From: an uncultured Acidobacteriota bacterium | GTDB taxonomy: Bacteria > Acidobacteriota > Vicinamibacteria > Vicinamibacterales > 2-12-FULL-66-21 | Length of the DNA: 64,000 nt | Direction of reading: 5' to 3' | Assembly (NCBI GenBank): GCA_963771395.1 | Contig: CAVYTY010000023.1 | Coordinates: 250,964 to 314,963 of the forward strand | Shown here: one piece after another, positions 1 to 64,000 of the stretch | How positions within the stretch are numbered: the first letter of the stretch is position 1 | How the letters are laid out: each line of letters begins with the position of its first letter | Notes under the pieces: generated by a model | Database searches by the model: none | Told to the model about the DNA's origin: nothing | What the model saw: the letters and a program-made list of their open reading frames with translations, nothing else | Made by a program: the position numbers and the translations under genes

Positions 1-1
1 G

Positions 2-1198
2 GCGGAGCCGTACTTTGCCGTCTCGCAGCCGAGCGACGTGGTCGTCATGGAGAACGCGATCCGCGCCGACACGCGAGGAGTTGTTGAGCAGATCGACGCG
101 AAATACGAGCTCCTGACGCGCGGCACGTACCTGATGAACGCCGATCCGGATCGCCTAACCGTTCGTCGCCTGGATGGCAAGATACCGCTCGAACTGTACC
201 AGGCGCGCAATGCCGTCCAACTGTCGGAGTTCGCCGGCGCGGATCGCTACGCCGCCGAGTCGTTTCAGAAGGCCTCTCGCCTCCTGAGGCAGGCCGAAGA
301 CGCTCGCGAGCGGGACCGCGGGCGACGCTCAATCGTGATGCCTGCCCGAGAAGCCGCACAGACCGCCGAGGATGCCCGGTTGATCGCCCTCCACCGTCAG
401 GAGGAAGAGCGGGTTGCCAGGGCCCAGGAAGCAGCCGCCGCGCGCGAAGCCGACGCGATGGCGACAGCCCGGTCTGAATCGCGGCGGAGAGAGCAGGCCG
501 AAGCCGAGCGTGCCAGCGCCGAGCGGCGGAGACTCGACGCAGAGGCGGCGACGGAGCGGGCAATTCGTGAGCGACAGGCCGCGGAGGCAGCCCTGAGTGC
601 GGCCGAACGAGCGCGAGCCGAGGCCGAGCGCGCACAAGAGCGACTGGCGGCCGAGCGAGCCGCCGCGGAGGCCGCTCGTGCGGCTTCACAAGCCAGCGCT
701 GAAGACGCACGGCAGGCCGTAGCGAGGGCCGAGGCAGAAAAGGCTGACCTGCGCGAACGGCTGCAGCGTCAGTTGAACATCATCCTCGAGACGAGGGAGA
801 CGGCGCGCGGCCTCATCGTCAACGTCTCGGACGTGCTGTTCGACACCGGTCAGCACACGCTCAAGCCGGGCGCGCGCGAGAAGCTCGCAACCGTCGCGGG
901 CATCCTTCTGGCGTATCCCGACCTGAGCCTCGAAGTCGACGGCCACACCGACAGCGTCGGCAACGATGACTACAACCAGTCGCTGTCGGAGCGCCGTGCC
1001 GACGCGGTCCGCGGTTATCTCGTTCAGCAGGGCATTCCGACGACGGCGATCGCGGCTCATGGCTACGGAGAGTCACAGCCCGTTGCCTCGAACGATGTTC
1101 CCGCCGGACGACAGCAGAATCGACGTGTGGAGCTTGTCGTGTCGGGTGAGTCGATCGGTCGCCCGACGCCTGAGCCGGCTGCACTGCGTCGGCGGTGA
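2..1198 (+). CDS. OmpA-family protein (Ala/Glu/Arg coiled-coil middle, C-terminal OmpA-like peptidoglycan-binding domain); 5' end probably outside the window
   Basis: ORF 38..1198. The C-terminal LFDTGQHTLKP...LEVDGHTDSVGNDDYNQSLSERRADAVRGYL...NRRVELVV matches the OmpA_C signature. The frame stays open upstream to base 2. Confidence 0.85.
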   Translation, partial: AEPYFAVSQPSDVVVMENAIRADTRGVVEQIDAKYELLTRGTYLMNADPDRLTVRRLDGKIPLELYQARNAVQLSEFAGADRYAAESFQKASRLLRQAEDARERDRGRRSIVMPAREAAQTAEDARLIALHRQEEERVARAQEAAAAREADAMATARSESRRREQAEAERASAERRRLDAEAATERAIRERQAAEAALSAAERARAEAERAQERLAAERAAAEAARAASQASAEDARQAVARAEAEKADLRERLQRQLNIILETRETARGLIVNVSDVLFDTGQHTLKPGAREKLATVAGILLAYPDLSLEVDGHTDSVGNDDYNQSLSERRADAVRGYLVQQGIPTTAIAAHGYGESQPVASNDVPAGRQQNRRVELVVSGESIGRPTPEPAALRRR

Positions 1199-1341
1199 TC
1201 TCGGCGCCCGGTTGGTGGCACCCTGCAGGAGGCCCTGGGGCAGTCGAAGCCTCAGGGCCTTGCGTACCGCGACGGCACCGACACCGACGAACTCGTCTCG
1301 CGCCTCCGCAACAGCCTCACCATCGTCACGCCGACCGGCGC

Positions 1342-2555
1342 TCAGCCATCCTTGATCTGCTGCCAGGCGTCGAGAAGGGCGAGCGTCAGATCATGCGCGA
1401 ACTGCCGGATGCGCGTTTCGAGCCGCGCGAGTCCTTCGCGTTCCAAGAACCGCGTGCGTTCTGCCACGCTCGCCTCGTAGTCGTCGAAATTGGCGCTGCC
1501 GAGCTGTACCCCGGCGTCGAGGGCCACTTCGCGGAGCTCGTCCGCGGACGCGAGGTATGCGATGGAAAGTTCGCGCAACGTTGGATCCCAGGTTCTTGCC
1601 CACAACCCGAGAGCCCCCGCGTTGCCGGTTTCCCGCCCCGGCATGGCCACGAGCAGCCACTGGCGTATCCGGCCGAGTTGTTCCAGGCCTTCCACCACGC
1701 GAGACGACGCGGCGGTCAGGGGCACGTTGGCGCAGGTCTCGGCCCGTTGCGCGCTGACCTCCTTCACCTCGATGACGACGTCGTCATCGGCGGCCGCGGA
1801 GGGCCCCTCCGTTCGCGCGAGGAGCTTCCGGTTGAGGGCGCTGCCGATCCCCAACCGGAGCCAGCCAATCTTCTTGATCCGAAGGAAGGCCGGAGTGAAC
1901 TCAGGGTTGGTCTTCGACGCGTAGGTCTCGAGTTTCGGCCAGTCGACCTGCGTGTGTTCGGCTGGGGTCAGTGGCAACATCAAAGAATCGGCCCAGGCCA
2001 GGAACGCGTCCGGTGGCTTGACCGGCTCGGCCCGCAGCCGCGTCACGACGGTGGGGTCCTGAGGCAGGTAGGCCGGATCCTCGAGCCCAAGACGGTAGCC
2101 CTCGAAGAACGCATCGATGACCCTGGGAATGTCGCGATCCCACCCACGGGCCTTGGCCGTCAGTTCGAGTGAGCCCAGGAACCGGACGACGTCAATCGCA
2201 GCCGGCCCGCGGGCTGAGTCGTCGAAGTCGTCCAGCCCACGCGCCGTTGCTGTTATCGCGTGACCTGCTCGATGTGGGCGTCGCCGTGAAGGCGCGCCGT
2301 GGGCAGCATCGGGACCTCATCCGACAGCGCCTCGCAGGTTGCCTGGGTCCAGGCCTCGTTCACGAATCGGAAGAGTGCGAATGGACTGCTGGCCACTTTC
2401 CCGGCGAGTCCGGGAGCGGCGGAGAGGCGAGCACGATCCGGGATCAGCCGCGCCACAAATGCAGCGTGCCCACGGCCGGGTGGAGGAGTCATTCCGGGAC
2501 GGCATCCGGAGCATGTGACGAGAACAACCAGCAGGCAGGCCGCGAGATGTCGCAT
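1342..2555 (-). pseudogene. DUF2252-like (phosphotransferase-fold) lipoprotein gene interrupted by a frameshift near 2250-2265
   Basis: ORF 2253..2615 carries a lipobox-like MRHLAACLLVVLVTCSGC and LHGDAHIEQ. The continuation ...ARGLDDFDDSARGPAAIDVVRFLGSLEL...TRLRAEPVK runs in another frame into ORF 1342..2046. Confidence 0.55.
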
Positions 2556-2580
2556 AGCGAGCACGCAGACCAATCGTCGG

Positions 2581-2904
2581 CTAGAACGCGTCCTGGACCG
2601 CGAAGTAGACGGCACGCGAGCCGTCCATGCCCCAGCCGATCTCGAAACAGAGATTCGTCTTCGAGCGTTTGTTCAGCATCAGCCTGAAACCAAATCCCGC
2701 GCCGGTCGCGGAAGAGTCGAAGAGGTCCTCGCCTGTTTCCTTGCTGCCGAGCGTCTCGGTGTTGACGAAGCCTACCATCCCGACAGACTCGGTGGCCAAT
2801 GTGTCGCAGGTTATTACGGTCGATCGGTGGTTTTCTGATGGAACCGGCCGGGCTCGCACATAAGAGCAACGCGCACGAACCACGCAACCGACCTGGGGAA
2901 ACAA
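2581..2904 (-). CDS. orphan ORF, possible outer-membrane beta-barrel C-terminal fragment
   Basis: Ends ...GFGFRLMLNKRSKTNLCFEIGWGMDGSRAVYFAVQDAF, with alternating hydrophobics and a terminal Phe like an OMP beta-signal. The N-terminal half looks non-coding. Confidence 0.25.
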   Translation of the reverse strand: MFPQVGCVVRARCSYVRARPVPSENHRSTVITCDTLATESVGMVGFVNTETLGSKETGEDLFDSSATGAGFGFRLMLNKRSKTNLCFEIGWGMDGSRAVYFAVQDAF

Positions 2905-2922
2905 CTGGGCGGTCGGATGATG

Positions 2923-3909
2923 TTATCGACCGGGCTTCGGCAGGTCACCGAAATCCGGCATGTACGTCTTGAGACCTTTGGCCGACGTGTTCTTCGAATA
3001 CCCGGCGACGAGTTGTGCGTTGTAGCGGGCTGGAAAAAAATCAAAGGGATCGCTCGGGTCGGCGTCGATGAGTTGCAGGTCGGCGTCACGCATCGTCAGT
3101 TTTCCGAACGTGATGGTGCCGCCGCCGAAGTAGACGTAGTTGCGCGCGGAAGGCGACGGGGGCGTCAGGCGCGCCGGAGGACCCTTGGCCGGGTCGTCGA
3201 ACGTCTGCACCAGCTGGTTCCCCTTGACCACGACGCGCGTCAACCGGCCCAGGATCTCCGGCGGCGGCAGGATCTGGCCGACGGCAAGGACGATGTCGTT
3301 GTCCTGCACGTCCACGCCGCGGCGCTTCTTGAGGTCCACGACATCGTCGAGCTTCAGGCCGAAGAGGGCGAGCAGTCCTTTCGCGGGTACGCCGACTGCC
3401 TTCATCGACTCGACGTGCAGCCGGATCTGACCGTCAGCCGTCGTCGACACGCTGGCGGTCGTGGAAAATGGAATGGTTATCCCCTTGTGCAGCTTGCCGG
3501 TCATTTTCAGACGCTGGCCGTCAGGCTCGACGGTAATGTCTTTCAGCGGTGACCCTTCATAGGCAAAGACGTGGCGGTTCATCAGGTTCTGCAGACTGGT
3601 CATGTCGATCGACATTTCACCGGTCTGCAGGTGCAACACGTAGGACCGTTGATCGTCGAATACAGGCGGTGTGCCTTCTTTCCGGCTGACCATGATGCCC
3701 CGAAGCCGGCTGACGTCGAGCACGATTCCATCGTCCACGTGCAGCCGCACGTTCTTCATCTCGAGCTGAACACCCGCCGGTGCGGAGACGAGTGCGGCCG
3801 CCCCCGAGAGGTGCAGCAGGAGCCCGCAGCAAAGGATGGCGGCCCGCGGCGTCATCCCGGCTACCGGCGCAACCCATGTGCCGCGGCGCATTGACGATTT
3901 GCGAGGCAT
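2923..3909 (-). CDS. secreted hypothetical protein
   Basis: 328-aa ORF with a signal-like segment AAILCCGLLLHLSGAAALVSA. No family recognised. Confidence 0.6.
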   Translation of the reverse strand: MPRKSSMRRGTWVAPVAGMTPRAAILCCGLLLHLSGAAALVSAPAGVQLEMKNVRLHVDDGIVLDVSRLRGIMVSRKEGTPPVFDDQRSYVLHLQTGEMSIDMTSLQNLMNRHVFAYEGSPLKDITVEPDGQRLKMTGKLHKGITIPFSTTASVSTTADGQIRLHVESMKAVGVPAKGLLALFGLKLDDVVDLKKRRGVDVQDNDIVLAVGQILPPPEILGRLTRVVVKGNQLVQTFDDPAKGPPARLTPPSPSARNYVYFGGGTITFGKLTMRDADLQLIDADPSDPFDFFPARYNAQLVAGYSKNTSAKGLKTYMPDFGDLPKPGR

Positions 3910-4027
3910 TCGAGCACTCTGCGTCTGGACGCTTTTCCGTCATCGTAAGCGGTTTCGGCCGACGAACCCCATGGTTCAGCTGGTCTGCCAAAGTTGACCG
4001 CCTCCACCCAAGGTTAGACCAGCGTCC

Positions 4028-4159
4028 GCTATCGCAGCCAGCAACTGTCGGCGCGTCCGCCAGATCGGTACGCGGTGCAGCGTGTCGAACAGGCGCTCGG
4101 CCGCTGCTCCATCAACATTGCGGAAGGTTACCACTCCCAATTTGAATAACCGAGAACGT
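4028..4159 (+). pseudogene. remnant of a four-helix-bundle (23S rRNA IVS protein, PF05635-like) gene
   Basis: Start-less open frame ...DRYAVQRVEQALGRCSINIAEGYHSQFE*. S-I-x-NIAEG is the hallmark motif of the family. The frame is only about 43 codons long. Confidence 0.35.
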
Positions 4160-4177
4160 TGACGAAGACGACGTCGG

Positions 4178-7100
4178 TCAGATTCTCGCGAGGATCCCTT
4201 TGGCGTTCGTGTTGCGAAGCGTGCCGAGGGCCTGGCAGTAGACCGTCAGCTGCCGCCGGTAGCGTTCCAGGTCGGTTGAGAGCTCACGATCGGTCTTGAA
4301 ATCGACGACGGTCAGGCCGCTGAGGTCCTCGAACGCCAGGTCGATCGTTCCCTCGATGAGCGTGCCGTCAGGAGCTTTCCAGACGATCGGCAGCTCGCGG
4401 TCGCACCGCCCGTCGCGGTCGGCCTGCCGCACGCGGTCGAAAAGCGAATCCCGAAGCAACGACGTCACGACCTCGACGGCCGCGTAGACCTCCTCGTCGG
4501 CGTAGGCGTCCCGGCCAGCGGTCGGCAGAATCCGCGCCTGCGCGTGAGCAACGGCCGTGATCACCCGTTCGCTGGCGTCGAGTGGCACGGTTGCCAGCGT
4601 CGCATGCACGAGCGTCCCGAAGCGCGGGCCGAATGGCCGCCCGGCCGAGCGCGAGAAGTCGATCACTTCGATCTCCGGCGCCCCAGAAACGTCGTCGAAC
4701 GCGCGGTCGACCGCAACCGACGTCGCGGTGCGGACCCGTAGCGAAGGCACGCGTGCGCGCGCGACTGCCTCGTCGCGCTCGGCCCGCCACTGCTGGTACG
4801 CGGCCAGCCGTGCCGCCACGCCTGCCGGATCGCCGTCTTTCGAGATGAGGTCGTCTCTTCGCAGTCCGTAGCCCGAATCTGCGTCGAGGTTCAGCGCACG
4901 CGGATCCCACCAGACAACGGAATACGACTCGGAGTTCGGGGCTCGGGGCTCGGGGCTCGTGGTCGGGCCAAAGTGATAGCTTCCAGGTGCAACGGTTGTT
5001 GGTCGTGCCGGATCGTTGTCGGGTCGCGTGAGCACGGAGTCCCTGGACGGAAACACTGGACAGCCAACGCCTTGCGTGCGCGTCTCCCTGGCGAACAACG
5101 ACGGATTCACAGCCGGCATGAGCGGCTCGAGCCAGCCGCCCTCGTACACCTCGTCTCCGATGACCGGCACGACGAGCACGTCACGCGCGCGAGTGGCCGC
5201 GACGTAGGCCAGGCGCTGGCCTTCCGCCCGGTCCCGCTCTGCTTCCTCGGAGCCGTGCAGCAGGAGATCGGTCGGCGCCCAGCCCCCGAGCTTCAGTGCG
5301 CACAGACTGCCGCTCGGATTAATCCATCGGCCCGCGTCGGGGCGCGAGAGCTTGCACGTCAGGTCCGCGAGGATGACCACAGGGAACTCGAGGCCCTTGG
5401 CCTTGTGCACGGTCATCATGCGCACGCCGTCGCTGTCCTCCTCGAGAATCGGCGCCTCGGACGCCTGCGCCGTCTCCGCGGCCACCCGCAGCTCCTCGAC
5501 GAAGCCGCGGAACGAGATCCCGCCGCCCATTTCGTAGTGCCGCGCGAGCTCGGCGATGTGCAGGACGTTGGCGAGCGCCTGCTCCCCGCCGGTCCTGAGC
5601 GCGAACCCCACATGCGCGCGCGTGGCGGCGAGGAGCTCCGTCAGCGTTCCGGAGACACCACCCGACGTGCGTGCCGGCGCTCCACCGGTCTGCGCGCTGT
5701 CGTCCCCCTCGAGCTTGTGCACGTAGTTGCGATGCCTGTGCAGACGCTGCAGCAGCCACAAGCCTTCGGCGATCGGCCGCAGGTGCGCGATCTCGTCAGG
5801 CGTGTTCTCGTCGAACACCGGCGGCACGCGAAACGGATGGAAGATCCCGCGGTTGAACCTGTCGCCGGTGCGGCGTCCGAAATGGTGCGCCCACTCGAGC
5901 AGCTCTTCATCGCCGATGGCGAAGAATGGACCGCGCAGCGTGGCAAAGACCGACAACTCGTCGTCCGGCCACTCGATGGCGGTCAGCGCGGCGCGAATCG
6001 CCTCGACTTCCTCGCGCTCGTGGAACGCGCGCCCGCCGACGAGCACGTGAGGGATCCCGCGCGCTTCGAGCGCCTCGACGTAGGGACGCGTGACGTCGGC
6101 CTCCCAGCTCACGAAGCGCCGAAACAGCAGACAGATGTGCTTGGCCGAAACCTCGACCGGCGCGCTGCCGCTCCGTTCGGTGACCTTCCACTTGCTGTCC
6201 TTGACGATCCAGTCGACGAAAGCCCCCACCGCGCCCGGCAGCGACTGTTCGATGGCTCGGGCGGTGATGTAGCGCCGCGCGTACGGCTCAGGCACCGGCA
6301 GCGCCACGATCGACGGCTGTCCGGCGATCGCGGAACGATCGCGGGCGAGCGGGACATATCCGGCTTGGAGCGTGAGATCGTCGCCGGTCATGACGGGCGC
6401 AAACGCGGCGTTCACGAACGACTGAATCTCCGGCACGCTGCGAAAGCTCGTCTGCAAGTGGACGAGCGTTGCGCCCCAGTCCCGGACGCGTTGGCACACT
6501 TCGCGATAGATGGCGACGTCAGCGCGGCGGAACCGGTAGATCGATTGCTTCGGATCGCCGACCAGGAAGAGGCGCCCCGGTAACGGTTTTGCCTTGCGCC
6601 AGTCGGTCTCGCCAGGATCGTCGGCGGCAAGGAGCAGGAGGATCTCCGCCTGCAGGGGATCGGTATCCTGGAACTCGTCGACGAAGATGCGCTTGAAGCG
6701 CCTTTGAAACCCCTCGCGCACATGCTGGTTGTCGCGCACCAGGTTGCGCGCGACGAGGAGCAGGTCCAGAAAGTCGAGCGCGCCGCCCGCCGCCTTCATC
6801 TCCCCGTAACGATCGAGCCCGCCACGCAGTTCCTGCTGGAGGAGCGCGGCGAGGTCGGCGTCTGCCGCCATGCGGACCTGATCGAGACGCGCGCGAAGCT
6901 CGGCGAGCGCCGTTGAGACACGGTCCCGCAGCACGCCGTCGCGGTACGAGGCGCCGCGACCCGGCTTGACGTAGGCCAGCGTGCGGTCGCGTGAGAGATC
7001 GACGAGCCCGGCTTCCCAGCCGTCGTAGTCGACGGCGCCCACATCGCCAAAGGTCTGCTGCAGCCCGATCTCGTCGCTGAGCCGGCGGATCGGGTCGGTG

Positions 7101-7825
7101 CCCGTGAAGAGAGGATCGTTCTTCGATGTCGGATTGCGGGTGAGCTCGGCGACTTCGTGGAGCAGCGACACGAGCGACTCAATCTCGGCGTCGCGAGCGA
7201 AGGCGTTTCGCGTCCACGGTGCGGTGAAGTCGCGCCACTGCGCGAGCTCCCACGCCGCCTTCCGCAGGCGGTCCACTGGACCGTCCGCTCCGCCGAAGGC
7301 GGACCGGCGCAGCGCCCGTCGCACTCCTTCGGGCGGGTCCGCGAGCACCTCCTGGAGCCACCGCCCGAACGCCTCGTCGAACAGTCGTGCCGACGCGGGC
7401 TCGGTCAGGACTTCGAAGAGCGGATCCACGCCAGCCTCGACAGGACGCTCGCGCAGGAGGTCCGCACAGAACGCGTGAATCGTGCCGACGTGTGCCTCTT
7501 CGAGCTGCGTCAGCGCCAGGTCCAGACGCCGGCGCTCTTCGACGTCCTGTGCCGCGCTCATGCGCGCGTTGTCCAGCCGTTCCCGCAGCCGGAGCTTGAG
7601 CTCGCCGGCGGCTTTTTCCGTGAACGTGACCGCGACGATGTCGCGGACATCCGCCTTGCCGTCGGCGATGATGCGGACAATCCGGCCGACGAGCGCCGTC
7701 GTCTTACCCGTGCCGGCCGCGGCCTCGACGATGAGCGTCTCGTCGAGCGCTGTGGCGATGAGCTCGCGCGCCTGGCGATCGGTCAGCACTGGCTTGGCAC
7801 CGTGGCCCGAAATCTCTTCGCTCAT
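4178..7825 (-). CDS. addA: AddA-type UvrD helicase-nuclease subunit
   Basis: Walker A AAAGTGKT; UvrD motifs DEFQDTDP, VGDPKQSIYRFRRA, MTVHKAKGLEFPVV, LAYVAATRARD; C-terminal PD-(D/E)XK motif DLAFED...VVDFKTD. The ATG at 7825 overlaps the addB stop (ATGA). Confidence 0.9.
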   Translation of the reverse strand: MSEEISGHGAKPVLTDRQARELIATALDETLIVEAAAGTGKTTALVGRIVRIIADGKADVRDIVAVTFTEKAAGELKLRLRERLDNARMSAAQDVEERRRLDLALTQLEEAHVGTIHAFCADLLRERPVEAGVDPLFEVLTEPASARLFDEAFGRWLQEVLADPPEGVRRALRRSAFGGADGPVDRLRKAAWELAQWRDFTAPWTRNAFARDAEIESLVSLLHEVAELTRNPTSKNDPLFTGTDPIRRLSDEIGLQQTFGDVGAVDYDGWEAGLVDLSRDRTLAYVKPGRGASYRDGVLRDRVSTALAELRARLDQVRMAADADLAALLQQELRGGLDRYGEMKAAGGALDFLDLLLVARNLVRDNQHVREGFQRRFKRIFVDEFQDTDPLQAEILLLLAADDPGETDWRKAKPLPGRLFLVGDPKQSIYRFRRADVAIYREVCQRVRDWGATLVHLQTSFRSVPEIQSFVNAAFAPVMTGDDLTLQAGYVPLARDRSAIAGQPSIVALPVPEPYARRYITARAIEQSLPGAVGAFVDWIVKDSKWKVTERSGSAPVEVSAKHICLLFRRFVSWEADVTRPYVEALEARGIPHVLVGGRAFHEREEVEAIRAALTAIEWPDDELSVFATLRGPFFAIGDEELLEWAHHFGRRTGDRFNRGIFHPFRVPPVFDENTPDEIAHLRPIAEGLWLLQRLHRHRNYVHKLEGDDSAQTGGAPARTSGGVSGTLTELLAATRAHVGFALRTGGEQALANVLHIAELARHYEMGGGISFRGFVEELRVAAETAQASEAPILEEDSDGVRMMTVHKAKGLEFPVVILADLTCKLSRPDAGRWINPSGSLCALKLGGWAPTDLLLHGSEEAERDRAEGQRLAYVAATRARDVLVVPVIGDEVYEGGWLEPLMPAVNPSLFARETRTQGVGCPVFPSRDSVLTRPDNDPARPTTVAPGSYHFGPTTSPEPRAPNSESYSVVWWDPRALNLDADSGYGLRRDDLISKDGDPAGVAARLAAYQQWRAERDEAVARARVPSLRVRTATSVAVDRAFDDVSGAPEIEVIDFSRSAGRPFGPRFGTLVHATLATVPLDASERVITAVAHAQARILPTAGRDAYADEEVYAAVEVVTSLLRDSLFDRVRQADRDGRCDRELPIVWKAPDGTLIEGTIDLAFEDLSGLTVVDFKTDRELSTDLERYRRQLTVYCQALGTLRNTNAKGILARI

Positions 7826-10800
7826 GGCATTTCTCGCAGCGCCATCAGGTCGCCGAGTGGCTCCGCAGCCTTGCGCGCGACGTGTCTCGGCTCGTCGGGT
7901 CCGCAGATCAATCGAAAGTCGCACCACGTGCAGGCCCGGTCGGCAGGGGCCGCGGGCAGAAAGCCGAGCTCAATCGCGCGGTCGATAATCTCGAGTGCTT
8001 CGAGCCCGGCGCGACGGTTGGCCTCGGAGAGCGGAACCGGATGCTCGGCGAACCCTCCTGCAGTCGTCGCGTAGAAGAGCCGGCCCTCGCGGACGGGGCG
8101 CGCGAGGACCTTCTCGATGGCGAGCCCGTAGATGACCGGCTGCAGCGTACCGCCGCCGCCGATGACCGTCCTCGGCGTCGTCCGGTTGCGGCCGGTCTTG
8201 TGGTCGGTGATGCGCAGCTCCGGCAATCCGGCCTTCGTTTCGATGACGTCCACCGACCCGCGCAGGATGAAGCGGTCGTCGATCCGCACCGGCTCGGGCT
8301 GGCTGCGCTCGTCGCGGCCCTCGTCGGCGAGCCCGAAGCTGTACTCGAAGTACTCCGGCGTCCATGGCGCAGACTCCGGCAGCTTGCGGATCCACACGCG
8401 CAAGTCGCGTCCAATCGCCGCGATTTCGTCGCGCCACACGCGTTCGATGGCCGGCGCGAGCCGTTCCTTGTACGTCGAGGCCGTGGCTTCGAGCGCCGCG
8501 GCGAGCGCCTGCAACGCCTGCGGAACGCCCGCGGCCGTCAGCGGCAGGCGCTTGTCTCCGTGCAGCGCGCGCAGCACGCGCGCCTGCACTTCGTGGAAGA
8601 GCGAGCCACGCATCAGCGGGTCGAGGCGTTGCAGCGGTTCCGGCGGGTCGTTCGGCGCGAAGCGATAAATCGCCGACAGTACGAACTGGAACGGACACGT
8701 CGTGAACTTCTGGAGCGCCGAGACCGAGTACGGACGCGCCCCGAGACGCTGCGTGTCGAGCATCGGTTTGATTGCCGGCGTGACGCGCACGAGGCCGTCC
8801 TGCGCCAGCCACCGCGACCGCGCGCGCACCCATCGCCTGGTGACCGAACGGCGGAGCGCGGGGTTGAGCCCGAGGAGGTAGTGCGCGTGGCCGCGGACGG
8901 TCGTCCTGTCGGGCGTATCGATGAGCAGGCGCAGCGTCGCGAGATCGTGTTCGACCTCGTCGATCGCCTTCTCGGGCCGGGCCGGCGCGGGCCAGTCCAG
9001 CTTCGCGCCGCCGGCCATCGCCGCATCCCGCTGGAGCTCTTCGTGGTGCGGGATTCTGCCGACGATGGCGCGCATGATGTCGAGGACGTAGAAAGAAGGC
9101 ACGCGTGGCCGGGCGCCGCCGACGTCGAGGCGAGGATAGGACAGCCAGAGACGATCGGTTGCGGCGCCGATGGCGAGGTGGAGCAGCAACCGCTCCGTGT
9201 TCGTGCGATCCTCCTGGACCACGAGGTGCGTCCCGAGGTTGGTATCGAGCGGCTCGCGCATCTCCTTGTCGAGGAGCAGCGGATCTTCGCGCAGCTTCTG
9301 TGGAAAGAGGCGTTCGGCGAGGCCCGGCACGAACACCACCTTGAAGGCGCGGCCGCGCGCCTGGTGGGGGCTGCCGACAAAGACGCGGCCGTAACGGTCG
9401 GCGGGCGGCTGCTCGTCGAACGTGCGCAGGCGTTCGGCCAGCACGGCGCGCGCTTCTTCGAGCGCGATCGGTCCGATCGCGCTCATCGCGCGAAGCTCGC
9501 CGAGCACGCGCAGGACGCGCGCGGAGCGGCGCAGCACCCGTGGCGCCAGATCGCCGAAGCGCTCGAGCCACTCCCCCCACGTCGCCTCCGTGGGCCAGGA
9601 CGCGAGCGTCTCGACGATCGGGAGCGCGAAGTGGGCGAGGTGGGCGAGGTTCTGCCGATCGCGCTCGAGGCCGGCCAGCTTCGGCGATTCCGGGTCTTCC
9701 CGCAGCCGTTCCTCTTTGATCTGCGCCTCGTACCCCTCGCGCAGCCCGCGCAGCCTCCGCCGCCAGCGCTCGGGATCGCCCCCGATCACGGAGGCTTCGA
9801 CGATCAATCGTTCCCACTTCCACGGTGCGCGGAGGCCGCCTTCGACGACAGGTGCATTGGCGTCGGTGCCCTGTTGCCGCGGGCCCGCGTCGTCTGGAGC
9901 ATCGGGCGCGGTGTCGGCGCCGGCGAATCCAGCGACCACATCGTCGGCGGGCGGAAGGACATCCGAGGGCTGAGCCGCGCCGGCCTCGGGCACCTGTGCC
10001 AGCGACAGGTACTCGGCGAAGCGGATCGCCGAGAGGCGCTCGACTGCGCAGCTGAGGATCGCCAGGAATGCACGGCCCGACGGATGCGGCCGACGCGCGC
10101 CGCGATCGAACCACGCGCTGATGCCCGCCCGCTCGAACGCGTTCTCGACCAGGCCGAGGTATTCGCGCGGCGAGCGCAGGAACACCGCGATCTCGTCGAA
10201 TTGCACGCCCTCCCTGACCTCGTCGAGAATCCGCCGGGCGATTTCCACGCACTCGCGGCCTTCGCCGGGGGCCGAGAACAGTCGCACGTCGCCGCGCGCT
10301 TGCCGTTCAGGCGGCTGGCTCGGGGCAAAGAGTGAGCGTTGCAGCGCCGAGAGGTCCGAATCGCCGGGAGGCTCCCGGCGTTCGATCGGGGCACCGAGCG
10401 TCTCGAGATAGCCGAGCGTCGCAAGATCCCCGGAAGGCACCGTGATGAATGTCTCGGGCGCGGAGGCAATCAGTCGCCGCGCGAGCTCGAACTCGACCGC
10501 CGACTCCATCGGCACATCGAGAAGGAGGAGCGGCAGGCGGGAGACTGCGCCCACACCGTCGCAGGCGGCTGTGAAGAGGGCTGCGCGGCCGGTTGCCGAC
10601 GCCGCGGCGAACTGATCGTCGAAGCCCTGCAGGAGCCGCGCAAGGTCGGGTCCGCCGAGCGGAAGCTCCCGCAGTGCGGGCGGCTCGACACCCGCCATCG
10701 CCAGATCGTGGAGCGTGCGCGCGAGCGCGCGCGGGAATCCGGGCGTGCCGGCGACAGCGCCGAAGTAGGTGAGGCCCTCGTCCTGCCGGGCGTCGAATGT

Positions 10801-11103
10801 GGCGCGTGCGGCGACGGCTTCCGAGCCGATGAGGGTTGCGGGCGCGATTCCCCGGGCGGCCAGGATCGGCGCCGCGAGCCGCGCCGCGAGCTGCGCGAAA
10901 CTGAAGCGATGCAGCCCGGCGGTTGCTCCGCGCGCCGCCGCCACAGCCCGCGCCAGGTCGTCGGCCGCGCCGCGGGAGGCCGACACGATGAGCGCCCCGC
11001 CATCGATCCGCTCAGCCAGCCAACGCTCGGCCTCGCGCAGACGAGCGGACGCCTCGGAACTTTCAATGATGTGGAGAGAGCCGACGGAAGGCATGACGAG
11101 CAC
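7822..11103 (-). CDS. addB: AddB-type PD-(D/E)XK nuclease subunit with four-Cys Fe-S motif
   Basis: 1093-aa ORF with nuclease motif GSVDVIE...RITDHKTG and Cys pattern TCPFQF ... CTWCDFRLIC. Translationally coupled to addA. Confidence 0.85.
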   Translation of the reverse strand: MLVMPSVGSLHIIESSEASARLREAERWLAERIDGGALIVSASRGAADDLARAVAAARGATAGLHRFSFAQLAARLAAPILAARGIAPATLIGSEAVAARATFDARQDEGLTYFGAVAGTPGFPRALARTLHDLAMAGVEPPALRELPLGGPDLARLLQGFDDQFAAASATGRAALFTAACDGVGAVSRLPLLLLDVPMESAVEFELARRLIASAPETFITVPSGDLATLGYLETLGAPIERREPPGDSDLSALQRSLFAPSQPPERQARGDVRLFSAPGEGRECVEIARRILDEVREGVQFDEIAVFLRSPREYLGLVENAFERAGISAWFDRGARRPHPSGRAFLAILSCAVERLSAIRFAEYLSLAQVPEAGAAQPSDVLPPADDVVAGFAGADTAPDAPDDAGPRQQGTDANAPVVEGGLRAPWKWERLIVEASVIGGDPERWRRRLRGLREGYEAQIKEERLREDPESPKLAGLERDRQNLAHLAHFALPIVETLASWPTEATWGEWLERFGDLAPRVLRRSARVLRVLGELRAMSAIGPIALEEARAVLAERLRTFDEQPPADRYGRVFVGSPHQARGRAFKVVFVPGLAERLFPQKLREDPLLLDKEMREPLDTNLGTHLVVQEDRTNTERLLLHLAIGAATDRLWLSYPRLDVGGARPRVPSFYVLDIMRAIVGRIPHHEELQRDAAMAGGAKLDWPAPARPEKAIDEVEHDLATLRLLIDTPDRTTVRGHAHYLLGLNPALRRSVTRRWVRARSRWLAQDGLVRVTPAIKPMLDTQRLGARPYSVSALQKFTTCPFQFVLSAIYRFAPNDPPEPLQRLDPLMRGSLFHEVQARVLRALHGDKRLPLTAAGVPQALQALAAALEATASTYKERLAPAIERVWRDEIAAIGRDLRVWIRKLPESAPWTPEYFEYSFGLADEGRDERSQPEPVRIDDRFILRGSVDVIETKAGLPELRITDHKTGRNRTTPRTVIGGGGTLQPVIYGLAIEKVLARPVREGRLFYATTAGGFAEHPVPLSEANRRAGLEALEIIDRAIELGFLPAAPADRACTWCDFRLICGPDEPRHVARKAAEPLGDLMALREMP

Positions 11104-11190
11104 CTCCCCGGACGCCGTGCCGGGTCACCGATACGGCCGCGCCTCGCGGCCGTGACTCAAGACGGTAGCAGATGCGGCTCGAGCGTTCAA

Positions 11191-11510
11191 GATCACGGAT
11201 CTCACGGCCCACGTCATCACCGGACGCGGATTTCGCGGATGACGTTCTCATGGGACGCGGATCTCGCGGATCACACGGATCGCTTCAGGAGCTGGCTGGC
11301 AAACATTGAAGAGGCGTCAGCACAACGACCGGCCGCGCCGCAGGCGCGGTCCAGACGGGCCAGTCTGGCTCCGCCAGGCTGCCGGTCTCTGATCAACACC
11401 GTCCTCCGGAACACCTGACTAATCCGCGAGATCCGCGTCCCGTGAAACGTGATCCGCGAGATCCGCGTCCCGTGAGATCCGTGATCCGCGGCCCGTCAAA
11501 TCGATAGGAT
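11191..11510. repeat. family-B composite B1: left arm (11191-11283) of GGGACGCGGATCTCGCGGATCAC-type units, 137-bp core, and inverted right arm (11421-11510)
   Basis: The left arm contains gggacgcggatctcgcggatcacacggatc. The right arm contains its reverse complement gtgatccgcgagatccgcgtccc twice. About 11 GATC sites. Confidence 0.85.
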
Positions 11511-11532
11511 CCATCCGAGTACGCAGTGACCC

Positions 11533-12020
11533 CTATCGCCGGCCGCGCCCGGTCCGGTATTCGCTGATGATCTTGAGATAGTCGGGATCGGTGCTGGCGA
11601 CGGTCGCGCTCAGAGTGCCGAGCACGCGCCTCGCGAGACGGCGCTCGGAAGAATCCTCGGGCTTCTTCGATTTCTCGGAGAGCTCCTTCCATCGCTGACG
11701 AAGCTCCAGCAGCGTCCGGCCGTCCGAGTCGTCGGACCAGGTGATCCGTTGCGCGAGTTGTTCGACCCGGCGACGATGAATCCGTACTGCTCGGCGGCGG
11801 CCTGGTAACGGTCCACCGGGTTTCGTCCCCGCCCGCCGGGATCGAACGCGAAGATCACTGGCCATGGCCGGTCGGGTGTGTAGCCGTGCGGAAGGTAGAG
11901 GGCGTAGCTCTGCGAGGGATCCGCCCCGCATTTCACTTCGGCGATGACCACGCCGGTCGTCGGATTGGCGACCGGCGTCTGTGCTCCAGACACCAGCACG
12001 AGGAGCGTCTGCAGGATCAT
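11533..12020 (-). pseudogene. truncated/frameshifted secreted alpha/beta hydrolase (esterase-like)
   Basis: ORF 11610..12020 gives a signal peptide plus YALYLPHGYTPDRPWPVIFAFDPGGRG...YGFIVAGSNNSRNG, then loses sense. Plausible text (LLELRQRWKELSEKSKKPED) continues in the frame of ORF 11533..11931. The catalytic core is missing. Confidence 0.45.
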
Positions 12021-12036
12021 CGCGCCGCGTCGTTCG

Positions 12037-13641
12037 TCAGTCGGCCATCGCCTGGATGCGGGCGCGCTCGGCCCTCGACGCGGTGATCGCGAGCTCGATC
12101 GCGTCGTCTGAAAGGATGGTCATGTCGGCGGCGTCGCTCTTCGCGTCGGCGTGCTCCACGGCGCGCGAGATGACCTCGGCGTTTGTGGCGCCAGCCTTCT
12201 TCCCGAGAAACGGCTTCACGATGAGATAGAGGACGTCCCGCAGCGGCATGAATCTCACGAACCGCCGCAGCAGCCGGAAAGTCTGCAGCGGATACCGGGT
12301 GAACTTGTAGATGATGAGCTTCCGCATCTCCTCCGAACGGATGCGGTGCACCTCTTCGCCCGGCAGGCAGCTCGGATCGATCGACGTGCACTTGAAGTAC
12401 TTGTACCAATCGGTCGCGTCGTTCACGAGCCCGCGCTTCACGTATTCCTGCCAGAGCGGCGTGCCTCTGTAGACGCACAGGCGGTTGAAGCCGAAGCTGT
12501 CCACCCGGATCTTCGACGCGAAGCGGAACGTCGCGCGCAGGTCTTCTTCGGTCTCGTCGGGGATACCGACGACGAAGAAACCATGCACAATCTCGATGCC
12601 GGCGGCTTTGGCGTTCGAAACAGCCGATTCGATTTCCGCGAGCGTCTGTTCCTTCTTCAGGCGGTCGAGAATCTTCTGGCTCCCGCTCTCGATGCCGAAC
12701 ATCACCGTTCGGCACCCCGACTTCGCGAGCTTCGGGAACAGATGCTGGGCGGTCGAGTCCACACGCCCTTCGAGCCCGTACTTGATGGAATTGCCGGCGG
12801 CGATGAGGCCGTCGCAGATCGCCTCGATGCGCTTGGGTTGGAGGAGGAAGTGGTCGTCGACGAAGTAGACCGATCCGTAGCCGTCCTTGCGGAGCTGTTC
12901 GAACTCCGCCACCACGTGCGCCGGCGTCCGCGCCCGCCACTTGCCTTCGTTGAAGATCGGGATGTCGCAGAAAACGCACGGCCACGGGCAGCCGCGCGAC
13001 GTCTGCATCGTGGTGAACCGGTCGAGAGACAGCACTGCCGGCACGTCGAGCGGCATGGACTCGACGAAGTCGAGCGGCAGGCTCTCGCGGTCAGGGAACG
13101 GCCACTGGTCGAGATCGCGAGGGAGGGCGCGGTTCGGGTTGTTCCGAAGCGTGCCGTCCTTTTCCTGCCAGGTCACGCCGGTCACCGTGTCGGGGTCGTT
13201 CAGGCGCTCGAGCAGATCGACGATCAGCTGCTCCCCGTCGCCCCGACACACGAAGTCGACCTCTTTGCATTGCGCCTTCACGAGCTGGGCGTTGAGCGTC
13301 GCGAAGACACCACCGAAAGCCAGCTTCACGCCGGAATCGGCGGCGCGGAGCTGCCGCGCGAGCATCTTGGCGTAGGGGTAGCTCGTCGTGGACAGAAAGC
13401 TCATGCCCACGAGGTCCGGCTTCTGACGACGCATCTCGTCGATGATGACGTCGTCGGGCGTGTCGGGATTGGCCTGGTCGAACATCGTGACCTCGTGGCC
13501 GGCGCGTTTGAGCACCGACGAGAGGGACATGATGCCGATCGGTGGAAACCCCATGACCTGAAGACGGCCGTTCGGGCCCCTTTTCTGGCGCGGGATCGCG
13601 TAGAACTGCGGATCGCGAACGTGGACCAGGAACACTCGCAT
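12037..13641 (-). CDS. B12-binding-domain radical SAM protein
   Basis: MRVFLVHV... N-terminal cobalamin-binding-like domain. TSRGCPWPCVFCDIP is the CxxxCxxC radical SAM motif. The internal ATG at 13641 was chosen as the start. Confidence 0.88.
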   Translation of the reverse strand: MRVFLVHVRDPQFYAIPRQKRGPNGRLQVMGFPPIGIMSLSSVLKRAGHEVTMFDQANPDTPDDVIIDEMRRQKPDLVGMSFLSTTSYPYAKMLARQLRAADSGVKLAFGGVFATLNAQLVKAQCKEVDFVCRGDGEQLIVDLLERLNDPDTVTGVTWQEKDGTLRNNPNRALPRDLDQWPFPDRESLPLDFVESMPLDVPAVLSLDRFTTMQTSRGCPWPCVFCDIPIFNEGKWRARTPAHVVAEFEQLRKDGYGSVYFVDDHFLLQPKRIEAICDGLIAAGNSIKYGLEGRVDSTAQHLFPKLAKSGCRTVMFGIESGSQKILDRLKKEQTLAEIESAVSNAKAAGIEIVHGFFVVGIPDETEEDLRATFRFASKIRVDSFGFNRLCVYRGTPLWQEYVKRGLVNDATDWYKYFKCTSIDPSCLPGEEVHRIRSEEMRKLIIYKFTRYPLQTFRLLRRFVRFMPLRDVLYLIVKPFLGKKAGATNAEVISRAVEHADAKSDAADMTILSDDAIELAITASRAERARIQAMAD

Positions 13642-13855
13642 AGGGCTGCATTTTACTCCTATAGCCGGCGGCCCACCTTTCGCCCCAGCGCTCGCAACCG
13701 CTGACCGAATCCTAACCAGTCCCTCATGACCGGCCGCGTGTAACCCGCTACGCTCGTTTTTCCTGGGAATCGGTGTGGCGGGCGGCAGAGCCGGCCGGTC
13801 CACCGAACGCTTTCCATGTCATCCGTATGTCCGCGGTTCAAGAGGTACGAACAAG

Positions 13856-15784
13856 ATGTTTGCCCAGCGGTCGCGTCTTCCAGCCAGCTTCCTCGTCGCC
13901 CTTTTCATGATCGCTACGCTCACGGCGAGTGCTTCCGCCGAACTCCCCCCTGTTCTGACGAACGACAACCGCCGCGCTGCGGGTGCGGCCGACGGCAACA
14001 CGCTCTCGTTGAACCTCCGCGCCGAGGAAGGTCTGTGGCGACCAGAGGGAGATGCCGGGCCCGCGCTCCGTATCGAAGCCTTCGGCGAGGAGGGTGGCGC
14101 ACTTCAAGTGCCGGCGCCCCTCATTCGCGTCCGCGAGGGCACGACGATCGTCGCGACGATCCGCAACGCTCTGGACCGGACGCTCACGGTGCGGGGCTTG
14201 TGCGCTCGCGACGGTCAACCGTGTGCACCGGTCGACGTTCCCGCGGCGGGGAGCCGCGAGGTGCGCTTCACGCTCGATCGCGCCGGGACCTATCACTACT
14301 GGGGGACGACGACAGGGATGCCGCTCCCGTTCCGCGGCGCCTCTGATACCCAGCTGTCAGGCGCCCTCGTCGTCGATCGCGCCGAGGCTGACGCCGATGC
14401 CGACCGCGTGCTGGTCATCACCGACTGGACGGACCTGACGATCGAACAGCTGAAAACCATCGCGAGCGCGGACGATCCCGGCGTTCTCTTCGAGCGGCTC
14501 AGACCCCGCGTGGCGTTTCTCGTCAACGGATTGTCGTGGCCGGCCACGGAACGGCTCACGTACCGGCTGGGAGAGAAAGTGCGGTGGCGCGTCGTCAATC
14601 TGAGCAGCCAGCGGCACCCGATGCACATGCACGGGTTCTACTACGAGGTCGACAGCCTCGGCGACGGCCTGCGTGACACGACGTATGCCGAAGGCCACAG
14701 ACAGCGCGTCGTCACCCAATTGCTGCAACCAGGGTCAACGATGGCGATGACGTGGACGCCGGAGCGGGCGGGGAACTGGCTGTTCCACTGCCACATCATG
14801 CACCACGTGTCGCCCGAGCGACGGCTCACCGAGTCGGCGTCTCCACACGCCGGCCATCACGCGGGGCATGACCCGGCGGTCGGGATGGCCGGCCTCGTCC
14901 TGGGCGTGACCGTGCTCGGTCCGAGCGAGGTGGCCGCGAGCGATGCGCCTGGCGTCCCGCCGCGGAAGCTCACGCTCACGATGCAGGCGGAACCGAGGCG
15001 TTCCGGCGCCGAGCCAGCGTATGGGTTTGCCTTGGCCGAAGAAGGCCAGCCACCGGCTGAAGGCGTGTCGATCCCGGGTCCGACGCTCGTGCTCGGTCGC
15101 GGCGAGCCTGTGGAAATCACGATGGTGAACCGCCTTTCCGAAGGGACCGCGATCCACTGGCACGGCATGGAGCTCGACAGCTTCTACGACGGCGTGCACG
15201 GCTGGAGCGGCGTCGGTTCGAGAGTGACGCCGCTCATCAATCCCGGTGGAACGTTCGTCGTTCGATTCACGCCGCCGCGGACAGGCACGTTCATCTATCA
15301 CACGCACCTTCACGACAACCGTCAACTCCCGTCAGGCCTGTACGGCGCATTGCTCGTCGTGGATCCCGGCACTTCGGGAGAGACGTTCAATCCTGCAACC
15401 GATCACGTGTTCGTGATTGGCGGCGGTGGGGGCGGCGGGTTCGTGCCCGGGGCTCCGGCCGTGCTCAACGGAGAGCGAGAGCCGAAGTCCGTCTGGAAGG
15501 CGGGCACACGCCATCGCATTCGATTGATCAACATCACCACCGACGACATTTTCACGGTTTCGCTGCTGACGACCGAGGGGCCCGTGACGTGGCACCCCCT
15601 GACCAAAGACGGAGCGCCGCTACCACCCGATCGATGCGCCCCCGGCCCCGCGCGCCAGACAATCGCCGTCGGCGAAACCTACGACTTCGAAGTGCAGACG
15701 CCGCCCGGGCGACAGACGCTGTGGCTGGACGTCAAAACCACTGGAGGCAAGTGGCAGGTTCAGGGGCAGGTGATTGTCAGGTGA
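13856..15784 (+). CDS. secreted multicopper oxidase
   Basis: Signal peptide MFAQRSRLPASFLVALFMIATLTASASA. Copper-ligand motifs HPMHMHG, HCHIMHH, IHWHGMEL, YHTHLHD. Confidence 0.9.
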   Translation: MFAQRSRLPASFLVALFMIATLTASASAELPPVLTNDNRRAAGAADGNTLSLNLRAEEGLWRPEGDAGPALRIEAFGEEGGALQVPAPLIRVREGTTIVATIRNALDRTLTVRGLCARDGQPCAPVDVPAAGSREVRFTLDRAGTYHYWGTTTGMPLPFRGASDTQLSGALVVDRAEADADADRVLVITDWTDLTIEQLKTIASADDPGVLFERLRPRVAFLVNGLSWPATERLTYRLGEKVRWRVVNLSSQRHPMHMHGFYYEVDSLGDGLRDTTYAEGHRQRVVTQLLQPGSTMAMTWTPERAGNWLFHCHIMHHVSPERRLTESASPHAGHHAGHDPAVGMAGLVLGVTVLGPSEVAASDAPGVPPRKLTLTMQAEPRRSGAEPAYGFALAEEGQPPAEGVSIPGPTLVLGRGEPVEITMVNRLSEGTAIHWHGMELDSFYDGVHGWSGVGSRVTPLINPGGTFVVRFTPPRTGTFIYHTHLHDNRQLPSGLYGALLVVDPGTSGETFNPATDHVFVIGGGGGGGFVPGAPAVLNGEREPKSVWKAGTRHRIRLINITTDDIFTVSLLTTEGPVTWHPLTKDGAPLPPDRCAPGPARQTIAVGETYDFEVQTPPGRQTLWLDVKTTGGKWQVQGQVIVR

Positions 15785-15785
15785 T

Positions 15786-15928
15786 GGTTCAAAGGGTTCA
15801 AGAGGTTCAAAAAAAGGTTCAGGGGGTTCAAAAGGTTCAAGAGGTTCAGGGGGTTCAAAAGGTTCAGGGGTTCAAGGGGTTCAAAGGGTTCAGGAGGTTC
15901 ATGAAGGTTCAGAGGGTTTCGGGGTTCG
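15786..15928. repeat. family-A array A1: 14 GGTTCA + 2 degenerate units, dominant 9-bp period, purine spacers
   Basis: Unit starts read at 15786, 15795, 15804, 15816, 15825, 15834, 15843, 15852, 15861, 15869, 15878, 15887, 15896, 15906, 15915, 15923. Confidence 0.95.
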
Positions 15929-16042
15929 CTGTTTTTGCTATTCGGCCGAAGGCGCGCGTTCGCAGATTCTGAAACGATCCTGGCGGGTCGCCCGATATTC
16001 TGAGCAAATCCGCGCGGCATGCTGCGTGCTCCGCGCTTCTGC

Positions 16043-16438
16043 ATGGTGGCCGCTCGGACATTCGAGGAGCTGGATGCCTGGCAGCTGTCCAGTGAGCTCC
16101 GCGACACGATCTTCACGTTGACTGAAACGGGACCTGTTCTCAAGAACCTCAAGTTCCGCGATCAGATACGGGAGTCGTCGAGCTCGCCGCCCGCAAACCT
16201 GTCGGAAGGGTTCGGCCGTTTCAGGCCGCGCGAGTTCGCGCACTATGCGCGAATCGCGCGCGCGTCACTCCTCGAAACGCGCAACCATCTCTTGGATGGG
16301 CGAACGAAGAAGTACTTGAGCGAGGAAGACACCGCCCGCCTCCTCAAACTTCAGGTGCGAGCGACGATAGCAACAACCAGACTGCTCAGATACCTCGAGT
16401 CCTGCAAAGGCAAGCCGCCCACAGGCTGGACGTACTGA
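16043..16438 (+). CDS. four-helix-bundle protein (23S rRNA intervening-sequence protein family, Avd-like)
   Basis: FEELDAWQLSSELRDTIF...PPANLSEGFGRFRPREFAHYARIARASLLETRNHL fits the PF05635/TIGR02436 pattern. Its TGA stop is the first unit of array A2. Confidence 0.85.
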   Translation: MVAARTFEELDAWQLSSELRDTIFTLTETGPVLKNLKFRDQIRESSSSPPANLSEGFGRFRPREFAHYARIARASLLETRNHLLDGRTKKYLSEEDTARLLKLQVRATIATTRLLRYLESCKGKPPTGWTY

Positions 16439-16582
16439 ACCGCTTGAACCTCTCTGAACCTGCCCTGAACCCCTGAACCCCTGAACCTCCTGAACCTCCT
16501 GAACCCCCTTGAACCTCCTGAACCCCCTGAACCCTCTTGAACCCTCTTGAACCCTCTTGAACCCTCTTGAACCTCCTGAACT
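16436..16582. repeat. family-A array A2: 15 TGAACC + 1 degenerate units, inverted relative to A1, pyrimidine spacers
   Basis: Unit starts read at 16436, 16445, 16455, 16466, 16474, 16482, 16491, 16500, 16510, 16519, 16528, 16538, 16548, 16558, 16568, 16577. The array ends at the TAA of the M28 gene. Confidence 0.95.
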
Positions 16583-18072
16583 TACTTGCGCGGCAGCCGT
16601 TCGTCGCGCATCGAAGCGTTGTAAGCAAAGACGGCGATGACCGTGGCCTGCTGGATCATGTCGTCGGCCTGCACGCGATCGAACGTGTCCATGTTCGAGT
16701 GATGCGTGCGCGAGTTGTATTCGAGCCGGTCGACCATGAACTGAAAGGCGGGCAGGCCGACGGCGTCGAACGAGACGTGATCGGTCGAGGTCACCGAGCG
16801 GGGTCCGATCGCGAACACGCCGAGATCCTCGAGCGGCTCCATCCACTGCCGGAAGATCGGCTCGACGGCGGCGTTGCCCTGCAGCCAGATCCCTCGCACG
16901 CGACCGGTACCGTTGTCGGAGTTGAAGTACGCCGACAGCTTCTCGTGCGCCGGTGTGCGTGTCGTCGTCGCCGGATCGCCGTAGTGTTCGCGGACGTACG
17001 CGCGGGAGCCCAGCAGGCCTTCTTCTTCGCCGCCCCAGAGTCCGATCCTGATCGTCCGCCTCGGCTTCGCGCCCACGGTCGTGAGGATGCGCAGGGCTTC
17101 CATCATCGCAGCCGAGCCCGTGGCGTTGTCGGTTGCGCCCGTGCCTGCCGCCACTGAGTCGAAATGCGCGCCGAGCATCACGATTTCGTCCTTCAGCACC
17201 GGATCGCTCCCGGGCATCTCCGCGATGATGTTGAATCCGTTGTCCGTCGTTTCGTCATGGAACTTCGTCTGCACGTTGAGCTCGACTTTCACGGGCACAC
17301 CCTTGCCGAGGATCCGAACGAGGCGGTTGTAGTGTTCGACTGCGAGCGTCACGGTGGGCAGCCCGGTGCCGGCATCGGGGCCGCGCGATCCGCTGCCGGT
17401 CGGGAAGATCGTGCCGCCGTCGGGCCGCTGCTGACGCCACGACATGTCGCTTCCACCAGCGGACATGTCCGAGTCGCTGCCGCGGTTGAAGAGCGCGACG
17501 ACACCTTCGGCCTTGTAGAAGGCCTGCAGTCTCTGTTGAAAGCTGGCGGCCTCTCCTCGGCTGCTGCCGCGTCCTCCGCGCCCCGCGCCGGCTCCCCGAC
17601 CCGCGGGGACGGTGGCCGCTTCTTCAAAGTCCTTCTCCGTCATGCGTAGGACGAACGGCCCTTCGAGCATTCGCACCTCGCGCGCCGGCTGTGTGAGGAC
17701 GATCTTGCCTTTGAGCGTGCCGCGGTACTTTTGAAAGTCCGCGTCGTTTTCGATCTGCACGCGGGCGACGTCGGCAACGACGACGCCGTTCGTGCCCGAG
17801 GTCCATGAACCTGGAAAGCCGATGAGCGGCTCGATTTGCGGTTCGACGAGATGCGCGCTGAACCGCACGAGCGACCAGCCTTTGCCAAACGGAAATGTCT
17901 CGAGGTGGGGATTTGCGAGGCCCCACTCGGCAAACTTCTCGAGCGTCCAGTTGGCGGCCTGTCTGATGCCCGGGCCGCCAGTCAGCCGCGGCCCGTAGAC
18001 GTCGCTCAGCCAGCTGATGTGATCCATGACCCGGGATCGCTTCAGTCCCTCGTCGCGGATCTTCGCGATCAT
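16582..18072 (-). CDS. M28-family aminopeptidase
   Basis: 496-aa ORF with GAHFDSVAAGTGATDNATGSAAMMEALR and GLWGGEEEGLLGSRAY metal-ligand regions. The candidate signal peptide lies upstream in other frames (see findings). Confidence 0.85.
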   Translation of the reverse strand: MIAKIRDEGLKRSRVMDHISWLSDVYGPRLTGGPGIRQAANWTLEKFAEWGLANPHLETFPFGKGWSLVRFSAHLVEPQIEPLIGFPGSWTSGTNGVVVADVARVQIENDADFQKYRGTLKGKIVLTQPAREVRMLEGPFVLRMTEKDFEEAATVPAGRGAGAGRGGRGSSRGEAASFQQRLQAFYKAEGVVALFNRGSDSDMSAGGSDMSWRQQRPDGGTIFPTGSGSRGPDAGTGLPTVTLAVEHYNRLVRILGKGVPVKVELNVQTKFHDETTDNGFNIIAEMPGSDPVLKDEIVMLGAHFDSVAAGTGATDNATGSAAMMEALRILTTVGAKPRRTIRIGLWGGEEEGLLGSRAYVREHYGDPATTTRTPAHEKLSAYFNSDNGTGRVRGIWLQGNAAVEPIFRQWMEPLEDLGVFAIGPRSVTSTDHVSFDAVGLPAFQFMVDRLEYNSRTHHSNMDTFDRVQADDMIQQATVIAVFAYNASMRDERLPRK

Positions 18073-18243
18073 CGAGAGGTCGAGCTTTTCGGCAATGGGG
18101 CTGGGCGCGTGGGATGGCGATCACCCCGAGCATCAGACAGACACACGACAGACAGACGCTTCATGAGCAGGCTCCAGAGAGAGCTTCCATGCTTAGCAGC
18201 CCGTCGCGTTGACACTCGACTGTGGCTGCGGGTCGGCGTTGCT

Positions 18244-18334
18244 GGGTCATCCATTTTCTAATGCGTGCGCGGAAGCCGCTCACTCGACGAGAAAATCGAG
18301 ATTTGACCCCGGTCAACCGCAGTTGACGGCCTCG
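18244..18334. repeat. hairpin element F, copy 1 (degenerate stem)
   Basis: gggtcatccattttctaatgcgtgcgcggaagccgctcactcgacgagaaaatcgagatttgaccccggtcaaccgcagttgacggcctcgc aligns along its length with 22558-22654. Confidence 0.8.
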
Positions 18335-18422
18335 CGGCTTCATCAAGCTGCCCTCTATACCAGGTGTCAGCAAATGCTCGGGGATGCGCTATCGTAAGGG
18401 AGGTTCGCGAACCGCCCTACCC

Positions 18423-19535
18423 ATGTCCATGATGCACCCCATTTTGAGCGCGGCGCTCCTGCTGTTGCTCTCCCAGACGCCAAAGCCTGCGGTCCCGTTT
18501 ACGACGCCGTTGACGAAGGCCGAGATGGCCGGGAAACAGGCCGTCGTGGCAACCAGCGCCGGCACGTTCGTCATCGACCTGCGGCCGGAACTCGCCCCCA
18601 ATCACGTCGGTTACTTCATCAAGCTGGCGAAGGAGGGCATCTACGACGGCACGACCTTCCATCGTGTCGTGCGTCTCGGCATCATTCAAGGCGGAGATCC
18701 TCTGTCGAAGGACCCGGCGAAGATCAAGCTGTACGGCACGGGCGGGCTGGGCATCCTCAAGGCCGAAATCAGCAGCGAGAAGCACACGAGGGGTGTGGTA
18801 TCGGCCGTCCTCCAGCCCGGCCGGCCCGATAGCGCGGGGTCGCAGTTCTTTGTCGCGGTGACCGATCAGCCGGCGCTCGACGGCAAGTACACGATCTTCG
18901 GACGCGTGTCCGAGGGGCTCGACGTCGTGCAGAAGATTTCCGAAGTTGCCGCTGACGAGAGAGGCGCACCGGCCGAGCGCGTCGAGATGCGCAGCGTGAC
19001 CATCCGCGATACGCCGCCGCCGGAACCAGAGCCGTTCGCGACCGAGTCGTCCGCGGACCTCGCGAAGTATCGGGCGGCCCTCGAGACGTCCGCCGGCTCG
19101 ATCACAGTCGAGCTCCTTCCCGACAAGGCACCCGAGCACGTGCGCAACTTCCTGCGGCTGGCCTCGGCCGGAGTCTTCGACGGCACGGCCTTTCACCGTG
19201 TCGCCCGGGGATTCGTGATCCAGACCGGCGCGCTGACGTCGCGTGGCCCGTTGACCGAGAAGCAGCAGAAGTTGGTTCGGTCGCTGCAACCGGAGTTCAA
19301 CGACACCAGGCACGTGAAGGGCATCCTCTCCATGGCCCGCGGCGACGACCCGGCGAGCGCATCCACGTCGTTCTTCATCGTCACTGGTGATGCGCCGTCG
19401 CTTGATGGTAAGTACACTGTGTTTGGCCGCGTGGTCGAGGGGATGGCCGTCGTCGAGGCCATCGAGCAGTCGGCGGTCAGCGGCGAGGCACCCGTCCAGC
19501 GCGTCGACCTGAAGTCCGTTCGCGTCCTCAAATAG
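18423..19535 (+). CDS. secreted tandem cyclophilin-type peptidyl-prolyl isomerase
   Basis: Two cyclophilin domains (FHRVVRLGIIQGGDP...GSQFFV and FHRVARGFVIQTG...STSFFIV) after a hydrophobic signal segment. Confidence 0.9.
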   Translation: MSMMHPILSAALLLLLSQTPKPAVPFTTPLTKAEMAGKQAVVATSAGTFVIDLRPELAPNHVGYFIKLAKEGIYDGTTFHRVVRLGIIQGGDPLSKDPAKIKLYGTGGLGILKAEISSEKHTRGVVSAVLQPGRPDSAGSQFFVAVTDQPALDGKYTIFGRVSEGLDVVQKISEVAADERGAPAERVEMRSVTIRDTPPPEPEPFATESSADLAKYRAALETSAGSITVELLPDKAPEHVRNFLRLASAGVFDGTAFHRVARGFVIQTGALTSRGPLTEKQQKLVRSLQPEFNDTRHVKGILSMARGDDPASASTSFFIVTGDAPSLDGKYTVFGRVVEGMAVVEAIEQSAVSGEAPVQRVDLKSVRVLK

Positions 19536-19587
19536 CAACTGCGTCGCCGAGAGCCGGAACGCCGCGCACGGCGTCAAAAGGCCGGGA

Positions 19588-20838
19588 GTGCATATGAAGA
19601 GTCTTCGAGATCTCAACAGGCTGTCTGCAGCCTTTGCCACCGCCATCCTCTTTGTGGCCCTGCCGGCGGTCGTTTCGAACCGCACAGCGGACGATTGGCC
19701 ACAATGGCGCGGGCCGAACCGCGATGGTCGGTCGGCGGAAACGGGACTGCTGAAAGACTGGCCGGCCGGTGGGCCGCCGCTCGCCTGGCGGACGACGGGC
19801 GCCGGGGAGGGCTATTCGTCGTTTGCGACCTCCCAGGGCCGGCTGTTCACGCTCGGGGCTCGGGGCGGTACCGAGTATGTGGTGGCCTTCGACGCGGCCA
19901 GCGGCAAGCGTCTGTGGGAAACAGCCCACGGGTCCCGGTTCAGCAACGACCGCGGTGATGGGCCTCGCGCCACTCCCACGATCGAAGGCGATCGCGTCTA
20001 CGCGTTTGGCGCGAGCGGCGATTTGAGCGTGCTCGATGCGGCAAGTGGCAAGGTGCACTGGACTGTCAACGTGCTCAAACAGTACCGAGGTTCGAACATC
20101 CAATGGGGGCTGAGCGAATCGCCTCTCCTGCTGGAAGATCGGATTCTCCTCAATGCCGGCGGGACGATCGTCGCGCTCAAGAAAACCGACGGCAGCAGGA
20201 TCTGGACGACCCAGGGCGACGAAGCGGGCTACTCGTCGGCAGTCCATCATCAGTCCGGCTCTATCAACGAGGCGATCTTCTTCACGAGCCGGCAGGTCTT
20301 GGGCGTCGACGTCAACAGCGGCCGGCGGCTGTGGAGCTATGGTCCGGTCGCCAATAACACCGCCAACATCGCGACGCCGATTGTGCGCGGCAACCGTGTG
20401 TTCGTGTCGTCGGCCTACGGTACCGGGGGGGCCCTGCTCGAGCTGACGGCGTCAGGCAGCAACGTCACTGCCAAAGAGGTCTACTTCACCCGTCAGATGA
20501 TGAACCACCATGCAACGTCCGTCCTTGTGGGCGAGCACCTGTATGGGTTCAACAACGCCATCCTCACGGCGCTGAAGTTCGACACGGGGGAGGTCGCCTG
20601 GCAGAACCGCAGCGTCGGCAAGGGTTCACTGACCTTTGCCGACAATCGACTGTATTTGTACAGCGAAGGCGGGGTTGTCGGGCTGGCCGAGGCGTCCCCG
20701 AAGAGCTACGTCGAGCACGGCCGTTTCGAGCTCAGGACCGGCCGCCTCCCCACGTGGAGCCATCCCATCGTGTCGGGAGGCAAGCTCTTCCTGAGAGATC
20801 AGGACGTTATCTATGCCTACGACGTCCGCGCCAAGTAA
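19588..20838 (+). CDS. PQQ-like beta-propeller repeat protein, secreted
   Basis: DWPQWRGPNRDGRS entry motif followed by repeated propeller-blade-like segments. Confidence 0.8.
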   Translation: MHMKSLRDLNRLSAAFATAILFVALPAVVSNRTADDWPQWRGPNRDGRSAETGLLKDWPAGGPPLAWRTTGAGEGYSSFATSQGRLFTLGARGGTEYVVAFDAASGKRLWETAHGSRFSNDRGDGPRATPTIEGDRVYAFGASGDLSVLDAASGKVHWTVNVLKQYRGSNIQWGLSESPLLLEDRILLNAGGTIVALKKTDGSRIWTTQGDEAGYSSAVHHQSGSINEAIFFTSRQVLGVDVNSGRRLWSYGPVANNTANIATPIVRGNRVFVSSAYGTGGALLELTASGSNVTAKEVYFTRQMMNHHATSVLVGEHLYGFNNAILTALKFDTGEVAWQNRSVGKGSLTFADNRLYLYSEGGVVGLAEASPKSYVEHGRFELRTGRLPTWSHPIVSGGKLFLRDQDVIYAYDVRAK

Positions 20839-20846
20839 CCATCAGC

Positions 20847-20928
20847 GGGGACACTCAACCGGGACAGTCCCCGGGGACACTCAACCGGGACAGTCCCCAG
20901 GGACACTCAAGGTTGAGTGTCCCCGGGG
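20847..20928. repeat. family-C array C1: 2 x GGGGACACTCAACCGGGACAGTCCCC plus a palindromic variant GGGACACTCAAGGTTGAGTGTCCC
   Basis: Units at 20847-20872, 20873-20898 and 20899-20928. Inner palindromes GGGACAGTCCC and CCCCGGGG. Confidence 0.9.
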
Positions 20929-20997
20929 TGATTCGAGCCATAATGGAGGCGTGGCTTGGTGCCATTCGGAATTAAAGAAGGGTAAACGGGAAGGGTT

Positions 20998-22539
20998 TTG
21001 GCAGACACACGACTGAAGATTGCGGTTTTCATCGACTTCGACAACATTGAAATCGGGGTCAAGAGCACGCTCGGCGTGCAGTTCGATATCGGGGTCGTCC
21101 TCGAAGCACTGAAGGAACGGGGCGACGTCGTTTCCAAGATCGCCTATGGCGACTGGACACGCGCCGGGGACTACAGCCGATCGCTGACGCAGCACGCGAC
21201 CAAGCTGGTGCAGCGCAACCTCACCCCGGGCGGCGACAAGAACGGCGCCGACATCAATCTGGCGCTCGACGCCCTCGAGATGGCGTTCACCCACGGCCAC
21301 ATCAACGCCTACGTCATCGTCGGCGGCGACAGCGATTTCATCAGCCTCGTCGAGAAGCTCAAACAGTACGACAAGCAGATCTTCGTGGTTGGCGGGCGGG
21401 CGTTCACCAGCCTGGTGATGCAGCGCAACTGCCACGAATTCATCGCCTACGAGAACCTCGTCAGCTCACGCCGTACCCAGGACCGCGGGCAGAAGAGCGC
21501 GCCGGCGACGACACAGCAGGCGCCGCTCGATCAGGTGGTGCCGCTCGTGCGCCGCGCGCTCAAGGTGCTGGTCGATCGCGAGGTTACGCCGCAGCTCGGC
21601 CTGCTCAAGAGTACGCTCCTGCAGCTCGATTCCACGTTCTCCGAGCGTACGTATGGCGCGGGCAGCTTCCGTGATTTCGCGCAGAAGCTTGCCGCGGCGG
21701 GGCACGTCGTATTGCGCGAGGCCGGCCGCAACGTCCTCGTGGAGCTCAGCGACAATGCGCTCGTGACCTCCGCCGTCCCTTCGACCGGGTCTGCGCAGGC
21801 GTCTTCGACGAGCCCCTCGACAAGCTCGGGTCAGAGCAGCGAGGAGCCATGGTCGCGGCAGCAGCAAACAGCGCCGCCGTCACCCGAGCCGTTGACGCGC
21901 GAGACGGCGCCCGTCAACGGGAGCGGTCGCGCCGCTGATGGCATCCGCGAGATCCGCCGCCTGTTTCAGACGGCGCAGCGGCCGCCGCGCTGGCCGATGT
22001 ACATCCGACAGTTGAAGCAGTACCTCCGCGCGGTCGACGCGGCGTTCGATGAGCGCAAGTACGGGTTCGAGACGCTCGGTGATCTCATGCGGGCGTGTCA
22101 GCGCGACGGGCTGCTGCGAATCGAGCGCGATCGTCAGGGCGGGATGCGGATCTTCCCAGGCACGTTGACGGCGCCTGCCGGCGATCCGGCGCCCATGCTC
22201 GACGAAGGTGACGCGCAGGAAGCTGGCGGCTGGGTCCCACCTGTCGATACGTCGAGCGAGCCCGAGGTCATCGAAGGAGACGTCCTGCATGAGATCGACG
22301 TGCCGCAGGTCATCGACGCCGAGGTGACGACGCCGCCGCCCCCAGAGAAACCGTCGCGCCGCCGTCCACGCGCGGCGAAGACCGTTCGACCGACCGGCGA
22401 GGGGCGCGCGCCACGGAAGTCGCCCGACGCACCCGCGGCGCGGAAGGCCGCCGACGGAGCCCCGAAAACGCGAAAGCCGGCCGCCCCGAGGCCGCGTTCC
22501 GCCCGCAGCCGCCCGCGCACCGACGTCCCCCAGGGTTAG
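20998..22539 (+). CDS. NYN (LabA-like) domain protein with two OST-HTH/LOTUS-like domains and a Pro/Ala/Arg-rich tail
   Basis: KIAVFIDFDN...GADINLALDALEMAF...YVIVGGDSDFISLVEKLKQYDKQIFVVG is the NYN core. Two later segments (GLLKSTLLQLDSTFSERTYGAGSFRDF and IRQLKQYLRAVDAAFDERKYGFETLGDL) look like OST-HTH. TTG start. Confidence 0.8.
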   Translation: MADTRLKIAVFIDFDNIEIGVKSTLGVQFDIGVVLEALKERGDVVSKIAYGDWTRAGDYSRSLTQHATKLVQRNLTPGGDKNGADINLALDALEMAFTHGHINAYVIVGGDSDFISLVEKLKQYDKQIFVVGGRAFTSLVMQRNCHEFIAYENLVSSRRTQDRGQKSAPATTQQAPLDQVVPLVRRALKVLVDREVTPQLGLLKSTLLQLDSTFSERTYGAGSFRDFAQKLAAAGHVVLREAGRNVLVELSDNALVTSAVPSTGSAQASSTSPSTSSGQSSEEPWSRQQQTAPPSPEPLTRETAPVNGSGRAADGIREIRRLFQTAQRPPRWPMYIRQLKQYLRAVDAAFDERKYGFETLGDLMRACQRDGLLRIERDRQGGMRIFPGTLTAPAGDPAPMLDEGDAQEAGGWVPPVDTSSEPEVIEGDVLHEIDVPQVIDAEVTTPPPPEKPSRRRPRAAKTVRPTGEGRAPRKSPDAPAARKAADGAPKTRKPAAPRPRSARSRPRTDVPQG

Positions 22540-22557
22540 TCAGTTCGGCGTTTGCCT

Positions 22558-22654
22558 GGGGTCAGATCTCGATTTTCTAATGCGTGAGCGGAAGCCGCTC
22601 ACGCGATTAGAAAATCGAGATCTGACCCCGGACAACTGCAGTTGACGGCCTCGC
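22558..22654. repeat. hairpin element F, copy 2: about 34-bp stem with one bulge, 3-nt loop, conserved tail
   Basis: ggggtcagatctcgattttctaatgcgtgagcgg aag ccgctcacgcgattagaaaatcgagatctgacccc, then ggacaactgcagttgacggcctcgc. It lies between the convergent NYN and dinB genes. Confidence 0.9.
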
Positions 22655-22712
22655 AAGGGTCGACACACCCGCCAATCGGATTTTGCGCTCGGCGAGGCTC
22701 GAGCGCTCAGCC

Positions 22713-23765
22713 TCAGACGTCATTGGCAAAGGGGAGCGCCGTGCCGGCCAGCGGGTCGCTCGGATCGATCAGGTTGTGCACGCTGACGCCGAGCAGACGA
22801 ACGGGTCGTTGGCCGGCCTCGGTGCGATCGAGCAGCGCGCAGGCCCGAGCGGCGAGCGCGTCAGGGTTGCGCGTGGCCGGCAGTTGACTGTGGCTGCGCG
22901 TGATCGTCGTGAAGTCGGAATACCGCACTTTGATCGTCACCGTCCGGCAGACGAGCGTTCGTCGTTCCAGCCAGGCGGCGCTGTCACGCGCCATCTCGTC
23001 GATTGCTGATCGGATCGCAGTGAGGCTGGTGAGGTCCTGCGAGAACGTGTTCTCGCTCCCGCAGGATTTCGCGGCGCGGTCGGGCACCACCGGGCGATCG
23101 TCGACGCCCTGGGCGAGCTGCCGCAGCCATTCCGCCTGGCTGCCGACCGCTTCGCGCAGCGCGGCCTCGCCGGCGGCGCGCACGTCGACCAGTCGCTCGA
23201 TGCCGCGTTCGCGCAGTCGTCTGGCCGTCACCGGTCCGACACCCCACAACGCGTCGACTGGCAGTTGCTGAAGAAAATGCTCGACACGTTCCGGAGCGAT
23301 GACGGTCAGGCCGTCGGGTTTCTTCCACGCCGAGGCGATCTTGGCGAGGAACTTGTTTGGTGCGACACCCGCCGACGCGGTGAGTCCGGTTGCCTCGCGG
23401 ATTTGCGCTTTGAGCCGCTGCGCGACCACGCGGCCAAACGCTTCGCCCCACGCGTTCTCGGTCACGTCCAGGTACGCTTCGTCGAGCGAGAGCGGTTCGA
23501 CAAGGGGCGTTACCGCGCGAAACAACTGGAACACGGCGCGAGACGCGTCTTTGTATCGCGCGAAGTCGGGCCGGATGATGGCGAGCGACGGGCACAGCCT
23601 GACGGCGCGAGCCATCGGTATAGCCGAGCGCACGCCAAAGGCGCGCGCCTCGTAGCTCGCGGCGGCGACGACGCCCCGCTCGGCTGGATCACCACCGACC
23701 GCAACCGGCTTGCCGCGCAGCGAGGGGTTGTCGCGCTGCTCCACGGACGCGTAGAACGCGTCCAT
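22713..23765 (-). CDS. dinB: DNA polymerase IV (Y-family)
   Basis: DMDAFYASVEQRDNP, SLDEAYLDVT and the full Y-family layout. The conserved residues RRILHID are encoded upstream of the first ATG with no canonical start (see findings). Confidence 0.88.
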   Translation of the reverse strand: MDAFYASVEQRDNPSLRGKPVAVGGDPAERGVVAAASYEARAFGVRSAIPMARAVRLCPSLAIIRPDFARYKDASRAVFQLFRAVTPLVEPLSLDEAYLDVTENAWGEAFGRVVAQRLKAQIREATGLTASAGVAPNKFLAKIASAWKKPDGLTVIAPERVEHFLQQLPVDALWGVGPVTARRLRERGIERLVDVRAAGEAALREAVGSQAEWLRQLAQGVDDRPVVPDRAAKSCGSENTFSQDLTSLTAIRSAIDEMARDSAAWLERRTLVCRTVTIKVRYSDFTTITRSHSQLPATRNPDALAARACALLDRTEAGQRPVRLLGVSVHNLIDPSDPLAGTALPFANDV

Positions 23766-24102
23766 GTCGATGTGGAGGATCCTTCTGATTGCGTCAACTC
23801 CCGGGCGGCGCGTCTCCGGCGTTCGCCACGTGCTCGAGCTCGTTGCAGGGGCCTTTTCGGCCCTTGATTGTACTCGTGCTGCTCGGTTCGTAGGGCCCGG
23901 TGACCGCTCTTCTTCGATCTCAACTTCCTATGCCGCTTGACCTCGGCAGTAGACGGTGGCATGGTCGTCTGGAGGCGCCCGCGGTCGGCAACCGGCCCAC
24001 TGCAACCATGGAATCAGCACCCCATGGCGGGCGTTGATCAGGCACGCGTTCTGACGTCTGGTGGCGTCGGGACGAGCGGTGCGCCAGGAGCAGGTCCAAA
24101 CT

Positions 24103-24552
24103 ATGCCTAGTCCTACCGTTGAACGCCACGCCGGTCTGGCTTGGATCCGCGGCAGCGGCGTCTGCCGTAAGTGGAACGGCATCGACTACAAGCTCGGGAT
24201 GTCAGGGAAGAACGTCGGCGCCAGGGCGCTGTCGATGAACGTGGCGGTGATTCCACCGGGCGGGATTGCCGGTGCGCACATTCACGTGGACTTCGAGGTG
24301 ATGCTCTATATCCTCGAGGGCCGGGTACAGCACGCGTATGGCGAGCGGCTGGCCCACGGTGTCGAGCACGAGGCCGGCGACTTCATTTTCATCGAGCCTG
24401 GTGTACCGCACGAGGTCTATAACCTGAGCGCTTCTGAACCCGTCGTTGCCGTCGTCGCGCGGTCGAGCGCCGACGAGTGGGACAACATCATTCCTTATGA
24501 CAAGACGGCGGTTGAAGGCGGGCCGCGCGCTGCGGGCGACGAGATCGCCTGA
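24103..24552 (+). CDS. cupin-domain protein
   Basis: GGIAGAHIHVDFEVMLYILEGRV...GDFIFIEPGVPHEVYN matches the two-motif cupin pattern. Confidence 0.7.
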   Translation: MPSPTVERHAGLAWIRGSGVCRKWNGIDYKLGMSGKNVGARALSMNVAVIPPGGIAGAHIHVDFEVMLYILEGRVQHAYGERLAHGVEHEAGDFIFIEPGVPHEVYNLSASEPVVAVVARSSADEWDNIIPYDKTAVEGGPRAAGDEIA

Positions 24553-24578
24553 TGGCCAAAACGGTCGGCCGCAGTCGC

Positions 24579-27167
24579 CTACTGGGCTCTGAGTGCCACG
24601 ACCGGATCCACTTGTGACGCACGACGCGCCGGCAGGTAGGCCGCCGCGAGCGCGACCGACAGCATCAGCAGGGCGGCCAGGGCGAAGGTCAGAGGATCGG
24701 TCGGAGACAGACCGAACAGGAGCGATTGCACGACGCTCGTGCCCCCCAGCGCTGCGACCACACCGACGGTGACGCCCACCAGTGCTAGCAGCAGTGCATT
24801 CTTCATCACCATCCACCGCACTGCCCACTGCTCGGCGCCAAGCGCCATGCGGATGCCGATCTCCGGAATTCGTCGGCTTACCGAGTACGCGAGGATTCCG
24901 TAGAGGCCGATGGCGGCGAGGAGCACGGCGATGCCTCCGAGCACTGTCGCCAGGGTCGCCATCAGCCTGACCCTTTGCAGCGATGCGTTGATCTGGTCCT
25001 CCTGCGTCCGAACCCCCGTGATCGGAAGATGGGGATCGACCCCGCGCACGACTTCGCGTACCTGCGGAACGACAGTCGCCGGATCGCCCTGCGTTTTCAC
25101 CTCGAAGGTCGTCCCGGCTACGCGCGTCTGCCTGTAACCTGTGTAGAGCGTCGGCGGGGCGTTGGTGCGAATCGATGTGTACTTGGCGTCGCCGCAGACG
25201 CCGATCACGTCCATCACCATAGAGTCCTTCGTGGTGCCCCACCTGAACTGGCGGCCGATCGGATCGGCTTCCCCGAACAGTCGCTGCGCGAGCGCGCGAT
25301 TGATCACAGCGACCGGCTGTGCTTGGCCCGTGTCTCCAGGCGCGAACTCCCGCCCCCGCAACACCGGGATTCCCAGGGTGCCGAAGAAGCCGTCGCCGAC
25401 AGTCAGTCGCATGGTCGAGTATTGGCGTTGCAGCTCGCGATCCTCGGCGCTGTTGGGCGTCACGACAGGCGTGTCGATCGGCACCGCTGGCCCGCTCGAT
25501 CCGCCGCCCGAGATGAGCGTCGCGCTCGAGAACGAGGCCGACCGCACGTTTGGGATTGCACTCAACCCGGCCTGGATCTGTTCGAGGAGCGCGCGCGTTC
25601 TCGGAAGGTCGTACCCGGCACGTACCGGGTCGATCCGGAAGATCAGAGTGTTCGAGGCGTCGAATCCCGGGTCCACACGCTGAAGGTTGCGGATGGAGTA
25701 CACCAGGAGGCCCGCGACCGTGACGAGCAGCACCGAGAGCGCGACCTGCACGATCACGAGCCCGCCCGTGAGCCGCACGCCTGCGCGGCCGCCCGTCGTG
25801 CCGCGCATGTGCTCCTGCAGGCCAGAGGCGGCGTTGACGTCGGTGGTGCGCAGAGACGGCACCAGGGCGAATAGCACGCAGCATGTGGCGGTGACGGCGG
25901 CCGTGAAGAGGAAGACGCGCCAGTCGGTCCGGATGTCGAACGAGTCGAAGGCGGCATTGCTCAACGCGGGCAGCAGCCCGGCGGCGATGGAATCGGCGAC
26001 CAGTAATCCGAGCGCGCTGCCGAAGAGGGCGAGCAGGAGTCCTTCGGTCACGAGCTGCCGTACGATTCTCTGGCGCGACGCGCCGATGGCGACGCGCAGC
26101 GCGACCTCGCGGACCCGCGAGACTCCCCTCACGAGAAGGAGATTCGCCACGGTCGCGCATGCGACGAGGAGCACGACGCCGACGACCGAGGCCATGATGA
26201 GCAGCGACTCCATCGACCCTCCCCTGTCGTCCTGTCCCCATGCACCCGGCAACAAGTCGAGTCGCGGCAGCTCGTGCGCGACCAACGACGGATTCGCTTC
26301 CGCGGCGGTACGCTTCAGCGTTTGGTCGAGGAGAGCCTGCACGGCGTCCGGAGATACTCCGGGCCGCAGCCGTGCCATGACGAGCACCCACCAGTAGCCG
26401 GGATCCCGCCACTGCGCGCGACTCTCGATGGCAGGACGGACTGCCATCGGCAGCGTCACATCGGGGGAATCGCCGACCTGGAGCGCACCGTGAAAGCCCT
26501 TCGGCGTCACGCCGACGATGGTTACCGGCACCCGATTGACGATGAGGGTCTTTCCGACGACGTTCGGTGCCCGTCCGAACCGGCCCGTCCAGAATCCGTA
26601 GCTGATCACGGCGGCAGGTGGAGCGTCCGCCCTGTCGTCGCTGTCGAGCAGGAGTCGCCCGGCCGCCGCGCGAATGCCGAGGGTGGAAAAGTAGTCGCCC
26701 GAGACGACCTGCCCGCTCCCGACTTCCGCGTGGCCGTCGACCATCACGTCGAGGCTGCCGTAGAGATTGGCAAAGCCAAAGACCCGGGCGACAGCGGCCG
26801 CGTCCTGCCGAAACGCGTCGAACGCCGGGAAGGAGAACGACGTGCTGCCGGTCGCCGTGCGGTCACCGGAGAAGTTGCCGGTAATCGACCCCGCGGGGTT
26901 GCGGGGGCCGGCCTGCCATCTGAAGACGGCGAGCTCGTCCGGCGCCACCACAGGCAGCTTCCGCAGCACCAGGGCGTCGGCCAGGCTGAACACCGCTGCC
27001 GTCGAGCCGATGCCGATTGCCAGCGACAGCACGGCGACGACGGTGAAGGCCGGCGATCCTCTCAGCAGCCGCACGCCGTAGCGCAGATCCTGACCAACCG
27101 TCTCGAGCGAAGGGAAGCCCCACATCTCACGCGACTCCTCTCGTTTGACTGTCTGGTTGCCGAACAT
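24579..27167 (-). CDS. ADOP-type duplicated MacB/FtsX ABC-transporter permease
   Basis: 862 aa. N-terminal QDLRYGVRLLRGSPAFT. Two MacB_PCD/FtsX halves. It lies downstream of a PadR gene, as is typical for the acidobacterial ADOP family. Confidence 0.9.
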   Translation of the reverse strand: MFGNQTVKREESREMWGFPSLETVGQDLRYGVRLLRGSPAFTVVAVLSLAIGIGSTAAVFSLADALVLRKLPVVAPDELAVFRWQAGPRNPAGSITGNFSGDRTATGSTSFSFPAFDAFRQDAAAVARVFGFANLYGSLDVMVDGHAEVGSGQVVSGDYFSTLGIRAAAGRLLLDSDDRADAPPAAVISYGFWTGRFGRAPNVVGKTLIVNRVPVTIVGVTPKGFHGALQVGDSPDVTLPMAVRPAIESRAQWRDPGYWWVLVMARLRPGVSPDAVQALLDQTLKRTAAEANPSLVAHELPRLDLLPGAWGQDDRGGSMESLLIMASVVGVVLLVACATVANLLLVRGVSRVREVALRVAIGASRQRIVRQLVTEGLLLALFGSALGLLVADSIAAGLLPALSNAAFDSFDIRTDWRVFLFTAAVTATCCVLFALVPSLRTTDVNAASGLQEHMRGTTGGRAGVRLTGGLVIVQVALSVLLVTVAGLLVYSIRNLQRVDPGFDASNTLIFRIDPVRAGYDLPRTRALLEQIQAGLSAIPNVRSASFSSATLISGGGSSGPAVPIDTPVVTPNSAEDRELQRQYSTMRLTVGDGFFGTLGIPVLRGREFAPGDTGQAQPVAVINRALAQRLFGEADPIGRQFRWGTTKDSMVMDVIGVCGDAKYTSIRTNAPPTLYTGYRQTRVAGTTFEVKTQGDPATVVPQVREVVRGVDPHLPITGVRTQEDQINASLQRVRLMATLATVLGGIAVLLAAIGLYGILAYSVSRRIPEIGIRMALGAEQWAVRWMVMKNALLLALVGVTVGVVAALGGTSVVQSLLFGLSPTDPLTFALAALLMLSVALAAAYLPARRASQVDPVVALRAQ

Positions 27168-27274
27168 CCGGCAACAAATCCTGACCGTCCGTTCGCTTCT
27201 TTCCCATAGACGAACTATGCGTATGAACGGTTGGCAAACGGCTTGTCAAAGTTCAGGAGATTTCAATTCCAGGA

Positions 27275-27424
27275 GGTTCAGAAGGTTCAGGAGGTTCAAG
27301 AGGGTTCAGAAGGTTCAATCGTTGCTCGCACCTGAATTTGCGAGCTCGCGCCTTCGGCCGAATGGCAAAAACAATGAACCCCTGAACCTCCTGAACCTCT
27401 TGAACCTCGTGAACCCCCTGAACC
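27275..27424. repeat. family-A composite A3: 5 GGTTCA units (27275-27317), 57-bp core, and 6 TGAACC units (27375-27424)
   Basis: Unit starts 27275, 27284, 27293, 27303, 27312 and 27375, 27383, 27392, 27401, 27410, 27419. The core is homologous to the leader of the 16-kb four-helix-bundle gene. Confidence 0.9.
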
Positions 27425-27425
27425 C

Positions 27426-27824
27426 TCACCATCCCGTATGACGGGGCGTTTTCGATGGAGCCGCGCCAGGCCACATGCGGAGCGTCAAATCCTCGAGTTC
27501 GTCCTGCAGGCCGGCGGTCATCACGCTGAACGTGCGGTAGGCGCGGACCAGTGCTCGTTGTCCCGCCGTGTCGAGCAGGTAGTGTTTTCGGCGGCGGCCG
27601 CCGCGTTGCGCGGTCGGCGTGCCGACGTACGAGCACACCATGCGTTTGCCTTCGAGGCGATCGAGCGTGACGTAGACGGCGCTCGCGGGCACATCGCGGC
27701 CCGTGCGCGTGACGATCTCGCGGTGAATGGCCGCGCCGAAGGCGCCGTTCCCGAGCCGCAGCAGCGCGAGCAGCACGAGCTGTTCGAACTCGCCCAGAAT
27801 CGAACCAAACGGAAACGGCTTCAT
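27426..27824 (-). CDS. PadR-family transcriptional regulator
   Basis: GEFEQLVLLALLRLGNGAFGAAIHREI...SAVYVTLDRLEGKRMV winged-helix pattern. The internal ATG at 27824 was chosen as the start. Confidence 0.85.
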   Translation of the reverse strand: MKPFPFGSILGEFEQLVLLALLRLGNGAFGAAIHREIVTRTGRDVPASAVYVTLDRLEGKRMVCSYVGTPTAQRGGRRRKHYLLDTAGQRALVRAYRTFSVMTAGLQDELEDLTLRMWPGAAPSKTPRHTGW

Positions 27825-27830
27825 ATACCT

Positions 27831-27866
27831 AACATAGTATGTTATACAATGACGTTCGTAAACGTC
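27831..27866. promoter_or_regulatory. candidate PadR operator/promoter: palindromes AACATAgTATGTT (27831-27843) and GACGTTcgtaAACGTC (27851-27866)
   Basis: Both lie in the only AT-rich stretch of the region, immediately upstream of the padR start. Confidence 0.3.
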
Positions 27867-28028
27867 TGATTTCACTCCAGAAACCGTGCCTGCCGGCGAA
27901 CGCCGCTGAAAGCATTTGCGGCACCTGAACGGTGTGGCAATAATAAGTGGCTTCAAGGACGGCCACGTATTTCCGTGCCTCCCCCGCTTCATCTTTTGTC
28001 ATAAGCAATCGTGAAAGGACGGACTTCT

Positions 28029-30215
28029 ATGGGCTCTGCATCGGCGAGCGACACCATTCGCAACATCAGCAACTGGAATCTCGGGGTCAAGGCGACGCCG
28101 AGTACTTCGCGCTCCAAGGCCAGCGACGAGTTCGGCTCGTTGACGTTCAGCGACGAGGCTCAGCGCGCGCGTCTGCCGAAGGATGTCTACCGCGCGCTTC
28201 GACGCGCGGTCGCACAGGGAGAGCCCATCGATGCGTCCGTTGCCGATATCATCGCGACCGCGTTGAAGGACTGGGCGGTCGAGCACGGCGCCACCCACTA
28301 CACGCACTGGTTCCAGCCGATGACGGGCATCACCGCCGAGAAGCACGACTCGTTTCTCTCGCCGACGGCCGACGGCCGGGCCGTAGCCGAGTTCAGCGGC
28401 AAGGAGCTCATCAAGGGCGAGCCCGACGCCTCCAGCTTTCCGTCGGGCGGGATGCGCTCCACGTTCGAAGCGCGGGGCTACACGGCCTGGGATCCCACCA
28501 GCCCTCCCTGGCTGCTGGTGATGCAGAACGGCACCACGCTCGTCATCCCGACGGCGTTCGTGAGCTGGACGGGCGAGGCGCTCGACAAGAAGACGCCGCT
28601 CCTCCGGTCGATGGAGGCCCTCTCGAAGCAGGCCGTCCGCATTCTGAAGTTGTTCGGGTCGAAGGCCCAGCGGGTCGTCGCGACGTGTGGCCCCGAGCAG
28701 GAATACTTCCTCATCGATCGGCAGTTCTTCTTCAATCGTCCGGACCTCATCAACGCCGGCCGGACGCTCTTCGGCGCCAAGCCCCCGAAGGGACAGGAGC
28801 TCGAGGATCAGTATTTCGGCGCGATACCCGACCGCGTGCTCGCGTTCATGATGGAGGTCGAGCGGGAGCTGTACAAGGTCGGCGTGCCGGTCAAGACGCG
28901 GCACAACGAGGTCGCGCCGAGCCAGTATGAAGTCGCGCCGATCTTCGAGAACGCCAACGTCGCCACCGATCATCAGATGATGACGATGGAAATGATGCGG
29001 CGGATCTCGCCGAAATACGGTCTTGCGTGCCTGCTGCACGAGAAGCCGTTCGCGGGGGTCAACGGCTCCGGCAAGCACCTCAATTGGAGCATCAGCGACG
29101 ACCTCGGCAACAACCTGCTGAACCCGGGTGACGCGCCGCACGACAACGTCCAGTTCCTGGTGTTCTGCGCGGCGGTCATCCGTGCCGTGAACAAGTTCCA
29201 GGGCCTGCTGCGCTACAGCATCGCCAGCGCCGGAAACGATCACCGGCTCGGCGCGAACGAAGCACCGCCGGCCATCATCTCGATCTTCCTCGGCGACATG
29301 CTGACCGACATCTTCCAGCAGATCGAGAAAGCGGGCAGCGCCAAGAGCACCAAGCACGGCGGCATCCTCGACATCGGCGTGAGCGTGCTGCCGAAGCTCC
29401 CGCGCGACGCGGGCGATCGCAACCGCACCAGCCCGTTCGCGTTCACCGGCAACAAGTTCGAGTTCCGCGCGGTCTCGGCCAATCAGAGCATCGCGTTCCC
29501 GAACGTGTCGCTCAACGTTGCCGCGGCCGAATCCCTGGACTACTGCGCGACCGAGCTCGAGAAGAGCCTCAAGAGCGGCAAGAAGCTCCAGGCGGCGGTC
29601 AAGGACCTGCTGACGACGATCATCAAGGAGAACAAGCAGATCATCTTCAACGGCAACAACTATGCGGACGAGTGGCAGAAAGACGCGGCGAAGCGCGGTT
29701 TGCTCAACCACAAGACGTCCGTCGACGCGTACGGCGAGGTCCTCAAACCCGACGTCGTGCAGGCCTTCGAGAAGTACGGCGTGCTCAACGAGCGCGAGCT
29801 GAGGGCGCGCTACGAGGTCGCCCTCGAGCAGTACGTCAAGACCATCAACATCGAGGGGCAGCTGATGGTCCTGATGGCGAACCGCTTCATTCTGTCGGCT
29901 GCCTACAGGTATCAGGGACAGGTCGCCGAGAGCGTCTCGGCGGTCAAGGCGGCGGGCGCAAAATCGAAGGAGGGCGCCAAGACGCTCGACCAGCTCGTCA
30001 GATTGACCGACGAATTCAAACAGAAGGCCGACAAGCTCCAGGCGCTGCTCGAGCACGAGGGCGGCGGGGACACCTTCAAGCACGCGAAGTACTTCCGCGA
30101 CAAGGTGGTACCCGCCATGGTCTCGCTGCGGGAAACGGGCGACAGCCTGGAGTGCATCATTCCGCACGAGCTCTGGCCGCTGCCGACATACAGGGAGATG
30201 CTGTTCATCAAGTAA
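28029..30215 (+). CDS. type III glutamine synthetase
   Basis: About 729 aa, with [36 protein letters not shown] and [10 protein letters not shown] motifs. The length is characteristic of GSIII. Confidence 0.9.
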
Positions 30216-30237
30216 GGTCTCGGGGTCGATTTCTGAG

Positions 30238-30269
30238 GCGCCCGGATCCATCCGGGCGCCTTTTTTTTG
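30238..30269 (+). terminator. rho-independent terminator
   Basis: GGCGCCCGGAtccaTCCGGGCGCC followed by eight T, 22 nt after the GSIII stop. Confidence 0.8.
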
Positions 30270-30328
30270 CGCTTCTGCTATCGTGTCGGCACCTCTTCCC
30301 GCTTTCAGCAACCTGCAAAGGAGCCAGC

Positions 30329-30625
30329 ATGGTCATCCGTGAGGTCGGTGTCGGGTCGGCGGCCAAGATCTTCGGCGCGCTGTACGCGGTGTTTGGCTTG
30401 ATTGCCGGCCTGATCGTGGCTGCCGTTGCTCTCGGCGGTGCGGGGCTGGCGGGGACCGGCGACGAGGCCATGCCCGGCTGGTTCGGTGGTCTCTTCGGTG
30501 TCGGCGCCGTGATCTTTCTCCCGATCATGTACGGCGTCCTCGGAGCGATCGGCGCGGCCCTGGCCGCTCTGTTCTACAACATCATCGCGGGGATGGTCGG
30601 CGGCCTGCAAATCGAGGCCGAGTAG
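30329..30625 (+). CDS. small Gly/Ala-rich integral membrane protein
   Basis: 98 codons, AAAGGAG Shine-Dalgarno 6 nt upstream, and two to three hydrophobic helices. Confidence 0.55.
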   Translation: MVIREVGVGSAAKIFGALYAVFGLIAGLIVAAVALGGAGLAGTGDEAMPGWFGGLFGVGAVIFLPIMYGVLGAIGAALAALFYNIIAGMVGGLQIEAE

Positions 30626-30662
30626 GACGCTGGCTGGCCGGGAACATCCGCCAGGGTCGGGC

Positions 30663-31385
30663 ATGCGCCGTTCGTTCCTGACCGCGCGCTGGGAGAACCT
30701 CGTGATTCTGAACTTCGAGGTCTCTCCGACAACGTTGGCGGCACTCGTGCCTCGAGGCACCGAGCTGGACCTCTGGCAGGGCCGCGCGCTCGTCAGCCTC
30801 GTGGGATTCTCCTTCGCGGACACGCGGGTGCGAGGAATCTCGATACCGGGCCACCGGGACTTCGAGGAAGTGAACCTCAGGTTCTACGTGCGCCGCCGCC
30901 TCCCGCCCGGACCGGACCGTCGCGCAGTCGTCTTCATCCGGGAGCTGGTGCCCAGGTATGCAATCGCCGCTCTTGCGCGCCTGCTCTACAACGAGCCCTA
31001 TCTGCCCGTGCCGATGCACCACCGGTCACGCCTCGACCGGCATCGGGGCGGCGAGATCGCGTATGGCTGGCGCTACGGCGGCAAAGAGTTCTTGATGGTT
31101 GCTTCGGTCGAAGGTTCCGCGCAGACGCTCGAGGCCGGATCCGAAGCGGAGTTCATCACTGAGCACTACTGGGGCTGCACGCGGCAACGCGACGGTGGCA
31201 CGCTGGAGTACGAAGTCGAGCATCCGCGTTGGCGTGTCTGGACCACGCCGCGCGTGACGTTCAGCGGGCCGGCCGGCCTACTCTACGGATCGGTGTTCGG
31301 AGAGATCCTCAGTGGGCCACCGCGTTCGGCATTTGTCGCCGAAGGATCGCCGGTGACGGTCTACGCCGGTTGCCGGATCGCTTGA
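30663..31385 (+). CDS. DUF2071 (YqjF-like) family protein
   Basis: FLTARWENLVILNFEV...LVSLVGFSFADTRV...FEEVNLRFYV matches the DUF2071 N-terminal pattern. Confidence 0.75.
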   Translation: MRRSFLTARWENLVILNFEVSPTTLAALVPRGTELDLWQGRALVSLVGFSFADTRVRGISIPGHRDFEEVNLRFYVRRRLPPGPDRRAVVFIRELVPRYAIAALARLLYNEPYLPVPMHHRSRLDRHRGGEIAYGWRYGGKEFLMVASVEGSAQTLEAGSEAEFITEHYWGCTRQRDGGTLEYEVEHPRWRVWTTPRVTFSGPAGLLYGSVFGEILSGPPRSAFVAEGSPVTVYAGCRIA

Positions 31386-31391
31386 GGACGA

Positions 31392-31613
31392 ACACGGATC
31401 GCAGCGATTCACGGATCAATGGACGCGGATCACTCGGGTCACAGATCGACGGGACGCGGATCACACGGATCAACAGATCAACGGGACGCGGATCACGCGG
31501 ATCAACAGATCAACGGGGACGCGGATCACACGGATCGACAGATCAACGGGACCGCGGCTCACGCGGATCACAGATCGACGGGTCGCGGCTCACGCGGATC
31601 GCAATCGCGAGCA
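31392..31613. repeat. family-B array B2: six direct about 32-bp units (GGGACGCGGATCACNCGGATCAACAGATCAAC) plus degenerate lead-in
   Basis: Unit starts at about 31421, 31453, 31485, 31518, 31550, 31582. About 16 GATC sites in about 220 bp. Confidence 0.9.
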
Positions 31614-32440
31614 AAACGTCCCGACGCGAGTTCCGCGCGGGTGAAGTGTTCGGCGAGGATCTCGTTGACCTCGGCGGCGCGGTGGATGGGCAGGCCGTGT
31701 CCGGCCGCGACGATCTCCAGATACTTCGAGCCTGGGATTGCGGCGGCCAGTGCCCGGCCAGTCGCCGGCAGCGCGATGCGGTCTTCGGCAGCGGAGATGA
31801 CGAGCGTGGGTATCGAGGCGAGCCGCGCCAGGTCTGCACCGGCGTCGTACTTCGACATGGCGCCCAACTGCTTCATGACGATCGGGGGCTGTTCCGCCAG
31901 GTCGTGACCGAAGAGCGGGTGCAGCCGTGCGGCAAGCGCGACGCGATCGACCTGCTGCAGGTATCGCTCCGGCATGATCAGTTCGAGGAATGCGTTCCTC
32001 CGCATGGCGCGCGTGCCGATGCGCATGCGCAGTGCGGTCACGAGCATGGCCGACGTGACGTTCGAGCCGTCCTTGCCTTTGGCGAACGTGCACAGGAATG
32101 CGAGGCTCTTGACCCGGGAAGGTGCGCCGAGCGCCAGCGCCTGCGCGATGACTCCACCCATCGAGTGGCCGGCGACGTGAAACCGGTCGATGCCCTCGGC
32201 GTCGATGATCGCGAGCGCGTCGGCGGCCATCGCCTCGATCGTCAACCGCCCGTCGCGCGCAGTGCTCGCGCCGATCCCTCGATTGTCGAATGAGACCAGC
32301 GTGAAACGCTCACGCAGGCCATCGACCTGAGGCGTCCACCCGTTCCCGACAATACCGACCCCCTGAATCAGCAGAACCGGCGGTCCGGTTCCGGTTCGTG
32401 AGTAGAAGAGCGACGCGTCAGGAGTGTTCAGGGTTGGCAC
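31568..32440 (-). CDS. alpha/beta hydrolase
   Basis: PPVLLIQGVG...FDNRGIGAS...GHSMGG nucleophile elbow. The last about 14 codons (DCDPREPRPVDL) and the TGA are encoded by array B2. Confidence 0.85.
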   Translation of the reverse strand: MPTLNTPDASLFYSRTGTGPPVLLIQGVGIVGNGWTPQVDGLRERFTLVSFDNRGIGASTARDGRLTIEAMAADALAIIDAEGIDRFHVAGHSMGGVIAQALALGAPSRVKSLAFLCTFAKGKDGSNVTSAMLVTALRMRIGTRAMRRNAFLELIMPERYLQQVDRVALAARLHPLFGHDLAEQPPIVMKQLGAMSKYDAGADLARLASIPTLVISAAEDRIALPATGRALAAAIPGSKYLEIVAAGHGLPIHRAAEVNEILAEHFTRAELASGRFARDCDPREPRPVDL

Positions 32441-32720
32441 GGTCAGCCGGCCGTCGGAGGCCGACCAATTATCTGATCAATTGGCGAACCTCGAGGCTGG
32501 TGGCCGCCGGCGGCGCGCTCGCCCGGCCTCGATTCATCCCTGTTGCCCACCGCGTCCTGCCGATCGTCACCGGAGTTCAGCCTTTTTCACGCTCCGTTCA
32601 GATCGCTTCAGGCGCCGAATCCGTATCACAGTGTAGTCAGAGATTCGAACCAGCCTTTTCGACAAACTGCCGGTCTGGCCCGAGCCTGGATCGATTCTGT
32701 TCATTGCTGCGGGGTGACGG

Positions 32721-33563
32721 GTGAGAGTGTCGCGACGTCGCTTCATGTTGACGGCAGGCGCCGCGACCGCGGCGGCGGCTGGCGCCGGATTCTACACGTG
32801 GAGAATCGAGCCGCACTGGCTCGAAATCGTCCGCCGCCCGTTGCCCGTGCGTGGGCTGCCAGGCGCGCTCGCGGGTCGCACGCTGGCACAGATCAGCGAT
32901 ATTCACGTCGGTCTGCGCGTCGACGATGACTACGTGTTGAGCGTGTTCAGGCAAGTCGCGGATCTTCAACCCGAGATCGTCGTGGTGACCGGGGACTTCG
33001 TCAGCCATCACGATCGAGTGGTCGAGCAAATGGAAAGCGTGTTTCGATACGTGCCGAAGGGACGAATGGCCACCATCGGCACGCTCGGGAACCACGACTA
33101 TGGGCCGGCCTGGTCTCACCCCGAGATTGCCGATCGGGTCGTCGCGATCGCTCAACAGAGCGGCCTCGTCATCCTTCGGAATCAGGTGCACGAGGTGGAG
33201 GGCCTGCAGATTGTCGGCCTCGACGATCTGTGGGCGAAGCGTTTCGACCCGGCGCTCGCGCTCGCCGGCTATGACAATCGACGGCCGGCCATCGCCCTCA
33301 GCCACAATCCGGACACAGCCGACCTCCCGGTCTGGGATCGCTACGAGGGATGGATCCTCTCGGGTCACACGCACGGCGGGCAGTGCAAGGCCCCGTTTCT
33401 GACACCGCCGCTGCTGCCGGTTCGCAACCGGCGCTACACGCAGGGGGAGTTCCGCTTGAGCGGCAACCGCTCGATGTACATCAATCGCGGCGTCGGTCAC
33501 CTGTTGCACGTCCGCTTCAACGTTCGGCCCGAAGTCACGCTATTCGAGTTGCGCCAGGCCTGA
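32721..33563 (+). CDS. Tat-signal metallophosphoesterase
   Basis: RRRFMLTAGAATAAAA twin-arginine leader. Motifs GDFVSHHD, GNHDYG, GHTHGG. Confidence 0.85.
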   Translation: MRVSRRRFMLTAGAATAAAAGAGFYTWRIEPHWLEIVRRPLPVRGLPGALAGRTLAQISDIHVGLRVDDDYVLSVFRQVADLQPEIVVVTGDFVSHHDRVVEQMESVFRYVPKGRMATIGTLGNHDYGPAWSHPEIADRVVAIAQQSGLVILRNQVHEVEGLQIVGLDDLWAKRFDPALALAGYDNRRPAIALSHNPDTADLPVWDRYEGWILSGHTHGGQCKAPFLTPPLLPVRNRRYTQGEFRLSGNRSMYINRGVGHLLHVRFNVRPEVTLFELRQA

Positions 33564-33649
33564 GCGTGGAGCGCCGGACGTCCGCCGCGGCTGCTAGAAT
33601 CGCGCGATGGATCCCGCCAATCCGTTTGCGGCGTTCTACAATAGTCGGG

Positions 33650-34681
33650 ATGATTTTCGGTCCAGCGTCTTCCGATCTGCTGCCAGGGGCACGCAACGCC
33701 GTCGAGACGTGCCTTGCGATCCAACCCGGCGAGCGCGTCACGCTCATCGCCGACAGGGCGAGCGGCGAGGTAGCGGCGAGCCTGGACCGCGCGCTGGCCG
33801 AGCGGCGCGCCGTGGCCACGTGCCTGTCCATCGAGGCGCTGGCCGCGCGCCCGATGCTTGCCGCGCCGCCCGAAGTCCTTGCCTCCCTCGAGGAGGCTGA
33901 CGCGGGCATCCTCTGCGTGCAGCCGCAGGAAGGGGAGCTGACGGCCCGACGGGCCATTGTCGGCGTCATCGAGCGCAGGAGGATCCGCTACGCGCACATG
34001 GTCGGCGTGACGCCCCGCATCATGTGCGAGGGCATGCGGGCGGACTACTACCGCGTCGATCGCCTCAGCCAGCGGCTGTGCGACCGCATGCCGTGGGCGC
34101 GGCGCTTGACGGTGCGGACGGCTGCGGGGACGAACTTCACGGCGACGTTCGACCCCGCGCTGGTGTGGGTCAAGACGAGCGGCCTGATCAATCCGCGCTA
34201 CTGGTCGAACCTCCCCGCCGGTGAGGCGTTCACGACACCGGCCTCGGTCGACGGCACGTTCGTCTGCGACGGCACCGCGGGCGACTACTTCAATGCGAAG
34301 TACGGCACGCTCGAACGCGCGCCTCTGGTGCTCGAGGTTCGCGGCGGCCGCCTCCTGTCGGCCACGTGCGACCGGAGCGATCTCCAGGAAGATTTCTGGA
34401 ACTACTGTCATACCGACGCGAACAGCGATCGCGTGGGGGAGCTGGCCTTCGGCACGAACCTCGGGCTGCGCGAGATGATCGGGATCCTCCTCCAGGACGA
34501 GAAGGTACCAGGGGTGCACATCGCGTTCGGCGATCCCTATGGCAGCCAGACAGGTGCCGACTGGTCGTCACAGACGCACGTCGATGTCCTGACGCGCGAG
34601 TGCGACGTCTGGATAGACGATGATCAGGTGATCGACAAGGGGCAGTATCTGCTCGAAAAGTTCGATCTGGCGACGGCCTGA
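33650..34681 (+). CDS. M29-like aminopeptidase
   Basis: 343 aa from the internal ATG. NLPAGEAFTTP...GELAFGTN...VHIAFG resembles the aminopeptidase T/S family. Confidence 0.7.
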   Translation: MIFGPASSDLLPGARNAVETCLAIQPGERVTLIADRASGEVAASLDRALAERRAVATCLSIEALAARPMLAAPPEVLASLEEADAGILCVQPQEGELTARRAIVGVIERRRIRYAHMVGVTPRIMCEGMRADYYRVDRLSQRLCDRMPWARRLTVRTAAGTNFTATFDPALVWVKTSGLINPRYWSNLPAGEAFTTPASVDGTFVCDGTAGDYFNAKYGTLERAPLVLEVRGGRLLSATCDRSDLQEDFWNYCHTDANSDRVGELAFGTNLGLREMIGILLQDEKVPGVHIAFGDPYGSQTGADWSSQTHVDVLTRECDVWIDDDQVIDKGQYLLEKFDLATA

Positions 34682-34796
34682 GTCCGCGCTCGCCGCGCCC
34701 GAGCGGGGCCGCATCAGTCGTGCTAGGATGCGGCCGCGATACGTTTGGGCCTGCCGCCCGGCCTCGTCTCCGGTCGGCTCACGAGGAGGTCGTGCC

Positions 34797-35528
34797 GTGA
34801 AGCATCTCTTCATGTCCGCGTTGCTCGGCGTTCTCTGGCTGACCCTACCGGTGCCGCCCGCCCTCCATGCTCGGGAAGGCACGCAGTCGCGAGACGAGCC
34901 GCCACAGGCGGCCGCACCGGCGACCCTTGTCTACGCGGATTTCGAGAAGATGGAAGCCAACCGCCCGGTCAGCGCGCGCGGCGGCCTCATCCAGATGTAC
35001 GCCTACCAGGAGAGCGCCGTACACAAGAGCACTTTCAAGGGTCTCGACGGCGCCGACCCTCCGGCACCGGAGCTGGTCTACATCAAGAAAGGCGACCCGA
35101 ACCGCGCGATGAAGTTCGACTTCTCGTTGCTCGCCCCGAACCAATGGGCCGGAGTCACGGTCGAAATCCATGGCCAGCCCGACGTCGACGGCAGGGCCGT
35201 GCCCGACGACGTCAGCGCGTTCAAGGTCCTGTCGATGCAGGTGTATGCGACAGGCATCGAGATTCTACGCCTCGAAGCGATCAGCCAGGAGCGGGGTAAG
35301 GACATGGCGATGACCTACCCGCAGATGACCTTCAAGGTGCGGACGGGATTGAACACCTATAGGGTGCCGCTCACTGGTTTCGTGCAGCCGTCCTGGGCGG
35401 ACGTCCGCGTCAATGCGAAGGACGTCTTCAGGTTCCTCACCTCGATCAAGCTGACGGCGTTCTGCGATCAGTGCGAAGCGAACAAGCAGGGCATGGTGAT
35501 CGTCGACAACATGATCTTCGAGAAATAG
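34797..35528 (+). CDS. secreted hypothetical protein
   Basis: GTG start with GAGGAGG 9 nt upstream and a signal-like MSALLGVLWLTLPVPPALHA. No family recognised. Confidence 0.5.
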   Translation: MKHLFMSALLGVLWLTLPVPPALHAREGTQSRDEPPQAAAPATLVYADFEKMEANRPVSARGGLIQMYAYQESAVHKSTFKGLDGADPPAPELVYIKKGDPNRAMKFDFSLLAPNQWAGVTVEIHGQPDVDGRAVPDDVSAFKVLSMQVYATGIEILRLEAISQERGKDMAMTYPQMTFKVRTGLNTYRVPLTGFVQPSWADVRVNAKDVFRFLTSIKLTAFCDQCEANKQGMVIVDNMIFEK

Positions 35529-35535
35529 GCGCTCC

Positions 35536-36265
35536 TCACCAGCGCGACAGGTACTCGCGCATCTGATCCTTCCAGTACGGCCAGTCATGGCCGCCGCGCG
35601 GCCCCCAGTCGTCCAGGTAGTGGCCGATGCCCTTTTGCGCGAGGATGCCGGACAGCGTGTACGCAGAAGCGGCTCTCTTCCCACGGTCCCGATCCTGTGG
35701 CGAGGTGGATCTCACAGGTGGCGAGCTGCTCTCTCAGCCAGGGATCGTCGAGGTTCGACAGGTAGTCCACCGGGTTGTGGAAGTAGAAGTTGTCGTCGTA
35801 CATCCCATCCATGAAGTTTTTCAAATCGTAGACGCCGGAGAGCGCGTAGCACTGCTTGACGCGGTGTGGATAACGGAAGAGTGTGTTCGCGGCGTGATAG
35901 GCCCCGAGAGACGCGCCCATCGTCGCGATGCCGATGCTCTCGGTCTGGCACGACGTGTAGATGAACGGAAAGACCTCCTCGCGGATGTACTCGTCGAACA
36001 TGCGCTGGCGCCAGCTCCGGTGGAACGGGTGGGCGCTGCTGTTCAGGAACGACTCGTGGTTGTTCGATCCGACACAGAAGAGCTTCACGCGGCCCCCTTC
36101 GATGAATTCTCCGAGGGCGTCGACCATCCCGTGGCGCTGCAATTCCCATTCGTCGCCATGGCTCGTGGGAAACGCGAGCAGGGGTGGACCCCAGTGCCCG
36201 AAGACGGCCACGCCCATGTCGTGGTCGAGCCGCGGCGATTACCAGTCCTGATGTTCGGTGCGCAT
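35536..36265 (-). pseudogene. esterase-family gene with an in-frame TAA (36239-36241) and a C-terminal frameshift (about 35660)
   Basis: MRTEHQDW*SPRLDHDMGVAVFGHWGPPLLAFPT... reads through in one frame. After ...GSGPWEES the sense continues in another frame as ASAYTLSGILAQKGIGHYLDDWGPRGGHDWPYWKDQMREYLSRW*. Confidence 0.65.
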
Positions 36266-37950
36266 CACTTGCGGCCTGCTCCCGAGAGCGCTCTGCCGGG
36301 CTTGGCGCCGGTATGTTCGCCGTCCTTGAGGACCTGCACTCCGTTGACGAATACGTGGCTCATCCCCACAGCATACTGGTGCGGCTTCTCGAATGTCGCG
36401 CGATCTGCGATCGTGCGCGGGATCGAAGACGACGACATCGGCGAACATGCCTTCGCGGATGAAGCCGCGTCGATCGAGCGCGAGGTTGGTCGCGGGAAGG
36501 CCCGACAGCCGTCGCACGGCCTCCTCGAGCGGGATGACCTTCTCCTCGCGCACGTACTTGCCCGAGCAGCCGGGCGAAGTTGCCGTAGGCGCGCGGGTGC
36601 GCGGATGACTTCGTGAACGGCAGCTCCGGCGCCATCGACGCCGCGTCCGATCCGAACGACACCCATGGCAGCCGGATCTGCTTGCGGATGTTGTCCTCCG
36701 ACATCATGAAGTAGACCGTGCCGACGCGCGAGCGGTCTTCGAGCACGAGGTCCATGATCGTGTCGGGCACCGATCTCGCCGCGCAGTTCGCGACTTCGGC
36801 CAGCGTCTTGCCGGTGAGCGGCTTGAGCGCCTCGGACTTGAACTCCACGAGCAGGATGCGGTCCGGGGAGCCCGCGGCGAGGTAGAGGTTCTCCCAGTCG
36901 TTCGACGGCGTGCGTGATCGCGTGCGCGATCTTCTTCCGGGTCGCCGGGTCCTCGAGTCGCTTGAACGCCTCTCCGTAGCCGCCGTCGCGGACCCACGGC
37001 GGCATCGCGGCGTCGAGGCCGGTCGCGCCGGCGGGGTAGTTGTACATGTCGGCGGTGATCTTCAGCCCCTCGGCCCGGGCTTTCTCGACCATCGCGATCA
37101 CGGCGTCGATCTTGTCCCAGTTGGCCTTGCCGGCGGCCTTGAGGTGATAAATCTCCGCCGGAATGTTCGCCTCGCGGCTGATGCGAATCAGTTCCTCGAT
37201 GGCCTCGAGGAGACGGTTGCCCTCGCTCCGCATGTGCGAGATGTATCTGCCCTGATACTGCGCCGCGACCTTGCACAGCTCGATCAGCTCCTCGGTCTAG
37301 GCATAGAAGGCCGGCGCGTAGATGAGCGAGCTGCCGATGCCGAGCGCCCCTGCCTCCATCTCCTGCTTGACGAGCGCCCGCATCTCGTCGAGCTGCTGCG
37401 GCGTCGGTTTCCTGTCCTCGAGTCCGATCACGTGCTCGCGAATCGTCGTCGCGCCAATGAACGAGGCGACGTTGGTCGAGACGCCGCGGCGCTCGAGCTC
37501 GCGGAGATACTCCGCGAGGGTCGTCCACGTGATGTCGTACTTGATGTCGCCCATCTCCTCGACCATGCGCTTCTTCATGGCGTCGTTGAGCGGACCCATC
37601 GAGCTCCCTTCGCCGAAGATTTCGAGCGTGACACCCTGCCGGATGTCTCCCTGAGAGCGTCCGTCGGCGAGCAGCGACTCGGTCGACCAGGACAGCATGT
37701 TGATGAAGCCGGGTGCGACGGCCCGGCCAGTGGCATCGGTCGTCGTCTTTGCCGACGCGGTGGACAGGTCGCCTACGCGCTCGATACGGTCGCCCGTGAT
37801 GCCGATGTCCACGCGGCGGCCTGGCGATCCGGAGCCGTCGTAGACCATCCCTCCTCGGATGATGACGTCGAACGCTGCGGGCGGTGGGGGAGGAGTACAG
37901 CCGGCGCAAGCCAGGAGCATCGCGATGATCAGGGTGGAGACGCGCGGCAT
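36265..37950 (-). pseudogene. N-acyl-D-amino-acid deacylase (D-aminoacylase) lipoprotein gene with an in-frame TAG (37297-37299) and three frameshifts (about 36897, 36558, 36413)
   Basis: The sensible text hops frames: ...YAPAFYA*TEELIEL...KIAHAIT / DWENLYLAAGSPDRILLVEFKSE...NFARLLG / KYVREEKVIPLEE...VVFDPA / TIADRATFEKPHQYAVGMSHVFVNG... Confidence 0.7.
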
Positions 37951-38020
37951 GCGGTAGATGATACCTTGCGATGGCAGGCGACCCTGGGCCCCTTGCGTTC
38001 GCGTGGTACCATTCGGCGCC

Positions 38021-38500
38021 ATGGCTGTTCGCGAGCTGCTGATCGAGACCTTGGCGCACATTCCACCCGCGAGCGCTCTGGATGGCCTGACGGCCGCCGA
38101 GGCCGGGCGGCGCGTACCTGGCGCCAACCATTCCATCGCGGAAATCGTGGCGCACCTGAACTTCTGGGCGACGTGGTTCTGCGACCGGTGCGAGGGCCGC
38201 AGTGCGCCGATGGTCACGAGCGCCGCGCTTGGCTGGCCGGCAGTGGCGTCGGAGTCGTGGCCCGAGCTGCACCGCCAGTTCCTGAGCACGCTCGAACGAG
38301 CCGCGGCGCGCGGCGAGGACCCCGGCCACCTCGAGTCACCGATCGCCCCGCCCATTGAGTTCCCCCCACTCGCGAACTACACCATCCGCGACGCGCTCGT
38401 GCACGTGGCCCATCACAACGCGCACCACCTGGGACAGGTCATCGTCTTGCGGCAGATGATGGGCTTGTGGCCGCCGCCGTCCGGCAGCTGGACGTGGTGA
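38021..38500 (+). CDS. DinB-family (DinB_2-like) protein
   Basis: HSIAEIVAHLNFW...ALVHVAHHNAHHLGQV shows the His-triad pattern. Confidence 0.8.
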   Translation: MAVRELLIETLAHIPPASALDGLTAAEAGRRVPGANHSIAEIVAHLNFWATWFCDRCEGRSAPMVTSAALGWPAVASESWPELHRQFLSTLERAAARGEDPGHLESPIAPPIEFPPLANYTIRDALVHVAHHNAHHLGQVIVLRQMMGLWPPPSGSWTW

Positions 38501-39918
38501 TGATGCGACGACTATCTGTGACGCTCGGCCTCGCGACGGCCGCCGCGGCGTTGCTCTCGGCACAGCCACAGTTCAGCGACAGTGTTCGCGCCTTCATCAA
38601 GGTCGACGCGCCCGTCGTGGCGCTGACCAACGTGCGAGTGATCGACGGCACCGGCGCGCAGGCGCGCGCCAACCAGACGATCATCATCAGGAACGGCAAC
38701 ATCGAGGCCGTTGGCGACACCACCAGCCTGGCGCCACCGGCAGGTGCGACGACGCTCGACCTGGCAGGACGAAGTGTCATTCCCGGGCTCGTGATGGTTC
38801 ACGAGCACCTCTACTATCCGGCCGGGCCCGGCGTCTACGGACAGCTCGGCGAAAGCTTCATCCGCCTCTATCTCGCCGGCGGCGTGACGACCATGCGCAC
38901 CGGAGGCAACGTGAACGGCTTCATGGACCTGAAGCTGAAACAGTTGATCGATGCGGGGCAGAAGGCCGGCCCGGCCATCGACGCCACGGCGCCCTACCTG
39001 AATGGCTCGAACACGTTCTCGCAGATGCGCGATCTGAAGGGGCCCGACGATGCCCGGCGGCAGGTGGCGTACTGGGCTGGCGAGGGGGCGACGTCGTTCA
39101 AGGCCTACATGCAGATCCGCCGTGACGAGCTCGGTGCGGCGATCGAGGAAGTTCACAAGCGCGGCCTGAAGATCACCGGCCACCTGTGTTCAGTGACGTA
39201 CGCGGAAGCCGCCGAGCTCGGCATCGACAACCTGGAGCACGGGTTCCTGGCGGCCACGGACTTCGTGTCCGACAAGCAGCCCGACGTCTGCCCCGGGCAA
39301 GGGCGGGGACAGCAGAGCATCGCCGCGCTCGACGAGAACGGCGCGCCGTTCAAGGCGCTCGTCAAGAAACTGATCGACCGCCGTGTCACGCTGACGTCGA
39401 CTCTGACCGTCTTCGAGACATTCACGCCAGGCCGGCCGGTGCCGCCGGGCGTGGACGTGCTGTTGCCGCAGCTCAAGGATCAGTTTCTACAGAACCACGC
39501 CCGGACGGCCGCCAATCAGCAGTCCACTTACATCAAGCTCTTTCCGAAGGCGCTCGCGCTCGAGCGCGCGTTCGTGAAGGCAGGAGGCACGCTCATCGCC
39601 GGCACTGATCCGACTGGCGGGGGCGGCGTCGTGCCAGGTTACGCCAACCAACGGCAGCTCGAGCTGCTCGTCGAAGCGGGGTTCAGCCCGCTCGAAGCGA
39701 TCAGCATCGGCACGGCGAACGGCGCGAAGTTCCTGGGCCGCGACCCGCGCGTCGGGACAATCGCCGTCGGGAAGCAGGCCGATCTCGTGGTCGTCAACGG
39801 CGACCCGTCGGCGAACATCGCCGACGTGCGAAGAGTCGAACTCGTCTTCAAGCAAGGCGTCGGTTTCGATCCCGTCAACCTCATCGACTCGGTCAAGGGG
39901 AAGGCGGGCTTGTGGTAG
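38500..39918 (+). CDS. secreted amidohydrolase-family protein
   Basis: Signal peptide MMRRLSVTLGLATAAAALLSA. PGLVMVHEHLYY metal-binding start and a C-terminal ADLVVVNGDP motif. Confidence 0.85.
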   Translation: MMRRLSVTLGLATAAAALLSAQPQFSDSVRAFIKVDAPVVALTNVRVIDGTGAQARANQTIIIRNGNIEAVGDTTSLAPPAGATTLDLAGRSVIPGLVMVHEHLYYPAGPGVYGQLGESFIRLYLAGGVTTMRTGGNVNGFMDLKLKQLIDAGQKAGPAIDATAPYLNGSNTFSQMRDLKGPDDARRQVAYWAGEGATSFKAYMQIRRDELGAAIEEVHKRGLKITGHLCSVTYAEAAELGIDNLEHGFLAATDFVSDKQPDVCPGQGRGQQSIAALDENGAPFKALVKKLIDRRVTLTSTLTVFETFTPGRPVPPGVDVLLPQLKDQFLQNHARTAANQQSTYIKLFPKALALERAFVKAGGTLIAGTDPTGGGGVVPGYANQRQLELLVEAGFSPLEAISIGTANGAKFLGRDPRVGTIAVGKQADLVVVNGDPSANIADVRRVELVFKQGVGFDPVNLIDSVKGKAGLW

Positions 39919-40100
39919 ACACATTCCCTTGCATTCCATTCTCAGTTCCCGTTTTCGAACGCATGCGCGGGTGCGAACCGTTGGCCTGAGTGCCGGCACA
40001 CGCGTGAGTGCATCAGGCGCAAAGGTCATTCCGATCGCCCGGGCGCGGCGATGAGCCGATTCGACGACGCTCGACACAGTCTCCTGCAGAGGAGAATCCA

Positions 40101-40562
40101 ATGTTCATCCGAACAATTGCGGTCGCCTGCGCTCTAGCCTTCCTGCCGGCGCCTGCAAGTGCGCAGGCCCTTCCCGTCGACAGTAACGTGACGCTCGCGC
40201 CCGCCGGGCCTGCTGTCCCGGTTGACGCTCCTGACCTGAACTCCGACAATCAGCCGCCGACAATGCAGCGGCGCAAGGATTCTCTGTGGAACGGAGTCCT
40301 CATTGGGACGGGCCTCGGCGCGCTCGTCGGCGCCCTGGTCGGCTCCGCTGTTTTCGAGTGCTCCGAATGCTCGGGCTTCAACGTTCCGCTGACGTTCGGT
40401 GTGCTCGGCGCGGGTGCGGGAGCCGGAATCGGTGCCGGCCTTGACGCGTGGCGCCAGACGCGCTCGACGGTCACGATTGCCCCCGACAAGAACCGCCGTT
40501 TCATGGTCTCACCGGTCCTGGGAAAGGACGTCAAGGGGATGGTCGCGTCGATCCGTTTCTGA
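40101..40562 (+). CDS. small secreted glycine-zipper protein
   Basis: GAGGAG Shine-Dalgarno, signal peptide MFIRTIAVACALAFLPAPASA, and a GTGLGALVGALVGSAV zipper. Confidence 0.5.
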   Translation: MFIRTIAVACALAFLPAPASAQALPVDSNVTLAPAGPAVPVDAPDLNSDNQPPTMQRRKDSLWNGVLIGTGLGALVGALVGSAVFECSECSGFNVPLTFGVLGAGAGAGIGAGLDAWRQTRSTVTIAPDKNRRFMVSPVLGKDVKGMVASIRF

Positions 40563-40717
40563 CGACGCCATGAACCGCGCCGGCCACTACGTGGCGCATG
40601 GGCGTGTGCGGCGCCAGCTCGACATACCTCAGGCTCGCCAGTAACAGGAAGCTGACGCCAGTCAATCGTGCCCCGGCCGCCCTTCTGTCATAATCCGCAC
40701 CTCAGAGGAGGCGGGCC

Positions 40718-41830
40718 ATGGCATTGCGACGAGTCTGTGTCACCTGTCTAGTTCTGCTGAGTGTCTTGTCAGCGCCGCTGCGCGCACAGGCGCCTGCACA
40801 GCCCGCACCCGCGAACACCGTCGACCGCGGCGTCATCAACGGCGCTTCTTACTACGTCGAGATCCCGGCCCAGTGGAACAAGGGACTGGTGCTCTACACC
40901 CACGGCTACGCGGTGGCCTCCGGAAAGCCCCGGAGTCAGGAGTTCACGCCGCCCAAAGCGTTGCGCGATGTGTTCCTGTCGCGCGGCTTCGCCTTTGCCG
41001 CCTCCGACTACAGCGTGCAGGGCTGGGCGGTCAAGGAAGCGATCGAGGATACCGAGGCGCTGCGGCGCTACTTCGTGTCGAAGCACGGCGCGCCGGCGGA
41101 GACCTACATCACCGGGCACTCGATGGGCGGCCACATCACGATGGCCATCATCGAGCGCTATCCCGAGGCCTATCAGGGTGCGATGCCGATGTGCGGTCCG
41201 CTCGGGCCGGCGATCGAGTTCCTCAACACCGGCCTCTTCGACATGCTGGTCACGTTCGAGGCGCTGTTTCCGGGCACCATCGGGTCCCCCTACGAGCCCA
41301 GCCTGGAGACGAGCAACAAGGTGAAGGCGGCAATCGCGGCGAACCTGGAACGAGCCACGACGTACGCACAGAATTACGGCCGCACTGTCGCCCAATTGCC
41401 AGGCGCGCTCTCCCTGTTCCACGCGATCGCCGGAGAGTTGAAGCAGCGTGCAGGCGGCGAGCCCTTCGACAATCGCAATCGCATCTACGTCGGTTTCGGC
41501 GACGATGTGGCCCTCAACCGGTCCGTGAAGCGCTATACCGCGCTTCCATCGGCGCGCGACTATGTGCGGCAGTACGCGACGCCGACGGGCCGGATTGCCG
41601 ATCCGATGCTTGCGATTCACACCACGTCCGACTCGCTGGTGCTCGGCAGGGACGTGACCGCCTACGAGACTCCCGCCGCCCTGGCCGGCTCGTCCGACCG
41701 GTTCGTCGCGCGGTTCGTCGAAGCCAACGGCCACTGCAACTTCACGCCGGCGCAGACGGGCGGTGCGTTCGATGCATTGCTGGCGTGGGCCCGCGACGGG
41801 AAGCGGCCTGCCCCTGGTGAGCAGAAGTGA
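40718..41830 (+). CDS. secreted alpha/beta hydrolase
   Basis: Signal peptide plus a GHSMGG nucleophile elbow. Confidence 0.7.
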   Translation: MALRRVCVTCLVLLSVLSAPLRAQAPAQPAPANTVDRGVINGASYYVEIPAQWNKGLVLYTHGYAVASGKPRSQEFTPPKALRDVFLSRGFAFAASDYSVQGWAVKEAIEDTEALRRYFVSKHGAPAETYITGHSMGGHITMAIIERYPEAYQGAMPMCGPLGPAIEFLNTGLFDMLVTFEALFPGTIGSPYEPSLETSNKVKAAIAANLERATTYAQNYGRTVAQLPGALSLFHAIAGELKQRAGGEPFDNRNRIYVGFGDDVALNRSVKRYTALPSARDYVRQYATPTGRIADPMLAIHTTSDSLVLGRDVTAYETPAALAGSSDRFVARFVEANGHCNFTPAQTGGAFDALLAWARDGKRPAPGEQK

Positions 41831-41854
41831 GTGGCACTGTAGGACGGGGTCAGG

Positions 41855-42379
41855 TCACCGGCGCTTGACCTTTCGCGAGATGTCCTTTTTCCGCGCGGCC
41901 TTCACCTTCTTCTTCTGTCGCCTACCGGTCGCCTTAGACGTGGCGCGCGTGCGGCCAGCTTTTGGTGCCGCCGCGTCCGACAGCTTGTACGCTTCCTGAA
42001 GCCAGTCCGTGAGAGGCGCCTCTACCTCGTCGCGGTGCTTGATCTGAATGAAGTGTACGACCTTGGACTTCGAGACGCGATCGACGCGTCGCACCTGAGG
42101 AGCCTTCAGCGGACGGTCAAGGAACACGCAGATCTCGAGGAAGCTCTTCTTCGGACGCACGAAGAAATAACAGGATCTCCGCGAGAACATGATCGACTTG
42201 TGGGAGGCGTAGATCCGCTGGTCTCCAAAGGCGGCGGCGCTCTCGCGCAGCCGCTCCCAGGCGTCCCGAAGATCCTCGGAGAGATCCTGCGTGAGCGCTG
42301 CTTCCGTCGTCGTCCAGCAGTCGTGCGCCTCGCCTTCCTCGACCCACTGCTTGCAGTGGTAGCACTCTCGACCGGCCAT
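41855..42379 (-). CDS. DUF5655-like protein with Lys/Arg-rich tail
   Basis: DLRDAWERLRESAAAFGDQRIYASHKSIMFSRRSCYFFVRPKKSFLEICVFL resembles DUF5655. Confidence 0.6.
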   Translation of the reverse strand: MAGRECYHCKQWVEEGEAHDCWTTTEAALTQDLSEDLRDAWERLRESAAAFGDQRIYASHKSIMFSRRSCYFFVRPKKSFLEICVFLDRPLKAPQVRRVDRVSKSKVVHFIQIKHRDEVEAPLTDWLQEAYKLSDAAAPKAGRTRATSKATGRRQKKKVKAARKKDISRKVKRR

Positions 42380-42517
42380 GCGTCGAATTGTACGTGGGCC
42401 GCGAGCGATTGTCCCGCGCCGGCGTATGTGGACGTGGTCACGGTGCGACCGTGACCACGTGTCGTTTGAGAACCAGGATGATCTGACGTCGACGAAGTGT
42501 GGTGTCGGCCCGGCTCG

Positions 42518-43276
42518 TTACTCAGCCAGGAACGCAGCTACGGACCTGAGAGCCCCTCGCCATTGCCCGCGGCGCTCTTCCACCATGGCGGCGCCAGGCA
42601 GCTTGGTGTTCGTCACGACGACTGACACCTTGCCTCCCGGTTTTGGCAGCAGATAGAGCTGGACCGTCGTGTCGTCCCACTTGTAGCGAAAGCGTCCCTG
42701 GCCATCCGCCGTGACGACGAATCCCCTGGACGTCGGGCTGTCGAGCCCTGCGGAAAGCGCGCTCGCCAGGCGCGCATCGACGCCCTCCACCCACCGCCGC
42801 CGCCGGCGCGTCTCCGTGAAGGCCTTGATCACGTCGGTCGTCTCGGCGGCCACGACCTTCGATACCGACACTCGGTATTCGCCGTCGCAGCGCTGATTCA
42901 GTGCCCGTACGCCGCGCGCGCGCTCGTAAGCGACAGTGATCCCCTGCGCATACCAGCCGTCGACGTGATGCGCGTCGTGGAGGTGTCGTGCTGCCGCGGT
43001 GTGTCCCTTGTCGACGGCGCCGAACCGGTCGAGCACGTCGAACCAGTGGTCGAGGCCATGTCCCGTTTTCTCGAGAGACTTCGCGTCAGAGACACTGCCT
43101 TTGGAACTGCCGGCGGCTGCCGCACGTGGCGCGGTCGTTGACCGGAGACGAGCCGCGGCGGGAACGGTGCGCTCCTGGAGATCCTTCAGAACGTGGCGCC
43201 GCGCGGTCGTATAGCGTTCGCCGGTTTTGGCGGCACGGGCACGAATGACTTGCTTGAGGGCGCGAGCGCGGGTCAT
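42518..43276 (-). CDS. hypothetical protein
   Basis: 252 codons from the internal ATG. N-terminal ALKQVIRARAAKTGERYTTARRHV. No family assigned. Confidence 0.5.
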   Translation of the reverse strand: MTRARALKQVIRARAAKTGERYTTARRHVLKDLQERTVPAAARLRSTTAPRAAAAGSSKGSVSDAKSLEKTGHGLDHWFDVLDRFGAVDKGHTAAARHLHDAHHVDGWYAQGITVAYERARGVRALNQRCDGEYRVSVSKVVAAETTDVIKAFTETRRRRRWVEGVDARLASALSAGLDSPTSRGFVVTADGQGRFRYKWDDTTVQLYLLPKPGGKVSVVVTNTKLPGAAMVEERRGQWRGALRSVAAFLAE

Positions 43277-43795
43277 GGTCGGGTCCTTCTCTGGCCACAC
43301 GAACCCCCAGCCCCCGCCTGATGGTCGCGTGACCGTGAAGAACCCACATTGTTCGGCCCGAGGCGTGGACCCCTTTGCCTCGATCGCAGGCCCCGCGGGG
43401 GGAGGCCCAGGTCGAGGTGCGGCGCCAGGCCAGCGCCGACGAGAACTCTGCCATCAGGGGCGTGGCGTCGTCAACCCCCGTGAATCGGCTTGTCAAAGCT
43501 CGTTGGAAAGTCTCAGTCCCTTATGGCCATCAACCGAGCGACATCGAACGGTGGTGGCTCTTTCCCTCAACGGTCGTAGATCCCGGAGGTTCCGGCTGAT
43601 ACGCCTCGCACGCCCTGGCGCTGGTCCTTCCTCTGGCTGAACCCCGTTGATCCATTCGTCCCGCCGTTGGTCCCATCAGGAACGCCGACGTTACCCAATT
43701 CTGTTGACGGATTCCGAACGAACGAGAAAGGATCGCTCGGCCGCGTACAACAACTACGGCCAACACCAAACAGCACCTCCGAGGAGCAAAGCCAG

Positions 43796-44155
43796 ATGGC
43801 CAATGCATTCGTTCACGTCGAGCTCAACACGACCGATCCCGACAAAGCCAAGTCGTTCTACAGCAGTCTGTTCTCATGGAAGATGGAAGACATGCCGATG
43901 GGTCCCGGCATGACCTACACGATGATCCAGCCGGGTGAAGGTCCGGGAGGAGGCCTGATGAAGCACCCCGTTCCGGGCGCGCCATCCGCGTGGCTCGCCT
44001 ATGTCACCGTGGACGACCTCCAGGCCGCGACGGACAAGGCCAAATCGCTAGGCGCTCAGGTGATGAAGGACGTCACCGAAGTGCCCGGCATGGGATGGTT
44101 CAGCATCATCCTCGACCCGACCGGGGCGGCGCTGGGGCTCTGGAAGAACGCATAG
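43796..44155 (+). CDS. VOC/glyoxalase-family protein
   Basis: FVHVELNTTDPDKAKSFYSSLFSW...GMGWFSIILDPTGAALGLW. GAGGAG Shine-Dalgarno upstream. Confidence 0.85.
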   Translation: MANAFVHVELNTTDPDKAKSFYSSLFSWKMEDMPMGPGMTYTMIQPGEGPGGGLMKHPVPGAPSAWLAYVTVDDLQAATDKAKSLGAQVMKDVTEVPGMGWFSIILDPTGAALGLWKNA

Positions 44156-44180
44156 GCCAGGTACGGTCGCCCAGGGTCGG

Positions 44181-45440
44181 TCAGGACGGATCGAGCTCGC
44201 GCAGCCGTCGCTCGAGGAAGCGACGCTCCGGCTCTTGTCTCGTCAGATCGAGCGCGGTCCCGTACGCGGTCCGTGCCTCGGCTGCCCTGCCGAGGCGGCG
44301 TAGAAGATCGGCGCGCGCGGAGTGTGCGAGGCGGTACTCCGCCAGCTCTCCGCGCGCGAGCAGGGCATCGATCTGGGCCAGGCCCGCCTCGGGTCCATCC
44401 CGCATCGCCATCGCGACGGCCTGGTTGAGCTCGACGACCGGCGACGGGTCGGCCCTGAACAGCACGCCGTAGAGTGCGACAATCTGAGCCCAATCCGTGT
44501 CGGCGGCGTTCCGAGCTTCCGCGTGCACGGCGGCGATGGCGGCCTGCAGCGTGTAGGGGCCGAAACGACGCGAAGCGAGCACACGCTCGACGAGCGCGAC
44601 GCCCTCGGCGATCATGCCGCGGTCCCACGCGGACCGATCCTGCTCGTCGAGCAGCACGATCTCGCCCGTTGGTGAGGTTCGCGCCACGCGCCTCGACTCG
44701 TGCAGCAGCATCAAGGCGAGCAGGCCGATCGCCTCGGGCTCCGGCAGCAGATCCACGAGCAGCCTGCCGAGCCGGATGGCTTCGCCCGACAGATCGTGTC
44801 GTGTGATCGATGCCCCAGACGACGCCGAGTACCCCTCGTTGAAGACCAGGTAGATGACGTGCAGCACGGCGTCGAGGCGGGCCGGTAAGTCGGCTCGCGC
44901 GGGGATCTCGTACGGAATTCGCGCCTCCCGAATCTTCGCCTTGGCCCGCACGATGCGCTGGGCCATGGCAGTGGGCTGAGCAAGGAACGCGTGGGCGATC
45001 TCCTCGGTGGTCAGTCCGCACACGGTGCGTAGGGTCAGCGCGATCTGGGCATCCGGGGAGAGCGCCGGGTGGCAGCAGGTGAAGATGAGACGCAGCCGGT
45101 CGTCCTCGAGGTGCTCATGGTCTTCGAGCTCCGCGGAGTGACGTGTGGTGGTCTCGAGTCGATCGGCGAGCTCGACGAGCGACGCGTCGAACCGGGCCCG
45201 CCGGCGCATAGAGTCGATGGCTTTGAACCGGCCGGTCGACACGAGCCACGCCCGCGGATTGGCGGGCACTCCCTCGCGCGCCCAGCTCTCGAGTGCCGTG
45301 GCAACGGCCGTGTGCAGCGCCTCCTCGGCGAGATCGAAGTCGCCGAGCAGGCGAATGAGCGTCGCCACGACGCGCCGCGAGTCGGATCGGTACACCGCCT
45401 CCACCGTCTCGCGAACGCGGTCGATCGGTTCATCACTCAT
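44181..45440 (-). CDS. sigma-70-family (ECF-like) sigma factor with long C-terminal extension
   Basis: AVYRSDSRRVVATLIRLLGDFDLAEEALHTA...NPRAWLVSTGRFKAIDSMRR covers regions 2/4, followed by a TPR-like C-terminus. Confidence 0.85.
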   Translation of the reverse strand: MSDEPIDRVRETVEAVYRSDSRRVVATLIRLLGDFDLAEEALHTAVATALESWAREGVPANPRAWLVSTGRFKAIDSMRRRARFDASLVELADRLETTTRHSAELEDHEHLEDDRLRLIFTCCHPALSPDAQIALTLRTVCGLTTEEIAHAFLAQPTAMAQRIVRAKAKIREARIPYEIPARADLPARLDAVLHVIYLVFNEGYSASSGASITRHDLSGEAIRLGRLLVDLLPEPEAIGLLALMLLHESRRVARTSPTGEIVLLDEQDRSAWDRGMIAEGVALVERVLASRRFGPYTLQAAIAAVHAEARNAADTDWAQIVALYGVLFRADPSPVVELNQAVAMAMRDGPEAGLAQIDALLARGELAEYRLAHSARADLLRRLGRAAEARTAYGTALDLTRQEPERRFLERRLRELDPS

Positions 45441-45770
45441 GAGGACGGCGCGGAAGCAACGTGGGTCATCTCCCGGATTGGGCGCCGGAATTGGCGACAC
45501 GAGATAGTCGACGGGTCACGCCCGGATCGACAGCCAGTCTACGGTTGCCGCGACCGGCGCTTGATTCTTCTCCGTTCTCCGTGCCTTGCTGACGCGAGCT
45601 GACGCATGCGTTCGACTAGCACGTCAGATTTACGCGTCGCTTCGCGTCGCCAGTCCGCTATTCTGGCGTCGCGCGCGTAGTATCTTCATATTCGCATGTA
45701 GACTGCCTCGCCAATGAGAGCCAGGCGCGGGTCGTGTTCAATGTTCGAAACAGATCAGGGATGGCTTCTC

Positions 45771-48233
45771 ATGACACGTCTGACACCGTGGCTAGGTGAC
45801 GTCGCGAAAGACACGCGGCATGCGCTACGGATGCTCTGGCGCAATCCTGGGTTCGCCGCCGTGGCCATTGCGACGCTTGCCGTCGGCATCGGTGCGAACA
45901 CGGCCGTTTTCAGCCTGACGCACCGGATGCTGCTCGCCCCTCTTCCCGTTCACGACGCGTCGCAGCTCTTCGTCGTGTCGCGCAGCACTCTTGAACGGAG
46001 CCACCTGACAGAGTTCCCGCATCTCTTCTTTCGTGCGCTCGAGGAGGACCGTGCGCTGCTCGACGGCGTCTTGAGCCGCGGCGGGTATGAGCGCGTCACC
46101 GTGAGCGCGGACGCCGGCGGCGAGCCCGCTATCGGCGAGCTGGTGTCTGGGTCCTACTTCGAGGTGCTCGGGGTGAAGGCCCATCTCGGTCGCGTCCTCA
46201 CACGTGCCGACGACAGCGGTGCGGGCGCGCACCCGGTGGTCGTGCTCAGTCACGGGTACTGGCGGCGCCGCTTTGCGGCCGATCCCTCGGTTATCGGAAG
46301 CACGATTTTGCTGAGCGGCTATCCGATGACGATCGTGGGCGTCTCACCGGCGGGATTCGACGGTCTGGATCCAGGGCAGAAAGTGGATGTGCGGATTCCT
46401 CTGACCATGCAGGCCGAAGTCCGGCGTGCCACTTCGACGCTGCAACGGCCTGACGTGTGGGAGTTCAACATCGTCGCACGCCTCAAGCAGGGGGTGAGCG
46501 TCGAGCAGGCTCAGGAAGCGCTGTCCGCACGCTTTGGGCGATACCTGACAGACGTTCCTGGCGCCGCCAGCACGAAACTTGACTCGTCCGCGATGTCGCG
46601 CATCGAGCTCCTACCGGCGGCGACGGGATTCGGGAACACCCGCGCGCGGTTCGCTGTCGCTCTCTGGGTGCTGATGTCGATCACGGTCGTGGTCCTCGTC
46701 GTGGCCTGTGTCAATGTGGCGAATCTGCTGCTGGCGCGCTCCGCAGCACGGCGGCAAGAGATAGCGATCCGCACAGCCGTTGGCGCTGGCACGGGTCGGC
46801 TGCTCAGGCAGATGCTGACGGAGAGCATGGTGTTGTCCCTCCTCGGAGCAGCTGCTGGCGTTCTCGTCGCCGTTGTTGGCGCGCCGGCACTGGTGTATTT
46901 ACTCTCCGGCACTGGCGCGCGCCTCGACCTCGAGGCTCGGCTCGACGCGCCGGTGCTGTTCTTTCACGTCGGAATCTCACTGCTGTCCGGAGTTCTCTTC
47001 GGACTGGCGCCTGCCTTCGGCGCGCGTCGCGACCTGATGTCCGAGTTCCGATTTCCGTCGTCACGCGGGTCCTCGGCAACGGTTCGCGCGTCTCTCGTCG
47101 CGGCACAAGTGATGCTGGCGGTCGTTGTCCTGGTAGCCGCCGTGATGTTCGTGCGGAGCGTCCATGCTTTGGGCGTCACCGATCTAGGGTTCCAGTCCGA
47201 TCACCTGTTGCTCGTGGCGCTCGACCCCAAAACCGCGGGCAGAGCCGATGCGGAGGTCGCGCCTTTTTTCCGCGCGGTGCACGAGAGGGTACGCGCTCTG
47301 TCCGGCGTTCGCGATGTTTCATTCTCAACCGTCCGAGTTCTTTCCAACAGCCGCTGGTCGGGTTCGGTGGCTGTGGAGGGTGCAAGCGCGCTCGAGTCTG
47401 GGCCGCGTGCATTGCGTGACGCGGTGGGTCCTGGCTATTTCCGCACGCTCGGAATCCCGCTGCTCGCAGGGCGGGATCTCGCCGAGGGCGATGACGAGCG
47501 GGCGGCGAAGGTGGCCGTCATCAACGATTCTTTCGCGCGCCGGTATTTCGGCGGCCGGGATCCTCTTGGCAAGAAGGTCGGAGCGGGGGTTCCCAATCAT
47601 GTGATTGTCGGCGTGGCAGCGGACGCGAGGTCAGTGCATGTGCGCGAGGCTCCCGAACCAGCGTGGTACGTCCCCTACGAGCAGCGCCCAGGCCTGAAGC
47701 ATCTGAATCTGATCGTCCGGACGACCGTCGACCCGCGTGCCCTCGTTTCCGGTGTGAGGGCAGCCGTCGCGGCCGTCGACCCCCGCGTCGCCATGTTCGA
47801 GGTGCGAACGCAAGAGGCCCAGATCGACCAACTTCTCCTCGTTGAGCGGACACTGGCCGTGCTGGCGACGTTCTTCGCCGTGCTCGGGGGCGGTCTGGCT
47901 GCGTTGGGACTCTACGGCGTCCTCGCCTTTCTCGTTGAGCAGCGTCGGAAGGAAATCGGCCTGCGTATCGCGCTCGGCGCTCGACCCGCAAAAGTGGCGT
48001 GGATGGTAGTTGGCAGTGCCTGGCCGTCGGTAGGCATCGGCCTGTTCGCTGGGACGGCGGCAGCGGCGTCGCTCGGCCGATACGCCAAATCTGTTCTGTA
48101 CGGCGTCGACTCCATCGACGCGTCCAGCCTTATCGGCGGAGCCGTAATAATGGCCGCTGTCGCTGGACTTGCCCTGGTCGTGCCTGCGCGCAGAGCTGCC
48201 CGGGTCGATCCGATGGCGATTCTGCGCGAATAG
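45771..48233 (+). CDS. ADOP-type duplicated MacB/FtsX permease (second copy, no adjacent PadR)
   Basis: DTRHALRMLWRNPGFA N-terminus and two FtsX halves. The start could also be at 45714 or 45741. Confidence 0.9.
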   Translation: MTRLTPWLGDVAKDTRHALRMLWRNPGFAAVAIATLAVGIGANTAVFSLTHRMLLAPLPVHDASQLFVVSRSTLERSHLTEFPHLFFRALEEDRALLDGVLSRGGYERVTVSADAGGEPAIGELVSGSYFEVLGVKAHLGRVLTRADDSGAGAHPVVVLSHGYWRRRFAADPSVIGSTILLSGYPMTIVGVSPAGFDGLDPGQKVDVRIPLTMQAEVRRATSTLQRPDVWEFNIVARLKQGVSVEQAQEALSARFGRYLTDVPGAASTKLDSSAMSRIELLPAATGFGNTRARFAVALWVLMSITVVVLVVACVNVANLLLARSAARRQEIAIRTAVGAGTGRLLRQMLTESMVLSLLGAAAGVLVAVVGAPALVYLLSGTGARLDLEARLDAPVLFFHVGISLLSGVLFGLAPAFGARRDLMSEFRFPSSRGSSATVRASLVAAQVMLAVVVLVAAVMFVRSVHALGVTDLGFQSDHLLLVALDPKTAGRADAEVAPFFRAVHERVRALSGVRDVSFSTVRVLSNSRWSGSVAVEGASALESGPRALRDAVGPGYFRTLGIPLLAGRDLAEGDDERAAKVAVINDSFARRYFGGRDPLGKKVGAGVPNHVIVGVAADARSVHVREAPEPAWYVPYEQRPGLKHLNLIVRTTVDPRALVSGVRAAVAAVDPRVAMFEVRTQEAQIDQLLLVERTLAVLATFFAVLGGGLAALGLYGVLAFLVEQRRKEIGLRIALGARPAKVAWMVVGSAWPSVGIGLFAGTAAAASLGRYAKSVLYGVDSIDASSLIGGAVIMAAVAGLALVVPARRAARVDPMAILRE

Positions 48234-48358
48234 CGCTTGAATCCGTGAGTGCGTCCTGCCATCGGGCGTCGTATCACGGAGGGGCGGCCCTTCGGCCATC
48301 GCATGCAGACGCGCTTCAGTATCCGTGAAGGGCGCCGCAGCGGCTCGCTAGGTCGTTG

Positions 48359-48544
48359 TCACTTCTCACTTGAGGGCGGCACAATGTTCTTGAGCCGCAT
48401 GTAAGTCACCAGATTGCCATAGTGTTCCCAAGTGTGACTGGTAGTGACGTGAATCCACGACAGCTTCGGCGTCTTGCGGCTGGGGTCGAAAGCATCCACC
48501 GGTTCGGCCGCGACTGCGTCGGACATTTTCCTACCGTCGCCCAA
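48359..48544 (-). pseudogene. DinB-family C-terminal fragment
   Basis: ...SWIHVTTSHTWEHYGNLVTYMRLKNIVPPS resembles a DinB-family C-terminus. Plausible upstream text (YYEQAFRHALIELF) lies in another frame. Confidence 0.35.
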
Positions 48545-48816
48545 CCGACGGTGGGTGCGGCGGCCATGAACCGCTGGAATCGTCCAAACAACTCGATGAG
48601 GGCGTGCCGGAATGCTTGTTCGTAGTACGTGGAAGATGGAAGTGGGCGGGTCCCGACAACCGAATCGGGAAATGACACCCGCTCACAGGGTGCCTCCGGC
48701 CAGAACCACCGGTCTCCGCGGACCACTTGTCGTCCTGAGCCGTTGGTTGGTCCCGCACTCGCGTCAGTCAGCACTTCCTGGTGGACCGAATGCGATATTC
48801 CCTGGACAATCCGCTC

Positions 48817-49947
48817 ATGACTCGACGCCTTCTCATCGCGTGTGTCGCCGCCGTTCTCGGTTCGGTTGCAGCCGCTCAGGAGATGCGGTTCTTCTATCCT
48901 GCGCCTCCGGCGTCCGCGGTGGACGTGTCGAAGGATCAGGCCTACGGCGCGCTGCAGATGGATGTTTACCGTCCGCGGAACGCGGCCGGCAAGACCCTGC
49001 CGGCGCTCGTGTTCTTCAACATCGCGTCCGGCGCGCAGCGCAGCAATGCCTTCTACAAGGCCTGGGCGGAGATCGCGGCGTCCCGGGATCTCGTTGCCAT
49101 CCTCCCGGATCTGCGCGACGAGAGCTTCGAAAAGGATTTCGATGCGCTCGTCGCACATCTCGCGTCGAATGCGGCGAGCCTGGGCGTGGACCGCGAGCGA
49201 ATCGCCGTCTACGCAGGCTCCGGCAACGTCTTCCGGGCGCTGCCGCTCTTGCAGAACCCGAGGCAGACGACAATCAAGGCCGCCGTCATGTACTACGGCT
49301 CGGCGCAGGTGACCGAGTTCAGGCGCGACCTGCCACTGCTCTTCGTGCGCGCCGGGCTCGATCGTCCGCCGGTCAATCGCGCGATCACCGAGCTCGTGAC
49401 CCAGGCTTCGAATCAGAACGCGCCGGTGATGCTTTTGAGCTACCCCGGTGGTCACCATGCGTTCGAGATCGTTGACGATGAAGACGCGACCCGTGACGCG
49501 ATAGACAGCACGATCGACTTCGTCAAGCGCACGACCACGCCGACCTACCAGGCCTCGCTGCGCCGGGGGCTTCCCGAGGCCACGGCCGCAGCGCACGTCT
49601 CGACCGGCAACTTCGCGGCCGCGGCATCGTCATATGCCGCACTGGTCAAGACCAGGCCCGATGACGCACGGCTGAGGCTGTCATATGGCGAGGCGTTGCT
49701 GGGGGCATCGCAGTTCGATGCGGCCTGCACTGAGCTCGAGAAGCTGAAGGGGAAGGGTCTCGGTCCGCGTGACCTCGGCGTGCCCGCCGCGCGCGCGTGC
49801 ATGCAGAAGGGCGACGCCGACGCAGCCATCGCGTGGTTGAAGAGCATCCCGCAGCGCTTCCTGCCGCGCGCCCTGGAGAAGGATCCGATCTTCGCGCCGA
49901 TTCAGAACCGTGCCGAGTTCAAAGCGCTGTTTCAGACGGGCGGCTGA
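48817..49947 (+). CDS. secreted dienelactone-hydrolase-like alpha/beta hydrolase with TPR-like C-terminus
   Basis: Signal peptide MTRRLLIACVAAVLGSVAAA. LPALVFFNIASG...IAVYAGSGN...GGHHAF. Confidence 0.7.
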   Translation: MTRRLLIACVAAVLGSVAAAQEMRFFYPAPPASAVDVSKDQAYGALQMDVYRPRNAAGKTLPALVFFNIASGAQRSNAFYKAWAEIAASRDLVAILPDLRDESFEKDFDALVAHLASNAASLGVDRERIAVYAGSGNVFRALPLLQNPRQTTIKAAVMYYGSAQVTEFRRDLPLLFVRAGLDRPPVNRAITELVTQASNQNAPVMLLSYPGGHHAFEIVDDEDATRDAIDSTIDFVKRTTTPTYQASLRRGLPEATAAAHVSTGNFAAAASSYAALVKTRPDDARLRLSYGEALLGASQFDAACTELEKLKGKGLGPRDLGVPAARACMQKGDADAAIAWLKSIPQRFLPRALEKDPIFAPIQNRAEFKALFQTGG

Positions 49948-49966
49948 GATCACCGCGCGACGTGAT

Positions 49967-50072
49967 TGGACGCGGATCGTCTCAACGGGACGCGGATCTC
50001 GGAGACATATTTCAACGGGACGCGGATCTCGCGGATCGACATTCTCACGTGACGCGGATCTCGCGGATCACA
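49967..50072. repeat. family-B array B3: four direct GACGCGGATC(TCGCGGATC) units
   Basis: Unit starts at about 49969, 49989, 50019, 50051. About 7 GATC sites. It fills the gap between two convergent stops. Confidence 0.85.
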
Positions 50073-51436
50073 TCATGCCGCCTCCCGGGCTTTTCGGTAG
50101 CGTCGGCGTCGTCTGGGGGGCCGCCGGCGGCTTGAGCGTGTAGCGATACGCCTCGATGAGCCATGCGCCGGTGCGCTTCAGCACGAGCGTGACCTGCCCC
50201 TCCATCCTGGGCGTTGGTTTTCCGGACGAATCCAGAACACCGCTCAGTTCCCACTTCCCGTCGGCAACAGCGATGTCCTCTGAGAGACAGCGGATCCTGT
50301 TCAGGGCGAGCGGATGCTGCGACGAGCGGTACTCACGCCGTCTGAAGAGCTGCATGCGGTTGATGGTGATCATCTGCGCGCCCCGTTCGATTGCGCCGTC
50401 CGGGTGGATGATGTCCCCGCCCTTCGACCACAGCGCGCCGAGTTTCTCATAGTCGTGATTGGCCCAGTGGACATAGAACCGCTGCCGAGCGCCGCGATCG
50501 CCCGTTCGTCGCCGGCCGAGCATCGTTCCAGAGGGTCTGGCGCAGCGGCTGCTGAAGTTGTCGCCTCGACGCGTGGCGGTTCCGCCACGGGCGGTGGCGT
50601 GCTCGATCGCGTCGGCAGCGGCGCAGTTCTCAGGGCGGCGATATCCTGCAGGATGCCGCTCGACGAGCGCTTCGACGAACACCCGTCCCTTCTCTCGCGT
50701 CGCGCGCGTCGGATCGCCCCAGGTGCCAGTCGGCGAGTAGGTGCCCGTGCCGCCGCGCTGCCGGGTGAGTCGGCCCCCGCCAGGCGAGGGGGTGTAGTCC
50801 TTGACGGCCTTTCGTCATGTCGACGCTCGACGGATCGATGTAGAGCATCATCGAGGTCTCGACCTCGTCGGCATGCGTCCCGCCTTCCTGCTCGATGAAA
50901 CCCTTGGTCGCAGGATCGAGCCGGCTGCCGAGGTTGGTGTAGCGCATCAGCACGCCATCGGACGCGAGGAGAGCCACCGCGGGGTCGAGGGCGCGTACTG
51001 TCGAGACTCCAGTGTTGAGGACATAGAAACGGCGAGGGCCGTACGCCGACAGCGTCCGGACGACATCGGCGGTCATGTCCCTGGCGGTGGCAAGCGACAG
51101 CGACGTGGAGCCGGGATACTCGAGGAACGCCGGATAGAAGTGATAGGTCAGCGTGGGTGCGACGACAACGGCGGTCGCGTCGACCACGCGCTGTGTCAGA
51201 TAATCGGCGAGCGTCAGATCGTTGCGCAGCTTCAGATGCGGTCCGTGCTCCTTGCTGCCCGCGCCGAGCGGGATGAGGACAACCGTCTCTGGCGTGAGCG
51301 CCGGCTCGGCCTCCTGCCACGTCAGCGATTCGAGCCGCACACTCTTTTCGAGCGGGGCCGGACTGCGGCTCTGACGAGCGGAGGGCGTCGTGGAGAGCCC
51401 CAGGACACAAACAAGCGCGAAGATCTGCAGGCGCAT
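50068..51436 (-). pseudogene. creatininase-family domain fused via a Pro/Ala linker to a SnoaL/DUF4440-like domain; three frame changes (about 50807, 50655, 50480)
   Basis: ...EVETSMMLYIDPSSVDMTK / AVKDYTPSPGGGRLTRQRGGTGTYSPTGTWGDPTRATREKGRVFVEALVER / ILQDIAALRTAPLP...AGDERAIAALGS / RFYVHWANHDYEKLGALW... Confidence 0.6.
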
Positions 51437-51486
51437 GACGGTTCCTCGCTCGCGGAAGTGGTGCGGCGGACTGTACACTAACAGAA

Positions 51487-51713
51487 GTGCAGAGGGTGCT
51501 AAGGTGCCCGGTGCTTAGGGTGCCGGGGTGCCAAGGTGCCCGGTGCCTGGTGCTTAGGGTGCCACGGTGCAAGGGGCCAGAGTGCCAACGGCGTTGGCGC
51601 GTTGTCCGTGACCTGGCACGCTCCGCACCCCAGCTAGGCACGAGGCACGGGGCACGCTTGCACCCCGGCACCCTAAGCACCAGGCACCGAGGCACCTTGG
51701 CACTTTAGCACCC
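51487..51713. repeat. family-D composite: about 11 GGTGCY units (51487-51573), about 40-bp core, and inverted GGCAC/GCACC units (51613-51713)
   Basis: ggtgctaaggtgcccggtgcttagggtgccggggtgccaaggtgcc... is mirrored by ...ggcaccctaagcaccaggcaccgaggcaccttggcac. Confidence 0.9.
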
Positions 51714-51719
51714 TGATAT

Positions 51720-52559
51720 ATGTCGGATTGGGACGCCGAACGGTATCACCGGGTGTCGAACCCGCAATTGGAGTGGGGCCTGCGGGTGCTGCGCCGGCTG
51801 GGTCCGCAGCCGGGAGAGCGCATCCTCGACATCGGGTGCGGGACCGGCCGCCTCACGGCGGAGCTTGCGGCGGCGATGGGCGAGGGCATGGTCGTTGCCG
51901 TCGATCGTTCCGAGACGATGCTCCGCGAAGCCGCGGGTCAGGCGGTTACACCGCCAGGGCCGCATCGGATCCCCAATCCACTGAACCACGAACGCGCGAG
52001 CGTTCGAGTCTATTTCGTCCGCGCCGACGGCGCCGCGTTGCCGTTTGTGGATATGTTCGACGCAGTACTGAGCACGGCGACGTTCCACTGGATTCTCGAC
52101 CACGACCAGCTCTTCGCGAGCATCTACCGGGCGCTTGCCCCGGGGGGCCGGCTCGTCGCGCAGTGTGGCGGCGGCGCCAACCTCGGCCGTCTGCTCGATC
52201 GCGCCGGAGCGCTTGCCGCGTCGCCCACCCTTGCGCCCTACTTCCACGGTTGGCGGGGACCGTGGGAGTTTGCCGACGTGCCGGTCACGATCGAACGGCT
52301 GGACAAGGCGGGATTCACGGCGATTGACGTCTCGCTCGAGCCGGCTCCGGTCACGTTTCCCGATCGAGGTAGCTTTCGCGAGTTCGTGTCGTGCGTGTGC
52401 CTTCGCGATCACCTCACACGGCTTCCGGACACCCATCGGCCGCAGTTTCTCGACACGCTGGCCGACGAGGCCACCCTGGATTCCCCGCCCTTCACGCTCG
52501 ACTACTGGCGTCTGAACATCGCCGCGATGAAACCCGCGGGCATCGAGCAAGCGGCGTGA
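51720..52559 (+). CDS. class I SAM-dependent methyltransferase
   Basis: ILDIGCGTGRLT motif I. The N-terminal WDAERY resembles Tam-like enzymes. Confidence 0.85.
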   Translation: MSDWDAERYHRVSNPQLEWGLRVLRRLGPQPGERILDIGCGTGRLTAELAAAMGEGMVVAVDRSETMLREAAGQAVTPPGPHRIPNPLNHERASVRVYFVRADGAALPFVDMFDAVLSTATFHWILDHDQLFASIYRALAPGGRLVAQCGGGANLGRLLDRAGALAASPTLAPYFHGWRGPWEFADVPVTIERLDKAGFTAIDVSLEPAPVTFPDRGSFREFVSCVCLRDHLTRLPDTHRPQFLDTLADEATLDSPPFTLDYWRLNIAAMKPAGIEQAA

Positions 52560-54376
52560 CCCCACCGGTTCCGTACGTCGAGAACGCCGCGCGCCACGCC
52601 AGGGACGGCGAAAAGGAGGCGCAGCTTTCGAAAGTGATCGCGCGGCTGCGGCTGACGACCTTCCTTGTCGCGCGCGGCGATTCTCGTGTGGTCGCTCTCG
52701 CACGGCGGGACGCGGTTGCAGCTCTGGACGGCCTTCCTGCTGTTCGTTGTGTTCGGCGTCCTCGTTGTCTGGCACGCCCGCGTCGACGAGCGCGTGGCCT
52801 GGCACGGCGCGCTGAGGCTGGTGAACGTGCGGGCGCTGGCTCGTCGCGCGCGCGACTGGCCTGCGCTGCCCGACGCGGAGGCCCCTACGGGCCTCGATCT
52901 GGAGGATCACCCCTACGCGCTCGACCTCGATCTCTTCGGGCGCGCATCGCTCTTTCAATGGCTCGGTCCCGCGGCGACTCCTCGTGGACGCACGACGCTC
53001 GCGACGTGGCTGCTCCGTCCCTCACCTCGCGCGGAGGTGATCGAGCGTCAGGACGCCGTCGCGCAGTTGGCGGCGCTCGATGACTGGCGCCTGACGTTCG
53101 ATGCCCACGGCGTGCTCGCCTCGAGTGCCCGGCAGAACGAGATCGACTGGTTCCTCGCCTGGGCCGAAGGGCCCGATCTCTTCGGCCGGAAGACAGGTCT
53201 CCTTCGAGCCGTTGTCCTCCCGCTCACCGGGGCGTTGTGGATCCTTATCGCCGGCGAAGTAACCGGCTGGATGCCGATCGGTCTCTGGCCCATTCCGATG
53301 GTGGCCGGCATCGTCCTGTCGTTTGCCACGGCCGAGCGCCTTCAGCAGACGTTCAATCGCGCCGGAGCCGGCCAGTCTGCGCTCGGCCGTTACGCGGGGC
53401 TCTTCGAGCACGCCATCACCGCGCCGGCTGCTTCGTCGCGCCTCCAGGCCCTCCTCGACAGGCTGTCGGCAGAGGGACAGCCAGCACCAGCATGCATGCG
53501 CCGGCTGAATCGGATCGTCGGGTTCGGCGAGCTGCGGCAGAGCTCCGATCCTGCATTTTCCCGTGCAGGCGCTGACTCTGTGGGATTTCCACGTGCTCTT
53601 CGCGCTCGAGCGGTGGCGGCGGACGAGCGGACGCCGGGTCAGAGTCTGGCTCGACGCCCTGGGCGAGCTCGATGCGCTCGGGCGGCTCGCGCACTGCGCG
53701 TCGCGACAATCCCGAGTGGGCCGTCCCATCGTTCGGGCCTGTTCGGCGAGGTGACGGCGGCCGGCATCGGCCACCCGCTCATCTCTGACGATCGGCGCGT
53801 CGCCAACGACGTCACGGTTGGTCCGGCCGGAACGGTCCTCCTCGTCACCGGGTCGAACATGTCGGGGAAGAGCACGCTGCTCCGCTCGATCGGTCTCAAC
53901 ATCGTGCTCGCCCAGGCGGGCGGCGTGCGTCTGCGCGCGACAGATGTCCCTGCCCGAGTGCGATCTCCAGACGAGCATCAGCGTGCACGACTCGCTCGAG
54001 CGCGGCCTGTCGTACTTCATGGCCGCCCTCGCGCGCCTCAAAGGCGTCGTCGACGCGGCGCAGCACGAGCGCCAGGGACGCGATGCTCGTGTATCTGCTC
54101 GACGAGATCCTGCAGGGCACCAACAGCGTGGAGCGGAGCATCGCCGTCCGCGCGGTGACGCGCCATCTGCTCGAGGCCGGCGCCATCGGCGCGATGACCA
54201 CGCACGACCTCGGTCTCGCGGAAGAAGAGCCGATGAAGAGCGCCGCGCAGTTCGTCCACTTCTCGGAGACGTTCGACGCGGACGGCACGATGCGATTCGA
54301 CTACGCGCTGAAGCCGGGCCTGGCCACGTCGCGCAACGCCTTGCGGCTGATGCAGATGATTGGGATCGAGCTGTGA
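52556..54376 (+). pseudogene. MutS-related (MutS domain V ATPase, membrane-anchored) gene with about six frameshifts
   Basis: The GTG overlaps the methyltransferase stop. The sense hops frames at about 52670, 53543, 53700, 53735, 53915 and 54080. It contains LVTGSNMSGKSTLLRSIGLNIVLAQAGG, SVHDSLERGLSYFMAAL and LLDEILQGTNS. Confidence 0.7.
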
Positions 54377-54478
54377 CAGTCGGCAGTCGGCAGTCGTCGG
54401 AATCGAGAGTCACAGTCGTCAGTCTCAGTCGACGGTCAGAGTCGACAGTCAGAGTCGACAGTCAGCAGTCGACAGTCA
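54377..54478. repeat. family-E array: CAGTCGG / GTCGACAGTCAGA units, direct
   Basis: cagtcggcagtcggcagtcgtcgg...gtcgacggtcagagtcgacagtcagagtcgacagtcagcagtcgacagtcacg. Contains four GTCGAC palindromes. Confidence 0.85.
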
Positions 54479-54564
54479 CGCGCTCAGCGGCGAAAAGCTC
54501 TGCGCGCATGACGGATTTGTTTCGACGAGAGTGCCTCGGATTGGTAGGAAGGTCCATACTGTTG

Positions 54565-56180
54565 TTGGCGCCAGTGCTTAGTCGACCCCGCTTCATCGTC
54601 TTCCTGTCGGTCCTCCTCTTGCTCGGACAGCGTTCCGGCCGGCCAGGGCCAGCCGCGATATGACCTGCTGATCGCCGGCGGTCAGGTCGTCGACGGCACC
54701 GGCGCTCCGGCCCGGCGGGCGGATGTCGCGATCAAGGCCGGGCGCATCGCGGCCATCGGCACCATCGCGAAGATCGACGCGCGGGAGGTGATCGACGCTG
54801 CCGGCCTCGTCGTCGCGCCGGGTTTCATCGACGTCCACACCCACGCCGACGACCTCATCGACCAGCCGCGTGGCGAGAACTTCGTCCGCATGGGCGTCAC
54901 GACCATCGTGGCCGGAAACTGCGGCTCGTCTTCTCTCGATGTCGGCAAGGCGTTCGACGGCGGTCGAACAGGTCGGCGCGTCGGTGAACTTCGCGACGCT
55001 CATCGGGCACAACACGGTGCGTCGTGACGTGATGGGGACTGCGAACCGCAACCCGACGATTCCCGAGCTCGACAAGATGAAGGCGCTCGTCTGGCGCGGA
55101 ATGGCGGACGGCGCCGTAGGCTTCTCAACCGGCCTCCAGTACGTGCCAGGCACCTATGCCCAGACGTGGGAGATCATCGAGCTCGCGCGCGTCGCCGGCA
55201 ACGAAGGCGGCGTGTACGCCTCCCACATGCGCAACGAGGGCACGGCGCTCGAAGAAGCCGTCACCGAAACGATCCGCGTCGGTGAGATGGCGGGCTGCCG
55301 CGTGCAGATTTCTCATCTGAAGGTCGACAGCCCCAGCCGCTGGGGTGCGAGCGCGAAGGCACTTGCGCTCATCGACGATGCCCGGAAGCGCGGCATCATC
55401 GTCGAGGCAGACCAGTATGCGTACACGGCGGCGAGCTCGTCGCTCGGCATCCGCTTCCCCTCGTGGGTGCTCGAAGGCGGTCAGGCGCAGATCAACACGC
55501 GCCTCAACGACGCGGCCATGTGGGCGAAGATCAGGAACGAGATCCGGGCGCTGCTCGCCGAGCGCGGCCTCGCGGATCTGTCCTTCGCTGTCGTGGCGTC
55601 ATATCGTGCGGATCCCTCGCTCAACGGCTTGTCGATGAAGCAGGTGGCGGCAAAGCTGAAAGGGACGGAGTCAGCCGAGGCGCAGCTCGAGGCGGCGCGG
55701 GAGATGATGCTCGCCGGTGGGGCATCGATGGTCTATCACTTCATGTCCGACGACGACATCGATCGAATCATGAAGCACCCGCAGGTCGCTGTCGCGTCGG
55801 ACAGCTCGGTGCTGACGATGGGGGAGGGCGTGCCGCACCCGCGCGGCTACGGCAACAACGCAAGAGTGCTGGGCGAATACGTGCGCGTGCGGAAGGTGAT
55901 CACTCTCGAGGAAGCGGTCCGCAAAATGACGTCGCTCCCCGCGGATCAGTTTCGATTCGCTGAACGCGGCCGGATCGCTGCGGGCGATTTCGCAGACATC
56001 GTGGTCTTCGATCGCGCGACGGTGGGGGACGCGGCGACATTCGACAAGCCGCACGCGTACGCGCGCGGCATCGCCTATGTCCTGGTCAATGGTGTGCCCG
56101 TCATCAAGAACGGTGAGCACACCGGCGCGAAGCCGGGAAAGGCGCTGACGTTGGGGAAAGCACAGACGCCCAAGCGCTGA
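54565..56180 (+). pseudogene. second D-aminoacylase-family gene, two frameshifts (about 54640 and 54955)
   Basis: Signal-like RFIVFLSVLLLLGQ / YDLLIAGGQVVDGTG...PGFIDVHTHADD...GNCGSSSLDVGKAFD / AVEQVGASVNFATLIGHNTV... to the end. Confidence 0.7.
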
Positions 56181-56261
56181 ACCCTGAACCCTTGAACCCT
56201 CTGAACCTTTTTGAACCCCTGAACCGTTTGAACCTTTTGAACCCTCTGAACCTTTTGAACC
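56178..56261. repeat. family-A array A4: 10 TGAACC units
   Basis: Unit starts 56178, 56185, 56193, 56202, 56212, 56220, 56229, 56238, 56247, 56256. The first unit contains the stop codon of the preceding gene. Confidence 0.95.
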
Positions 56262-56276
56262 CTGTTTAATCATCCG

Positions 56277-56795
56277 TCAGTCATCAGCCACAGCGAAATA
56301 GATCGCGACCGGCGCGAGCACGAGCCACACGCCAATCATCAGCGCGGGCAGCATCCAGCCGCCCGCGAGCAACGCCGAGGGCGCCTTGATGGCCGCCATG
56401 TCGGACGATGCGGCGTCCCTGACGCCGGAGACCCATCCGCCGAGCAGGCCCCCGAACCAGGGTGACAGCGCGACGAGCGCGGCGACGGTCAGCGTGATTG
56501 CGGCCACCGAGGCCACCACCTGCGCGACAGTGATCGGCCGCGCGGCTTCCCGCGCCGCTTCCTGACGCGCGCGCATCTGCGCCCGCCACCACATCACCGC
56601 GGACGAGGGGATCCGCGCGTCACCGGGTTCGTCGTTCCGGTCGTCGAGCAGCGCCCCCGCGACGTCGACGACGTCGGCGCACAGTGCGCACGCGGCCACG
56701 TGGGCGCGGAGGTCCTCGCCGGCCCGGCCGGGCCAGCGCCCGCTCGTCAGCGCATCGAGCACGTCCTGCTCACGACAGCAGTCAACGATCTTCAC
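56277..56795 (-). CDS. membrane anti-sigma factor (zf-HC2 type)
   Basis: HVAACALCADVV zinc-finger motif plus C-terminal transmembrane helices. The ATGA overlaps the sigma-factor stop. Confidence 0.8.
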   Translation of the reverse strand: MKIVDCCREQDVLDALTSGRWPGRAGEDLRAHVAACALCADVVDVAGALLDDRNDEPGDARIPSSAVMWWRAQMRARQEAAREAARPITVAQVVASVAAITLTVAALVALSPWFGGLLGGWVSGVRDAASSDMAAIKAPSALLAGGWMLPALMIGVWLVLAPVAIYFAVADD

Positions 56796-57379
56796 GAGTG
56801 GCCTCCGTCGGTATGCGCCGCCGCAGGACGCAGTATCCCCGCGAGCTTCCGCCGCGCGCGGAACAGCAGGAGCTTCACGCTCCCGGTCTTGACTCCGAGC
56901 GTCTGGGCGATTTCGGTGTGCGGATGACCCTGCGCATACGCCAGCCAGAGCAACGCCCGCTCGCGCGGCCGCAGGCGATCCATCGCCCGCCGCAGATCGG
57001 TGCGCCGGACGCTGGCCTCGGCAAGGTCACCACCAGTCGCGGGAATAGTGCTCTGATCGTGGTCCGGCAGCGGCACGGTGTGCCATCTCCTGGCGCGTCT
57101 GCGGCCGTCCCGCACGAGGTTGGTGGCGATCTGGAAGAGATAGGCACGGCGGTGCGACTCGCTTTCCCAGTGGCCGCGCGTGCGCAGGAAACGGTAGTAG
57201 CTCTCCTGCAGCAGGTCGTCGGCGACTTGCGCGTCGCACGTCATCCTGGACAGGTAGTTCCAGAGCGACCGGGCGGTTCGGTCGTAGAACGCGCGGAACG
57301 CTTCTTCGTCCATCTCGAAGGCCACGTCGACCTCTGCAGCCTCGAGCCGTTCAACGTCGGAGAACGTCAGATCGCGCAT
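56792..57379 (-). CDS. ECF sigma factor
   Basis: FRAFYDRTARSLWNYL...DLLQESYYRF (region 2) and LLWLAYAQGHPHTEIAQTLGVKTGSVKLLLFRARRKL (region 4). Confidence 0.9.
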   Translation of the reverse strand: MRDLTFSDVERLEAAEVDVAFEMDEEAFRAFYDRTARSLWNYLSRMTCDAQVADDLLQESYYRFLRTRGHWESESHRRAYLFQIATNLVRDGRRRARRWHTVPLPDHDQSTIPATGGDLAEASVRRTDLRRAMDRLRPRERALLWLAYAQGHPHTEIAQTLGVKTGSVKLLLFRARRKLAGILRPAAAHTDGGHS

Positions 57380-57383
57380 GTCG

Positions 57384-58325
57384 TCACTGTCCCGCGCCTT
57401 CGATGTGCTCGCGCGGCGGAACGGCCACGGCCGGTTCGAAGAGGCCGAGCCGCCGCGAGAGGAGGAATGACGCGCCGGCCGACACGACGAAGCCGGCGCC
57501 AACCGCCAGCGCGAGCACCCCGATGGAGAAGAGCGGCTGGGCCACTTCTTCGAGCACGCGGTTGCTCACGAAGAGCAGCCCGAGCCCGAGGGCGGCGAGC
57601 ACGACACCGATCTGCACGGACCACAAGATGCGGCTCAAGGGCGCACCGACCTGTCGCACGGGAGCCGCGGGAGCCTCGAGCGACAGCGGCGCCGATTCCA
57701 GGAATCGGCGGCCCACGGGGGTCTCCATGTAGGCCAGCAGATCCTCGTTGGTCGTAAAACGATCCAGCAATTTCTTGTGCACCTCGTTATGGACCTTTGA
57801 CGTGCGATTCCACCGCCTGTATTCGACGAGCGTTCGGATGATCCAGATCAATGCGCCGGTGCCGACGAGGAAAACGCCCGAGATGGCGAAGAAATCGAAG
57901 AGATCGCGCCAGACGCGCACCGCCTGCGATTCCCGCGTCTCGGGCGGCGAGGGGACCCAGAATTCCATCGGCCCGATGTGCTCGAAGAAGAAGCCGGGAG
58001 AGCTGCGGATGTCGGGGTGCTGCTTCAGAAACGCCGCGAGGCCCGGGTACGGGGCCAGGTAGGACTCGTTACTCAGGAGCGACGGGTCGGTCCGCAGGAC
58101 ACGGCCAACCGCGGGCGGAAGCTTCTTGAGGAGCTCCTCGAGGCTTTCCCGCGTCTCCCTGGCGTCCTGGTCCTGGTTGATGAACACCTGCGGGGCCGCT
58201 GGGGTAGCTCCGGGACGCTCGACCGGCGCGACGGCACCCTGCTGAGCCGAGGCCAGGTTCGGGACCGACAGGGCGAGAACGAGGGCCGCGAACGCCGAGC
58301 GGGTCGAAATCCGGTAGGAAAGCAT
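57384..58325 (-). CDS. membrane protein of unknown function, first gene of the ECF sigma operon
   Basis: Signal peptide plus three to four transmembrane helices. No family recognised. Confidence 0.6.
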   Translation of the reverse strand: MLSYRISTRSAFAALVLALSVPNLASAQQGAVAPVERPGATPAAPQVFINQDQDARETRESLEELLKKLPPAVGRVLRTDPSLLSNESYLAPYPGLAAFLKQHPDIRSSPGFFFEHIGPMEFWVPSPPETRESQAVRVWRDLFDFFAISGVFLVGTGALIWIIRTLVEYRRWNRTSKVHNEVHKKLLDRFTTNEDLLAYMETPVGRRFLESAPLSLEAPAAPVRQVGAPLSRILWSVQIGVVLAALGLGLLFVSNRVLEEVAQPLFSIGVLALAVGAGFVVSAGASFLLSRRLGLFEPAVAVPPREHIEGAGQ

Positions 58326-58396
58326 TAGTAAGTAGGCTCCTTACCTACACCTACCTACTACGCACCGGACCGATGGGGGTTAACACTGACAGAGTC

Positions 58397-58499
58397 GGTT
58401 CAAAGGGTTCAAGGGGTTCAAAGGGTTCAAAGGTTCAGGGTTCAGGAGGTTCAGGCCATGAACCTTGAACCTCTGAATCCTACCTGAACCCTTTGAACC
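58397..58499. repeat. family-A composite A5: 7 GGTTCA units abutting 5 TGAACC units around a 5-nt centre
   Basis: Unit starts 58397, 58406, 58415, 58424, 58432, 58439, 58448; centre ggcca; then 58459, 58466, 58474 (degenerate), 58485, 58494. Confidence 0.95.
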
Positions 58500-58507
58500 G
58501 ACTGGAT

Positions 58508-58933
58508 TCAGTAAACAGTCCAAATCCCCGGCGACGCCAGCTCGAGGATGTGTCCTTCCGGGTCACGAAAATAGAGGCTGCGGCCGCCGAGGTCCCACCG
58601 GCGATCGCGCTCGATGGTCACGCCGTGTGCGTGGAGTCTGGCCGCCCACGCGTCCATATCCGACTCGGCCGTTGAGAAAGCGATGTGCTGCGGGCCAGTC
58701 GCGTCGTGCGGAACATCGGCGAGGTTGGTCGAGGCGCCGCGCTTGCACACCAGCAGCACCTGCCTGCCGCCGACGCCCATCGCCGTCAGGCGCTCGTCGA
58801 GCGCGATGGTCTCGAAGCCGAGAACGGTCCCGTAGAACCGCACCGCCCGGGGCACGTCCTCCACGTACAGCGCTACTTCGACGATGCCGCCAACGCTGGG
58901 TGCGGTGGAGATGGCGGGTGTACCATGTCTCAA
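58508..58933 (-). CDS. VOC/glyoxalase-family protein
   Basis: IVEVALYVEDVPRAVRFYGTVLGF...HIAFS...LYFRDPEGHILEL. The proposed TTG start overlaps the aminotransferase stop (TTGA). Confidence 0.7.
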   Translation of the reverse strand: MRHGTPAISTAPSVGGIVEVALYVEDVPRAVRFYGTVLGFETIALDERLTAMGVGGRQVLLVCKRGASTNLADVPHDATGPQHIAFSTAESDMDAWAARLHAHGVTIERDRRWDLGGRSLYFRDPEGHILELASPGIWTVY

Positions 58934-60048
58934 TCGAACAGCGGCGTCAGCTCGCTCGCAATGCGCCGTAAGCCCTCGCGAAGGAACTCCTCGCGGCCGC
59001 CGAGCCAGATTCGCAGATAGCCTTGGAGCCCGACGTGCGATCCGGGCACGATGAGCGTGCTCTGATTGACCCGCACGCGTTCGGCGACGTCGAGGCTGTT
59101 GATGTCCGCATCGTACCTCACGAGCGCGATGGCTCCGGCCTGTGGCTCGCGCCAGGTGAGCCGTCCACCGAGGCGGCCGATCCACTCGCGGGCGATGGGA
59201 AGGTTGTGGGTGAGGATGGCTCGCGTGCGCGCATAGCAGCGCTCGCGATTCTCCGGCTCGACGGCGACGCGCGCGAGCCGGTCGGACAGCTTGTTGGGCC
59301 CGATCGTGAGGTAGTCGTGCTGCGACCAGCACTCCGATACGAGCGCGCGCGGGCCGACGATCCATCCCACGCGGACGCCGGGAATCCCATAGGCCTTCGA
59401 GAGGCCGCTCGTGACGATCACACGGTCGCTCAGTCCCCAGAAGCTCCTCGTGCGATCACCGTCGATCTCCGCGCCGAGATACACCTCGTCGGCGAGAATC
59501 CACGTGTTCGTGGACTCGCACCGGCTCACGATCCGTTCCATCGCGCTCGGCGAAAGGATCGAGCCGGTTGGGTTGTTGGGGTTCGAGAGATAGAGCAGGC
59601 GCGCCCGAGGTGTCACCGCGCGGTCGAACTCGTCCCAGTCGGGCTCCCAGCCCGTATCGTGTCGCAGGGTAAACGTTCGAACAGTCGCGCCGAGGCTGCG
59701 CGCAACGCCTGGCATCTGCATGTAGTTGGGCACTTCCATGGCCACCTCGTCGCCCGGCTGGAGCTGGCTCAGGGCGATCAGGTAGTTGGCTTCGGAGGTG
59801 CCGTTGGTGACTTCGATCTGCTCGACGTCCGCGCCCGGGTAGATAGCCGCGAGGCGCTCACGGAGCTCGATCGTGCCGTTCGACTGACTGTAGCCGAGCG
59901 GCTGATCCATGAAGGCGTCGAGGTCGAAGCCCATCTCGACAAGCTCCCGGAGCGTCAGCGGCCGCACGCCGCTCTCGCTCATGTCGTAGTCGACGAGGTT
60001 CTCCCAGGTCGACTGCATGCGCTCCATCGCAAATGGTTCAAGAGGCAT
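58930..60048 (-). CDS. PLP-dependent aminotransferase (class I/II)
   Basis: 372 aa with NPNNPTG and SGLSKAYGIPGVRVGW (the PLP-lysine region). Confidence 0.9.
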   Translation of the reverse strand: MPLEPFAMERMQSTWENLVDYDMSESGVRPLTLRELVEMGFDLDAFMDQPLGYSQSNGTIELRERLAAIYPGADVEQIEVTNGTSEANYLIALSQLQPGDEVAMEVPNYMQMPGVARSLGATVRTFTLRHDTGWEPDWDEFDRAVTPRARLLYLSNPNNPTGSILSPSAMERIVSRCESTNTWILADEVYLGAEIDGDRTRSFWGLSDRVIVTSGLSKAYGIPGVRVGWIVGPRALVSECWSQHDYLTIGPNKLSDRLARVAVEPENRERCYARTRAILTHNLPIAREWIGRLGGRLTWREPQAGAIALVRYDADINSLDVAERVRVNQSTLIVPGSHVGLQGYLRIWLGGREEFLREGLRRIASELTPLFD

Positions 60049-60104
60049 TGATTTGGTTCAAGAGGTTCAAGAGGTTCAGGTGGTTCAATAGGTTCAAGGG
60101 TTCT
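60035..60104. repeat. family-A array A6: 6 GGTTCA + 1 degenerate unit spanning an intra-operon spacer
   Basis: Unit starts 60035, 60055, 60064, 60073, 60082, 60091, 60099. The outer units lie inside the flanking coding sequences. Confidence 0.9.
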
Positions 60105-61048
60105 TGGACCATTCGGCGAGCTTCTCTACGCCAATGTTGCCGCCGCTTACGATTGCGACGATCGGCCCCTCGATGCGAATCGCGGCGTCGAGCGCGCCGC
60201 TGAGCACGGCTGCGGTCGTGGCGGCGCCGCTCGGCTCGGCGACGAGGTGGGCGTTGGCGAAGATCCACAGCACGGCCGCGATGATGTCCTTGTCCTCAAC
60301 CGTGATCACCTGGTCGACGAACTTCTGGACGTGCGCGAACGTGAGGTCTCCCGGTCTGACGGGCATCAGCCCGTCGGCGACGGTCTCGGTCTTCGGAAGC
60401 GTGACCGGTTGGCCGGCGTCCACCGACGTTTTCATCTTCGCAGCGCCCGCCGGTTCGACGCCGATGACGACCACATCGGGCCGGGATTGCTTGATGGCGG
60501 CCGCGACGCCGGCGACGAGGCCTCCCCCACCGACCGGCACGAGCACGGCGGCGACGTCCGGCCGCTGCTCGAGGATCTCGAGGCCGGCCGTGCCCTGTCC
60601 GGCGATGATCCACTGGTGATCGAACGGCGGGACCATGGTGAGTCCGCGCCTGGAGGCTTCGGCCTCGGCGCGCGCGCGTCGATCCGCCGACGTCGTGCCC
60701 GCAAAAACCACCTCTGCGCCGAATGCTCGCGCGCCGTCGACCTTGATCTTCGGCGCGGTCGTGGGCATGACGACGACCGCGGGCGCTCCGAGCGTGCGGG
60801 CTGCGAGCGCCATCGCCTGGCCGTGATTGCCCGACGAGTACGTGATGACGCCGGCGGCACGCTGGGCGGGATCGAGTTGCGCGACCATGTTGTACGCGCC
60901 GCGGATCTTGAACGCACCGGCAGGCTGAAGGCTCTCGCACTTGAGGAAGAACGGTCGTCTCGCCGGTCCGGAGACGTCGACGAGCGGTGTCACGCGCGCG
61001 ATTGGCGAGATGCGGCGCGGCCGCGGCTCGGATCTCTTCCAGGGTCAC
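60094..61048 (-). CDS. threonine/serine dehydratase (PLP, PALP family) with N-terminal frameshift(s)
   Basis: FFLKCESLQPAGAFKIRGA...SSGNHGQAMA...GGGGLVAG. The N-terminal text VTLEEIRAAAA / RISPIARVTPL changes frame near 61015. Confidence 0.8.
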
Positions 61049-61215
61049 GAATGTCGGTCGTCGCTGAGATCTCTGTCATTTAACGGTCCCGTCCCGATCG
61101 AAGACGATAACCTGATCGAACCGGGCTCCGCTGGCGCCGGTGCGAGAACGATCCTCGCCTACCTGACGTGCCGTCAATCATAATCCGCGTCTAGAATGCC
61201 CGAGACCCAAAGACC

Positions 61216-62975
61216 ATGAGGTCTGCCAACCTGCTCGCGACGGCGTGCCTGCTGCTGGCGGCGCTCCCGGCGGCGCAACCCGTGCCCCGGCCGGCGGAGC
61301 CGTTCGTGCGCGTCGGCGTGTCGTACCCGGCCGGGCTCTCGCGCGACCGCGAGCGGGCGGCGGCCGATCTCGAGGCGATTAACACGCTGGGGTTCAACAG
61401 CATTCGGGTGCCGATCGATTGGGCGGACGCCGAGCCGGCCCGCGGCCAGTACCGACTCGAGGCGCTGGACCAGACGCTGGAGCTCGCCGGCCAGCGCGGG
61501 CCTGAAGGTCGTGCTGCAGCTCGACACGGAGTCCATGCCGGCGTGGCTGCTTCGTCGCTACCCGGACGGCAGGTTTGTGTCGGCGTCCAGGGCGGAGGGC
61601 CCGCGGCTCGAGCGCGCGTGTCTCGATCATCCCGGTGTGCGCGCGGATGTCGAGGCCTACGTCGGTGCCGCAAGCCACCGCGCCGCGCGGCACGCTGCCT
61701 GGCAGGCGATCGACGTCGGCAGCGAGCTCGAGAATGGCTTCTGCGGCTGTCCCCACACCGCGCGTCGCTTTCGCGAGTGGCTGAAGGCGACGTTCGGCTC
61801 CGACGACGAGACCTGGCGCGCTCGCCGCAGCCGATCGAGCGGCGTTCGTCGCGCTCGAGCGGCGGGACCATCTCGCCCTCGTCGCCGCTGCCGCGTCGGC
61901 TCGCGGTGTTCGTTCCTTGACCAGCTCGGCCGGCGCGTCGTCTGTCATTCGACAGCTCTTCAGTGAGCCTCCAGGCCAGGACGACTGGCTGATGACGACC
62001 GTGGTCGATCACTACGGCATGGCGGTGCCGCCGGAGCTCGCTCCAGCCGCGTCGCTCGCGCCGGTGCAGCTGGCGCTGGCGCTCGACGGCATTCGTTCGG
62101 CGGCCCGGCGATAAGGGCTGGCTGATGACGGACCGTACCGTGACGGGTCGGTACGGCGGAGGTGCCGTCAGCTGCGGCCTTGCGGCTGCGGACCTGGGCG
62201 GCGTTGTCACGTGGCGCTCGCGGCGTGACCTACGACGATTGGCGTGCGACCGGTCCAGGCGCGAGCAGCGGCCTGGTCAGCTCGGACGGAACGATCAGCG
62301 ATCGGGCGCGGGCGGCGGGCGCGTTGGCGCGCGTCATCGGCCGCAACCCGGCCCTCTTCGCGCCGCTTCGGCCACGGGCCGCGAAGGTCGCGATCGCGTA
62401 CGACCCACGTCCGCCGATCGAGGGGTGCCGAGCTCGACGTCAGCGGCAAAGGCCTTTCAACTGAGCGTCTATCGAGCGTTGTTCGAGCGAAACATCCAGG
62501 TGGACTTCATCCATCTCGACGAGATTGCGGCCGGGATGGCGAGCCGGTACAGCGTGGTGTGTGTCGGCTCGGCAGTCGACGCTGCCGGAGCCTGCGGTTG
62601 CTGGCGTTGCGGGCGTATGTCGCGGCGGGCGGGACCCTGGTTGACGGCACGACCACGCCGACCGGCGAGCAGATCGTCCAGATCGCGGCCCGGGCCGGCG
62701 TCGCCCCGGAGGTTCGGATAGAGGGTGCGACGGGCCCGGTCGAAACCCGCTTTCTGGAGTCATCCGACGTCCTCATGCTCGTCGGCCTGAACCACGCGGA
62801 CACGATGCAGCGGGTCAAGATGACATTCACGCCCGACACGCAGGAGGCCATCTGGCAGAACATGGAGACCGGAGCGGCGGTCAACTTCATCGCCGGCCCA
62901 GAGGGCCCGACCTACACCTACGCGTTCGGGCCCAGCGACGCCCTGATCCTGATGATTAGAAAGAACTTGCGCTAA
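61216..62975 (+). pseudogene. GH42-like beta-galactosidase gene, at least five frame changes
   Basis: GFNSIRVPIDWADAEPARGQYRLEALDQTLELAGQRG / LKVVLQLDTESMPAWLL...GFCGCPHTARRFREWLKATFGS / ... / FQLSVYRALFERNIQVDFIHLDEI / ...AGGTLVDG... are spread over three frames. Confidence 0.6.
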
Positions 62976-63020
62976 ACACGCTCTCCAGAGAGCTTCCGCG
63001 ACCGCGCAATAGCTGAGCTC

Positions 63021-63074
63021 GGGGACACTCAACCGGGACAGTCCCCGGGGACACTCAAGCCGGGACTAGTCCCC
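63021..63074. repeat. family-C array C2: GGGGACACTCAACCGGGACAGTCCCC + GGGGACACTCAAGCCGGGACTAGTCCCC
   Basis: The first unit is identical to the C1 units. The second carries the palindrome GGGACTAGTCCC. Confidence 0.9.
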
Positions 63075-63119
63075 GGACGACTGGTCGACACGCCAAGGAG
63101 AATTGAAGCGGCTTCCGGC

Positions 63120-63615
63120 TCAGCGCAGGGCCCGGCTGTCGATGAGATCGTGGTCGCCAGGCGGCTCGAACCCCGCGAGCCTGACCGCCAGCGCGATCTG
63201 CGCCCAGTGGCGGATCTCGTGGACGAGGATGTGGAACAGCAGTTTCCTCTGCGACATCGCCAGCGTCTGGTCCTGAAAGGCGATCGGCCGCGGCTCGTTC
63301 GCCTCGTCTTCGTCGATCAACTCCGCAAATTGCTCGAGCTCCCGCCGCACCGACGCGCCGTAGTCGAAGAGTGGAGGCGCGTTGTTGCCCGTCAACCCGG
63401 TCGATGTCGAGACCGGATCGCCCGTCAGCCGCTGGAGATGGCGCCGCTCGATCAGAAACACATGATCGATGAGCTTGCCGACTGTCGGGATCTGCCCCTC
63501 CCGGCTGTAGCGTCACGTCCATCGCGTCGGGATGCGACTGGAGCCAGCGCCGCCACTTGTCACGTTCGTCGCTCGTGTAACGCAGGAGCTCGTCGTAGGA
63601 CAGGTCAAGTGTCAT
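63120..63615 (-). pseudogene. DinB-family protein gene with one frameshift (about 63495, in a G run)
   Basis: MTLDLSYDELLRYTSDERDKWRRWLQSHPDAMDVTLQPGG / QIPTVGKLIDHVFLIERRHLQRL...HEIRHWAQIA. Confidence 0.6.
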
Positions 63616-63697
63616 GCAGCTGTCTCATCGGTAGTCTGTCGTCATCCGTGTGTCGGTGGCCCGTGTTTTCCGCCGCTCATGTAGTCTATCAAGTGGG

Positions 63698-64000
63698 ATG
63701 TTCTCCGAGCGTGTGCCACCGAGCCTCGAGCCCAACCGGATCACGCAGGCCGTTCGCCGCGCGCGCGCGGCCGGGCGGTCCCTGCTCGATCTGACGATCA
63801 CGAATCCGACGACGGCCGGCTTCGAGTACTCCATCATCGATGCTGGACGTTCTGACATCTCCGGACGCGCTGAGGTACGACCCGCAGCCCTTCGGCCTGC
63901 TCGATGCCCGACGCGCAGTCGCGTGCGACTACGCTCGTCGCGGAATCGCGGCCACCCCCGATCGCATCGTCCTCACCGCCAGCACGAGCGAGGCGTACTC
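63698..64000 (+). pseudogene. 5' part of a PLP aminotransferase (AlaA-like) gene, frameshift near 63835; continues beyond the window
   Basis: MFSERVPPSLEPNRITQAVRRARAAGRSLLDLTITNPTTAGFEY / MLDVLTSPDALRYDPQPFGLLDARRAVACDYARRGIAATPDRIVLTASTSEAY. Confidence 0.6.

Follow-up and report, generated by a model that had tools for sequence, protein, structure and literature searches.

GGTTCA repeat arrays of an uncultured Acidobacteriota bacterium are probably the inverted arms of a selfish cassette encoding an IVP-family protein

The intergenic GGTTCA arrays of an uncultured Acidobacteriota bacterium are probably the arms of a selfish cassette similar to the intervening sequences (IVSs) of 23S rRNA, in which the two arms would pair in RNA and the encoded protein, IVP (PF05635), would recognise the repeats. 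In the window, by which we mean the whole stretch of 64,000 nt that was analysed, the arrays fall into one inverted pair that bears a gene, two inverted pairs that lack one, and two solo arrays. The features are as follows.

15786–15928, + strand: 5′ arm, 14 exact GGTTCA units and 2 degenerate units (GGTTTC, GGTTCG)
15929–16042, + strand: leader from the 5′ arm to the IVP start
16043–16438, + strand: IVP gene, 131 aa, PF05635 23S_rRNA_IVP/TIGR02436 four-helix-bundle protein
16436–16582, − strand: 3′ arm, 15 exact units (TGAACC on the + strand) and 1 degenerate unit
27275–27424, − strand: gene-less foldback, arms of 5 and 6 units, 57-nt loop
51493–51712, no strand assigned: gene-less foldback of a sister family, GGTGCC/GGCACC units
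56178–56261, − strand: solo arm, 10 units filling the gap between two convergent genes
58393–58503, no strand assigned: bare hairpin, arms of 7 and 4 units (58397–58499), 5-nt tip
60055–60104, + strand: solo arm, 5 exact units and 1 degenerate unit
Exact-unit runs from the GGTTCA count: 15786–15911 (+), 16436–16573 (−), 27275–27317 (+), 27375–27424 (−), 56178–56261 (−), 58397–58453 (+), 58459–58499 (−), 60055–60096 (+)

GGTTCA occurs 96 times on the two strands of the window, whereas dinucleotide shuffles give 20.4 ± 4.9 (at most 34), so the arrays with 1–6-nt purine spacers and a 9-bp period described in the initial annotation are real. Eight intergenic runs hold 66 exact copies, and the 30 copies outside them are near chance level; the approximately 75 units first reported are reached if degenerate units are counted, but not with exact copies in runs, and a single unit noted before the multicopper-oxidase start is within chance expectation. 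TRF also recovered these arrays, at periods of 9, 10, and 18. Apart from one 13-nt gap, the spacers are 1–6 nt long, and the 9-bp period arises because the commonest length is 3 nt (36/58). In the GGTTCA sense, 96% of the spacer bases are purines (A 83, G 82, C 4, T 3) compared with 50% in the window. Higher-order periods of 18 and 27 bp indicate slippage, and the number of units differs between relatives. The suggested bias towards non-coding DNA proved to be strict: every array is intergenic, with its ends 0–16 nt from a flanking stop codon, and the first TGAACC unit supplies its TGA as the stop codon of three genes, encoding IVP (16436, the first unit of the 3′ arm), an amidohydrolase (56178), and a PALP-domain protein (60094). 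An array start formerly set at 60035 had to be abandoned, as that GGTTCA lies within the coding sequence of an aminotransferase, the start of which we place at 60048 because its homologues have 372 aa. All 11 paired GGTTCA arrays are convergent and none is divergent.

The arrays at 15786–15928 and 16436–16582 are inverted arms around the 131-aa IVP gene, in the order (GGTTCA-RRR)n, leader, IVP gene, (YYY-TGAACC)n. The 5′ arm begins 2 nt past the stop codon of a multicopper-oxidase gene, and the 3′ arm terminates at the stop codon of an M28 peptidase gene. The encoded protein matches PF05635 (E = 1.5e-20), TIGR02436 (E = 5.4e-18), and PDB 2GSC (E = 8e-14), and a dN/dS of 0.07–0.16 indicates that its gene is under purifying selection. 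The leader is nearly identical in one related genome (L194) and partly conserved in two others (L195 and L218). In the predicted RNA fold of the whole element the arms pair around the ORF (−410 vs. −304 ± 6.6 kcal/mol, z = −16).

The loop of the foldback at 27275–27424 (27318–27374) consists of a leader fragment (40 nt, 90% identical), in which the first ~40 nt of the leader persist, and an internal fragment of the IVP gene (19 nt, 95% identical), in reverse orientation. On this composition, the foldback is an internal-deletion derivative of a full cassette. At 58393–58503 the palindrome reaches 4 nt past the arrays (AGTC…GACT), and both gene-less copies are predicted to fold strongly as RNA (z = −7.8 for 27275–27424 and z = −9.5 for 58393–58503). 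The solo arm at 60055–60104 occupies the 45 nt that separate the aminotransferase gene from the PALP gene, and these two genes are encoded on the − strand. Decay of the cassette has left foldbacks with internal deletions, bare hairpins, and solo arms in the window. Arrays are indeed present at all six loci initially listed, but these loci are not independent, being inverted pairs around or derived from the IVP cassette plus solo arrays. The inverted arms around the PF05635 gene and the cassette origin of the gene-less copies had been missed in the initial annotation. No target-site duplications were found at the junctions of 27275–27424, 56178–56261, 58393–58503, and 60055–60104, and the array ends in the window are ragged, with variable unit number and no fixed termini. 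The GGTGCC/GGCACC units of the sister-family foldback at 51493–51712 recur in a related genome (L216), where they flank an IVP paralogue of 41% identity.

Independently assembled relatives (L044, L194, L195, L196, L199, and L218) have the same arrays, which rules out the assembly artefact considered earlier. Between the window and the syntenic L195, where the IVP genes differ at dS = 0.68, each of the 20 cores is preserved but the spacers are unrelated; at the same sites in close relatives the arrays vary and the core is constant. Judging from these comparisons, the GGTTCA core is invariant while spacers and whole arrays turn over fast, which agrees with the original view that the arrays are no ordinary slippage microsatellite. 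L194 has only the element in common with the window, in unrelated flanks, and its IVP is 96% identical at the amino-acid level across the 131-aa ORF; in L218 the cassette occupies the orthologous site in inverted orientation. The cassette occurs at different loci and in both orientations. Orthologous sites in relatives are either empty or occupied by foldbacks of another repeat family, and therefore generation or replacement in situ fits as well as insertion does. Several array families can share a single genome.

We draw on 62 related IVP genes from metagenomes, scored for a short repeat upstream with its reverse complement downstream. Inverted 6-mers scored 3 or more at 48/62 IVP loci and 6/420 controls, and 4 or more at 37/62 and 0/420, respectively; direct repeats reached that score at only five of the 62 loci. 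Homologous cassettes carry quite different cores, such as GGGAATC, GGGAACA, GGTGCC, and CGTTCG, and the core type tracks the IVP clade (nearest-neighbour concordance 57/60, with 0/2000 permutations as high). The Xanthomonas IVP gene (XCC0516 type) is flanked by inverted GGGAATC heptamer arrays, and Xanthomonas, Dyella, and Lysobacter share the order accB, 4 × GGGAATC, IVP, 4 × GATTCCC, accC. Plasmid-borne IVP genes of cyanobacteria and Riemerella have arrays upstream in 8/8 cases and on both sides in 6/8, and the association spans four phyla. Taken together, these loci show that inverted arrays are a general feature of the IVP family and that the core co-segregates with the IVP clade, although this co-segregation could be simple linkage.

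Given these results, an IVS-like mechanism, with RNA pairing of the arms and recognition of the repeats by IVP, is likely. A selfish intervening-sequence cassette would occupy transcribed intergenic gaps; in the transcript its two arms would pair into a long periodic stem with the IVP ORF looped out, after the model of the 23S rRNA IVSs that are excised by RNase III, and this stem would let the host tolerate the insertion. A pentameric, Avd-like IVP might recognise the repeated core at one copy per subunit, leaving the short spacers free, and by doing so might maintain or propagate the arrays in trans, in a relationship like that of RAYT and REPIN, while slippage would alter the number of units. 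We know of no catalytic activity for IVP, and IVP alone may not be the driver of dispersal. Several observations count against this mechanism. No sigma-70-like promoter match was found in the leader (15929–16042), solo arms cannot form hairpins, and the large arms are only about 71–77% complementary (71% for 15793–15878 with 16470–16555), with unmirrored spacers. The stem would therefore consist of 6-bp helices parted by small internal loops and, so modelled, would be no classic RNase III substrate.

Among the other explanations, the one that survives best, though we consider it unlikely, is that the arrays are 3′-end hairpins that serve the host as terminators or mRNA stabilisers in the manner of REP sequences, made and kept by the host without IVP, which would be a mere parasite of hairpin tips. 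The arrays do abut stop codons and fill the 3′ intergenic space, the foldbacks fold strongly, one orthologous site can hold different repeat families, and IVP genes are known in rRNA helix tips. However, no U-tract is present 3′ of the hairpins, and neither solo arms nor operon-internal arrays such as that at 60055 would terminate transcription. Nor would such hairpins explain why the core follows the IVP clade despite the presence of several array families per genome, why IVP gene debris lies inside a gene-less foldback, or why the 4 + 4 heptamer arms stay with IVP in Xanthomonas, Dyella, and Lysobacter.

Somewhat less probable still is a role at the DNA level, in which the arrays would act as iteron-like binding sites, or as non-B-DNA in cruciform or quadruplex form, in replication, recombination, or nucleoid structure, with IVP as the DNA-binding partner. 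The G-quadruplex formation described for the Xanthomonas GGGAATC repeats (Rehm et al.), the spacing of 7–10 bp, which is near a helical turn, and the inversion of the cassette in L218, which fits recombination between arms, are all consistent with it. GGTTCA-RRR, however, lacks regular G-runs, so quadruplex formation is not general, and the polarity with respect to the IVP gene is fixed, the purine- or G-rich arm lying on the sense strand and always upstream. Moreover, 8/8 plasmid-borne IVP genes and the Xanthomonas gene are co-directional inside operon-like gaps. The fixed polarity and the co-directional, operon-like placement indicate a role at the level of the transcript.

The initial annotation had read the spacers as tandem SD-like (GGAGG) or anti-SD-like (CCTCC) strings, which would bind 30S subunits or sequester SD sequences. 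The window has 28 SD-like strings, formed where GGA or AGG spacers are followed by GG. It is the GGTTCA that is conserved and not the spacer, however: the arms carry CGG/CAG/CGA in L044, cag/taa/tag/cg in L195, and TGG/TGA in L085 and L089, and these orthologous or homologous arrays, with CGG, CAG, TGG, and TAA spacers, have few SD-like strings or none. Since other IVP arms (GGGAATC, GGGAACA, CGTTCG, GGTGCC) are also without an SD motif, we regard this reading as very improbable. Least credible of all is that neutral slippage produced the arrays as microsatellites, or that they are assembly artefacts, and that they lie close to IVP genes by coincidence, for although unit number varies among relatives and 18- and 27-bp periods exist, the association at 48/62 loci versus 6/420 controls and in four phyla, the core unchanged at dS 0.68, the fixed convergent polarity, and the recurrence in independent short-read and long-read assemblies all speak against it.

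Beyond the GGTTCA cassette itself, we tentatively raise the broader idea, in which our confidence is limited, that IVP (PF05635) might be the trans-acting partner of phylum-spanning repeat elements, that is, of clade-specific inverted-array cassettes with 6–9-nt units that seed intergenic arrays and foldbacks. Each subunit of the pentamer would then recognise a single repeat core, whether in RNA or in single-stranded DNA, and the element would possibly be moved or maintained via an RNA stem-loop intermediate. If true, this would account for the unexplained excess of heptamer SSRs or STRR in Xanthomonas, cyanobacteria, and Acidobacteriota and would make the IVP system a second, mechanistically different counterpart of REPIN-RAYT.

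Among the closest known systems are the S23p/IVP-encoding IVSs of 23S rRNA in Leptospira (Ralph & McClelland 1993) and Coxiella (PMC4990558), which are regarded as selfish and horizontally moving. In Coxiella, strain-variable tandem heptamers (GACAGAT) lie just upstream of the S23p ORF and the stem is cut by RNase III (PMC4990558). Like these IVSs, the cassette encodes a PF05635 protein and its ORF is enclosed by inverted repeats that are predicted to pair into a stem. Unlike them, it is flanked by protein-coding genes, gene-less copies of it are numerous elsewhere in the genome, and in place of a unique 28-bp stem it has long arrays of 5–19 units, each a 6-nt core plus spacer. An Rfam search of the window revealed no rRNA and no Rfam family, so the cassette is not an insertion in an rRNA helix tip.

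Tandem heptamers, the STRR of cyanobacteria, were reportedly described by Mazel and colleagues in 1990. Intergenic heptamer SSRs are also known from Xanthomonas (GGGAATC) and Nostoc (GGGGAYT), with 70 convergent inverted pairs in X. campestris; they were read as G-quadruplex formers, no associated mobile element was found, and XCC0516 went unmentioned (Rehm et al. 2015; PMC4692102). The GGTTCA arrays resemble both in their short tandem units, intergenic position, convergent inverted pairs, and copy number that varies among relatives. They differ from the 7-nt G-rich heptamers in consisting of GGTTCA plus 1–6 purines with a 9-bp period and in not being G4-prone, as G-runs occur only where the spacer happens to be GGG.

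The REPIN/RAYT system, said to have been described by Bertels and Rainey in 2011, shows a similar layout: a gene between inverted copies of a short repeat, gene-less singlets and inverted doublets in intergenic regions, a repeat type that matches the protein clade, and largely vertical inheritance. Only this layout is analogous, since RAYT is a Y1 HUH transposase and IVP a four-helix bundle. REPs are imperfect palindromes of about 20–35 nt or, for REP/BIME units, 20–40 nt, whereas the cassette has tandem 6–9-nt units; non-palindromic GGTTCA units with 1–6-nt spacers in tandem are, as first supposed, no REP/BIME family. The cassette also resembles a MITE in that a gene-less copy derives by internal deletion from a gene-bearing parent (the 27318–27374 loop), but it has no transposase and no defined termini, and no target-site duplications were seen at the array junctions. 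A CRISPR array, with repeats of 23–50 nt and unique spacers of similar length, does not match a 6-nt core with 1–6-nt spacers. The FB/Galileo elements of Drosophila have long inverted arms in which short tandem repeats vary in number, and a central coding loop may be present or absent; they share inverted tandem-repeat arms with the cassette but are eukaryotic.

IVP and the Avd protein of DGRs have been described as homologous pentameric four-helix-bundle proteins (PMC10053308), with 2GSC as a solved relative. Avd binds nucleic acid and reverse transcriptase; the cassette is flanked by neither a reverse transcriptase gene nor a template/variable repeat pair, which sets it apart from a DGR. The TRAP ring binds 11 (G/U)AG triplets with 2–3-nt spacers. 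By analogy, the arrays would offer a homo-oligomeric ring partner a conserved core with free short spacers of slightly variable length, on a strand so poor in C that it would be unstructured on its own, as is the TRAP target.

In the window, 96 copies of GGTTCA were counted, against 20.4 ± 4.9 in dinucleotide shuffles. Eight runs hold 66 exact copies, and the other 30 are at about chance level. TRF returned the same arrays at the GGTTCA runs, with periods of 9, 10 and 18. The arrays described in the initial annotation are confirmed. The spacers between units are 1–6 nt long, most often 3 nt (36 of 58), and are 96% purine when read in the GGTTCA sense. Every run is intergenic and lies 0–16 nt from a flanking stop codon; the GC3-based gene caller, run with relaxed thresholds, gives reliable 3′ ends and over-long 5′ ends, and "inside gene" calls near a 5′ end were counted as intergenic. 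Three real genes (IVP, amidohydrolase at 56178 and PALP at 60094) end on a TGA that belongs to the first TGAACC unit. Because the GGTTCA sense has no stop codons, the arrays are traversed by long spurious ORFs (15589–15972, 15760–16152 and similar), and in relatives gene callers lengthened or fragmented ORFs at array sites. No Rfam-type known RNA family and no tRNA was found in the 64-kb window.

The runs had been described as six intergenic loci. The intergenic arrays stand, but the GGTTCA at 60035 is coding, inside an aminotransferase gene, since the homologues are 372 aa and place its start at 60048. The lone unit ahead of the oxidase gene, which had been singled out, is within chance expectation. 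Nor are the runs independent, since two of them are inverted arms around a gene that had been overlooked. [quoted passage not shown] The elements in the window are as follows.

15786–15928, GGTTCA sense: 5′ arm, inverted relative to 16436–16582
16043–16438: IVP ORF, 131 aa, enclosed by the two inverted arms
16436–16582, TGAACC sense: 3′ arm, inverted relative to 15786–15928
27275–27424: gene-less inverted pair with a 57-nt loop
58393–58503: bare hairpin, fold z = −9.5
56178 and 60055: solo arms

Alongside this cassette architecture there are deletion derivatives. The loop at 27275–27424 joins, in reverse orientation, a 40-nt stretch of leader from the cassette (90% identical) to 19 nt of the IVP gene's interior (95% identical), so this locus derives from a full cassette by internal deletion. 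The other foldback loops inspected for IVP debris (58454, 51588–51635, L085, L089, L109 and L002, the L-numbers denoting comparison loci from other genomes) gave repeat-unit matches only, and tblastn found no second IVP gene in the window. Folded as RNA, the 831-nt element is predicted to have strongly paired arms that enclose the ORF (−410 kcal/mol against −304 ± 6.6, z = −16). A scan of the cassette found no sigma-70-like promoter, and terminator-like sites were at chance level.

The arrangement is general among IVP genes. We retrieved 80 metagenomic IVP loci encoding proteins 35–55% identical to that of the window, 62 of them with both flanks available. Inverted sharing of 6-mers (at least three upstream, with the reverse complement at least three downstream) was found at 48 of these 62 loci and at only 6 of 420 random controls; at a threshold of four, the counts were 37/62 and 0/420. 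Direct sharing was rare (5/62). The arm units are between 7 and about 24 nt long, and their cores include GGTTCN, CGTTCG, GGTGCN, GGTCCA, GTGCT and TCGAAA; the upstream arm on the IVP sense strand was purine/G-rich in every case examined. Core type co-segregates with the IVP protein clade: nearest neighbours agreed in 57 of 60 cases, a value equalled in none of 2000 permutations. In viral contigs, just two weak IVP relatives were found, neither with clear arrays.

A pattern scan of species genomes gave at least 113 stretches, and about 30 among the matches listed were from Acidobacteriota/Vicinamibacterales MAGs. For a housekeeping gene, the nearest named homologues likewise belong to Vicinamibacteria. 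The cassette occurs at different loci and in both orientations. In L195, which is collinear with the window at 84–88% nucleotide identity, it occupies the same site with 11 + 9 units; in L194 (19 + 12 units), whose IVP is 96% identical in amino acids over the 131-aa ORF, the context is unrelated, and the DNA in common with the window is the element alone, arm end to arm end. At the orthologous oxidase–peptidase site of L218 the cassette is inverted. Paired GGTTCA arrays were convergent in 11 of 11 cases, the GGTTCA arm lying 5′ of the TGAACC arm, and divergent in none. The IVP is under purifying selection (dN/dS 0.07–0.16). Turnover is rapid around an invariant core: the IVP genes of the window and L195 differ by dS = 0.68, yet all cores are intact, and the L195 spacers are unrelated to those of the window. 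L044, with an IVP 46% identical, keeps GGTTCA arms with CGG/CAG spacers. The earlier reading of the spacers as Shine–Dalgarno and anti-Shine–Dalgarno strings is rejected, because what the spacers contain changes from one homologous array to another; that the arrays may be recognition sites rather than microsatellites is a reasonable reading.

Three sites were compared in four relatives (aminotransferase 85–92% identical), and the same intergenic spot is taken by different repeat families. At 60055, two of the four carry TGAACC arrays with other spacers, one has a different repeat (CTGACGACTC...) and one is empty. At 58397 (orthologous span 58326–58929), GGGATCA/TGATCCC foldbacks are present in L196, L198 and L199, on the downstream side of the aminotransferase orthologue, and the fourth relative is empty; at 56178, the relatives have other repeats or nothing. 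From one close relative to another the arrays are thus very different, whether through insertion, replacement or in-place growth, and no target-site duplication was evident between occupied and empty orthologous sites. The aminotransferase gene and the 58397 hairpin are separated by a glyoxalase-family gene (58508–58900) that has no counterpart at this position in L196–L199, a gene-sized presence/absence difference beside a foldback.

The window holds further arrays. The foldback at 51493–51712 carries no gene; its 5′ arm is built of GGTGCC units and its 3′ arm of GGCACC units, here too with purine-rich spacers. The same unit forms the arms, (GGTGCC-R)n and its complement, of an IVP paralogue on a related 3-Mb contig (L216; 41% identical to the window IVP); the lineage therefore hosts more than one family side by side, several in all, each having an IVP of its own. 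A tandem GACAGTC/GTCGACAGTCAGA array at 54375–54479 immediately follows a stop codon; its heptamer is similar to GACAGAT, which is repeated ahead of S23p in the Coxiella intervening sequence (IVS), and the array includes AGTCGTCAG, which in reverse complement is CTGACGACT, a repeat present at an orthologous site of L198. A unit of about 32 bp (GGATCACGCGGATCACAGATCAACGGGACGC-like) forms arrays at 11422–11490, 31409–31600 and 49980–50073, the first oppositely oriented. Some IVP cassettes in other genomes have arms of 12–24-nt units (L118, L134, L135 and L150), so the three arrays may form another family. A partly palindromic 26-bp unit (CGGGGACACTCAACCGGGACAGTCCC) forms arrays at 20846–20910 and 63020–63076, and the alignment with L195 breaks around the former (20837–20990, about 150 nt, against 14761–14862 of L195, about 100 nt).

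The link extends to other phyla. In all Xanthomonas, Dyella and Lysobacter loci examined (L200–L215), homologues of XCC0516 lie between accB and accC, always preceded by four GGGAATC-like heptamers and followed by four GATTCCC-like ones, each seventh position being consistently unpaired between the arms. Among just four distinct sequences, covariation in these arms comes down to a single apparent double change (A-U to G-C) and a few G.U positions, too few to tell RNA pairing from DNA-level homogenisation. The XCC0516-type IVP is the one with a known crystal structure. For GGGAATC in X. campestris, Rehm et al. (PMC4692102) list about 186 intergenic sites, of which 70 are convergent pairs; they offer a G-quadruplex explanation, found no associated mobile element and do not mention XCC0516. 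Plasmid-borne IVP genes of Cyanobacteria (Nostoc, Calothrix, Anabaena, Geminocystis, Leptolyngbya) and Bacteroidota (Riemerella) had arrays upstream in 8/8 examined and on both sides in 6/8, with units GGGAACA, GGGTGTR, GGTGACA/GGGAACA, RAGGGAA, GGAGA-rich and GGTTYAA. All eight genes are co-directional in short intergene gaps, e.g., Cas6–IVP–Cas4 and ParA-like–IVP–ParB. In Anabaena sp. 90 plasmid pANA02 (L226), the IVP gene that separates cas6 from cas4 within a cas operon is preceded by about 40 alternating GGTGACA/GGGAACA heptamers; such arrays might contribute to the reported IVP/CRISPR-Cas links. IVP genes have been published within cas operons (PMC3936711) and within rRNA insertions, and in the Coxiella IVS strain-variable tandem heptamers precede S23p and RNase III cuts the terminal stem (PMC4990558).

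We infer that the cassette may act on transcripts of any kind as an intervening sequence. Transcribed by read-through or on its own, it would give an RNA whose arms zip up, purine-only and pyrimidine-only spacers letting the arms pair whatever their register; as happens in rRNA IVSs, the loop would then contain the ORF, and insertion would be tolerated. A conserved core with free spacers, together with a fold that is Avd-like, pentameric and nucleic-acid-binding, suggests that the IVP may read the repeats, in a relationship that would be like that of RAYT and REPINs. Against this mechanism, the stems are imperfect and periodic, solo arms are unable to form hairpins, no promoter match or target-site duplication was seen, different families occupy orthologous sites, and dispersed GGGAATC arrays are reportedly found only in Xanthomonas though Dyella and Lysobacter retain the same cassette.

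To our knowledge, the IVP/S23p family is widespread and of solved structure, with no known function. If true, the proposal would tie it to the short intergenic tandem repeats, and their convergent inverted pairs, whose excess in several phyla is unexplained, and would account for the intrusion of IVP genes into rRNA, cas, acc and plasmid operons. By giving rise to long spurious ORFs, providing real genes with stop codons and forming hotspots of difference between close relatives, the arrays matter for annotation and strain typing in soil Acidobacteriota. Among the open-access full texts searched, no paper tied IVP/four-helix-bundle genes to flanking tandem-repeat arrays; this cross-phylum link is the new and testable part. 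In descriptive terms the cassette falls in with the intergenic heptamer SSRs described in Xanthomonas and Nostoc, though it is not of the G4 type. REPIN-RAYT systems, MITEs and Drosophila foldback elements are like the cassette in logic and unlike it in sequence features or enzyme. IVP-encoding rRNA IVSs are defined by a location in rRNA, which the window cassette lacks, but they encode the same protein, and by analogy the cassette probably works alike.

Follow-up and report, generated by a model that had tools for sequence, protein, structure and literature searches.

Tandem-repeat arrays flush with stop codons in the short intergenic spacers of a Vicinamibacterales soil bacterium

Intergenic direct repeats of the heptamer TAACTGA occur in Beggiatoaceae, cyanobacteria and Bacteroidetes (MacGregor 2015, PMC4679880). 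Like the arrays described here, they are short-unit tandem repeats, nearly all intergenic, with stops in all frames of the forward sense and an open reverse sense (PMC4679880). However, they have a single unit sequence and a single orientation, and most of them lie immediately before start codons (PMC4679880). The arrays described here belong to many unrelated unit families, lie beside stops rather than starts, follow no orientation rule, and frequently form pairs of inverted arms.

Mycobacterial interspersed repetitive units (MIRUs), whose original description is reportedly that of Supply et al. in 1997, offer another parallel. According to PMC12548453, these tandem repeats lie in compact intergenic spacers and end at the flanking stop and start codons, an arrangement that our arrays share. 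However, MIRU units measure 46–101 bp, contain a small ORF whose translation is coupled to that of the downstream gene, and have a fixed orientation, whereas the present arrays have units of 7–38 nt and free orientation, and no bridging ORF is found at the threonine dehydratase/aminotransferase junction discussed below. REP and BIME elements are also dispersed, hairpin-forming families of 3' intergenic spacers, often a few nucleotides from stops, and in relatives (L003–L006 and L019) the spacers discussed here hold simple REP-like hairpins. In contrast to REP and BIME elements, the stems here are made of tandem arrays, and many solo arrays are unable to fold.

We studied a 64,000-nt stretch (the window) of contig CAVYTY010000023.1 of assembly GCA_963771395.1, from a Vicinamibacterales (Acidobacteriota) soil bacterium. 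Genes were called with a home-made codon-score ORF caller, which misses small genes, and the 3' ends of orthologues were compared across 80 syntenic loci, identified by L numbers. Since these loci are syntenic relatives, their array sites do not all represent independent events. No Rfam matches were found in the window. Family-A units hold 15 stops in the forward sense and none in reverse, and family-B units nine and none. An inverted partner is present for 44 of 82 intergenic arrays. About half of all arrays are arms of foldback hairpins, and the remainder are solo. The features discussed are collected in Table 1.

Table 1. Repeat arrays and adjoining genes in the window.
Feature	Position	Strand	Remark
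Family-A array, (GGTTCA)n on + strand	15786–15915	-	Left arm of 4HB cassette
Conserved leader of 4HB cassette (tgtttttgctattcggccgaaggcgcgcgttcgcagattctgaaacgatcc...)	15916–16018	+	From comparison with L083 and L084
Four-helix-bundle (4HB) protein gene (PF05635, 1.5e-20)	16019–16438	+	Alternative start 16043
Family-A array, (TGAACC)n	16435–16581	+	Right arm of 4HB cassette
Gene-less cassette miniature: (GGTTCA)n, 55-nt leader fragment, (TGAACC)n	27260–27425	-	Minus-strand reading
Family-B array, 32-nt unit GTGATCCGCGTGATCCGCGTCCCGTTGATCT on minus strand	31409–31606	-	
Alpha/beta hydrolase gene	31568–32440	-	Native stop lost
Family-B array	49950–50073	-	Fills convergent spacer, gene 48883–49947/SnoaL gene
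SnoaL-like/DUF4440 gene	50068–50682	-	TGA at ancestral codon
C-terminal ORF of frameshifted MutS-family gene	54083–54376	+	Whole gene about 52487–54376
Family-C array (CAGTCGG/GACAGTC units)	54375–54479	+	Directly after MutS TGA
D-aminoacylase gene	54957–56180	+	N-terminal part 54641–54955 in other frame
Solo family-A array, (TGAACC)n	56177–56263	+	Fills convergent spacer, D-aminoacylase/gene 56277–56795
Hairpin-only family-A foldback, (GGTTCA)n ggcca (TGAACC)n	58397–58499	.	From fold
Aminotransferase gene	58930–60048	-	N-terminus MPLEPFAMERMQSTW orthologous to MPIELFEMERMQSTW
Family-A array	60049–60103	-	Between threonine dehydratase stop and aminotransferase start
Threonine dehydratase gene (PALP domain)	60094–60993	-	Tail ...EWSKNP*

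One foldback is an invertible cassette that holds the 4HB gene. Its left-arm array begins 1 nt past the multicopper oxidase TGA (15782–15784), and the far end of its right arm meets the M28 peptidase TAA (16582–16584, minus strand) with a gap of 0 nt; for both neighbouring genes this is the stop-free sense. The leader is nearly identical in L083 and diverged yet recognisable in L084, and a 55-nt copy lies at 27319–27374 within the miniature. L083 carries a 4HB copy of 97% identity in another context, which suggests that the cassette may be mobile. The 4HB stop (TGA, 16436–16438) is the first TGAACC unit, within cTGAACC. In many homologues the conserved protein ends ...TGW, and array units contribute 0–4 further residues and the stop; the resulting tails differ (TY, TS, DCEP, NREP, EPEPEP) and correspond to GAA-CCN read out of TGAACC units. 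The L091 homologue (59% identity) has its own TAA, followed by a 24-nt spacer.

The miniature lies 1 nt from the PadR stop (TGA, 27426–27428), in the stop-free sense, and folds with -95.8 kcal/mol (z = -9.3 against shuffles). The hairpin-only foldback folds with -67 kcal/mol (z = -9.5). No T-tract follows the window foldbacks inspected. The foldback (FB) transposons of Drosophila, a eukaryotic system, have long inverted termini of short tandem repeats with variable copy number, and occur in versions with an internal gene, a short core only, or almost no core. The 4HB cassette, the miniature and the hairpin-only foldback parallel these versions. However, a transposase, target-site duplication and excision footprint were not found here. 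The 23S rRNA intervening sequences that carry a PF05635 ORF resemble the 4HB cassette in having this protein family between inverted repeats that can pair into a long stem, but the cassette does not lie in an rRNA gene and its stems are tandem arrays.

The first-pass annotation had listed six stops lying within a first repeat unit, together with an aminotransferase start of the same kind, and all seven sequence statements proved correct at the coordinates given; the observation as a whole, which included an orientation rule, is confirmed in part. It had concluded that arrays donate these stops, an interpretation that comparison with orthologues supports in part. The alpha/beta hydrolase stop at 31568–31570 (ctgTGATCCGCG) is supplied by the first family-B unit, which also encodes the last 12 residues (DCDPREPRPVDL), as had been noted. 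The tail extends about 16 aa beyond typical orthologues, which are mostly of 274 aa, and consists of former spacer and the first array unit. The native TAA or TGA is retained 16–18 nt ahead of the family-B units in L002 and L085, and the array is absent from L086 and L087. The window and L001 hydrolases are without the native stop and enter the array in different frames; a 97% relative translates this same array in another frame. Frameshifts relative to intact orthologues, including those in the MutS-related and D-aminoacylase genes, are probably indel errors of the long-read assembly, so exact reading frames within arrays are uncertain, that of the hydrolase tail included.

Donation of the stop holds for two of the six genes, those of the hydrolase and the 4HB protein, whose terminal residues come from an array. 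In the other four the protein is unchanged, and relatives without the array end at the same codon or, for threonine dehydratase, with an equal tail length. The SnoaL stop (50068–50070, atgTGATCCGCGAGATCCGCG) occupies a codon position common to L003 (TAG, array-free), L005 and L006 (both TGA), and in L003 the stops of this gene and its convergent neighbour are 4 nt apart (TAG-tccg-TCA). The MutS-related ORF ends TGACAGTCGG at 54374, with TGA at the identical codon in array-free L004, L008, L014, L016, L017 and L027; the family-C array that follows has no stops in the + sense and seven on the opposite strand. The D-aminoacylase TGA (56178–56180) is followed by ACC CTGAACC. The L003 and L005 enzymes (88–89% identity) end ...K-R-TGA ahead of unrelated REP-like hairpins, and L008 separates the gene from its neighbour as TAG-c-TCA.

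The threonine dehydratase TGA (minus strand, 60096–60094) lies within TGAACC. The enzyme of L007, which has no array, ends in a tail of equal length, and its TGA falls within the overlapping start ATGCCGATTGAAC of the aminotransferase gene; the TGAAC context of this stop is therefore ancestral. In relatives lacking the array the two genes overlap or come close to touching, the overlap being at ATGCCNATTGAAC in L007, L024, L025, L031 and L038. Array-encoded dehydratase tails do occur in relatives (+21 aa in L008, +10 in L010, ADCRL* in L005). The aminotransferase does begin ATG CCT CTT GAA CC at 60048, but we rejected the reading of these first codons as a family-A unit: MPLEPF is homologous to the conserved N-terminus MPIELF/MPIETF of orthologues. 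Since array-free relatives stop at the same codon (for threonine dehydratase, with the same tail length), the comparison indicates that the four stops are native. A stop kept at the same codon could all the same be physically array-derived.

Arrays do reach right up to coding sequence, as had been suggested. Of 77 arrays, 19 lie no more than 3 nt from the 3' end of a gene, against 5.6 expected under uniform spacer placement (P<5e-5); for 5' ends the figures are 4 of 69 against 4.3. When 60 nt are kept for a downstream promoter, most of this excess is lost and a modest one is left, 19 flush 3' junctions against 13.7 expected overall (P = 0.008); it disappears in co-directional spacers (12 against 11.8), and some is left in convergent ones (7 of 30 against 1.9, P~0.001). 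Insertion targeted at gene ends is not borne out, as convergent, divergent and co-directional spacers are occupied to similar extents (15%, 12% and 12%). Nor is there an orientation bias at 3' ends, where stop-rich and stop-free arrays number 14 and 11 (9 and 9 in co-directional spacers), and the proposal that selection keeps a stop through orientation is not supported. The rule that every array reads in the stop-rich sense is an ascertainment effect, true of the picked cases only: the multicopper oxidase, M28 peptidase and PadR genes contradict it, as do the VOC gene (58508) and gene 56277, whose arrays lie 8 and 13 nt away in the stop-free sense. TGAACC arrays sampled independently from metagenome data agree in position and orientation.

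TGA makes up 63% of stops, and ACC directly follows 11 of 398 TGA stops (2.8%). TGA-ACC is found at all three sense-oriented family-A arrays of the window, which, given that scarcity, is not random. Compared in phase with the next unit, the stop codon shows a per-base identity of 0.48 and the nine bases before it one of 0.27.

We consider it probable that the arrays are flush with stops because the ancestral spacers were tiny, most of the cited stops being ancestral and an ORF entering the array where its stop was lost. An array might instead insert at or grow into a gene end and supply the stop, with selection keeping the stop-rich sense as a translational backstop. Donation is genuine in the hydrolase and 4HB genes, family-A and family-B stops are confined to the forward sense, and the predominant stop here, TGA, is the leakiest stop codon. 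However, this account appears quite improbable in view of the four ancestral stops, the absent orientation bias in the window and the metagenome sample, and several relatives that keep a native stop 11–30 nt upstream of a stop-rich array. It is unlikely, too, that arrays simply fill available spacer and that chance alignments of TGA units with TGA stops were noticed. The six cases were picked by eye, abutment in co-directional spacers matches expectation when room is left for promoters, and an ORF reaching a stop-rich array must terminate inside, since none can cross it, an argument also made for TAACTGA repeats (PMC4679880). Against coincidence stand the persisting convergent excess, the rare TGA-ACC at three of three arrays, and an in-phase identity that rises exactly at the stop codon.

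Arrays, above all foldbacks, might also be functional 3'-end elements (terminator-like, RNA-stabilising or acting REP-like on translation termination) whose position is selected, which seems less likely than not. A hairpin lies 3' of the aminotransferase stop in nearly all species examined, as foldbacks of differing unit families in the window, L003, L005, L006, L007, L011 and L015 and as simple hairpins in L004, L008 and L010; inverted partners are frequent and the window foldbacks are far more stable than shuffles. In E. coli, Liang, Rudd and Deutscher reportedly found in 2015 that REP elements near stop codons affect translation of the upstream gene. However, five of the six cited stops adjoin solo arrays, which are unable to fold by themselves, the foldbacks are without a T-tract, and selfish elements surviving only in permissive spots predict the same pattern; any function of the arrays is putative. 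Artefacts of long-read metagenome assembly are a most improbable source of arrays or junctions. The frameshifted MutS-related and D-aminoacylase genes and the many related contigs that are long-read MAGs would fit such an origin, but independent assemblies, with short-read contigs among them (JGI loci L088, L089 and L091; k141 assemblies L011 and L017), show these array families, the cassette architecture and the junctions again. These assemblies contradict it and confine uncertainty to single-base frame details.

Under the preferred explanation of tiny ancestral spacers, short spacers 3' of genes would have been colonised by many tandem-repeat families, and an array would persist only where it occupies the handful of nucleotides at a stop. 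In array-free relatives the affected gene pairs are -11 to about 40 nt apart, stop-to-stop or stop-to-start, and because such pairs nearly touch, any insertion would land at a stop. With space limited to the stop codon, arrays would lie flush with stops in either orientation. Stops have 2–7 nt in common with units: TGA with TGAACC, GTGAT with GTGATCCGCG, and their terminal AA, AG or GA with the purine spacer in units of GGTTCA. The stop therefore mimics the first repeat unit. From a handful of junctions we infer that such microhomology may anchor the junctions, at insertion or during later spacer loss. Where a native stop is lost, the ORF runs into the array, ending within one or two units in the stop-rich sense, as in the hydrolase and 4HB genes, and acquiring longer array-encoded tails in the stop-free sense, as in relatives.

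The window (G+C ~66%) encodes proteins with 80-97% identity to those of Vicinamibacterales (Acidobacteriota) MAGs, many of them long-read assemblies. Its tandem-repeat arrays were listed with Tandem Repeats Finder (TRF) and fall into families A to E, with units of 7-38 nt. The units of families A and B contain stop codons in one reading direction (9 in the sense vs 0 in the antisense for family A, 15 vs 0 for family B). Family C is opposite to these, its stop-free sense facing the MutS-related gene. The first-pass annotation had described six genes whose TGA stop is part of an adjacent array, together with an aminotransferase whose first codons read as a family-A unit, and had proposed that the arrays donate stops, and sometimes terminal codons, to their neighbors. 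All seven sequence statements are correct when the sequence is read directly, which makes the observation a real one. Donation as an interpretation is valid for two of the six genes, the hydrolase and the four-helix-bundle (4HB) gene. Judged by the refutation criterion that came with that annotation, the stops of the D-aminoacylase, MutS-related, SnoaL and threonine dehydratase genes are native, as array-free relatives end at the same codon or, for threonine dehydratase, with the same tail length. In Pfam comparisons all six proteins complete their core domains far ahead of the stop, so the arrays affect unstructured tails at most.

Positions of repeat families, cassette copies, foldback features and the six array-adjacent stops (in the window unless a comparison locus, L, from a relative or metagenome contig is named)
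Feature	Position	Strand	Description
Family A	15786, 16435, 27270, 27375, 56177, 58397, 58459, 60055		GGTTCA/TGAACC core, 7-10-nt period, TGAACC(N1-4)
Family B	11255, 11422, 31409, 49980		32-nt unit with GATCCGCG twice
Family C	54375		GACAGTC
Family D	20846, 63020		GGGACACTCAACC
Family E	51493, inverse at 51636		GGTGCC
4HB cassette	15786-16581		window copy
4HB cassette	L083 9700-10600		copy
4HB cassette	L084 9780-10480		copy
4HB cassette	L088 2280-2945		copy
4HB cassette	L090 2335-2945		copy
4HB cassette	L091 2150-3080		copy
Gene-less cassette miniature	27260-27425	-	two inverted family-A arrays around 55-nt leader piece
Bare family-A hairpin	58397-58499		fold test
Spacer after aminotransferase stop	58325-58930		window
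Spacer after aminotransferase stop	L003, L005, L006, L007, L011, L015 ~11120-11400		comparison loci
4HB stop	16436-16438	+	TGA
Hydrolase stop	31568-31570		TGA
SnoaL stop	50068-50070		TGA
MutS-related stop	54374		TGA
D-aminoacylase stop	56178		TGA
Threonine dehydratase stop	60096	-	TGA

Orthologous 3' ends were found by tblastn and then read on to the stop; an aminotransferase query against the genome collection had given 80 syntenic loci. In L003 and L005 the D-aminoacylase orthologue (88-89% identity) stops at the codon used in the window, with the ending ...K-R-TGA, and unrelated REP-like hairpins follow instead of family-A units. For the MutS-related gene, TGA occupies the identical codon in approximately 15 orthologues, including L004, L008, L014, L016, L017 and L027, which have no array. 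Family-C arrays lie 3' of this TGA in L003, L005, L006 and L007, and in L011 the array there belongs to family A and shows its stop-free sense. The SnoaL gene ends ...G-G-x-M-TGA at the same codon in L005 and L006, followed by degenerate family-B units, and L003 has TAG at that codon with the stop of the convergent neighbor just 4 nt away. The tail of threonine dehydratase is variable among orthologues; array-free L007 matches the window in tail length (EWSNAD vs EWSKNP, each before the stop). In five loci (L007, L024, L025, L031 and L038) the aminotransferase start, ATG-CCN-ATT-GAA-C, overlaps this gene and contains its TGA, which indicates that the TGAAC context is ancestral. The first codons of the window aminotransferase are no donated unit either, as MPLEPF is the orthologue of MPIELF/MPIETF. 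In the window the MutS-family gene (52487-54376) is spread across three frames and the D-aminoacylase gene (54641-56180) across two, vs intact genes in L003 and L006; either the genes are pseudogenes or long-read indel errors have broken their frames.

Two genes do read into arrays in the window. Most orthologues of the hydrolase are 274 aa in length and end ...RAERxxx. L002 (86% identity) and L085 (82%) have a native TAA or TGA 16-18 nt before family-B units in the same orientation, and L086 and L087 carry the orthologue without an array. This native stop is missing from both the window and L001 (97%), and the ORF crosses the homologous spacer and ends in the array, which thus acts as a backstop. 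The window ends in one frame (...GRFARDCDPREPRPVDL-TGA) and L001 in another (...ELSLAIAVARSASRIVIRVIRVR-TAA), and at the single-base level such frame differences within arrays may stem from misassembly given that the window has several frameshifts relative to intact orthologues; the array families recur in independent short-read assemblies. Homologues of the 4HB protein end ...CKGKAPTGW plus 0-4 residues (TY, TS, DCEP or NREP), and some have EPEPEP tails corresponding to GAA-CCN translated from TGAACC units. The array begins directly after the TGG codon in the DNA of L083, L084, L088 and L090, and the L091 gene (59% identity) ends at a TAA of its own, with a 24-nt spacer. Arrays also encode threonine dehydratase tails in relatives, adding 21 aa in L008 and 10 aa in L010 and producing a terminal ADCRL in L005. 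At 10477-10500 of L084, the M28 peptidase orthologue appears to run ~5 codons into family-A units read in their stop-free direction and apparently ends at a TGA made by a variant unit.

The placement of arrays was assessed by running TRF on the window and 45 Vicinamibacterales loci (853 kb total), where 82 of 89 arrays are intergenic. Genes were called approximately, with an ORF caller that uses codon scores learned from the window, and the loci are syntenic relatives, so array events are partly non-independent in the counts that follow. The gap to a 3' end is at most 3 nt in 19 of 77 cases (5.6 expected under uniform placement per spacer, P<5e-5), vs 4 of 69 for 5' ends (4.3 expected), where the median gap is 96 nt. 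For 31 of 47 co-directional spacers the array is closer to the 3' end than to the 5' end. If 60 nt are kept free beside the downstream start the co-directional excess is gone (12 vs 11.8), whereas convergent spacers keep theirs (7 of 30 vs 1.9, P~0.001). Array occupancy is alike in convergent, divergent and co-directional spacers.

The arrays had also been described as presenting their stop-rich orientation to the gene in every cited case. Within 12 nt of 3' ends we find 14 in the stop-rich sense vs 11 antisense-rich (9 vs 9 in co-directional spacers), and five gene ends in the window adjoin arrays that show them the stop-free sense. Ascertainment accounts for the orientation rule, and the excess of the stop-containing orientation 3' of genes by which backup stop codons would be recognized is absent from these counts. 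A metagenome pattern scan for TGAACC arrays returned at least 120 contigs (L094-L213), very mixed in habitat and GC content, so arrays of this type are common in metagenomes; 36 of the contigs, all high-GC, could be used. Of 7 stops that face the sense side, 3-4 are within the array and 3 are native and lie 11-30 nt upstream; of 8 arrays that face the gene with their antisense side, 5 begin within 5 nt of the stop. This sample agrees with the orientation and position picture of the syntenic loci. A 4HB homologue is present on 2 of the at least 120 contigs listed, so family-A-like arrays are not generally tied to the 4HB gene. On several high-GC contigs the units immediately 5' of the first TGAACC are CGAACC, AGAACC or GGAACC.

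At the junctions, the stop codon matches the next unit in phase with an identity of 0.48 per base, vs 0.27 for the nine bases upstream; the automatic local period of this test is imprecise where unit spacing varies (a clear TGAACC repeat 3' of the D-aminoacylase gene was overlooked), and it was used solely for the contrast between stop and upstream bases. This contrast indicates that arrays end at the stop and not inside coding sequence. TGA is followed by ACC in 11 of 398 TGA stops, yet in all three sense-oriented family-A arrays of the window. Short homology may anchor the junction, for example through TGA, TGAAC, GTGAT or the purines with which any stop codon ends. The alternative that slippage at the ancestral junction AATGCCGATTGAAC gave rise to the arrays in place has in its favor that GAATGCC (L010), CCGACTG (L005) and TTGAACC (window and L006) each resemble one register of AATGCCGATTGAAC. 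It was not adopted because the same unit families are present at other loci, and the resemblance is kept solely as support for short-homology anchoring. The flush placement comes mainly from a very compact genome, where repeats would survive only at the stop codon and short identity between stop and unit would make native stops seem repeat-derived; most of the stop-donation claim falls away on this account. Gene 56277-56795 seems to have a 12-nt duplication at its end (56264-56290, GCTGATGACTGA beside CGGATGATTAA); the second copy fits the ...GAT-GAT-TAG end of orthologues, and the edge of the array is 1-2 nt away from it.

Of more interest than stop donation is a by-product of the analysis, namely the foldback elements together with the 4HB cassette. 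The cassette consists of (GGTTCA)n, a leader of ~105 nt, the PF05635 gene (1.5e-20) and (TGAACC)n, such that the arms are inverted. Such arms are found in the window, L083, L084, L088, L090 and L091, and the architecture is kept to 59% protein identity. In L088 the cassette is reversed between the same flanking genes relative to L090, L084 and the window. L083 has a 97%-identical copy in another context, and the context in L091 is also different. An Rfam scan of the whole window gave no family above threshold, rRNA included, so the leader is not a known RNA. The gene-less miniature and the bare hairpin fold far better than shuffles (z ~ -9.4); L002 has a solo TGAACC array alone at the site after PadR where the window has the miniature. 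No target-site duplication was seen at the bare hairpin, and no transposase was identified. An inverted partner lies near 44 of the 82 intergenic arrays, making these the arms of long foldback hairpins of tandem repeats, and inverted pairs are likewise present in family B (~11190-11500) and family E (51493-51712). The arrays at 31409, 49980, 54375, 56177 and 60055 are solo and have no stem-loop.

The spacer 3' of the aminotransferase stop holds foldbacks of differing unit families in seven species (GGGATCA, CTCGGCG, GCGGCTC, GGGACACCCAAT, TCGGTGA and GGTTCA), starting 0-6 nt past the stop, and simple hairpins in others. A function as 3'-end hairpins and a permissive landing spot are equally compatible with this pattern. 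A small glyoxalase/VOC-family gene (58508-58864) next to the family-A foldback is missing from the orthologous spacer of the relatives examined, L014 excepted, and looks like an insertion. Classical REP-like hairpins (such as cttccgcctgaaggcggaagccac and catccggctttagccggattc) in L003-L006 and L019 occupy the same convergent spacer as a family-A array of the window, adjoining the D-aminoacylase and gene-56277 orthologues on the downstream side.

The closest described case is that of the TAACTGA repeats, which are reported to overlap upstream stop codons and are explained by the same logic (PMC4679880). Both are mostly intergenic direct tandem repeats of short units, with one sense that contains stops, overlapping the last codons at most, and another that is open. 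However, the units of families A to E differ from TAACTGA, and the TAACTGA repeats lie preferentially just upstream of starts in the forward orientation, a position for which the arrays of the window and the 45 loci show no enrichment. MIRUs and REPs also occur at gene junctions. MIRU units are 46-101 bp, longer than those found here, and have an internal ORF coupled to the flanking genes, whereas the 45-nt array between threonine dehydratase and aminotransferase has no start or bridging ORF. The stem-loop of REP/BIME elements is seen in the foldback pairs but not in the solo arrays. The 23S rRNA intervening sequence, like the 4HB cassette, has a PF05635 ORF within inverted repeats; however, it resides inside 23S rRNA, and the cassette is flanked by multicopper oxidase and M28 peptidase genes. 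Foldback-type mobile elements have inverted ends of short tandem repeats and a variable or absent core, as do the elements here. A literature search gave nothing relevant on Vicinamibacter/Vicinamibacteria tandem-repeat arrays, REP at termination codons or bacterial foldback arrays. We tentatively raise the possibility, which we consider rather unlikely, that Vicinamibacterales carry an undescribed class of bacterial foldback elements whose inverted arms are tandem arrays of short units. It would comprise cargo (the invertible 4HB cassette), gene-less and bare-hairpin forms; short homology to stop-codon contexts would let these elements spread to gene ends or regrow there, where they would reshape protein C-termini and act as 3'-end hairpins.

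When raw sequence is read, caution is warranted as native stops can mimic repeat-derived ones. Soil Acidobacteriota are abundant and little studied, and hold a rich, fast-turning population of tandem repeats and foldbacks at gene ends; in one family they enclose a four-helix-bundle gene of the Avd/IVS type as an invertible cassette. Now and then these elements rewrite C-termini, as in the tail of the hydrolase, the EP repeats at the end of 4HB proteins and, in relatives, the threonine dehydratase tails. The repeat features could be strain markers, and could offer a tractable case of co-evolution between repeats and gene ends.

Follow-up and report, generated by a model that had tools for sequence, protein, structure and literature searches.

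RAYT-like genes that are flanked by terminal inverted repeats (TIRs), and not by REPs, have been named TIRtrons and TIRYTs (Di Nocera et al. 2013, PMC3733652). Many of these TIRs share the motif GGGGWSAS, the TIRs are also dispersed as singles, dimers or clusters, and a sharply defined acidobacterial TIRYT group has already been described (PMC3733652). TIRYTs correspond to subclass 2.1 of the TnpA-Y1 proteins, which are long and carry a C-terminal helix-turn-helix (Quentin et al. 2018, PMC6006769). Most REPs are located between convergent genes and RNA-level effects have been proposed for them, while in Rickettsia and Opitutus REPs have already been found inside genes (PMC3733652). In the literature searched, no work linked Vicinamibacteria to REP-type repeats and the arm sequence described below was not found; the Vicinamibacterales repeat family reported here and its likely transposase appear to be previously undescribed.

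The window, a stretch of 64,000 nucleotides from an uncultured member of the Vicinamibacterales, holds two copies of a hairpin, for which the original prediction had considered a bidirectional terminator, a small structured RNA, a REP-like element or a recombination site. The two copies, near-perfect at 22.6 kb and degenerate at 18.3 kb, were both recovered by a repeat finder (family D10), with positions 18250-18335 matching 22569-22654 at 91% identity over 86 nt without a gap; for arm and arm-core sub-motifs of 19-20 nt, no matches are expected in shuffled sequence. Among the suggested functions the REP-like element was the one that fitted: the hairpin is a member of a dispersed family of palindromic repeats that is linked to a Y1 transposase of the RAYT/TIRYT type. 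The element is an ordinary selfish or REP-like mobile palindromic repeat and not a new structured RNA. More specifically, we consider it probable (about 0.8) that the hairpin is a non-autonomous TIR 'dimer' belonging to a Y1 (HUH) tyrosine-transposase system of the TIRYT/RAYT type, abundant in Vicinamibacterales, in other words a REPIN-like, gene-less TIRtron.

Copy 2, the intact element, occupies 73 nt (22557-22629) and consists of a T followed by GGGG...CCCC. Its left arm GGGGTCAGATCTCGATTTTC (22558-22577, plus strand) is the family consensus and begins with GGGGWSAS (PMC3733652), the right arm GAAAATCGAGATCTGACCCC (22610-22629, plus strand) is the reverse complement of the left one, and the palindromic core in between (22578-22609) reads TAATGCGTGAGCGG-AAG-CCGCTCACGCGATTA with one bulged G. 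Over 22558-22629 the sequence is GGGGTCAGATCTCGATTTTCTAATGCGTGAGCGG-AAG-CCGCTCACGCGATTAGAAAATCGAGATCTGACCCC, from which the predicted architecture could be read directly: a near-perfect stem of 34 bp, a 3-nt loop and a single bulged G in the right half of the stem. Folding of 22540-22670 gave -81.3 kcal/mol compared to -39.6 +/- 3.8 kcal/mol for dinucleotide shuffles (z = -10.9). The core is private to the lineage of the window and is shared only with copy 1. Copy 2 lies between a NYN + OST-HTH gene (20998-22539, plus strand), whose stop codon is 17 nt ahead of the inserted T at 22557, and the convergent dinB gene (22713-23765, minus strand) for a Y-polymerase of the IMS family, whose stop codon is 83 nt beyond the element. 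Pfam assigned NYN+OST-HTH, IMS/dinB, Peptidase_M28 and cyclophilin to the neighbours of the two copies, in agreement with the gene context first described, convergent at copy 2 and divergent at copy 1.

Syntenic loci for comparison were reached through homologues of the NYN protein of the window. In locus L115, whose NYN protein is 91% identical, the NYN-dinB spacer contains an empty site, GCGTTGCC/GGACAACCGCAGTTGAC (slash at the junction), or in longer readings ..GCGTTGCC/GGACAACCGCAGTTGACCGG.. and ...CAGTTCGCGTTGCC/GGACAACCGCAGTTGACCGGCCTCGCGGGTCGAC..., while the filled site of the window reads ..GCGTTTGCC(TGGGG..CCCC)GGACAACTGCAGTTGACGG.., that is ...CAGTTCGGCGTTTGCC(TGGGGTCAG...CTGACCCC)GGACAACTGCAGTTGACGGCCTCGCAAGGGTCGAC..., with the element in round brackets. 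The DNA missing from L115 is exactly copy 2, and this filled/empty pair has no target-site duplication. Because the L115 site is empty, copy 2 is a precise 73-nt insertion into the NYN-dinB spacer without target duplication, and the sequences on both sides of it are older spacer DNA: on the left the 12-nt target-site flank TCGGCGTTTGCC (22545-22556), which L112 and L115 retain and which was copied along into copy 1, and on the right the 25-nt 'tail' GGACAACTGCAGTTGACGGCCTCGC (22630-22654), a target-site flank outside the element. The equivalent position in L112, whose NYN protein is 95% identical to that of the window, holds a collapsed remnant, TGGGGTCAGATC/GAGATCTGACCCC, with the same tail behind it; either an inner part of the palindrome was truly deleted, or the remnant is an artefact of assembly (de Bruijn collapse of a palindrome).

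The tail had been taken for a conserved part of the element. It is indeed common to copies 1 and 2, but it also adjoins the empty site of L115 and the remnant of L112 and is missing from the rest of the family, and we reject it as part of the element. It was not found among the family loci listed (at least 104), TTGAC showed no enrichment at any offset in 242 flanks, and a metagenome scan for arm plus tail (GACCCCGGNCAACNGCAGTTGACGG) returned 0 matches. The 12-bp palindrome noticed within the tail, CAACTGCAGTTG, does exist in copy 2, but copy 1, L112 and L115 read ..CCGCAG.. there, and the palindrome is a private C-to-T change of copy 2. We also considered a REP-mediated deletion of a CHAT-TPR/ECF-sigma block between NYN and dinB; it was rejected because L115 and L117, which are without the block, are also without the element.

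Copy 1 (18243-18310) is a decayed element within the 259-nt spacer between a gene for an M28 peptidase (16582-18164, minus strand; true start near 18164 by comparison with L114, 5' end frameshifted) and a divergent gene for a cyclophilin-type PPIase (18424-19535, plus strand; start MSMMHP.. by homology). A left-arm relic GGGTCATCCATTTTC (18244-18258) is followed by the core (18259-18290) and by a right arm with one mismatch (18291-18310). As first described, the left arm has diverged and the tail is retained; the gapless match covers 18250-18335 and the outer left arm has decayed to TGGG-TCA--TC-CATTTTC; the fold of copy 1 is barely above shuffles (z = -1.95). The window resembles a long-read MAG with indel errors. 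Since the 5' end of the M28 gene requires two frameshifts against its orthologue, assembly errors could account for some of the small gaps in copy 1 and may in part lie behind the left-arm decay.

What the two loci have in common is the element, TCGGCGTTGC on the left (18233-18242 in copy 1, possibly reaching to about 18226) and the 25-nt tail on the right (in copy 1 GGTCAACCGCAGTTGACGGCCTCGC, 18311-18335). The similarity ends about 17 nt to the left and about 28 nt to the right of the hairpin, the donor flanks being TCGGCGTT(T)GCC and GGACAAC..GGCCTCGC, and the tail of copy 1 holds the ancestral CCGCAG, resembling L115 and L112 (..CCGCAGTTGAC). With shared flanks that stop nearby and the ancestral CCGCAG in its tail, copy 1 derives secondarily from the filled NYN-dinB site and carries about 10-17 nt of donor flank on the left and about 26-28 nt on the right. 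The flanks were transferred either by off-site cleavage by the transposase or as a short ectopic conversion patch. Donor flanks of this kind are non-standard for precise cut-and-paste and could stem from ectopic gene conversion or patch repair. For copy 1 taken by itself, one could also think of a local segmental duplication, or an ectopic gene-conversion patch, spanning about 120 nt and without any transposition; we consider this reading less likely than not. Both donor flanks, TCGGCGTTGC and the 25-nt tail, match the NYN-dinB site 4.3 kb away, and the tail is like the ancestral state in L115 and L112. However, the similarity stops about 17 and 28 nt from the hairpin, which places the hairpin at the centre of the event, the M28-cyclophilin spacers of L113, L114, L115 and L117 are without the element, and copy 2 and the repeat family would be left unexplained. 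The M28-cyclophilin spacers of L113 and L114 hold a different palindrome.

The hairpin is not confined to the window. An exact-match scan with the 20-mer arm GAAAATCGAGATNTGACCCC as query, covering one genome per species, found at least 104 loci with the exact arm, almost all in MAGs of Vicinamibacterales (Acidobacteriota, subdivision 6), which contradicts the outcome of no further copies that the original prediction had named as refuting it. The loci come from long-read and short-read assemblies alike, three MAGs contained at least 12-19 8-kb blocks with the arm each, and clusters of arms occur in L013, L089, L093, L096 and L100. Extraction of inverted arms from the loci listed yielded at least 121 arm-core-arm elements of 43-181 nt and at least 23 unpaired arms; median element length was 63 nt in a non-redundant subset of the loci listed (n = 95). 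Conservation is limited to the 20-nt inverted arm GGGGTCAGATCTCGATTTTC, while the cores vary from copy to copy. The arm has no internal stem-loop beyond an AGATCT hexamer and carries neither a GTAG nor a CGTC tag.

Arm positions 1-20 are essentially invariant, and positions 1-12 are paired or conserved in 94-100% of 81 elements. Compensatory changes, the second check proposed for the hairpin, are present beyond the invariant part, where the arms of an element co-vary. Within single elements, positions 21-26 are complementary at frequencies of 0.84, 0.86, 0.68, 0.58, 0.49 and 0.52, compared to 0.63, 0.36, 0.31, 0.33, 0.31 and 0.32 when arms are swapped between elements, and three Watson-Crick pair types occur at each of these positions. 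Pairing past about position 27 is at chance level, so that the typical stem is 22-26 bp long; family elements have a median of 27 predicted pairs and a median of -42.5 kcal/mol, and the 34-bp stem of copy 2 is at the long end of the family range. The flanks show Y at -1 and R at +1. In the non-redundant elements there is no target-site duplication, with flank identity in 7/95 at 1-2 nt and in 1/95 at 3 nt. At orthologous sites both arms are 100% identical, compared to 75-85% for the flanks and 61-69% for the cores. Loci were picked by an exact match to one arm, which inflates the apparent conservation of arms, but even allowing for this ascertainment the alignments suggest that arms are kept intact at orthologous sites. 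A core hairpin GCGTG.GCGGAAGCCGCYCAC (GTGAGCGGAAGCCGCTCAC) was tried as a separate repeat family and rejected, as its 7 metagenome matches equal the chance expectation and 0 lie beside arms. One near-match to this core hairpin adjoins an element in L087.

Of the elements sampled, about 9% are located in frame within conserved genes, where they add peptides such as GSDLDFL...ENRDLTP, ...RKSRSDP or GVRSRFS.... The MeaB-like GTPase of L022 contains an insert of 25 residues; on either side of it the PDB homologue 6cum_A aligns, with only two residues in its place, and the MeaB orthologue of L046 carries an insert at the same place. Pfam domains of an amino-acid permease, an AMP-binding enzyme, an ABC ATPase and a molybdopterin oxidoreductase likewise span the insert. 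In the ABC ATPase of L085 a 65-nt copy is out of frame. Since element length shows no bias towards multiples of three (41/41/39 for the three remainders, 121 elements), the intragenic copies are tolerated accidents and a minority, not a design feature.

A motif search of the family loci detected four IS200-like ORFs, three of them with elements within 250 nt of the gene ends. In L076 a frameshifted gene (about 1905-2715) lies between elements at 1722-1784 and 2719-2779, in L079 elements at 1090-1132 and 2522-2564 flank a gene at 1326-2330, and in L051 an element (1062-1113) extends over the 3' end of the gene. The three proteins match Pfam Y1_Tnp above the Pfam cut-off (E 1e-8 to 1e-11), and their best NCBIfam family is the REP-associated tyrosine transposase (NF047646) with 64.1, 67.2 and 64.4 bits, below the equivalog cut-off of 80. 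The transposases are mutually 42-56% identical and 293-335 aa long; about 150 aa form a C-terminal extension, in which Pfam detects a helix-turn-helix only as a weak HTH_38 match (E 0.0015); some homologues have a precomputed PF13384 (HTH_23) or PF13936.

These loci had been chosen through the repeat, and the test was therefore repeated from the protein side. Homologues of the L079 protein, with lengths of about 280-310 aa, number more than 4,000; their sources name many of them RayT or REP-associated tyrosine transposase, and most are located on 1-3-kb contigs. All four distinct gene loci of the protein-first test (L118/L119, L120/L121, L122 and L123) were flanked by GGGGTCAGATCT.. arms. Dimers lie 150 nt upstream and across the 3' end of the gene in L118, and 215 nt upstream and 246 nt downstream in L120/L121. 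In L122 inverted single arms of a variant sequence (GGGGTCAGATCTTGAATCTT), at 1789-1808 and 2902-2921/2952-2971, bracket the gene at 2001-2885, and the 3' end of the L123 gene has another arm variant. Arm variants follow the lineage of the transposase protein. The evidence that the transposase moves the repeats is indirect and comes from the filled/empty pair, which is precise and free of duplication.

Several observations count against assignment to TIRYT/RAYT systems. The motif search found no Y1 transposase gene in the 64-kb window, tblastn of four transposases against the window gave nothing better than E 0.09, the transposases remain below the NCBIfam cut-off for RAYTs, and the arm is not palindromic and is without GTAG or CGTC. 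Because two classical REP/REPIN features fail, we file the hairpin as a REPIN-like TIRYT-type repeat. As no biochemically characterised TIRYT was encountered in the literature searched, the mobilisation of the element through single-stranded DNA rests on analogy. By this analogy, the element would form a hairpin as single-stranded DNA, for instance on the template of the lagging strand, and a Y1 enzyme acting in trans would recognise the hairpin and cut it at or near its foot. The excised element would then reinsert without duplication, as proposed by comparison with TnpA of IS200/IS605 and TnpA-REP of E. coli, and an occasional cut outside the foot might let donor flanks travel along, as with copy 1. 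Effects on neighbouring genes, such as stabilisation of the NYN/dinB mRNAs by a 3' hairpin or a divergent promoter spacer disrupted by copy 1, are possible as secondary consequences.

Such RNA-level effects lead to the question of whether the hairpin is primarily a cis-acting RNA, that is a bidirectional terminator, a selected 3' mRNA-stabilising hairpin or a small structured RNA gene. Its very stable stem (-81 kcal/mol) and the start of copy 2 just 17 nt past the NYN stop between convergent genes, the usual place of REPs (PMC3733652), speak for this explanation, and an effect on RNA could exist as a by-product. A canonical bidirectional terminator, however, finds no support given the lack of a T-run after the stem on either strand (GGACAACTGC on the plus and AGGCAAACGC on the minus strand), and terminator-like matches are at chance, with 4 found against 3.0 +/- 1.4 expected. 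The reservation made from the beginning, that termination is not the common denominator of the two copies, was sound. Some family copies are located in divergent spacers, and others within ORFs, in frame. A search of the whole window against Rfam 15, the check suggested for a structured RNA, gave 0 matches at gathering score; the sub-threshold matches (E<=1) were generic miRNA hairpins at least 55 bits short, the best being mir-2574 with 33.8 against 90. The cores are not conserved, the same spacer in the close relative L115 is without the element, and the partner of the repeat is a transposase gene and not one class of neighbour genes. We consider a cis-acting RNA as the primary nature of the element improbable.

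Terminal inverted repeats, a short variable interior and many dispersed copies would also be expected of a classical MITE, an internally deleted insertion sequence with a DDE transposase. MITEs of the DDE type are nevertheless excluded in all probability because target duplications are missing, both from the 95 non-redundant copies and from the filled/empty pair, and the sole gene found bracketed by the arms encodes a Y1 HUH transposase and not a DDE enzyme. Even less credit can be given to a site-specific recombination site of the attC-like (integron) or dif-like kind, or to a palindrome bound by a protein with a host function. An imperfect palindrome with one extrahelical G and arms conserved beyond the flanking sequence at orthologous sites would suit such a site, but neither integrase or recombinase neighbours nor cassette arrays were found, GTTRRRY R'/R'' core sites are missing from the element ends (the flank GTTGACG is off consensus), and copies are dispersed singly, some of them inside genes.

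Going beyond the non-autonomous TIR dimer that we favour, the hairpins could represent a long-lived, vertically inherited partnership of TIRYT and repeat, in which the transposase re-homogenises or selects sites and can transduce short adjacent DNA. This extension is speculative and rather unlikely; it is suggested by arms that stay identical despite diverging flanks and cores, even in an essential gene like meaB with its translated copies, and by the movement of about 40 nt of donor spacer with one copy of the window. If true, it would give Vicinamibacterales a means of shuffling small segments that are regulatory or encode peptides.

With the assignment to a transposase-associated family, the candidate 'novel structured RNA' is dropped and the element is annotated as a mobile repeat. 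An abundant repeat family and its likely transposase are thereby defined in Vicinamibacterales, a dominant but poorly studied soil lineage, and these repeats break short-read assemblies, as seen from the many transposase homologues on 1-3-kb contigs. The points that stand out are the abundance of the family in a major soil lineage, the flank-carrying copy 1 and the conserved in-frame copies. The literature searched contained no experimental work on TIRYTs, and the filled/empty pair, the lineage-tracking arm variants and the in-frame copies in conserved enzymes offer test material for TIRYT mobilisation.

Among the known systems, TIRtrons are similar in having a Y1 HUH gene within inverted repeats that start with GGGGWSAS, here GGGGTCAG (W = T, S = C, A, S = G), and in the dispersal of the same TIR as singles, dimers and clusters. 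TIRYT proteins are likewise long with a C-terminal extension, although the helix-turn-helix is only weakly detectable here. Compared to TIRtron families, which were called 'moderately abundant', copy numbers look higher in Vicinamibacterales, and in-frame intragenic copies and a filled/empty site pair are now documented for the class. The REP/REPIN-RAYT systems (Nunvar 2010; Bertels and Rainey 2011, PMC3116915) share the non-autonomous inverted doublets that form a long hairpin in many copies, the lack of target duplication, the flanking of a domesticated-looking IS200-like Y1 transposase, and a location mostly in spacers and often between convergent genes. In contrast, the unit of a classical REP is an imperfect palindrome of 20-40 nt with 5' GTAG or CGTC, whereas the arm described here is non-self-complementary and starts with GGGG, and our transposases score below the cut-off of the NCBIfam equivalog model for RAYTs.

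In-frame palindromes that add about 17-27 residues to conserved genes are found similarly with the Rickettsia RPE and the intragenic REPs of Opitutus terrae (PMC3733652); those belong to unrelated sequence families and host phyla, and both copies in the window are intergenic. The insertion sequences IS608 and ISDra2 of the IS200/IS605 group also combine an HUH Y1 enzyme with hairpin-dependent recognition and the lack of target-site duplication, and by analogy a comparable mechanism may operate here. Their cleavage sites at a distance from the foot of the hairpin provide a precedent for moving adjacent bases. An IS200/IS605 insertion sequence encodes its own tnpA and often tnpB, and IS608 uses two different subterminal hairpins as its ends, whereas the Vicinamibacterales element is built from one symmetric inverted repeat.

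Members of the hairpin family also lie within conserved genes, where in-frame inserts add 17-27 residues. Such copies were found at L022 (1576-1647), L046 (3251-3322), L012/L026/L084, L025, L052, L055, L083, L097 and L042, and the genes that carry in-frame copies encode a MeaB-like GTPase, a TMEM260-like membrane protein, an amino-acid permease, an AMP-binding enzyme, an ABC ATPase, a PSD-domain protein, a class-V aminotransferase and a molybdopterin oxidoreductase. At locus L085 a 65-nt copy (297-361) is located in an ABC ATPase gene between the LSGGE signature and Walker B, and here the frame is shifted. Removal of 64 nt restores ..AQISGILLLDEP..; either the gene is disrupted, or the assembly is in error here by 1 nt. 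In the window itself, the M28 peptidase gene requires two frameshifts at its 5' end (17990-18164, minus strand) to match its orthologue in the syntenic locus L114 (segments MKRLSVVCL / MLGVIAIPRAQP / IAEKLDLSMIAKIRDEGLK), which suggests indel errors of a long-read assembly.

The spacer between NYN and dinB varies among the syntenic loci in its gene content. Genes for a CHAT-TPR protein, a TPR_16 protein and an ECF sigma factor occupy this interval in L113 (7549-11462) and L114 (7612-11871), and only TPR and CHAT genes are present in that of L116 (1534-3506). The block with CHAT-TPR, TPR_16 and ECF sigma factor is absent from the window (22540-22712) and from L112, L115 and L117; whether a locus has the block or not is independent of the hairpin. 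At the orthologous site of L112 (3117-3141) the hairpin has shrunk to TGGGGTCAGATC|GAGATCTGACCCC, which reflects either the deletion of its interior, across the palindrome at an ATC microhomology, or the collapse of a short-read assembly. L087, a further locus that holds a family member, contains GTGAGCGGAAGCCGCCCAC (7738-7756), with one mismatch to the core hairpin of the window copy, just outside a hairpin element and not within it, and L087 and L099 have the flank ..GGGGAAACGGTGGTTGACG.. in common, which loosely resembles the spacer DNA 3' of copy 2 in the window.

Other repeats were observed in the window. Arrays of period 30-32 nt with 2-6 copies (11185-11273, 11422-11490, 31409-31600 and 49980-50073) are built on ..ACGGGACGCGGATCWCGCGGATCA.., a unit that holds a GATCCGCG/CGCGGATC palindrome; the arrays occur in both orientations. 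The 8-nt unit AGGGTGCC forms inverted arrays at 51493-51696, whose 63-nt arms are 84% complementary and lie 76 nt apart. A 9-nt unit, GGTTCAnnn, is found in tandem arrays arranged as inverted pairs, at 15786-15915 (plus strand) with its partner at 16435-16581 (minus strand), and further at 27270-27318/27375-27424, 56184-56263, 58397-58453/58456-58503 and 60055-60103. An ORF of 139 aa (16019-16438), flanked by the first pair, matches PF05635 23S_rRNA_IVP (E 1.5e-20), a four-helix-bundle, Avd-like family; pair and ORF together resemble a further small gene or mobile unit bracketed by repeats. A second repeat family with a GGGGWSAS-type start, GGGGACACTCAACCGGGACAGTCCCC of period 26, is located in the BamB-like/NYN spacer (20846-20941) and again at 63 kb (63020-63076). 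It includes the hairpin GGGACACTCAA-GG-TTGAGTGTCCC, and may be the repeat that goes with a second TIRYT, the Y1 transposase type flanked by terminal inverted repeats.

Follow-up and report, generated by a model that had tools for sequence, protein, structure and literature searches.

A probable ORF-less remnant of a four-helix-bundle hairpin cassette between padR and an ADOP-family permease gene

In an uncultured Acidobacteriota bacterium, a padR gene and the gene of an ADOP-family duplicated permease are separated by a pair of inverted short-repeat arrays. What is this hairpin-like sequence, where did it come from, and what would it do to the two genes that flank it? We addressed these questions in a 64,000-nt stretch of DNA, hereafter the window (GenBank assembly GCA_963771395.1, contig CAVYTY010000023.1, positions 250,964 to 314,963), starting from a sequence-only reading of the locus.

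The upstream gene, padR (27426..27824, minus strand), encodes a protein of 132 aa (PF03551), and its TGA stop codon adjoins the element. The permease gene (TIGR03434, 830 bits) lies downstream at 24579..27167 on the minus strand, and its product is without the N-terminal 53 aa present in orthologues. The whole inserted element occupies 27266..27425 (160 nt, minus strand). Reading of the sequence, TRF, and a pattern search for GGTTCA placed five plus-strand GGTTCA units, with a period of ~9 nt, at 27275-27317 and six TGAACC units at 27375-27424. The 57-bp core between the arms occupies 27318-27374. These positions confirm the extent given to the inverted arrays and core (27275-27424) by the sequence-only reading. 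In the sense of padR and the permease gene, the 5′ arm (27375..27424, minus strand) has six GGTTCA units with purine-rich spacers and begins 1 nt past the padR stop codon. The 3′ arm (27266..27317, minus strand) has five TGAACC units (27275-27317) followed by a degenerate outer unit and TGA (27266-27274). GGTTCA occurred 96 times in the window as compared to 20.4 ± 4.9 times in shuffled sequences, with a shuffle maximum of 34. The arrays are therefore not due to chance. The unit itself is without a G3 tract, having GG only; longer runs of G are sporadic and come from the spacers.

A full-length reference cassette is located at 15786..16581 (plus strand) and comprises a GGTTCA array, a leader, a four-helix-bundle (4HB) gene, and a TGAACC array. 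Specifically, the GGTTCA array, or 5′ arm, spans 15786-15915 (plus strand) and is followed by the leader (15916-16042, plus strand; TTTTTGCNATTCGGCCGAAGG) and the 4HB gene (16043-16438, plus strand). The start of the gene was placed at 16043 using homologues, which yields a product of 131 aa (PF05635, E = 1.5e-20; TIGR02436). The TGAACC array spans 16436-16581 (plus strand), and the TGA of its first unit is the 4HB stop codon. In the PDB, the best match to the protein is 2GSC, XCC0516 of Xanthomonas campestris. The cassette occupies the entire space between convergent Cu-oxidase and M28 peptidase genes. Its only ORF is that of the 131-aa 4HB protein, and it contains no transposase, nuclease or recombinase domain. 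A tblastn search using 81 4HB homologues revealed no second 4HB gene or pseudogene in the window, the other arrays included.

Relatives of this cassette were found at several other loci. The copy in L003 encodes a protein of 97% identity and shares the leader and arms, and its gene neighbourhood is unrelated; thus, the cassette occupies more than one kind of site. L004 is syntenic with positions 5489-22532 of the window (85-88% nucleotide identity) and carries its cassette at the same Cu-oxidase/M28 site, with a 91% identical 4HB protein, GGTTCA arms of other unit numbers, and a diverged leader. In L006 and L009, the 4HB proteins are 82% and 78% identical, respectively, and the cassettes lie beside the same Cu-oxidase gene in reversed orientation. 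Their arms are again GGTTCA/TGAACC, with a period of 7-9 nt. Judging from the sequences of the window, L004, L006 and L009, the GGTTCA hexamer persists through drift in spacing, copy number and leader. The interior of the cassette can evidently invert, as inverted arms would lead one to expect.

Two stretches of the 16-kb cassette, one of 40 nt in the leader and one of 19 nt in the ORF, explain the core of the 27-kb element in full. Read as the reverse complement, positions 2-41 of the core correspond to leader positions 15930-15969 with 36 of 40 nt identical. This leader remnant (27334..27373, minus strand) includes a stretch matching at 26 of 27 nt that holds the TTCGGCCGAA palindrome, in agreement with the likeness to the leader originally noticed. 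Positions 39-57 correspond to 16350-16368, in the 3′ part of the 4HB ORF, with 18 of 19 nt identical; this second remnant (27318..27336, minus strand) carries the codons QVRATI. The score of the leader match was reached by none of 2000 shuffles, and that of the ORF match likewise by 0 of 2000. The two alignments overlap by TTC, the deletion junction, the sequence of which is TCGCAAATTCAGGTGCGAGC. Approximately 447 nt of the cassette interior are absent: 380 nt (15970-16349), joined at the TTC microhomology, and 67 nt (16369-16435). Based on this two-segment homology, the element is an internal-deletion derivative of a 4HB cassette, as the sequence-only reading had proposed from the leader segment alone, on weaker evidence. 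Its description as an ORF-less copy stands in that the interior is deleted, but the ORF is not wholly gone: 19 nt of its 3′ part are retained.

The 16-mer TTCGGCCGAAGGCGCG has two sites only within the window, one in the 27-kb core and one in the 16-kb leader, and both core segments are closest to the window/L003 type among the five related cassettes compared. The core is ~10% diverged from both available leaders, those of the window and L003. The donor was therefore another copy and not the 16-kb cassette of the window. In the minimum free energy fold of the full window cassette, the leader pairs with the ORF 3′ segment that the element retains, and in the fold of L003 it does not; a loop-out origin of the interior deletion is only suggested by these models.

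The locus was compared to its counterpart in L005, the ENA metagenome contig bearing P0085, which is the closest permease homologue with DNA available (96% identity). L005 is syntenic with positions 19477-32658 of the window, including GSIII, padR, the ADOP gene and further, at 94-95.5% nucleotide identity. BLAST aligned L005 1058-5153 to window 31503-27426 and L005 5151-5244 to window 27265-27170. The window exceeds L005 by precisely the 160 nt of 27266-27425, a segment made up of the arms and core alone. The L005 junction joins GGGATGGTGA directly to AATCTCCTGAACC. In the window, GGGATGGTGA is followed by GGGTTCAGGGG at one junction, and CCTCCTGGAATTGA by AATCTCCTGAACT at the other. The only repeat at the junctions is TGA (3 nt), of which alignment ambiguity is a possible source. 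From the padR stop codon to the permease ATG, the window has 258 nt. The spacer is 56 nt in L005, counted between the stop codon of padR and the old start of the permease gene, and 82 nt in a second padR-ADOP pair, consistent with the expectation that such spacers are normally short. The two genomes thus differ by a discrete insertion/deletion polymorphism, the element, in a padR-ADOP spacer that is otherwise 56 nt long. The absence of the element from L005 bears out the claim of an insert between the two genes and speaks against the core being an ancestral promoter of the spacer.

It is possible, though we consider it doubtful, that the element is an active miniature of the MITE type, its arms and 57-nt core having been mobilised in trans to the padR-ADOP site. 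The segment missing from L005 has the clean boundaries that this would produce, with TGA at both junctions and nothing beyond arms and core; the divergence of the core places its source in another copy; and the retained core segments can pair, which extends the hairpin. Searches for further copies argue against such activity. No second copy of the junction TCGCAAATTCAGGTGCGAGC turned up when the window, 26 loci and viral contigs were searched, and a protein search using a six-frame chimera of the core, directed at spurious ORFs over further copies, returned nothing. In addition, we know of no transposase-like function or mobilising enzyme for the 4HB cassette. Scans for the leader were similarly sparse: the viral contigs yielded 0 matches, and pattern scans of genome and metagenome contig collections yielded one match each, both due to chance, in a Tannerella coding region and an unrelated 1.2-kb contig. 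With two sites in the window and chance matches only in the collections, the leader is not a generic motif.

The comparison to L005 might also be read in the other direction. On this account, the element was an ancestral part of the spacer that L005 lost precisely between the flanking TGA repeats, long palindromes being unstable. The TGA direct repeats do flank the element, and the ~10% divergence of the core exceeds the ~5% divergence of the hosts, a difference that an older residence could explain. Against it, L005 and the outgroup L012 reach CTGAACCT within 7 and 9 nt of the upstream stop codon, respectively, with no hairpin between; as evidence this is weak, as the upstream gene of L012 is not padR. 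More distant permease orthologues (87-89%) have a second ADOP gene directly upstream instead of padR and therefore carry weak information on the direction of the event. Overall, we consider the ancestral account unlikely, and a gain in the window lineage is favoured over a loss in L005. A loss would alter the timing of events only and not the identity of the element. The empty site, TGAAAT-CTCC-TGAACC, resembles two units of the 3′ arm and may hint at a homology-guided insertion via this unit-like sequence.

The element is predicted to fold strongly. The operon-sense (minus) strand folds at −102.2 kcal/mol (z = −9.2) and the opposite strand at −90.1 kcal/mol (z = −8.3). The arms alone form 46 pairs at −74 kcal/mol, as compared to at least 115 pairs for the arms of the 16-kb cassette. 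In the predicted fold, the retained core segments are mutually complementary (GCUCGCA/UGCGAGC and AUUGUU/AACGAU), and their pairing lengthens the stem. On the operon strand, the sequence 3′ of the stem is UCCUGGAAUUGAAAUCU, with no U-tract. Scans for intrinsic terminators and sigma-70 promoters around both loci revealed none at the element. With neither a U-tract nor a terminator consensus, the stem is not a canonical terminator. Rfam 15 gave no match to the element at the gathering score; at E ≤ 1, the only matches were to generic hairpin-like miRNAs, at ≤25 bits versus thresholds of ≥80.

The very stable predicted structure, placed precisely between the gene of a regulator and that of the permease it targets, raises the idea of a domesticated regulatory hairpin, a stem kept for attenuating, terminating or stabilising so that padR and permease levels differ. 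The heptamer arrays of X. campestris also lie near upstream 3′ ends, averaging 28 nt from the upstream ORF (PMC4692102). We judge this idea improbable. The operon does not need the element to function, as the same operon in a 95%-identical relative is without it; the terminator features are missing, as noted above; and the core consists of residual leader and ORF sequence, unlike a designed loop.

Nearly all of the GGTTCA excess in the window is concentrated in a few arrays: 15786-15915, 16436-16581, 27275-27424, 56177-56263, 58397-58499 and 60055-60103. At 58397..58499, GGTTCA and TGAACC arms abut with no core, and this bare hairpin may represent a further stage of decay. The arrays at 56177..56263 (plus strand) and 60055..60103 (TGAACC on the minus strand) are solo. 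The first TGA of the former is the stop codon of gene 54870-56180 and that of the latter is the stop codon of gene 60094-60993 (minus strand). More generally, arrays abut or supply the stop codons of padR, the Cu-oxidase gene, the 4HB gene, and the genes ending at 56180 and 60094. The window also holds many unrelated short-repeat arrays. Among the other hairpins, the one at 51493-51712 is ORF-less and has GGTGCC units, the same unit as the arms of a more distant 4HB locus, L013. The core of this 51.5-kb hairpin had no similarity above shuffles to L013 or to the GGTTCA cassettes, so its interpretation as a cassette remnant is unsupported. That the 27-kb element arose independently, GGTTCA slippage having built the hairpin anew and the likeness of the core being chance or a generic motif, is scarcely credible despite this abundance of arrays, the solo GGTTCA arrays and the 4HB-less bare hairpin included: it is effectively refuted by the match of two core segments to two cassette segments (36/40 and 18/19, 0/2000 shuffles each). 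In addition, the motif had no further occurrence in the window or in scans of public collections.

The explanation that we prefer, and consider quite probable, is that the element is a decayed, ORF-less 4HB hairpin cassette, with a predicted stem that most likely serves as a site of double-stranded RNA processing or stability, the remnant being probably selfish or neutral. In the full cassette, the inverted GGTTCA arrays would form the arms of a long hairpin, with the leader and 4HB gene as its loop. A full or shortened copy would have landed directly behind the padR stop codon in the window lineage. Its interior would have been lost in the two gaps of 380 and 67 nt, the first joined at the TTC microhomology. 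padR and the permease gene are presumably co-transcribed, and RNA would then be read through the element. In such read-through RNA, the arms are predicted to form a near-perfect stem of ~46 bp, extended by pairing of the core.

By analogy, the most likely role of the stem is that of a processing site of the RNase III type or an insulation site. This interpretation is based on rRNA IVSs, which share the gene family, tandem heptamers in the stem, and cutting by RNase III. As a substrate of a double-strand-specific RNase or as a strong structural barrier, the stem would give the messages of padR and the permease gene separate fates. Since the 95%-identical relative does without the element, an evolved regulator seems less probable than a remnant that is selfish or neutral.

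The comparison was extended to 4HB genes in DNA of Acidobacteriota-like, cyanobacterial and Riemerella origin. Of the 18 loci examined (13 lineages, with five loci in the GGTTCA lineage of the window), 16 have the gene between inverted short-repeat arrays, and the sequence of the array unit varies by lineage. In L013, on a 3-Mb contig, the 4HB protein is only 41% identical and its gene is flanked by inverted GGTGCC/GGCACC arrays. Twelve plasmid-borne 4HB genes were identified using tblastn (27-37% identity): 11 cyanobacterial loci and one from Riemerella, the latter being one representative of four matching plasmid records. Ten of these twelve have purine/G-rich tandem units upstream and complementary units downstream; one of the remaining loci has direct arrays and the other has none. 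The units include GGGAGTA, GGGAACA, GGGTGTA, GGTGACA, AAGGGA, GGGAAAA, GGAGAT-like and AAGGTTC. In all paired plasmid cases, G-rich units form the 5′ arm and C-rich units the 3′ arm. Several of the plasmid genes sit tightly inside operons, between cas10 and cmr3, cas6 and cas4 (twice), or nrdB and nrdA. In a complete plasmid of 49.7 kb, the sole complementary array pair is the one around the 4HB gene.

The duplex z-scores obtained with 250-nt flanks were swamped by folding of the GC-rich flanks, and arm-only duplexes and sequences were used instead. Comparing the arm duplex energy of the sense and antisense strands, 16 cassettes split 10 to 6. Accordingly, an RNA-level role is not favoured over a DNA-level role. 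The presence of 4HB genes inside cas loci has been noticed previously and left unexplained (PMC3936711). Our search of the literature, whose coverage was incomplete, found no report linking 4HB/S23p genes to inverted flanking repeat arrays, which is absence of evidence only.

A wider reading of these observations is tentative, and doubtful as it stands. According to this reading, dispersed arrays such as cyanobacterial STRR, Xanthomonas GGGAATC, GGTTCA and GGTGCC would be the arms or decay products of a single class of selfish hairpin cassettes, widespread but so far unrecognised, that carry a 4HB (S23p/Avd-like) gene, and the 23S IVSs would be their rRNA cases. The 27-kb element would be an intermediate caught in a series that runs from full cassette to hairpin with remnants, bare hairpin, and solo array. 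The 4HB pentamer would act on its own arrays: the ring-shaped protein might bind the repeat units or recruit a host enzyme, leading to upkeep or spread of the arrays. Such spread might use unit-like seeds beside stop codons, of which the empty site TGAAAT-CTCC-TGAACC could be an example.

Two puzzles of ~30 years' standing meet here: the role of the conserved ‘IVS protein’ genes, and the origin of the intergenic arrays of 6-9-nt units in cyanobacteria, xanthomonads and others. The padR-ADOP locus physically connects the two, as its inverted array pair holds datable scraps of a 4HB cassette. The main value of the locus is that it physically ties dispersed short-repeat arrays to 4HB/IVS cassettes. 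The layout of a gene in a microsatellite hairpin recurs across phyla with lineage-specific units. Three proposals become testable: that ORF-less array hairpins are cassette remnants, that 4HB proteins recognise their own arrays, and that the hairpins are RNase III sites in operons. For annotation, the cassette would account for 4HB genes wedged in operons (cas10/cmr3, cas6/cas4, nrdB/nrdA and accB/XCC0516) and for those near repeat arrays flagged by CRISPR screens.

Among known systems, ORF-bearing IVSs of 23S rRNA that encode S23p/4HB proteins occur in Coxiella, Leptospira, Brucella and Xanthomonas (PMC4990558). In the Coxiella IVS, the S23p ORF is closely preceded by GACAGAT heptamers in tandem, three or four depending on the strain; RNase III cleaves at the first heptamer repeat; and strain AuQ01 has a 176-bp deletion within the IVS ORF (PMC4990558). 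In other bacteria, RNase III excision of IVSs is likewise known, and short ORF-less forms exist (PMC4990558). The cassettes described here share with rRNA IVSs the PF05635 gene family and a body enclosed by complementary, long-stem ends. With the Coxiella IVS in particular, they share tandem short repeats of variable number near the ORF and an ORF that is prone to internal deletion. They differ in that the known IVSs lie in rRNA helices 9, 25 or 45 and are excised by RNase III, whereas the cassettes lie in spacers between protein genes and have arms built as long arrays (5 to 19 hexamer units). Rfam detected no rRNA in the window. The 27-kb element, located between padR and the ADOP permease gene and not in rRNA, is therefore not an rRNA IVS in the strict sense.

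Xanthomonas GGGAATC, Nostoc GGGGAYT and cyanobacterial STRR arrays are intergenic, with tandem units of 6-9 nt, and occur solo or as convergent pairs (PMC4692102). As with the arrays studied here, the upstream gene has its 3′ end very close by, and relatives carry arrays of different length. In X. campestris, Rehm et al. described 186 GGGAATC arrays, including 70 convergent inverted pairs, and interpreted them as formers of G-quadruplexes (PMC4692102). One of these arrays, located 6 nt past bccP, extends over the annotated start of XCC0516 (PMC4692102 supplement). XCC0516 is the crystallised 4HB protein, and the S23p/4HB family is unmentioned in PMC4692102. In contrast to the Xanthomonas and Nostoc arrays, GGTTCA is without a G3 tract, and the inverted pair at the padR-ADOP locus keeps recognisable cassette remains.

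The 27-kb element resembles MITEs in its terminal inverted repeats (six GGTTCA versus five TGAACC units plus one degenerate unit), in an interior deleted relative to a longer, gene-bearing relative, in its presence or absence between close relatives, and in a possible short duplication at its junctions. It differs in that the longer relative is without a known transposase and the inverted repeats are microsatellite arrays and not unique sequence. We regard it as a candidate MITE at most. REP/BIME, ERIC and Correia-type sequences are similar in being imperfect palindromes, located within transcription units just past stop codons, that form hairpins in RNA. Such palindromes can alter mRNA processing or stability. 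Their sequence and origin are different, the arms of the cassettes are internally repetitive, and no RAYT-type transposase was noticed near the element. Finally, PF05635 proteins such as 2GSC share a four-helix-bundle pentamer fold family with the Avd protein of DGRs (PDB 4DWL) (PMC10053308). In contrast to DGRs, the cassettes studied have no reverse transcriptase, template repeat or variable repeat beside them. Overall, the 27-kb element shares the architecture and gene family of the ORF-bearing IVSs, together with the deletion-derivative relation typical of MITEs.

The 27-kb element (27266-27425, minus strand), an ORF-less hairpin with GGTTCA/TGAACC arms, lies beside a truncation of the gene that follows it. 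The 5' portion of the ADOP permease gene is shortened in the window (27168-27210): 114 nt are missing that are present in both L005, a syntenic contig of approximately 95% identity without the element (5245-5358), and the ADOP outgroup L012 (223-380). Thus, insertion and deletion have both struck a single padR-ADOP spacer. The former ADOP start, ATGGGAAAG, is out of frame in the window and the ORF begins at an internal Met (27167), leaving the permease without the 53-residue N-terminal 'prefix' found in orthologues of 915-918 amino acids. On the other side of the element, a palindrome, AACATACTATGTT (27828-27845, minus strand), shortly precedes the start of padR, is conserved in L005, and is probably the PadR operator.

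At the Cu-oxidase locus, which is conserved among relatives, the full-length 16-kb cassette (15786-16581) has counterparts in the less closely related L006 (9751-10483) and L009 (9781-10440). There, the four-helix-bundle (4HB) gene is reversed with respect to the window, despite unchanged polarity of the array arms, as expected if the interior had inverted through recombination between the inverted arrays. When aligned, the leaders at 15969-16005 of the window and at equivalent positions in L006 and two further cassette loci, L003 and L004, have in common TTGCnA ... GYTCGCAGATTCTG and, after it, TGAAAC-N16-CGATAT-like spacing that resembles that of ECF-sigma promoters; a sigma-70 consensus was not found. 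This stretch of the leader is deleted from the 27-kb element. In L003, L004, and L005 (ENA ERZ250395xx assemblies), many genes are fragmented, including those for ADOP, the Cu-oxidase, and UvrD, a pattern suggestive of frameshift errors in the assembled sequence; small indels in these contigs call for caution.

Further arrays of the GGTTCA family occur in the window. Two are solo TGAACC-sense arrays whose first TGA terminates the preceding gene: 56177-56263 (gene 54870-56180, plus strand) and 60055-60103 (gene 60094-60993, minus strand). The third, at 58397-58499, is a bare GGTTCA/TGAACC hairpin whose arms are separated by GGCCA only. Taken with the loci at 16 kb and 27 kb, the three arrays look like successive stages of decay. 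The window also holds two further intergenic repeat families: a GGATC/CGCGGATC-rich unit of approximately 32 nt at three loci (11422-11490, 31409-31600, and 49980-50073) and a palindromic 26-nt unit of the GGGACACTCAACCGGGACAGTCCC type at two (20846-20925 and 63020-63076).

A second ORF-less hairpin, at 51493-51712, comprises inverted GGTGCC ... GGCACC arrays (period approximately 8 nt) around a core of approximately 48 nt, in which no cassette remnant was detectable. Its unit differs from GGTTCA. The same GGTGCC/GGCACC pair flanks a distant 4HB gene (41% identical) on contig L013, with arrays at 2922-2990 and 3430-3580. We also inspected 12 annotated 4HB genes on plasmids of Nostoc, Leptolyngbya, Geminocystis, Picosynechococcus, Anabaena, Calothrix, and Riemerella (L014-L025). 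Complementary heptamer-type arrays bracket 10 of them, the G-rich arm being 5' in all; at L023 the flanking arrays are direct, not inverted, and at L021 the gene has none. These genes are lodged within operons (cas10|cmr3, cas6|cas4, and nrdB|nrdA).

The bccP gene (XCC0517) of Xanthomonas campestris is followed, at a distance of 6 nt, by a GGGAATC array that runs across the annotated start of XCC0516, the gene for the crystallised 4HB protein (2GSC), as listed in row 15 of supplement file 2 of PMC4692102. That study described 186 arrays without drawing any connection to the 4HB gene family. Finally, a GACAGTC/GTCGACAGTCA array in the window (54375-54479) opens with the TGA that terminates the preceding gene (gagctgTGAcagtc), and its unit is similar to GACAGAT, the heptamer of the Coxiella 23S rRNA intervening sequence.
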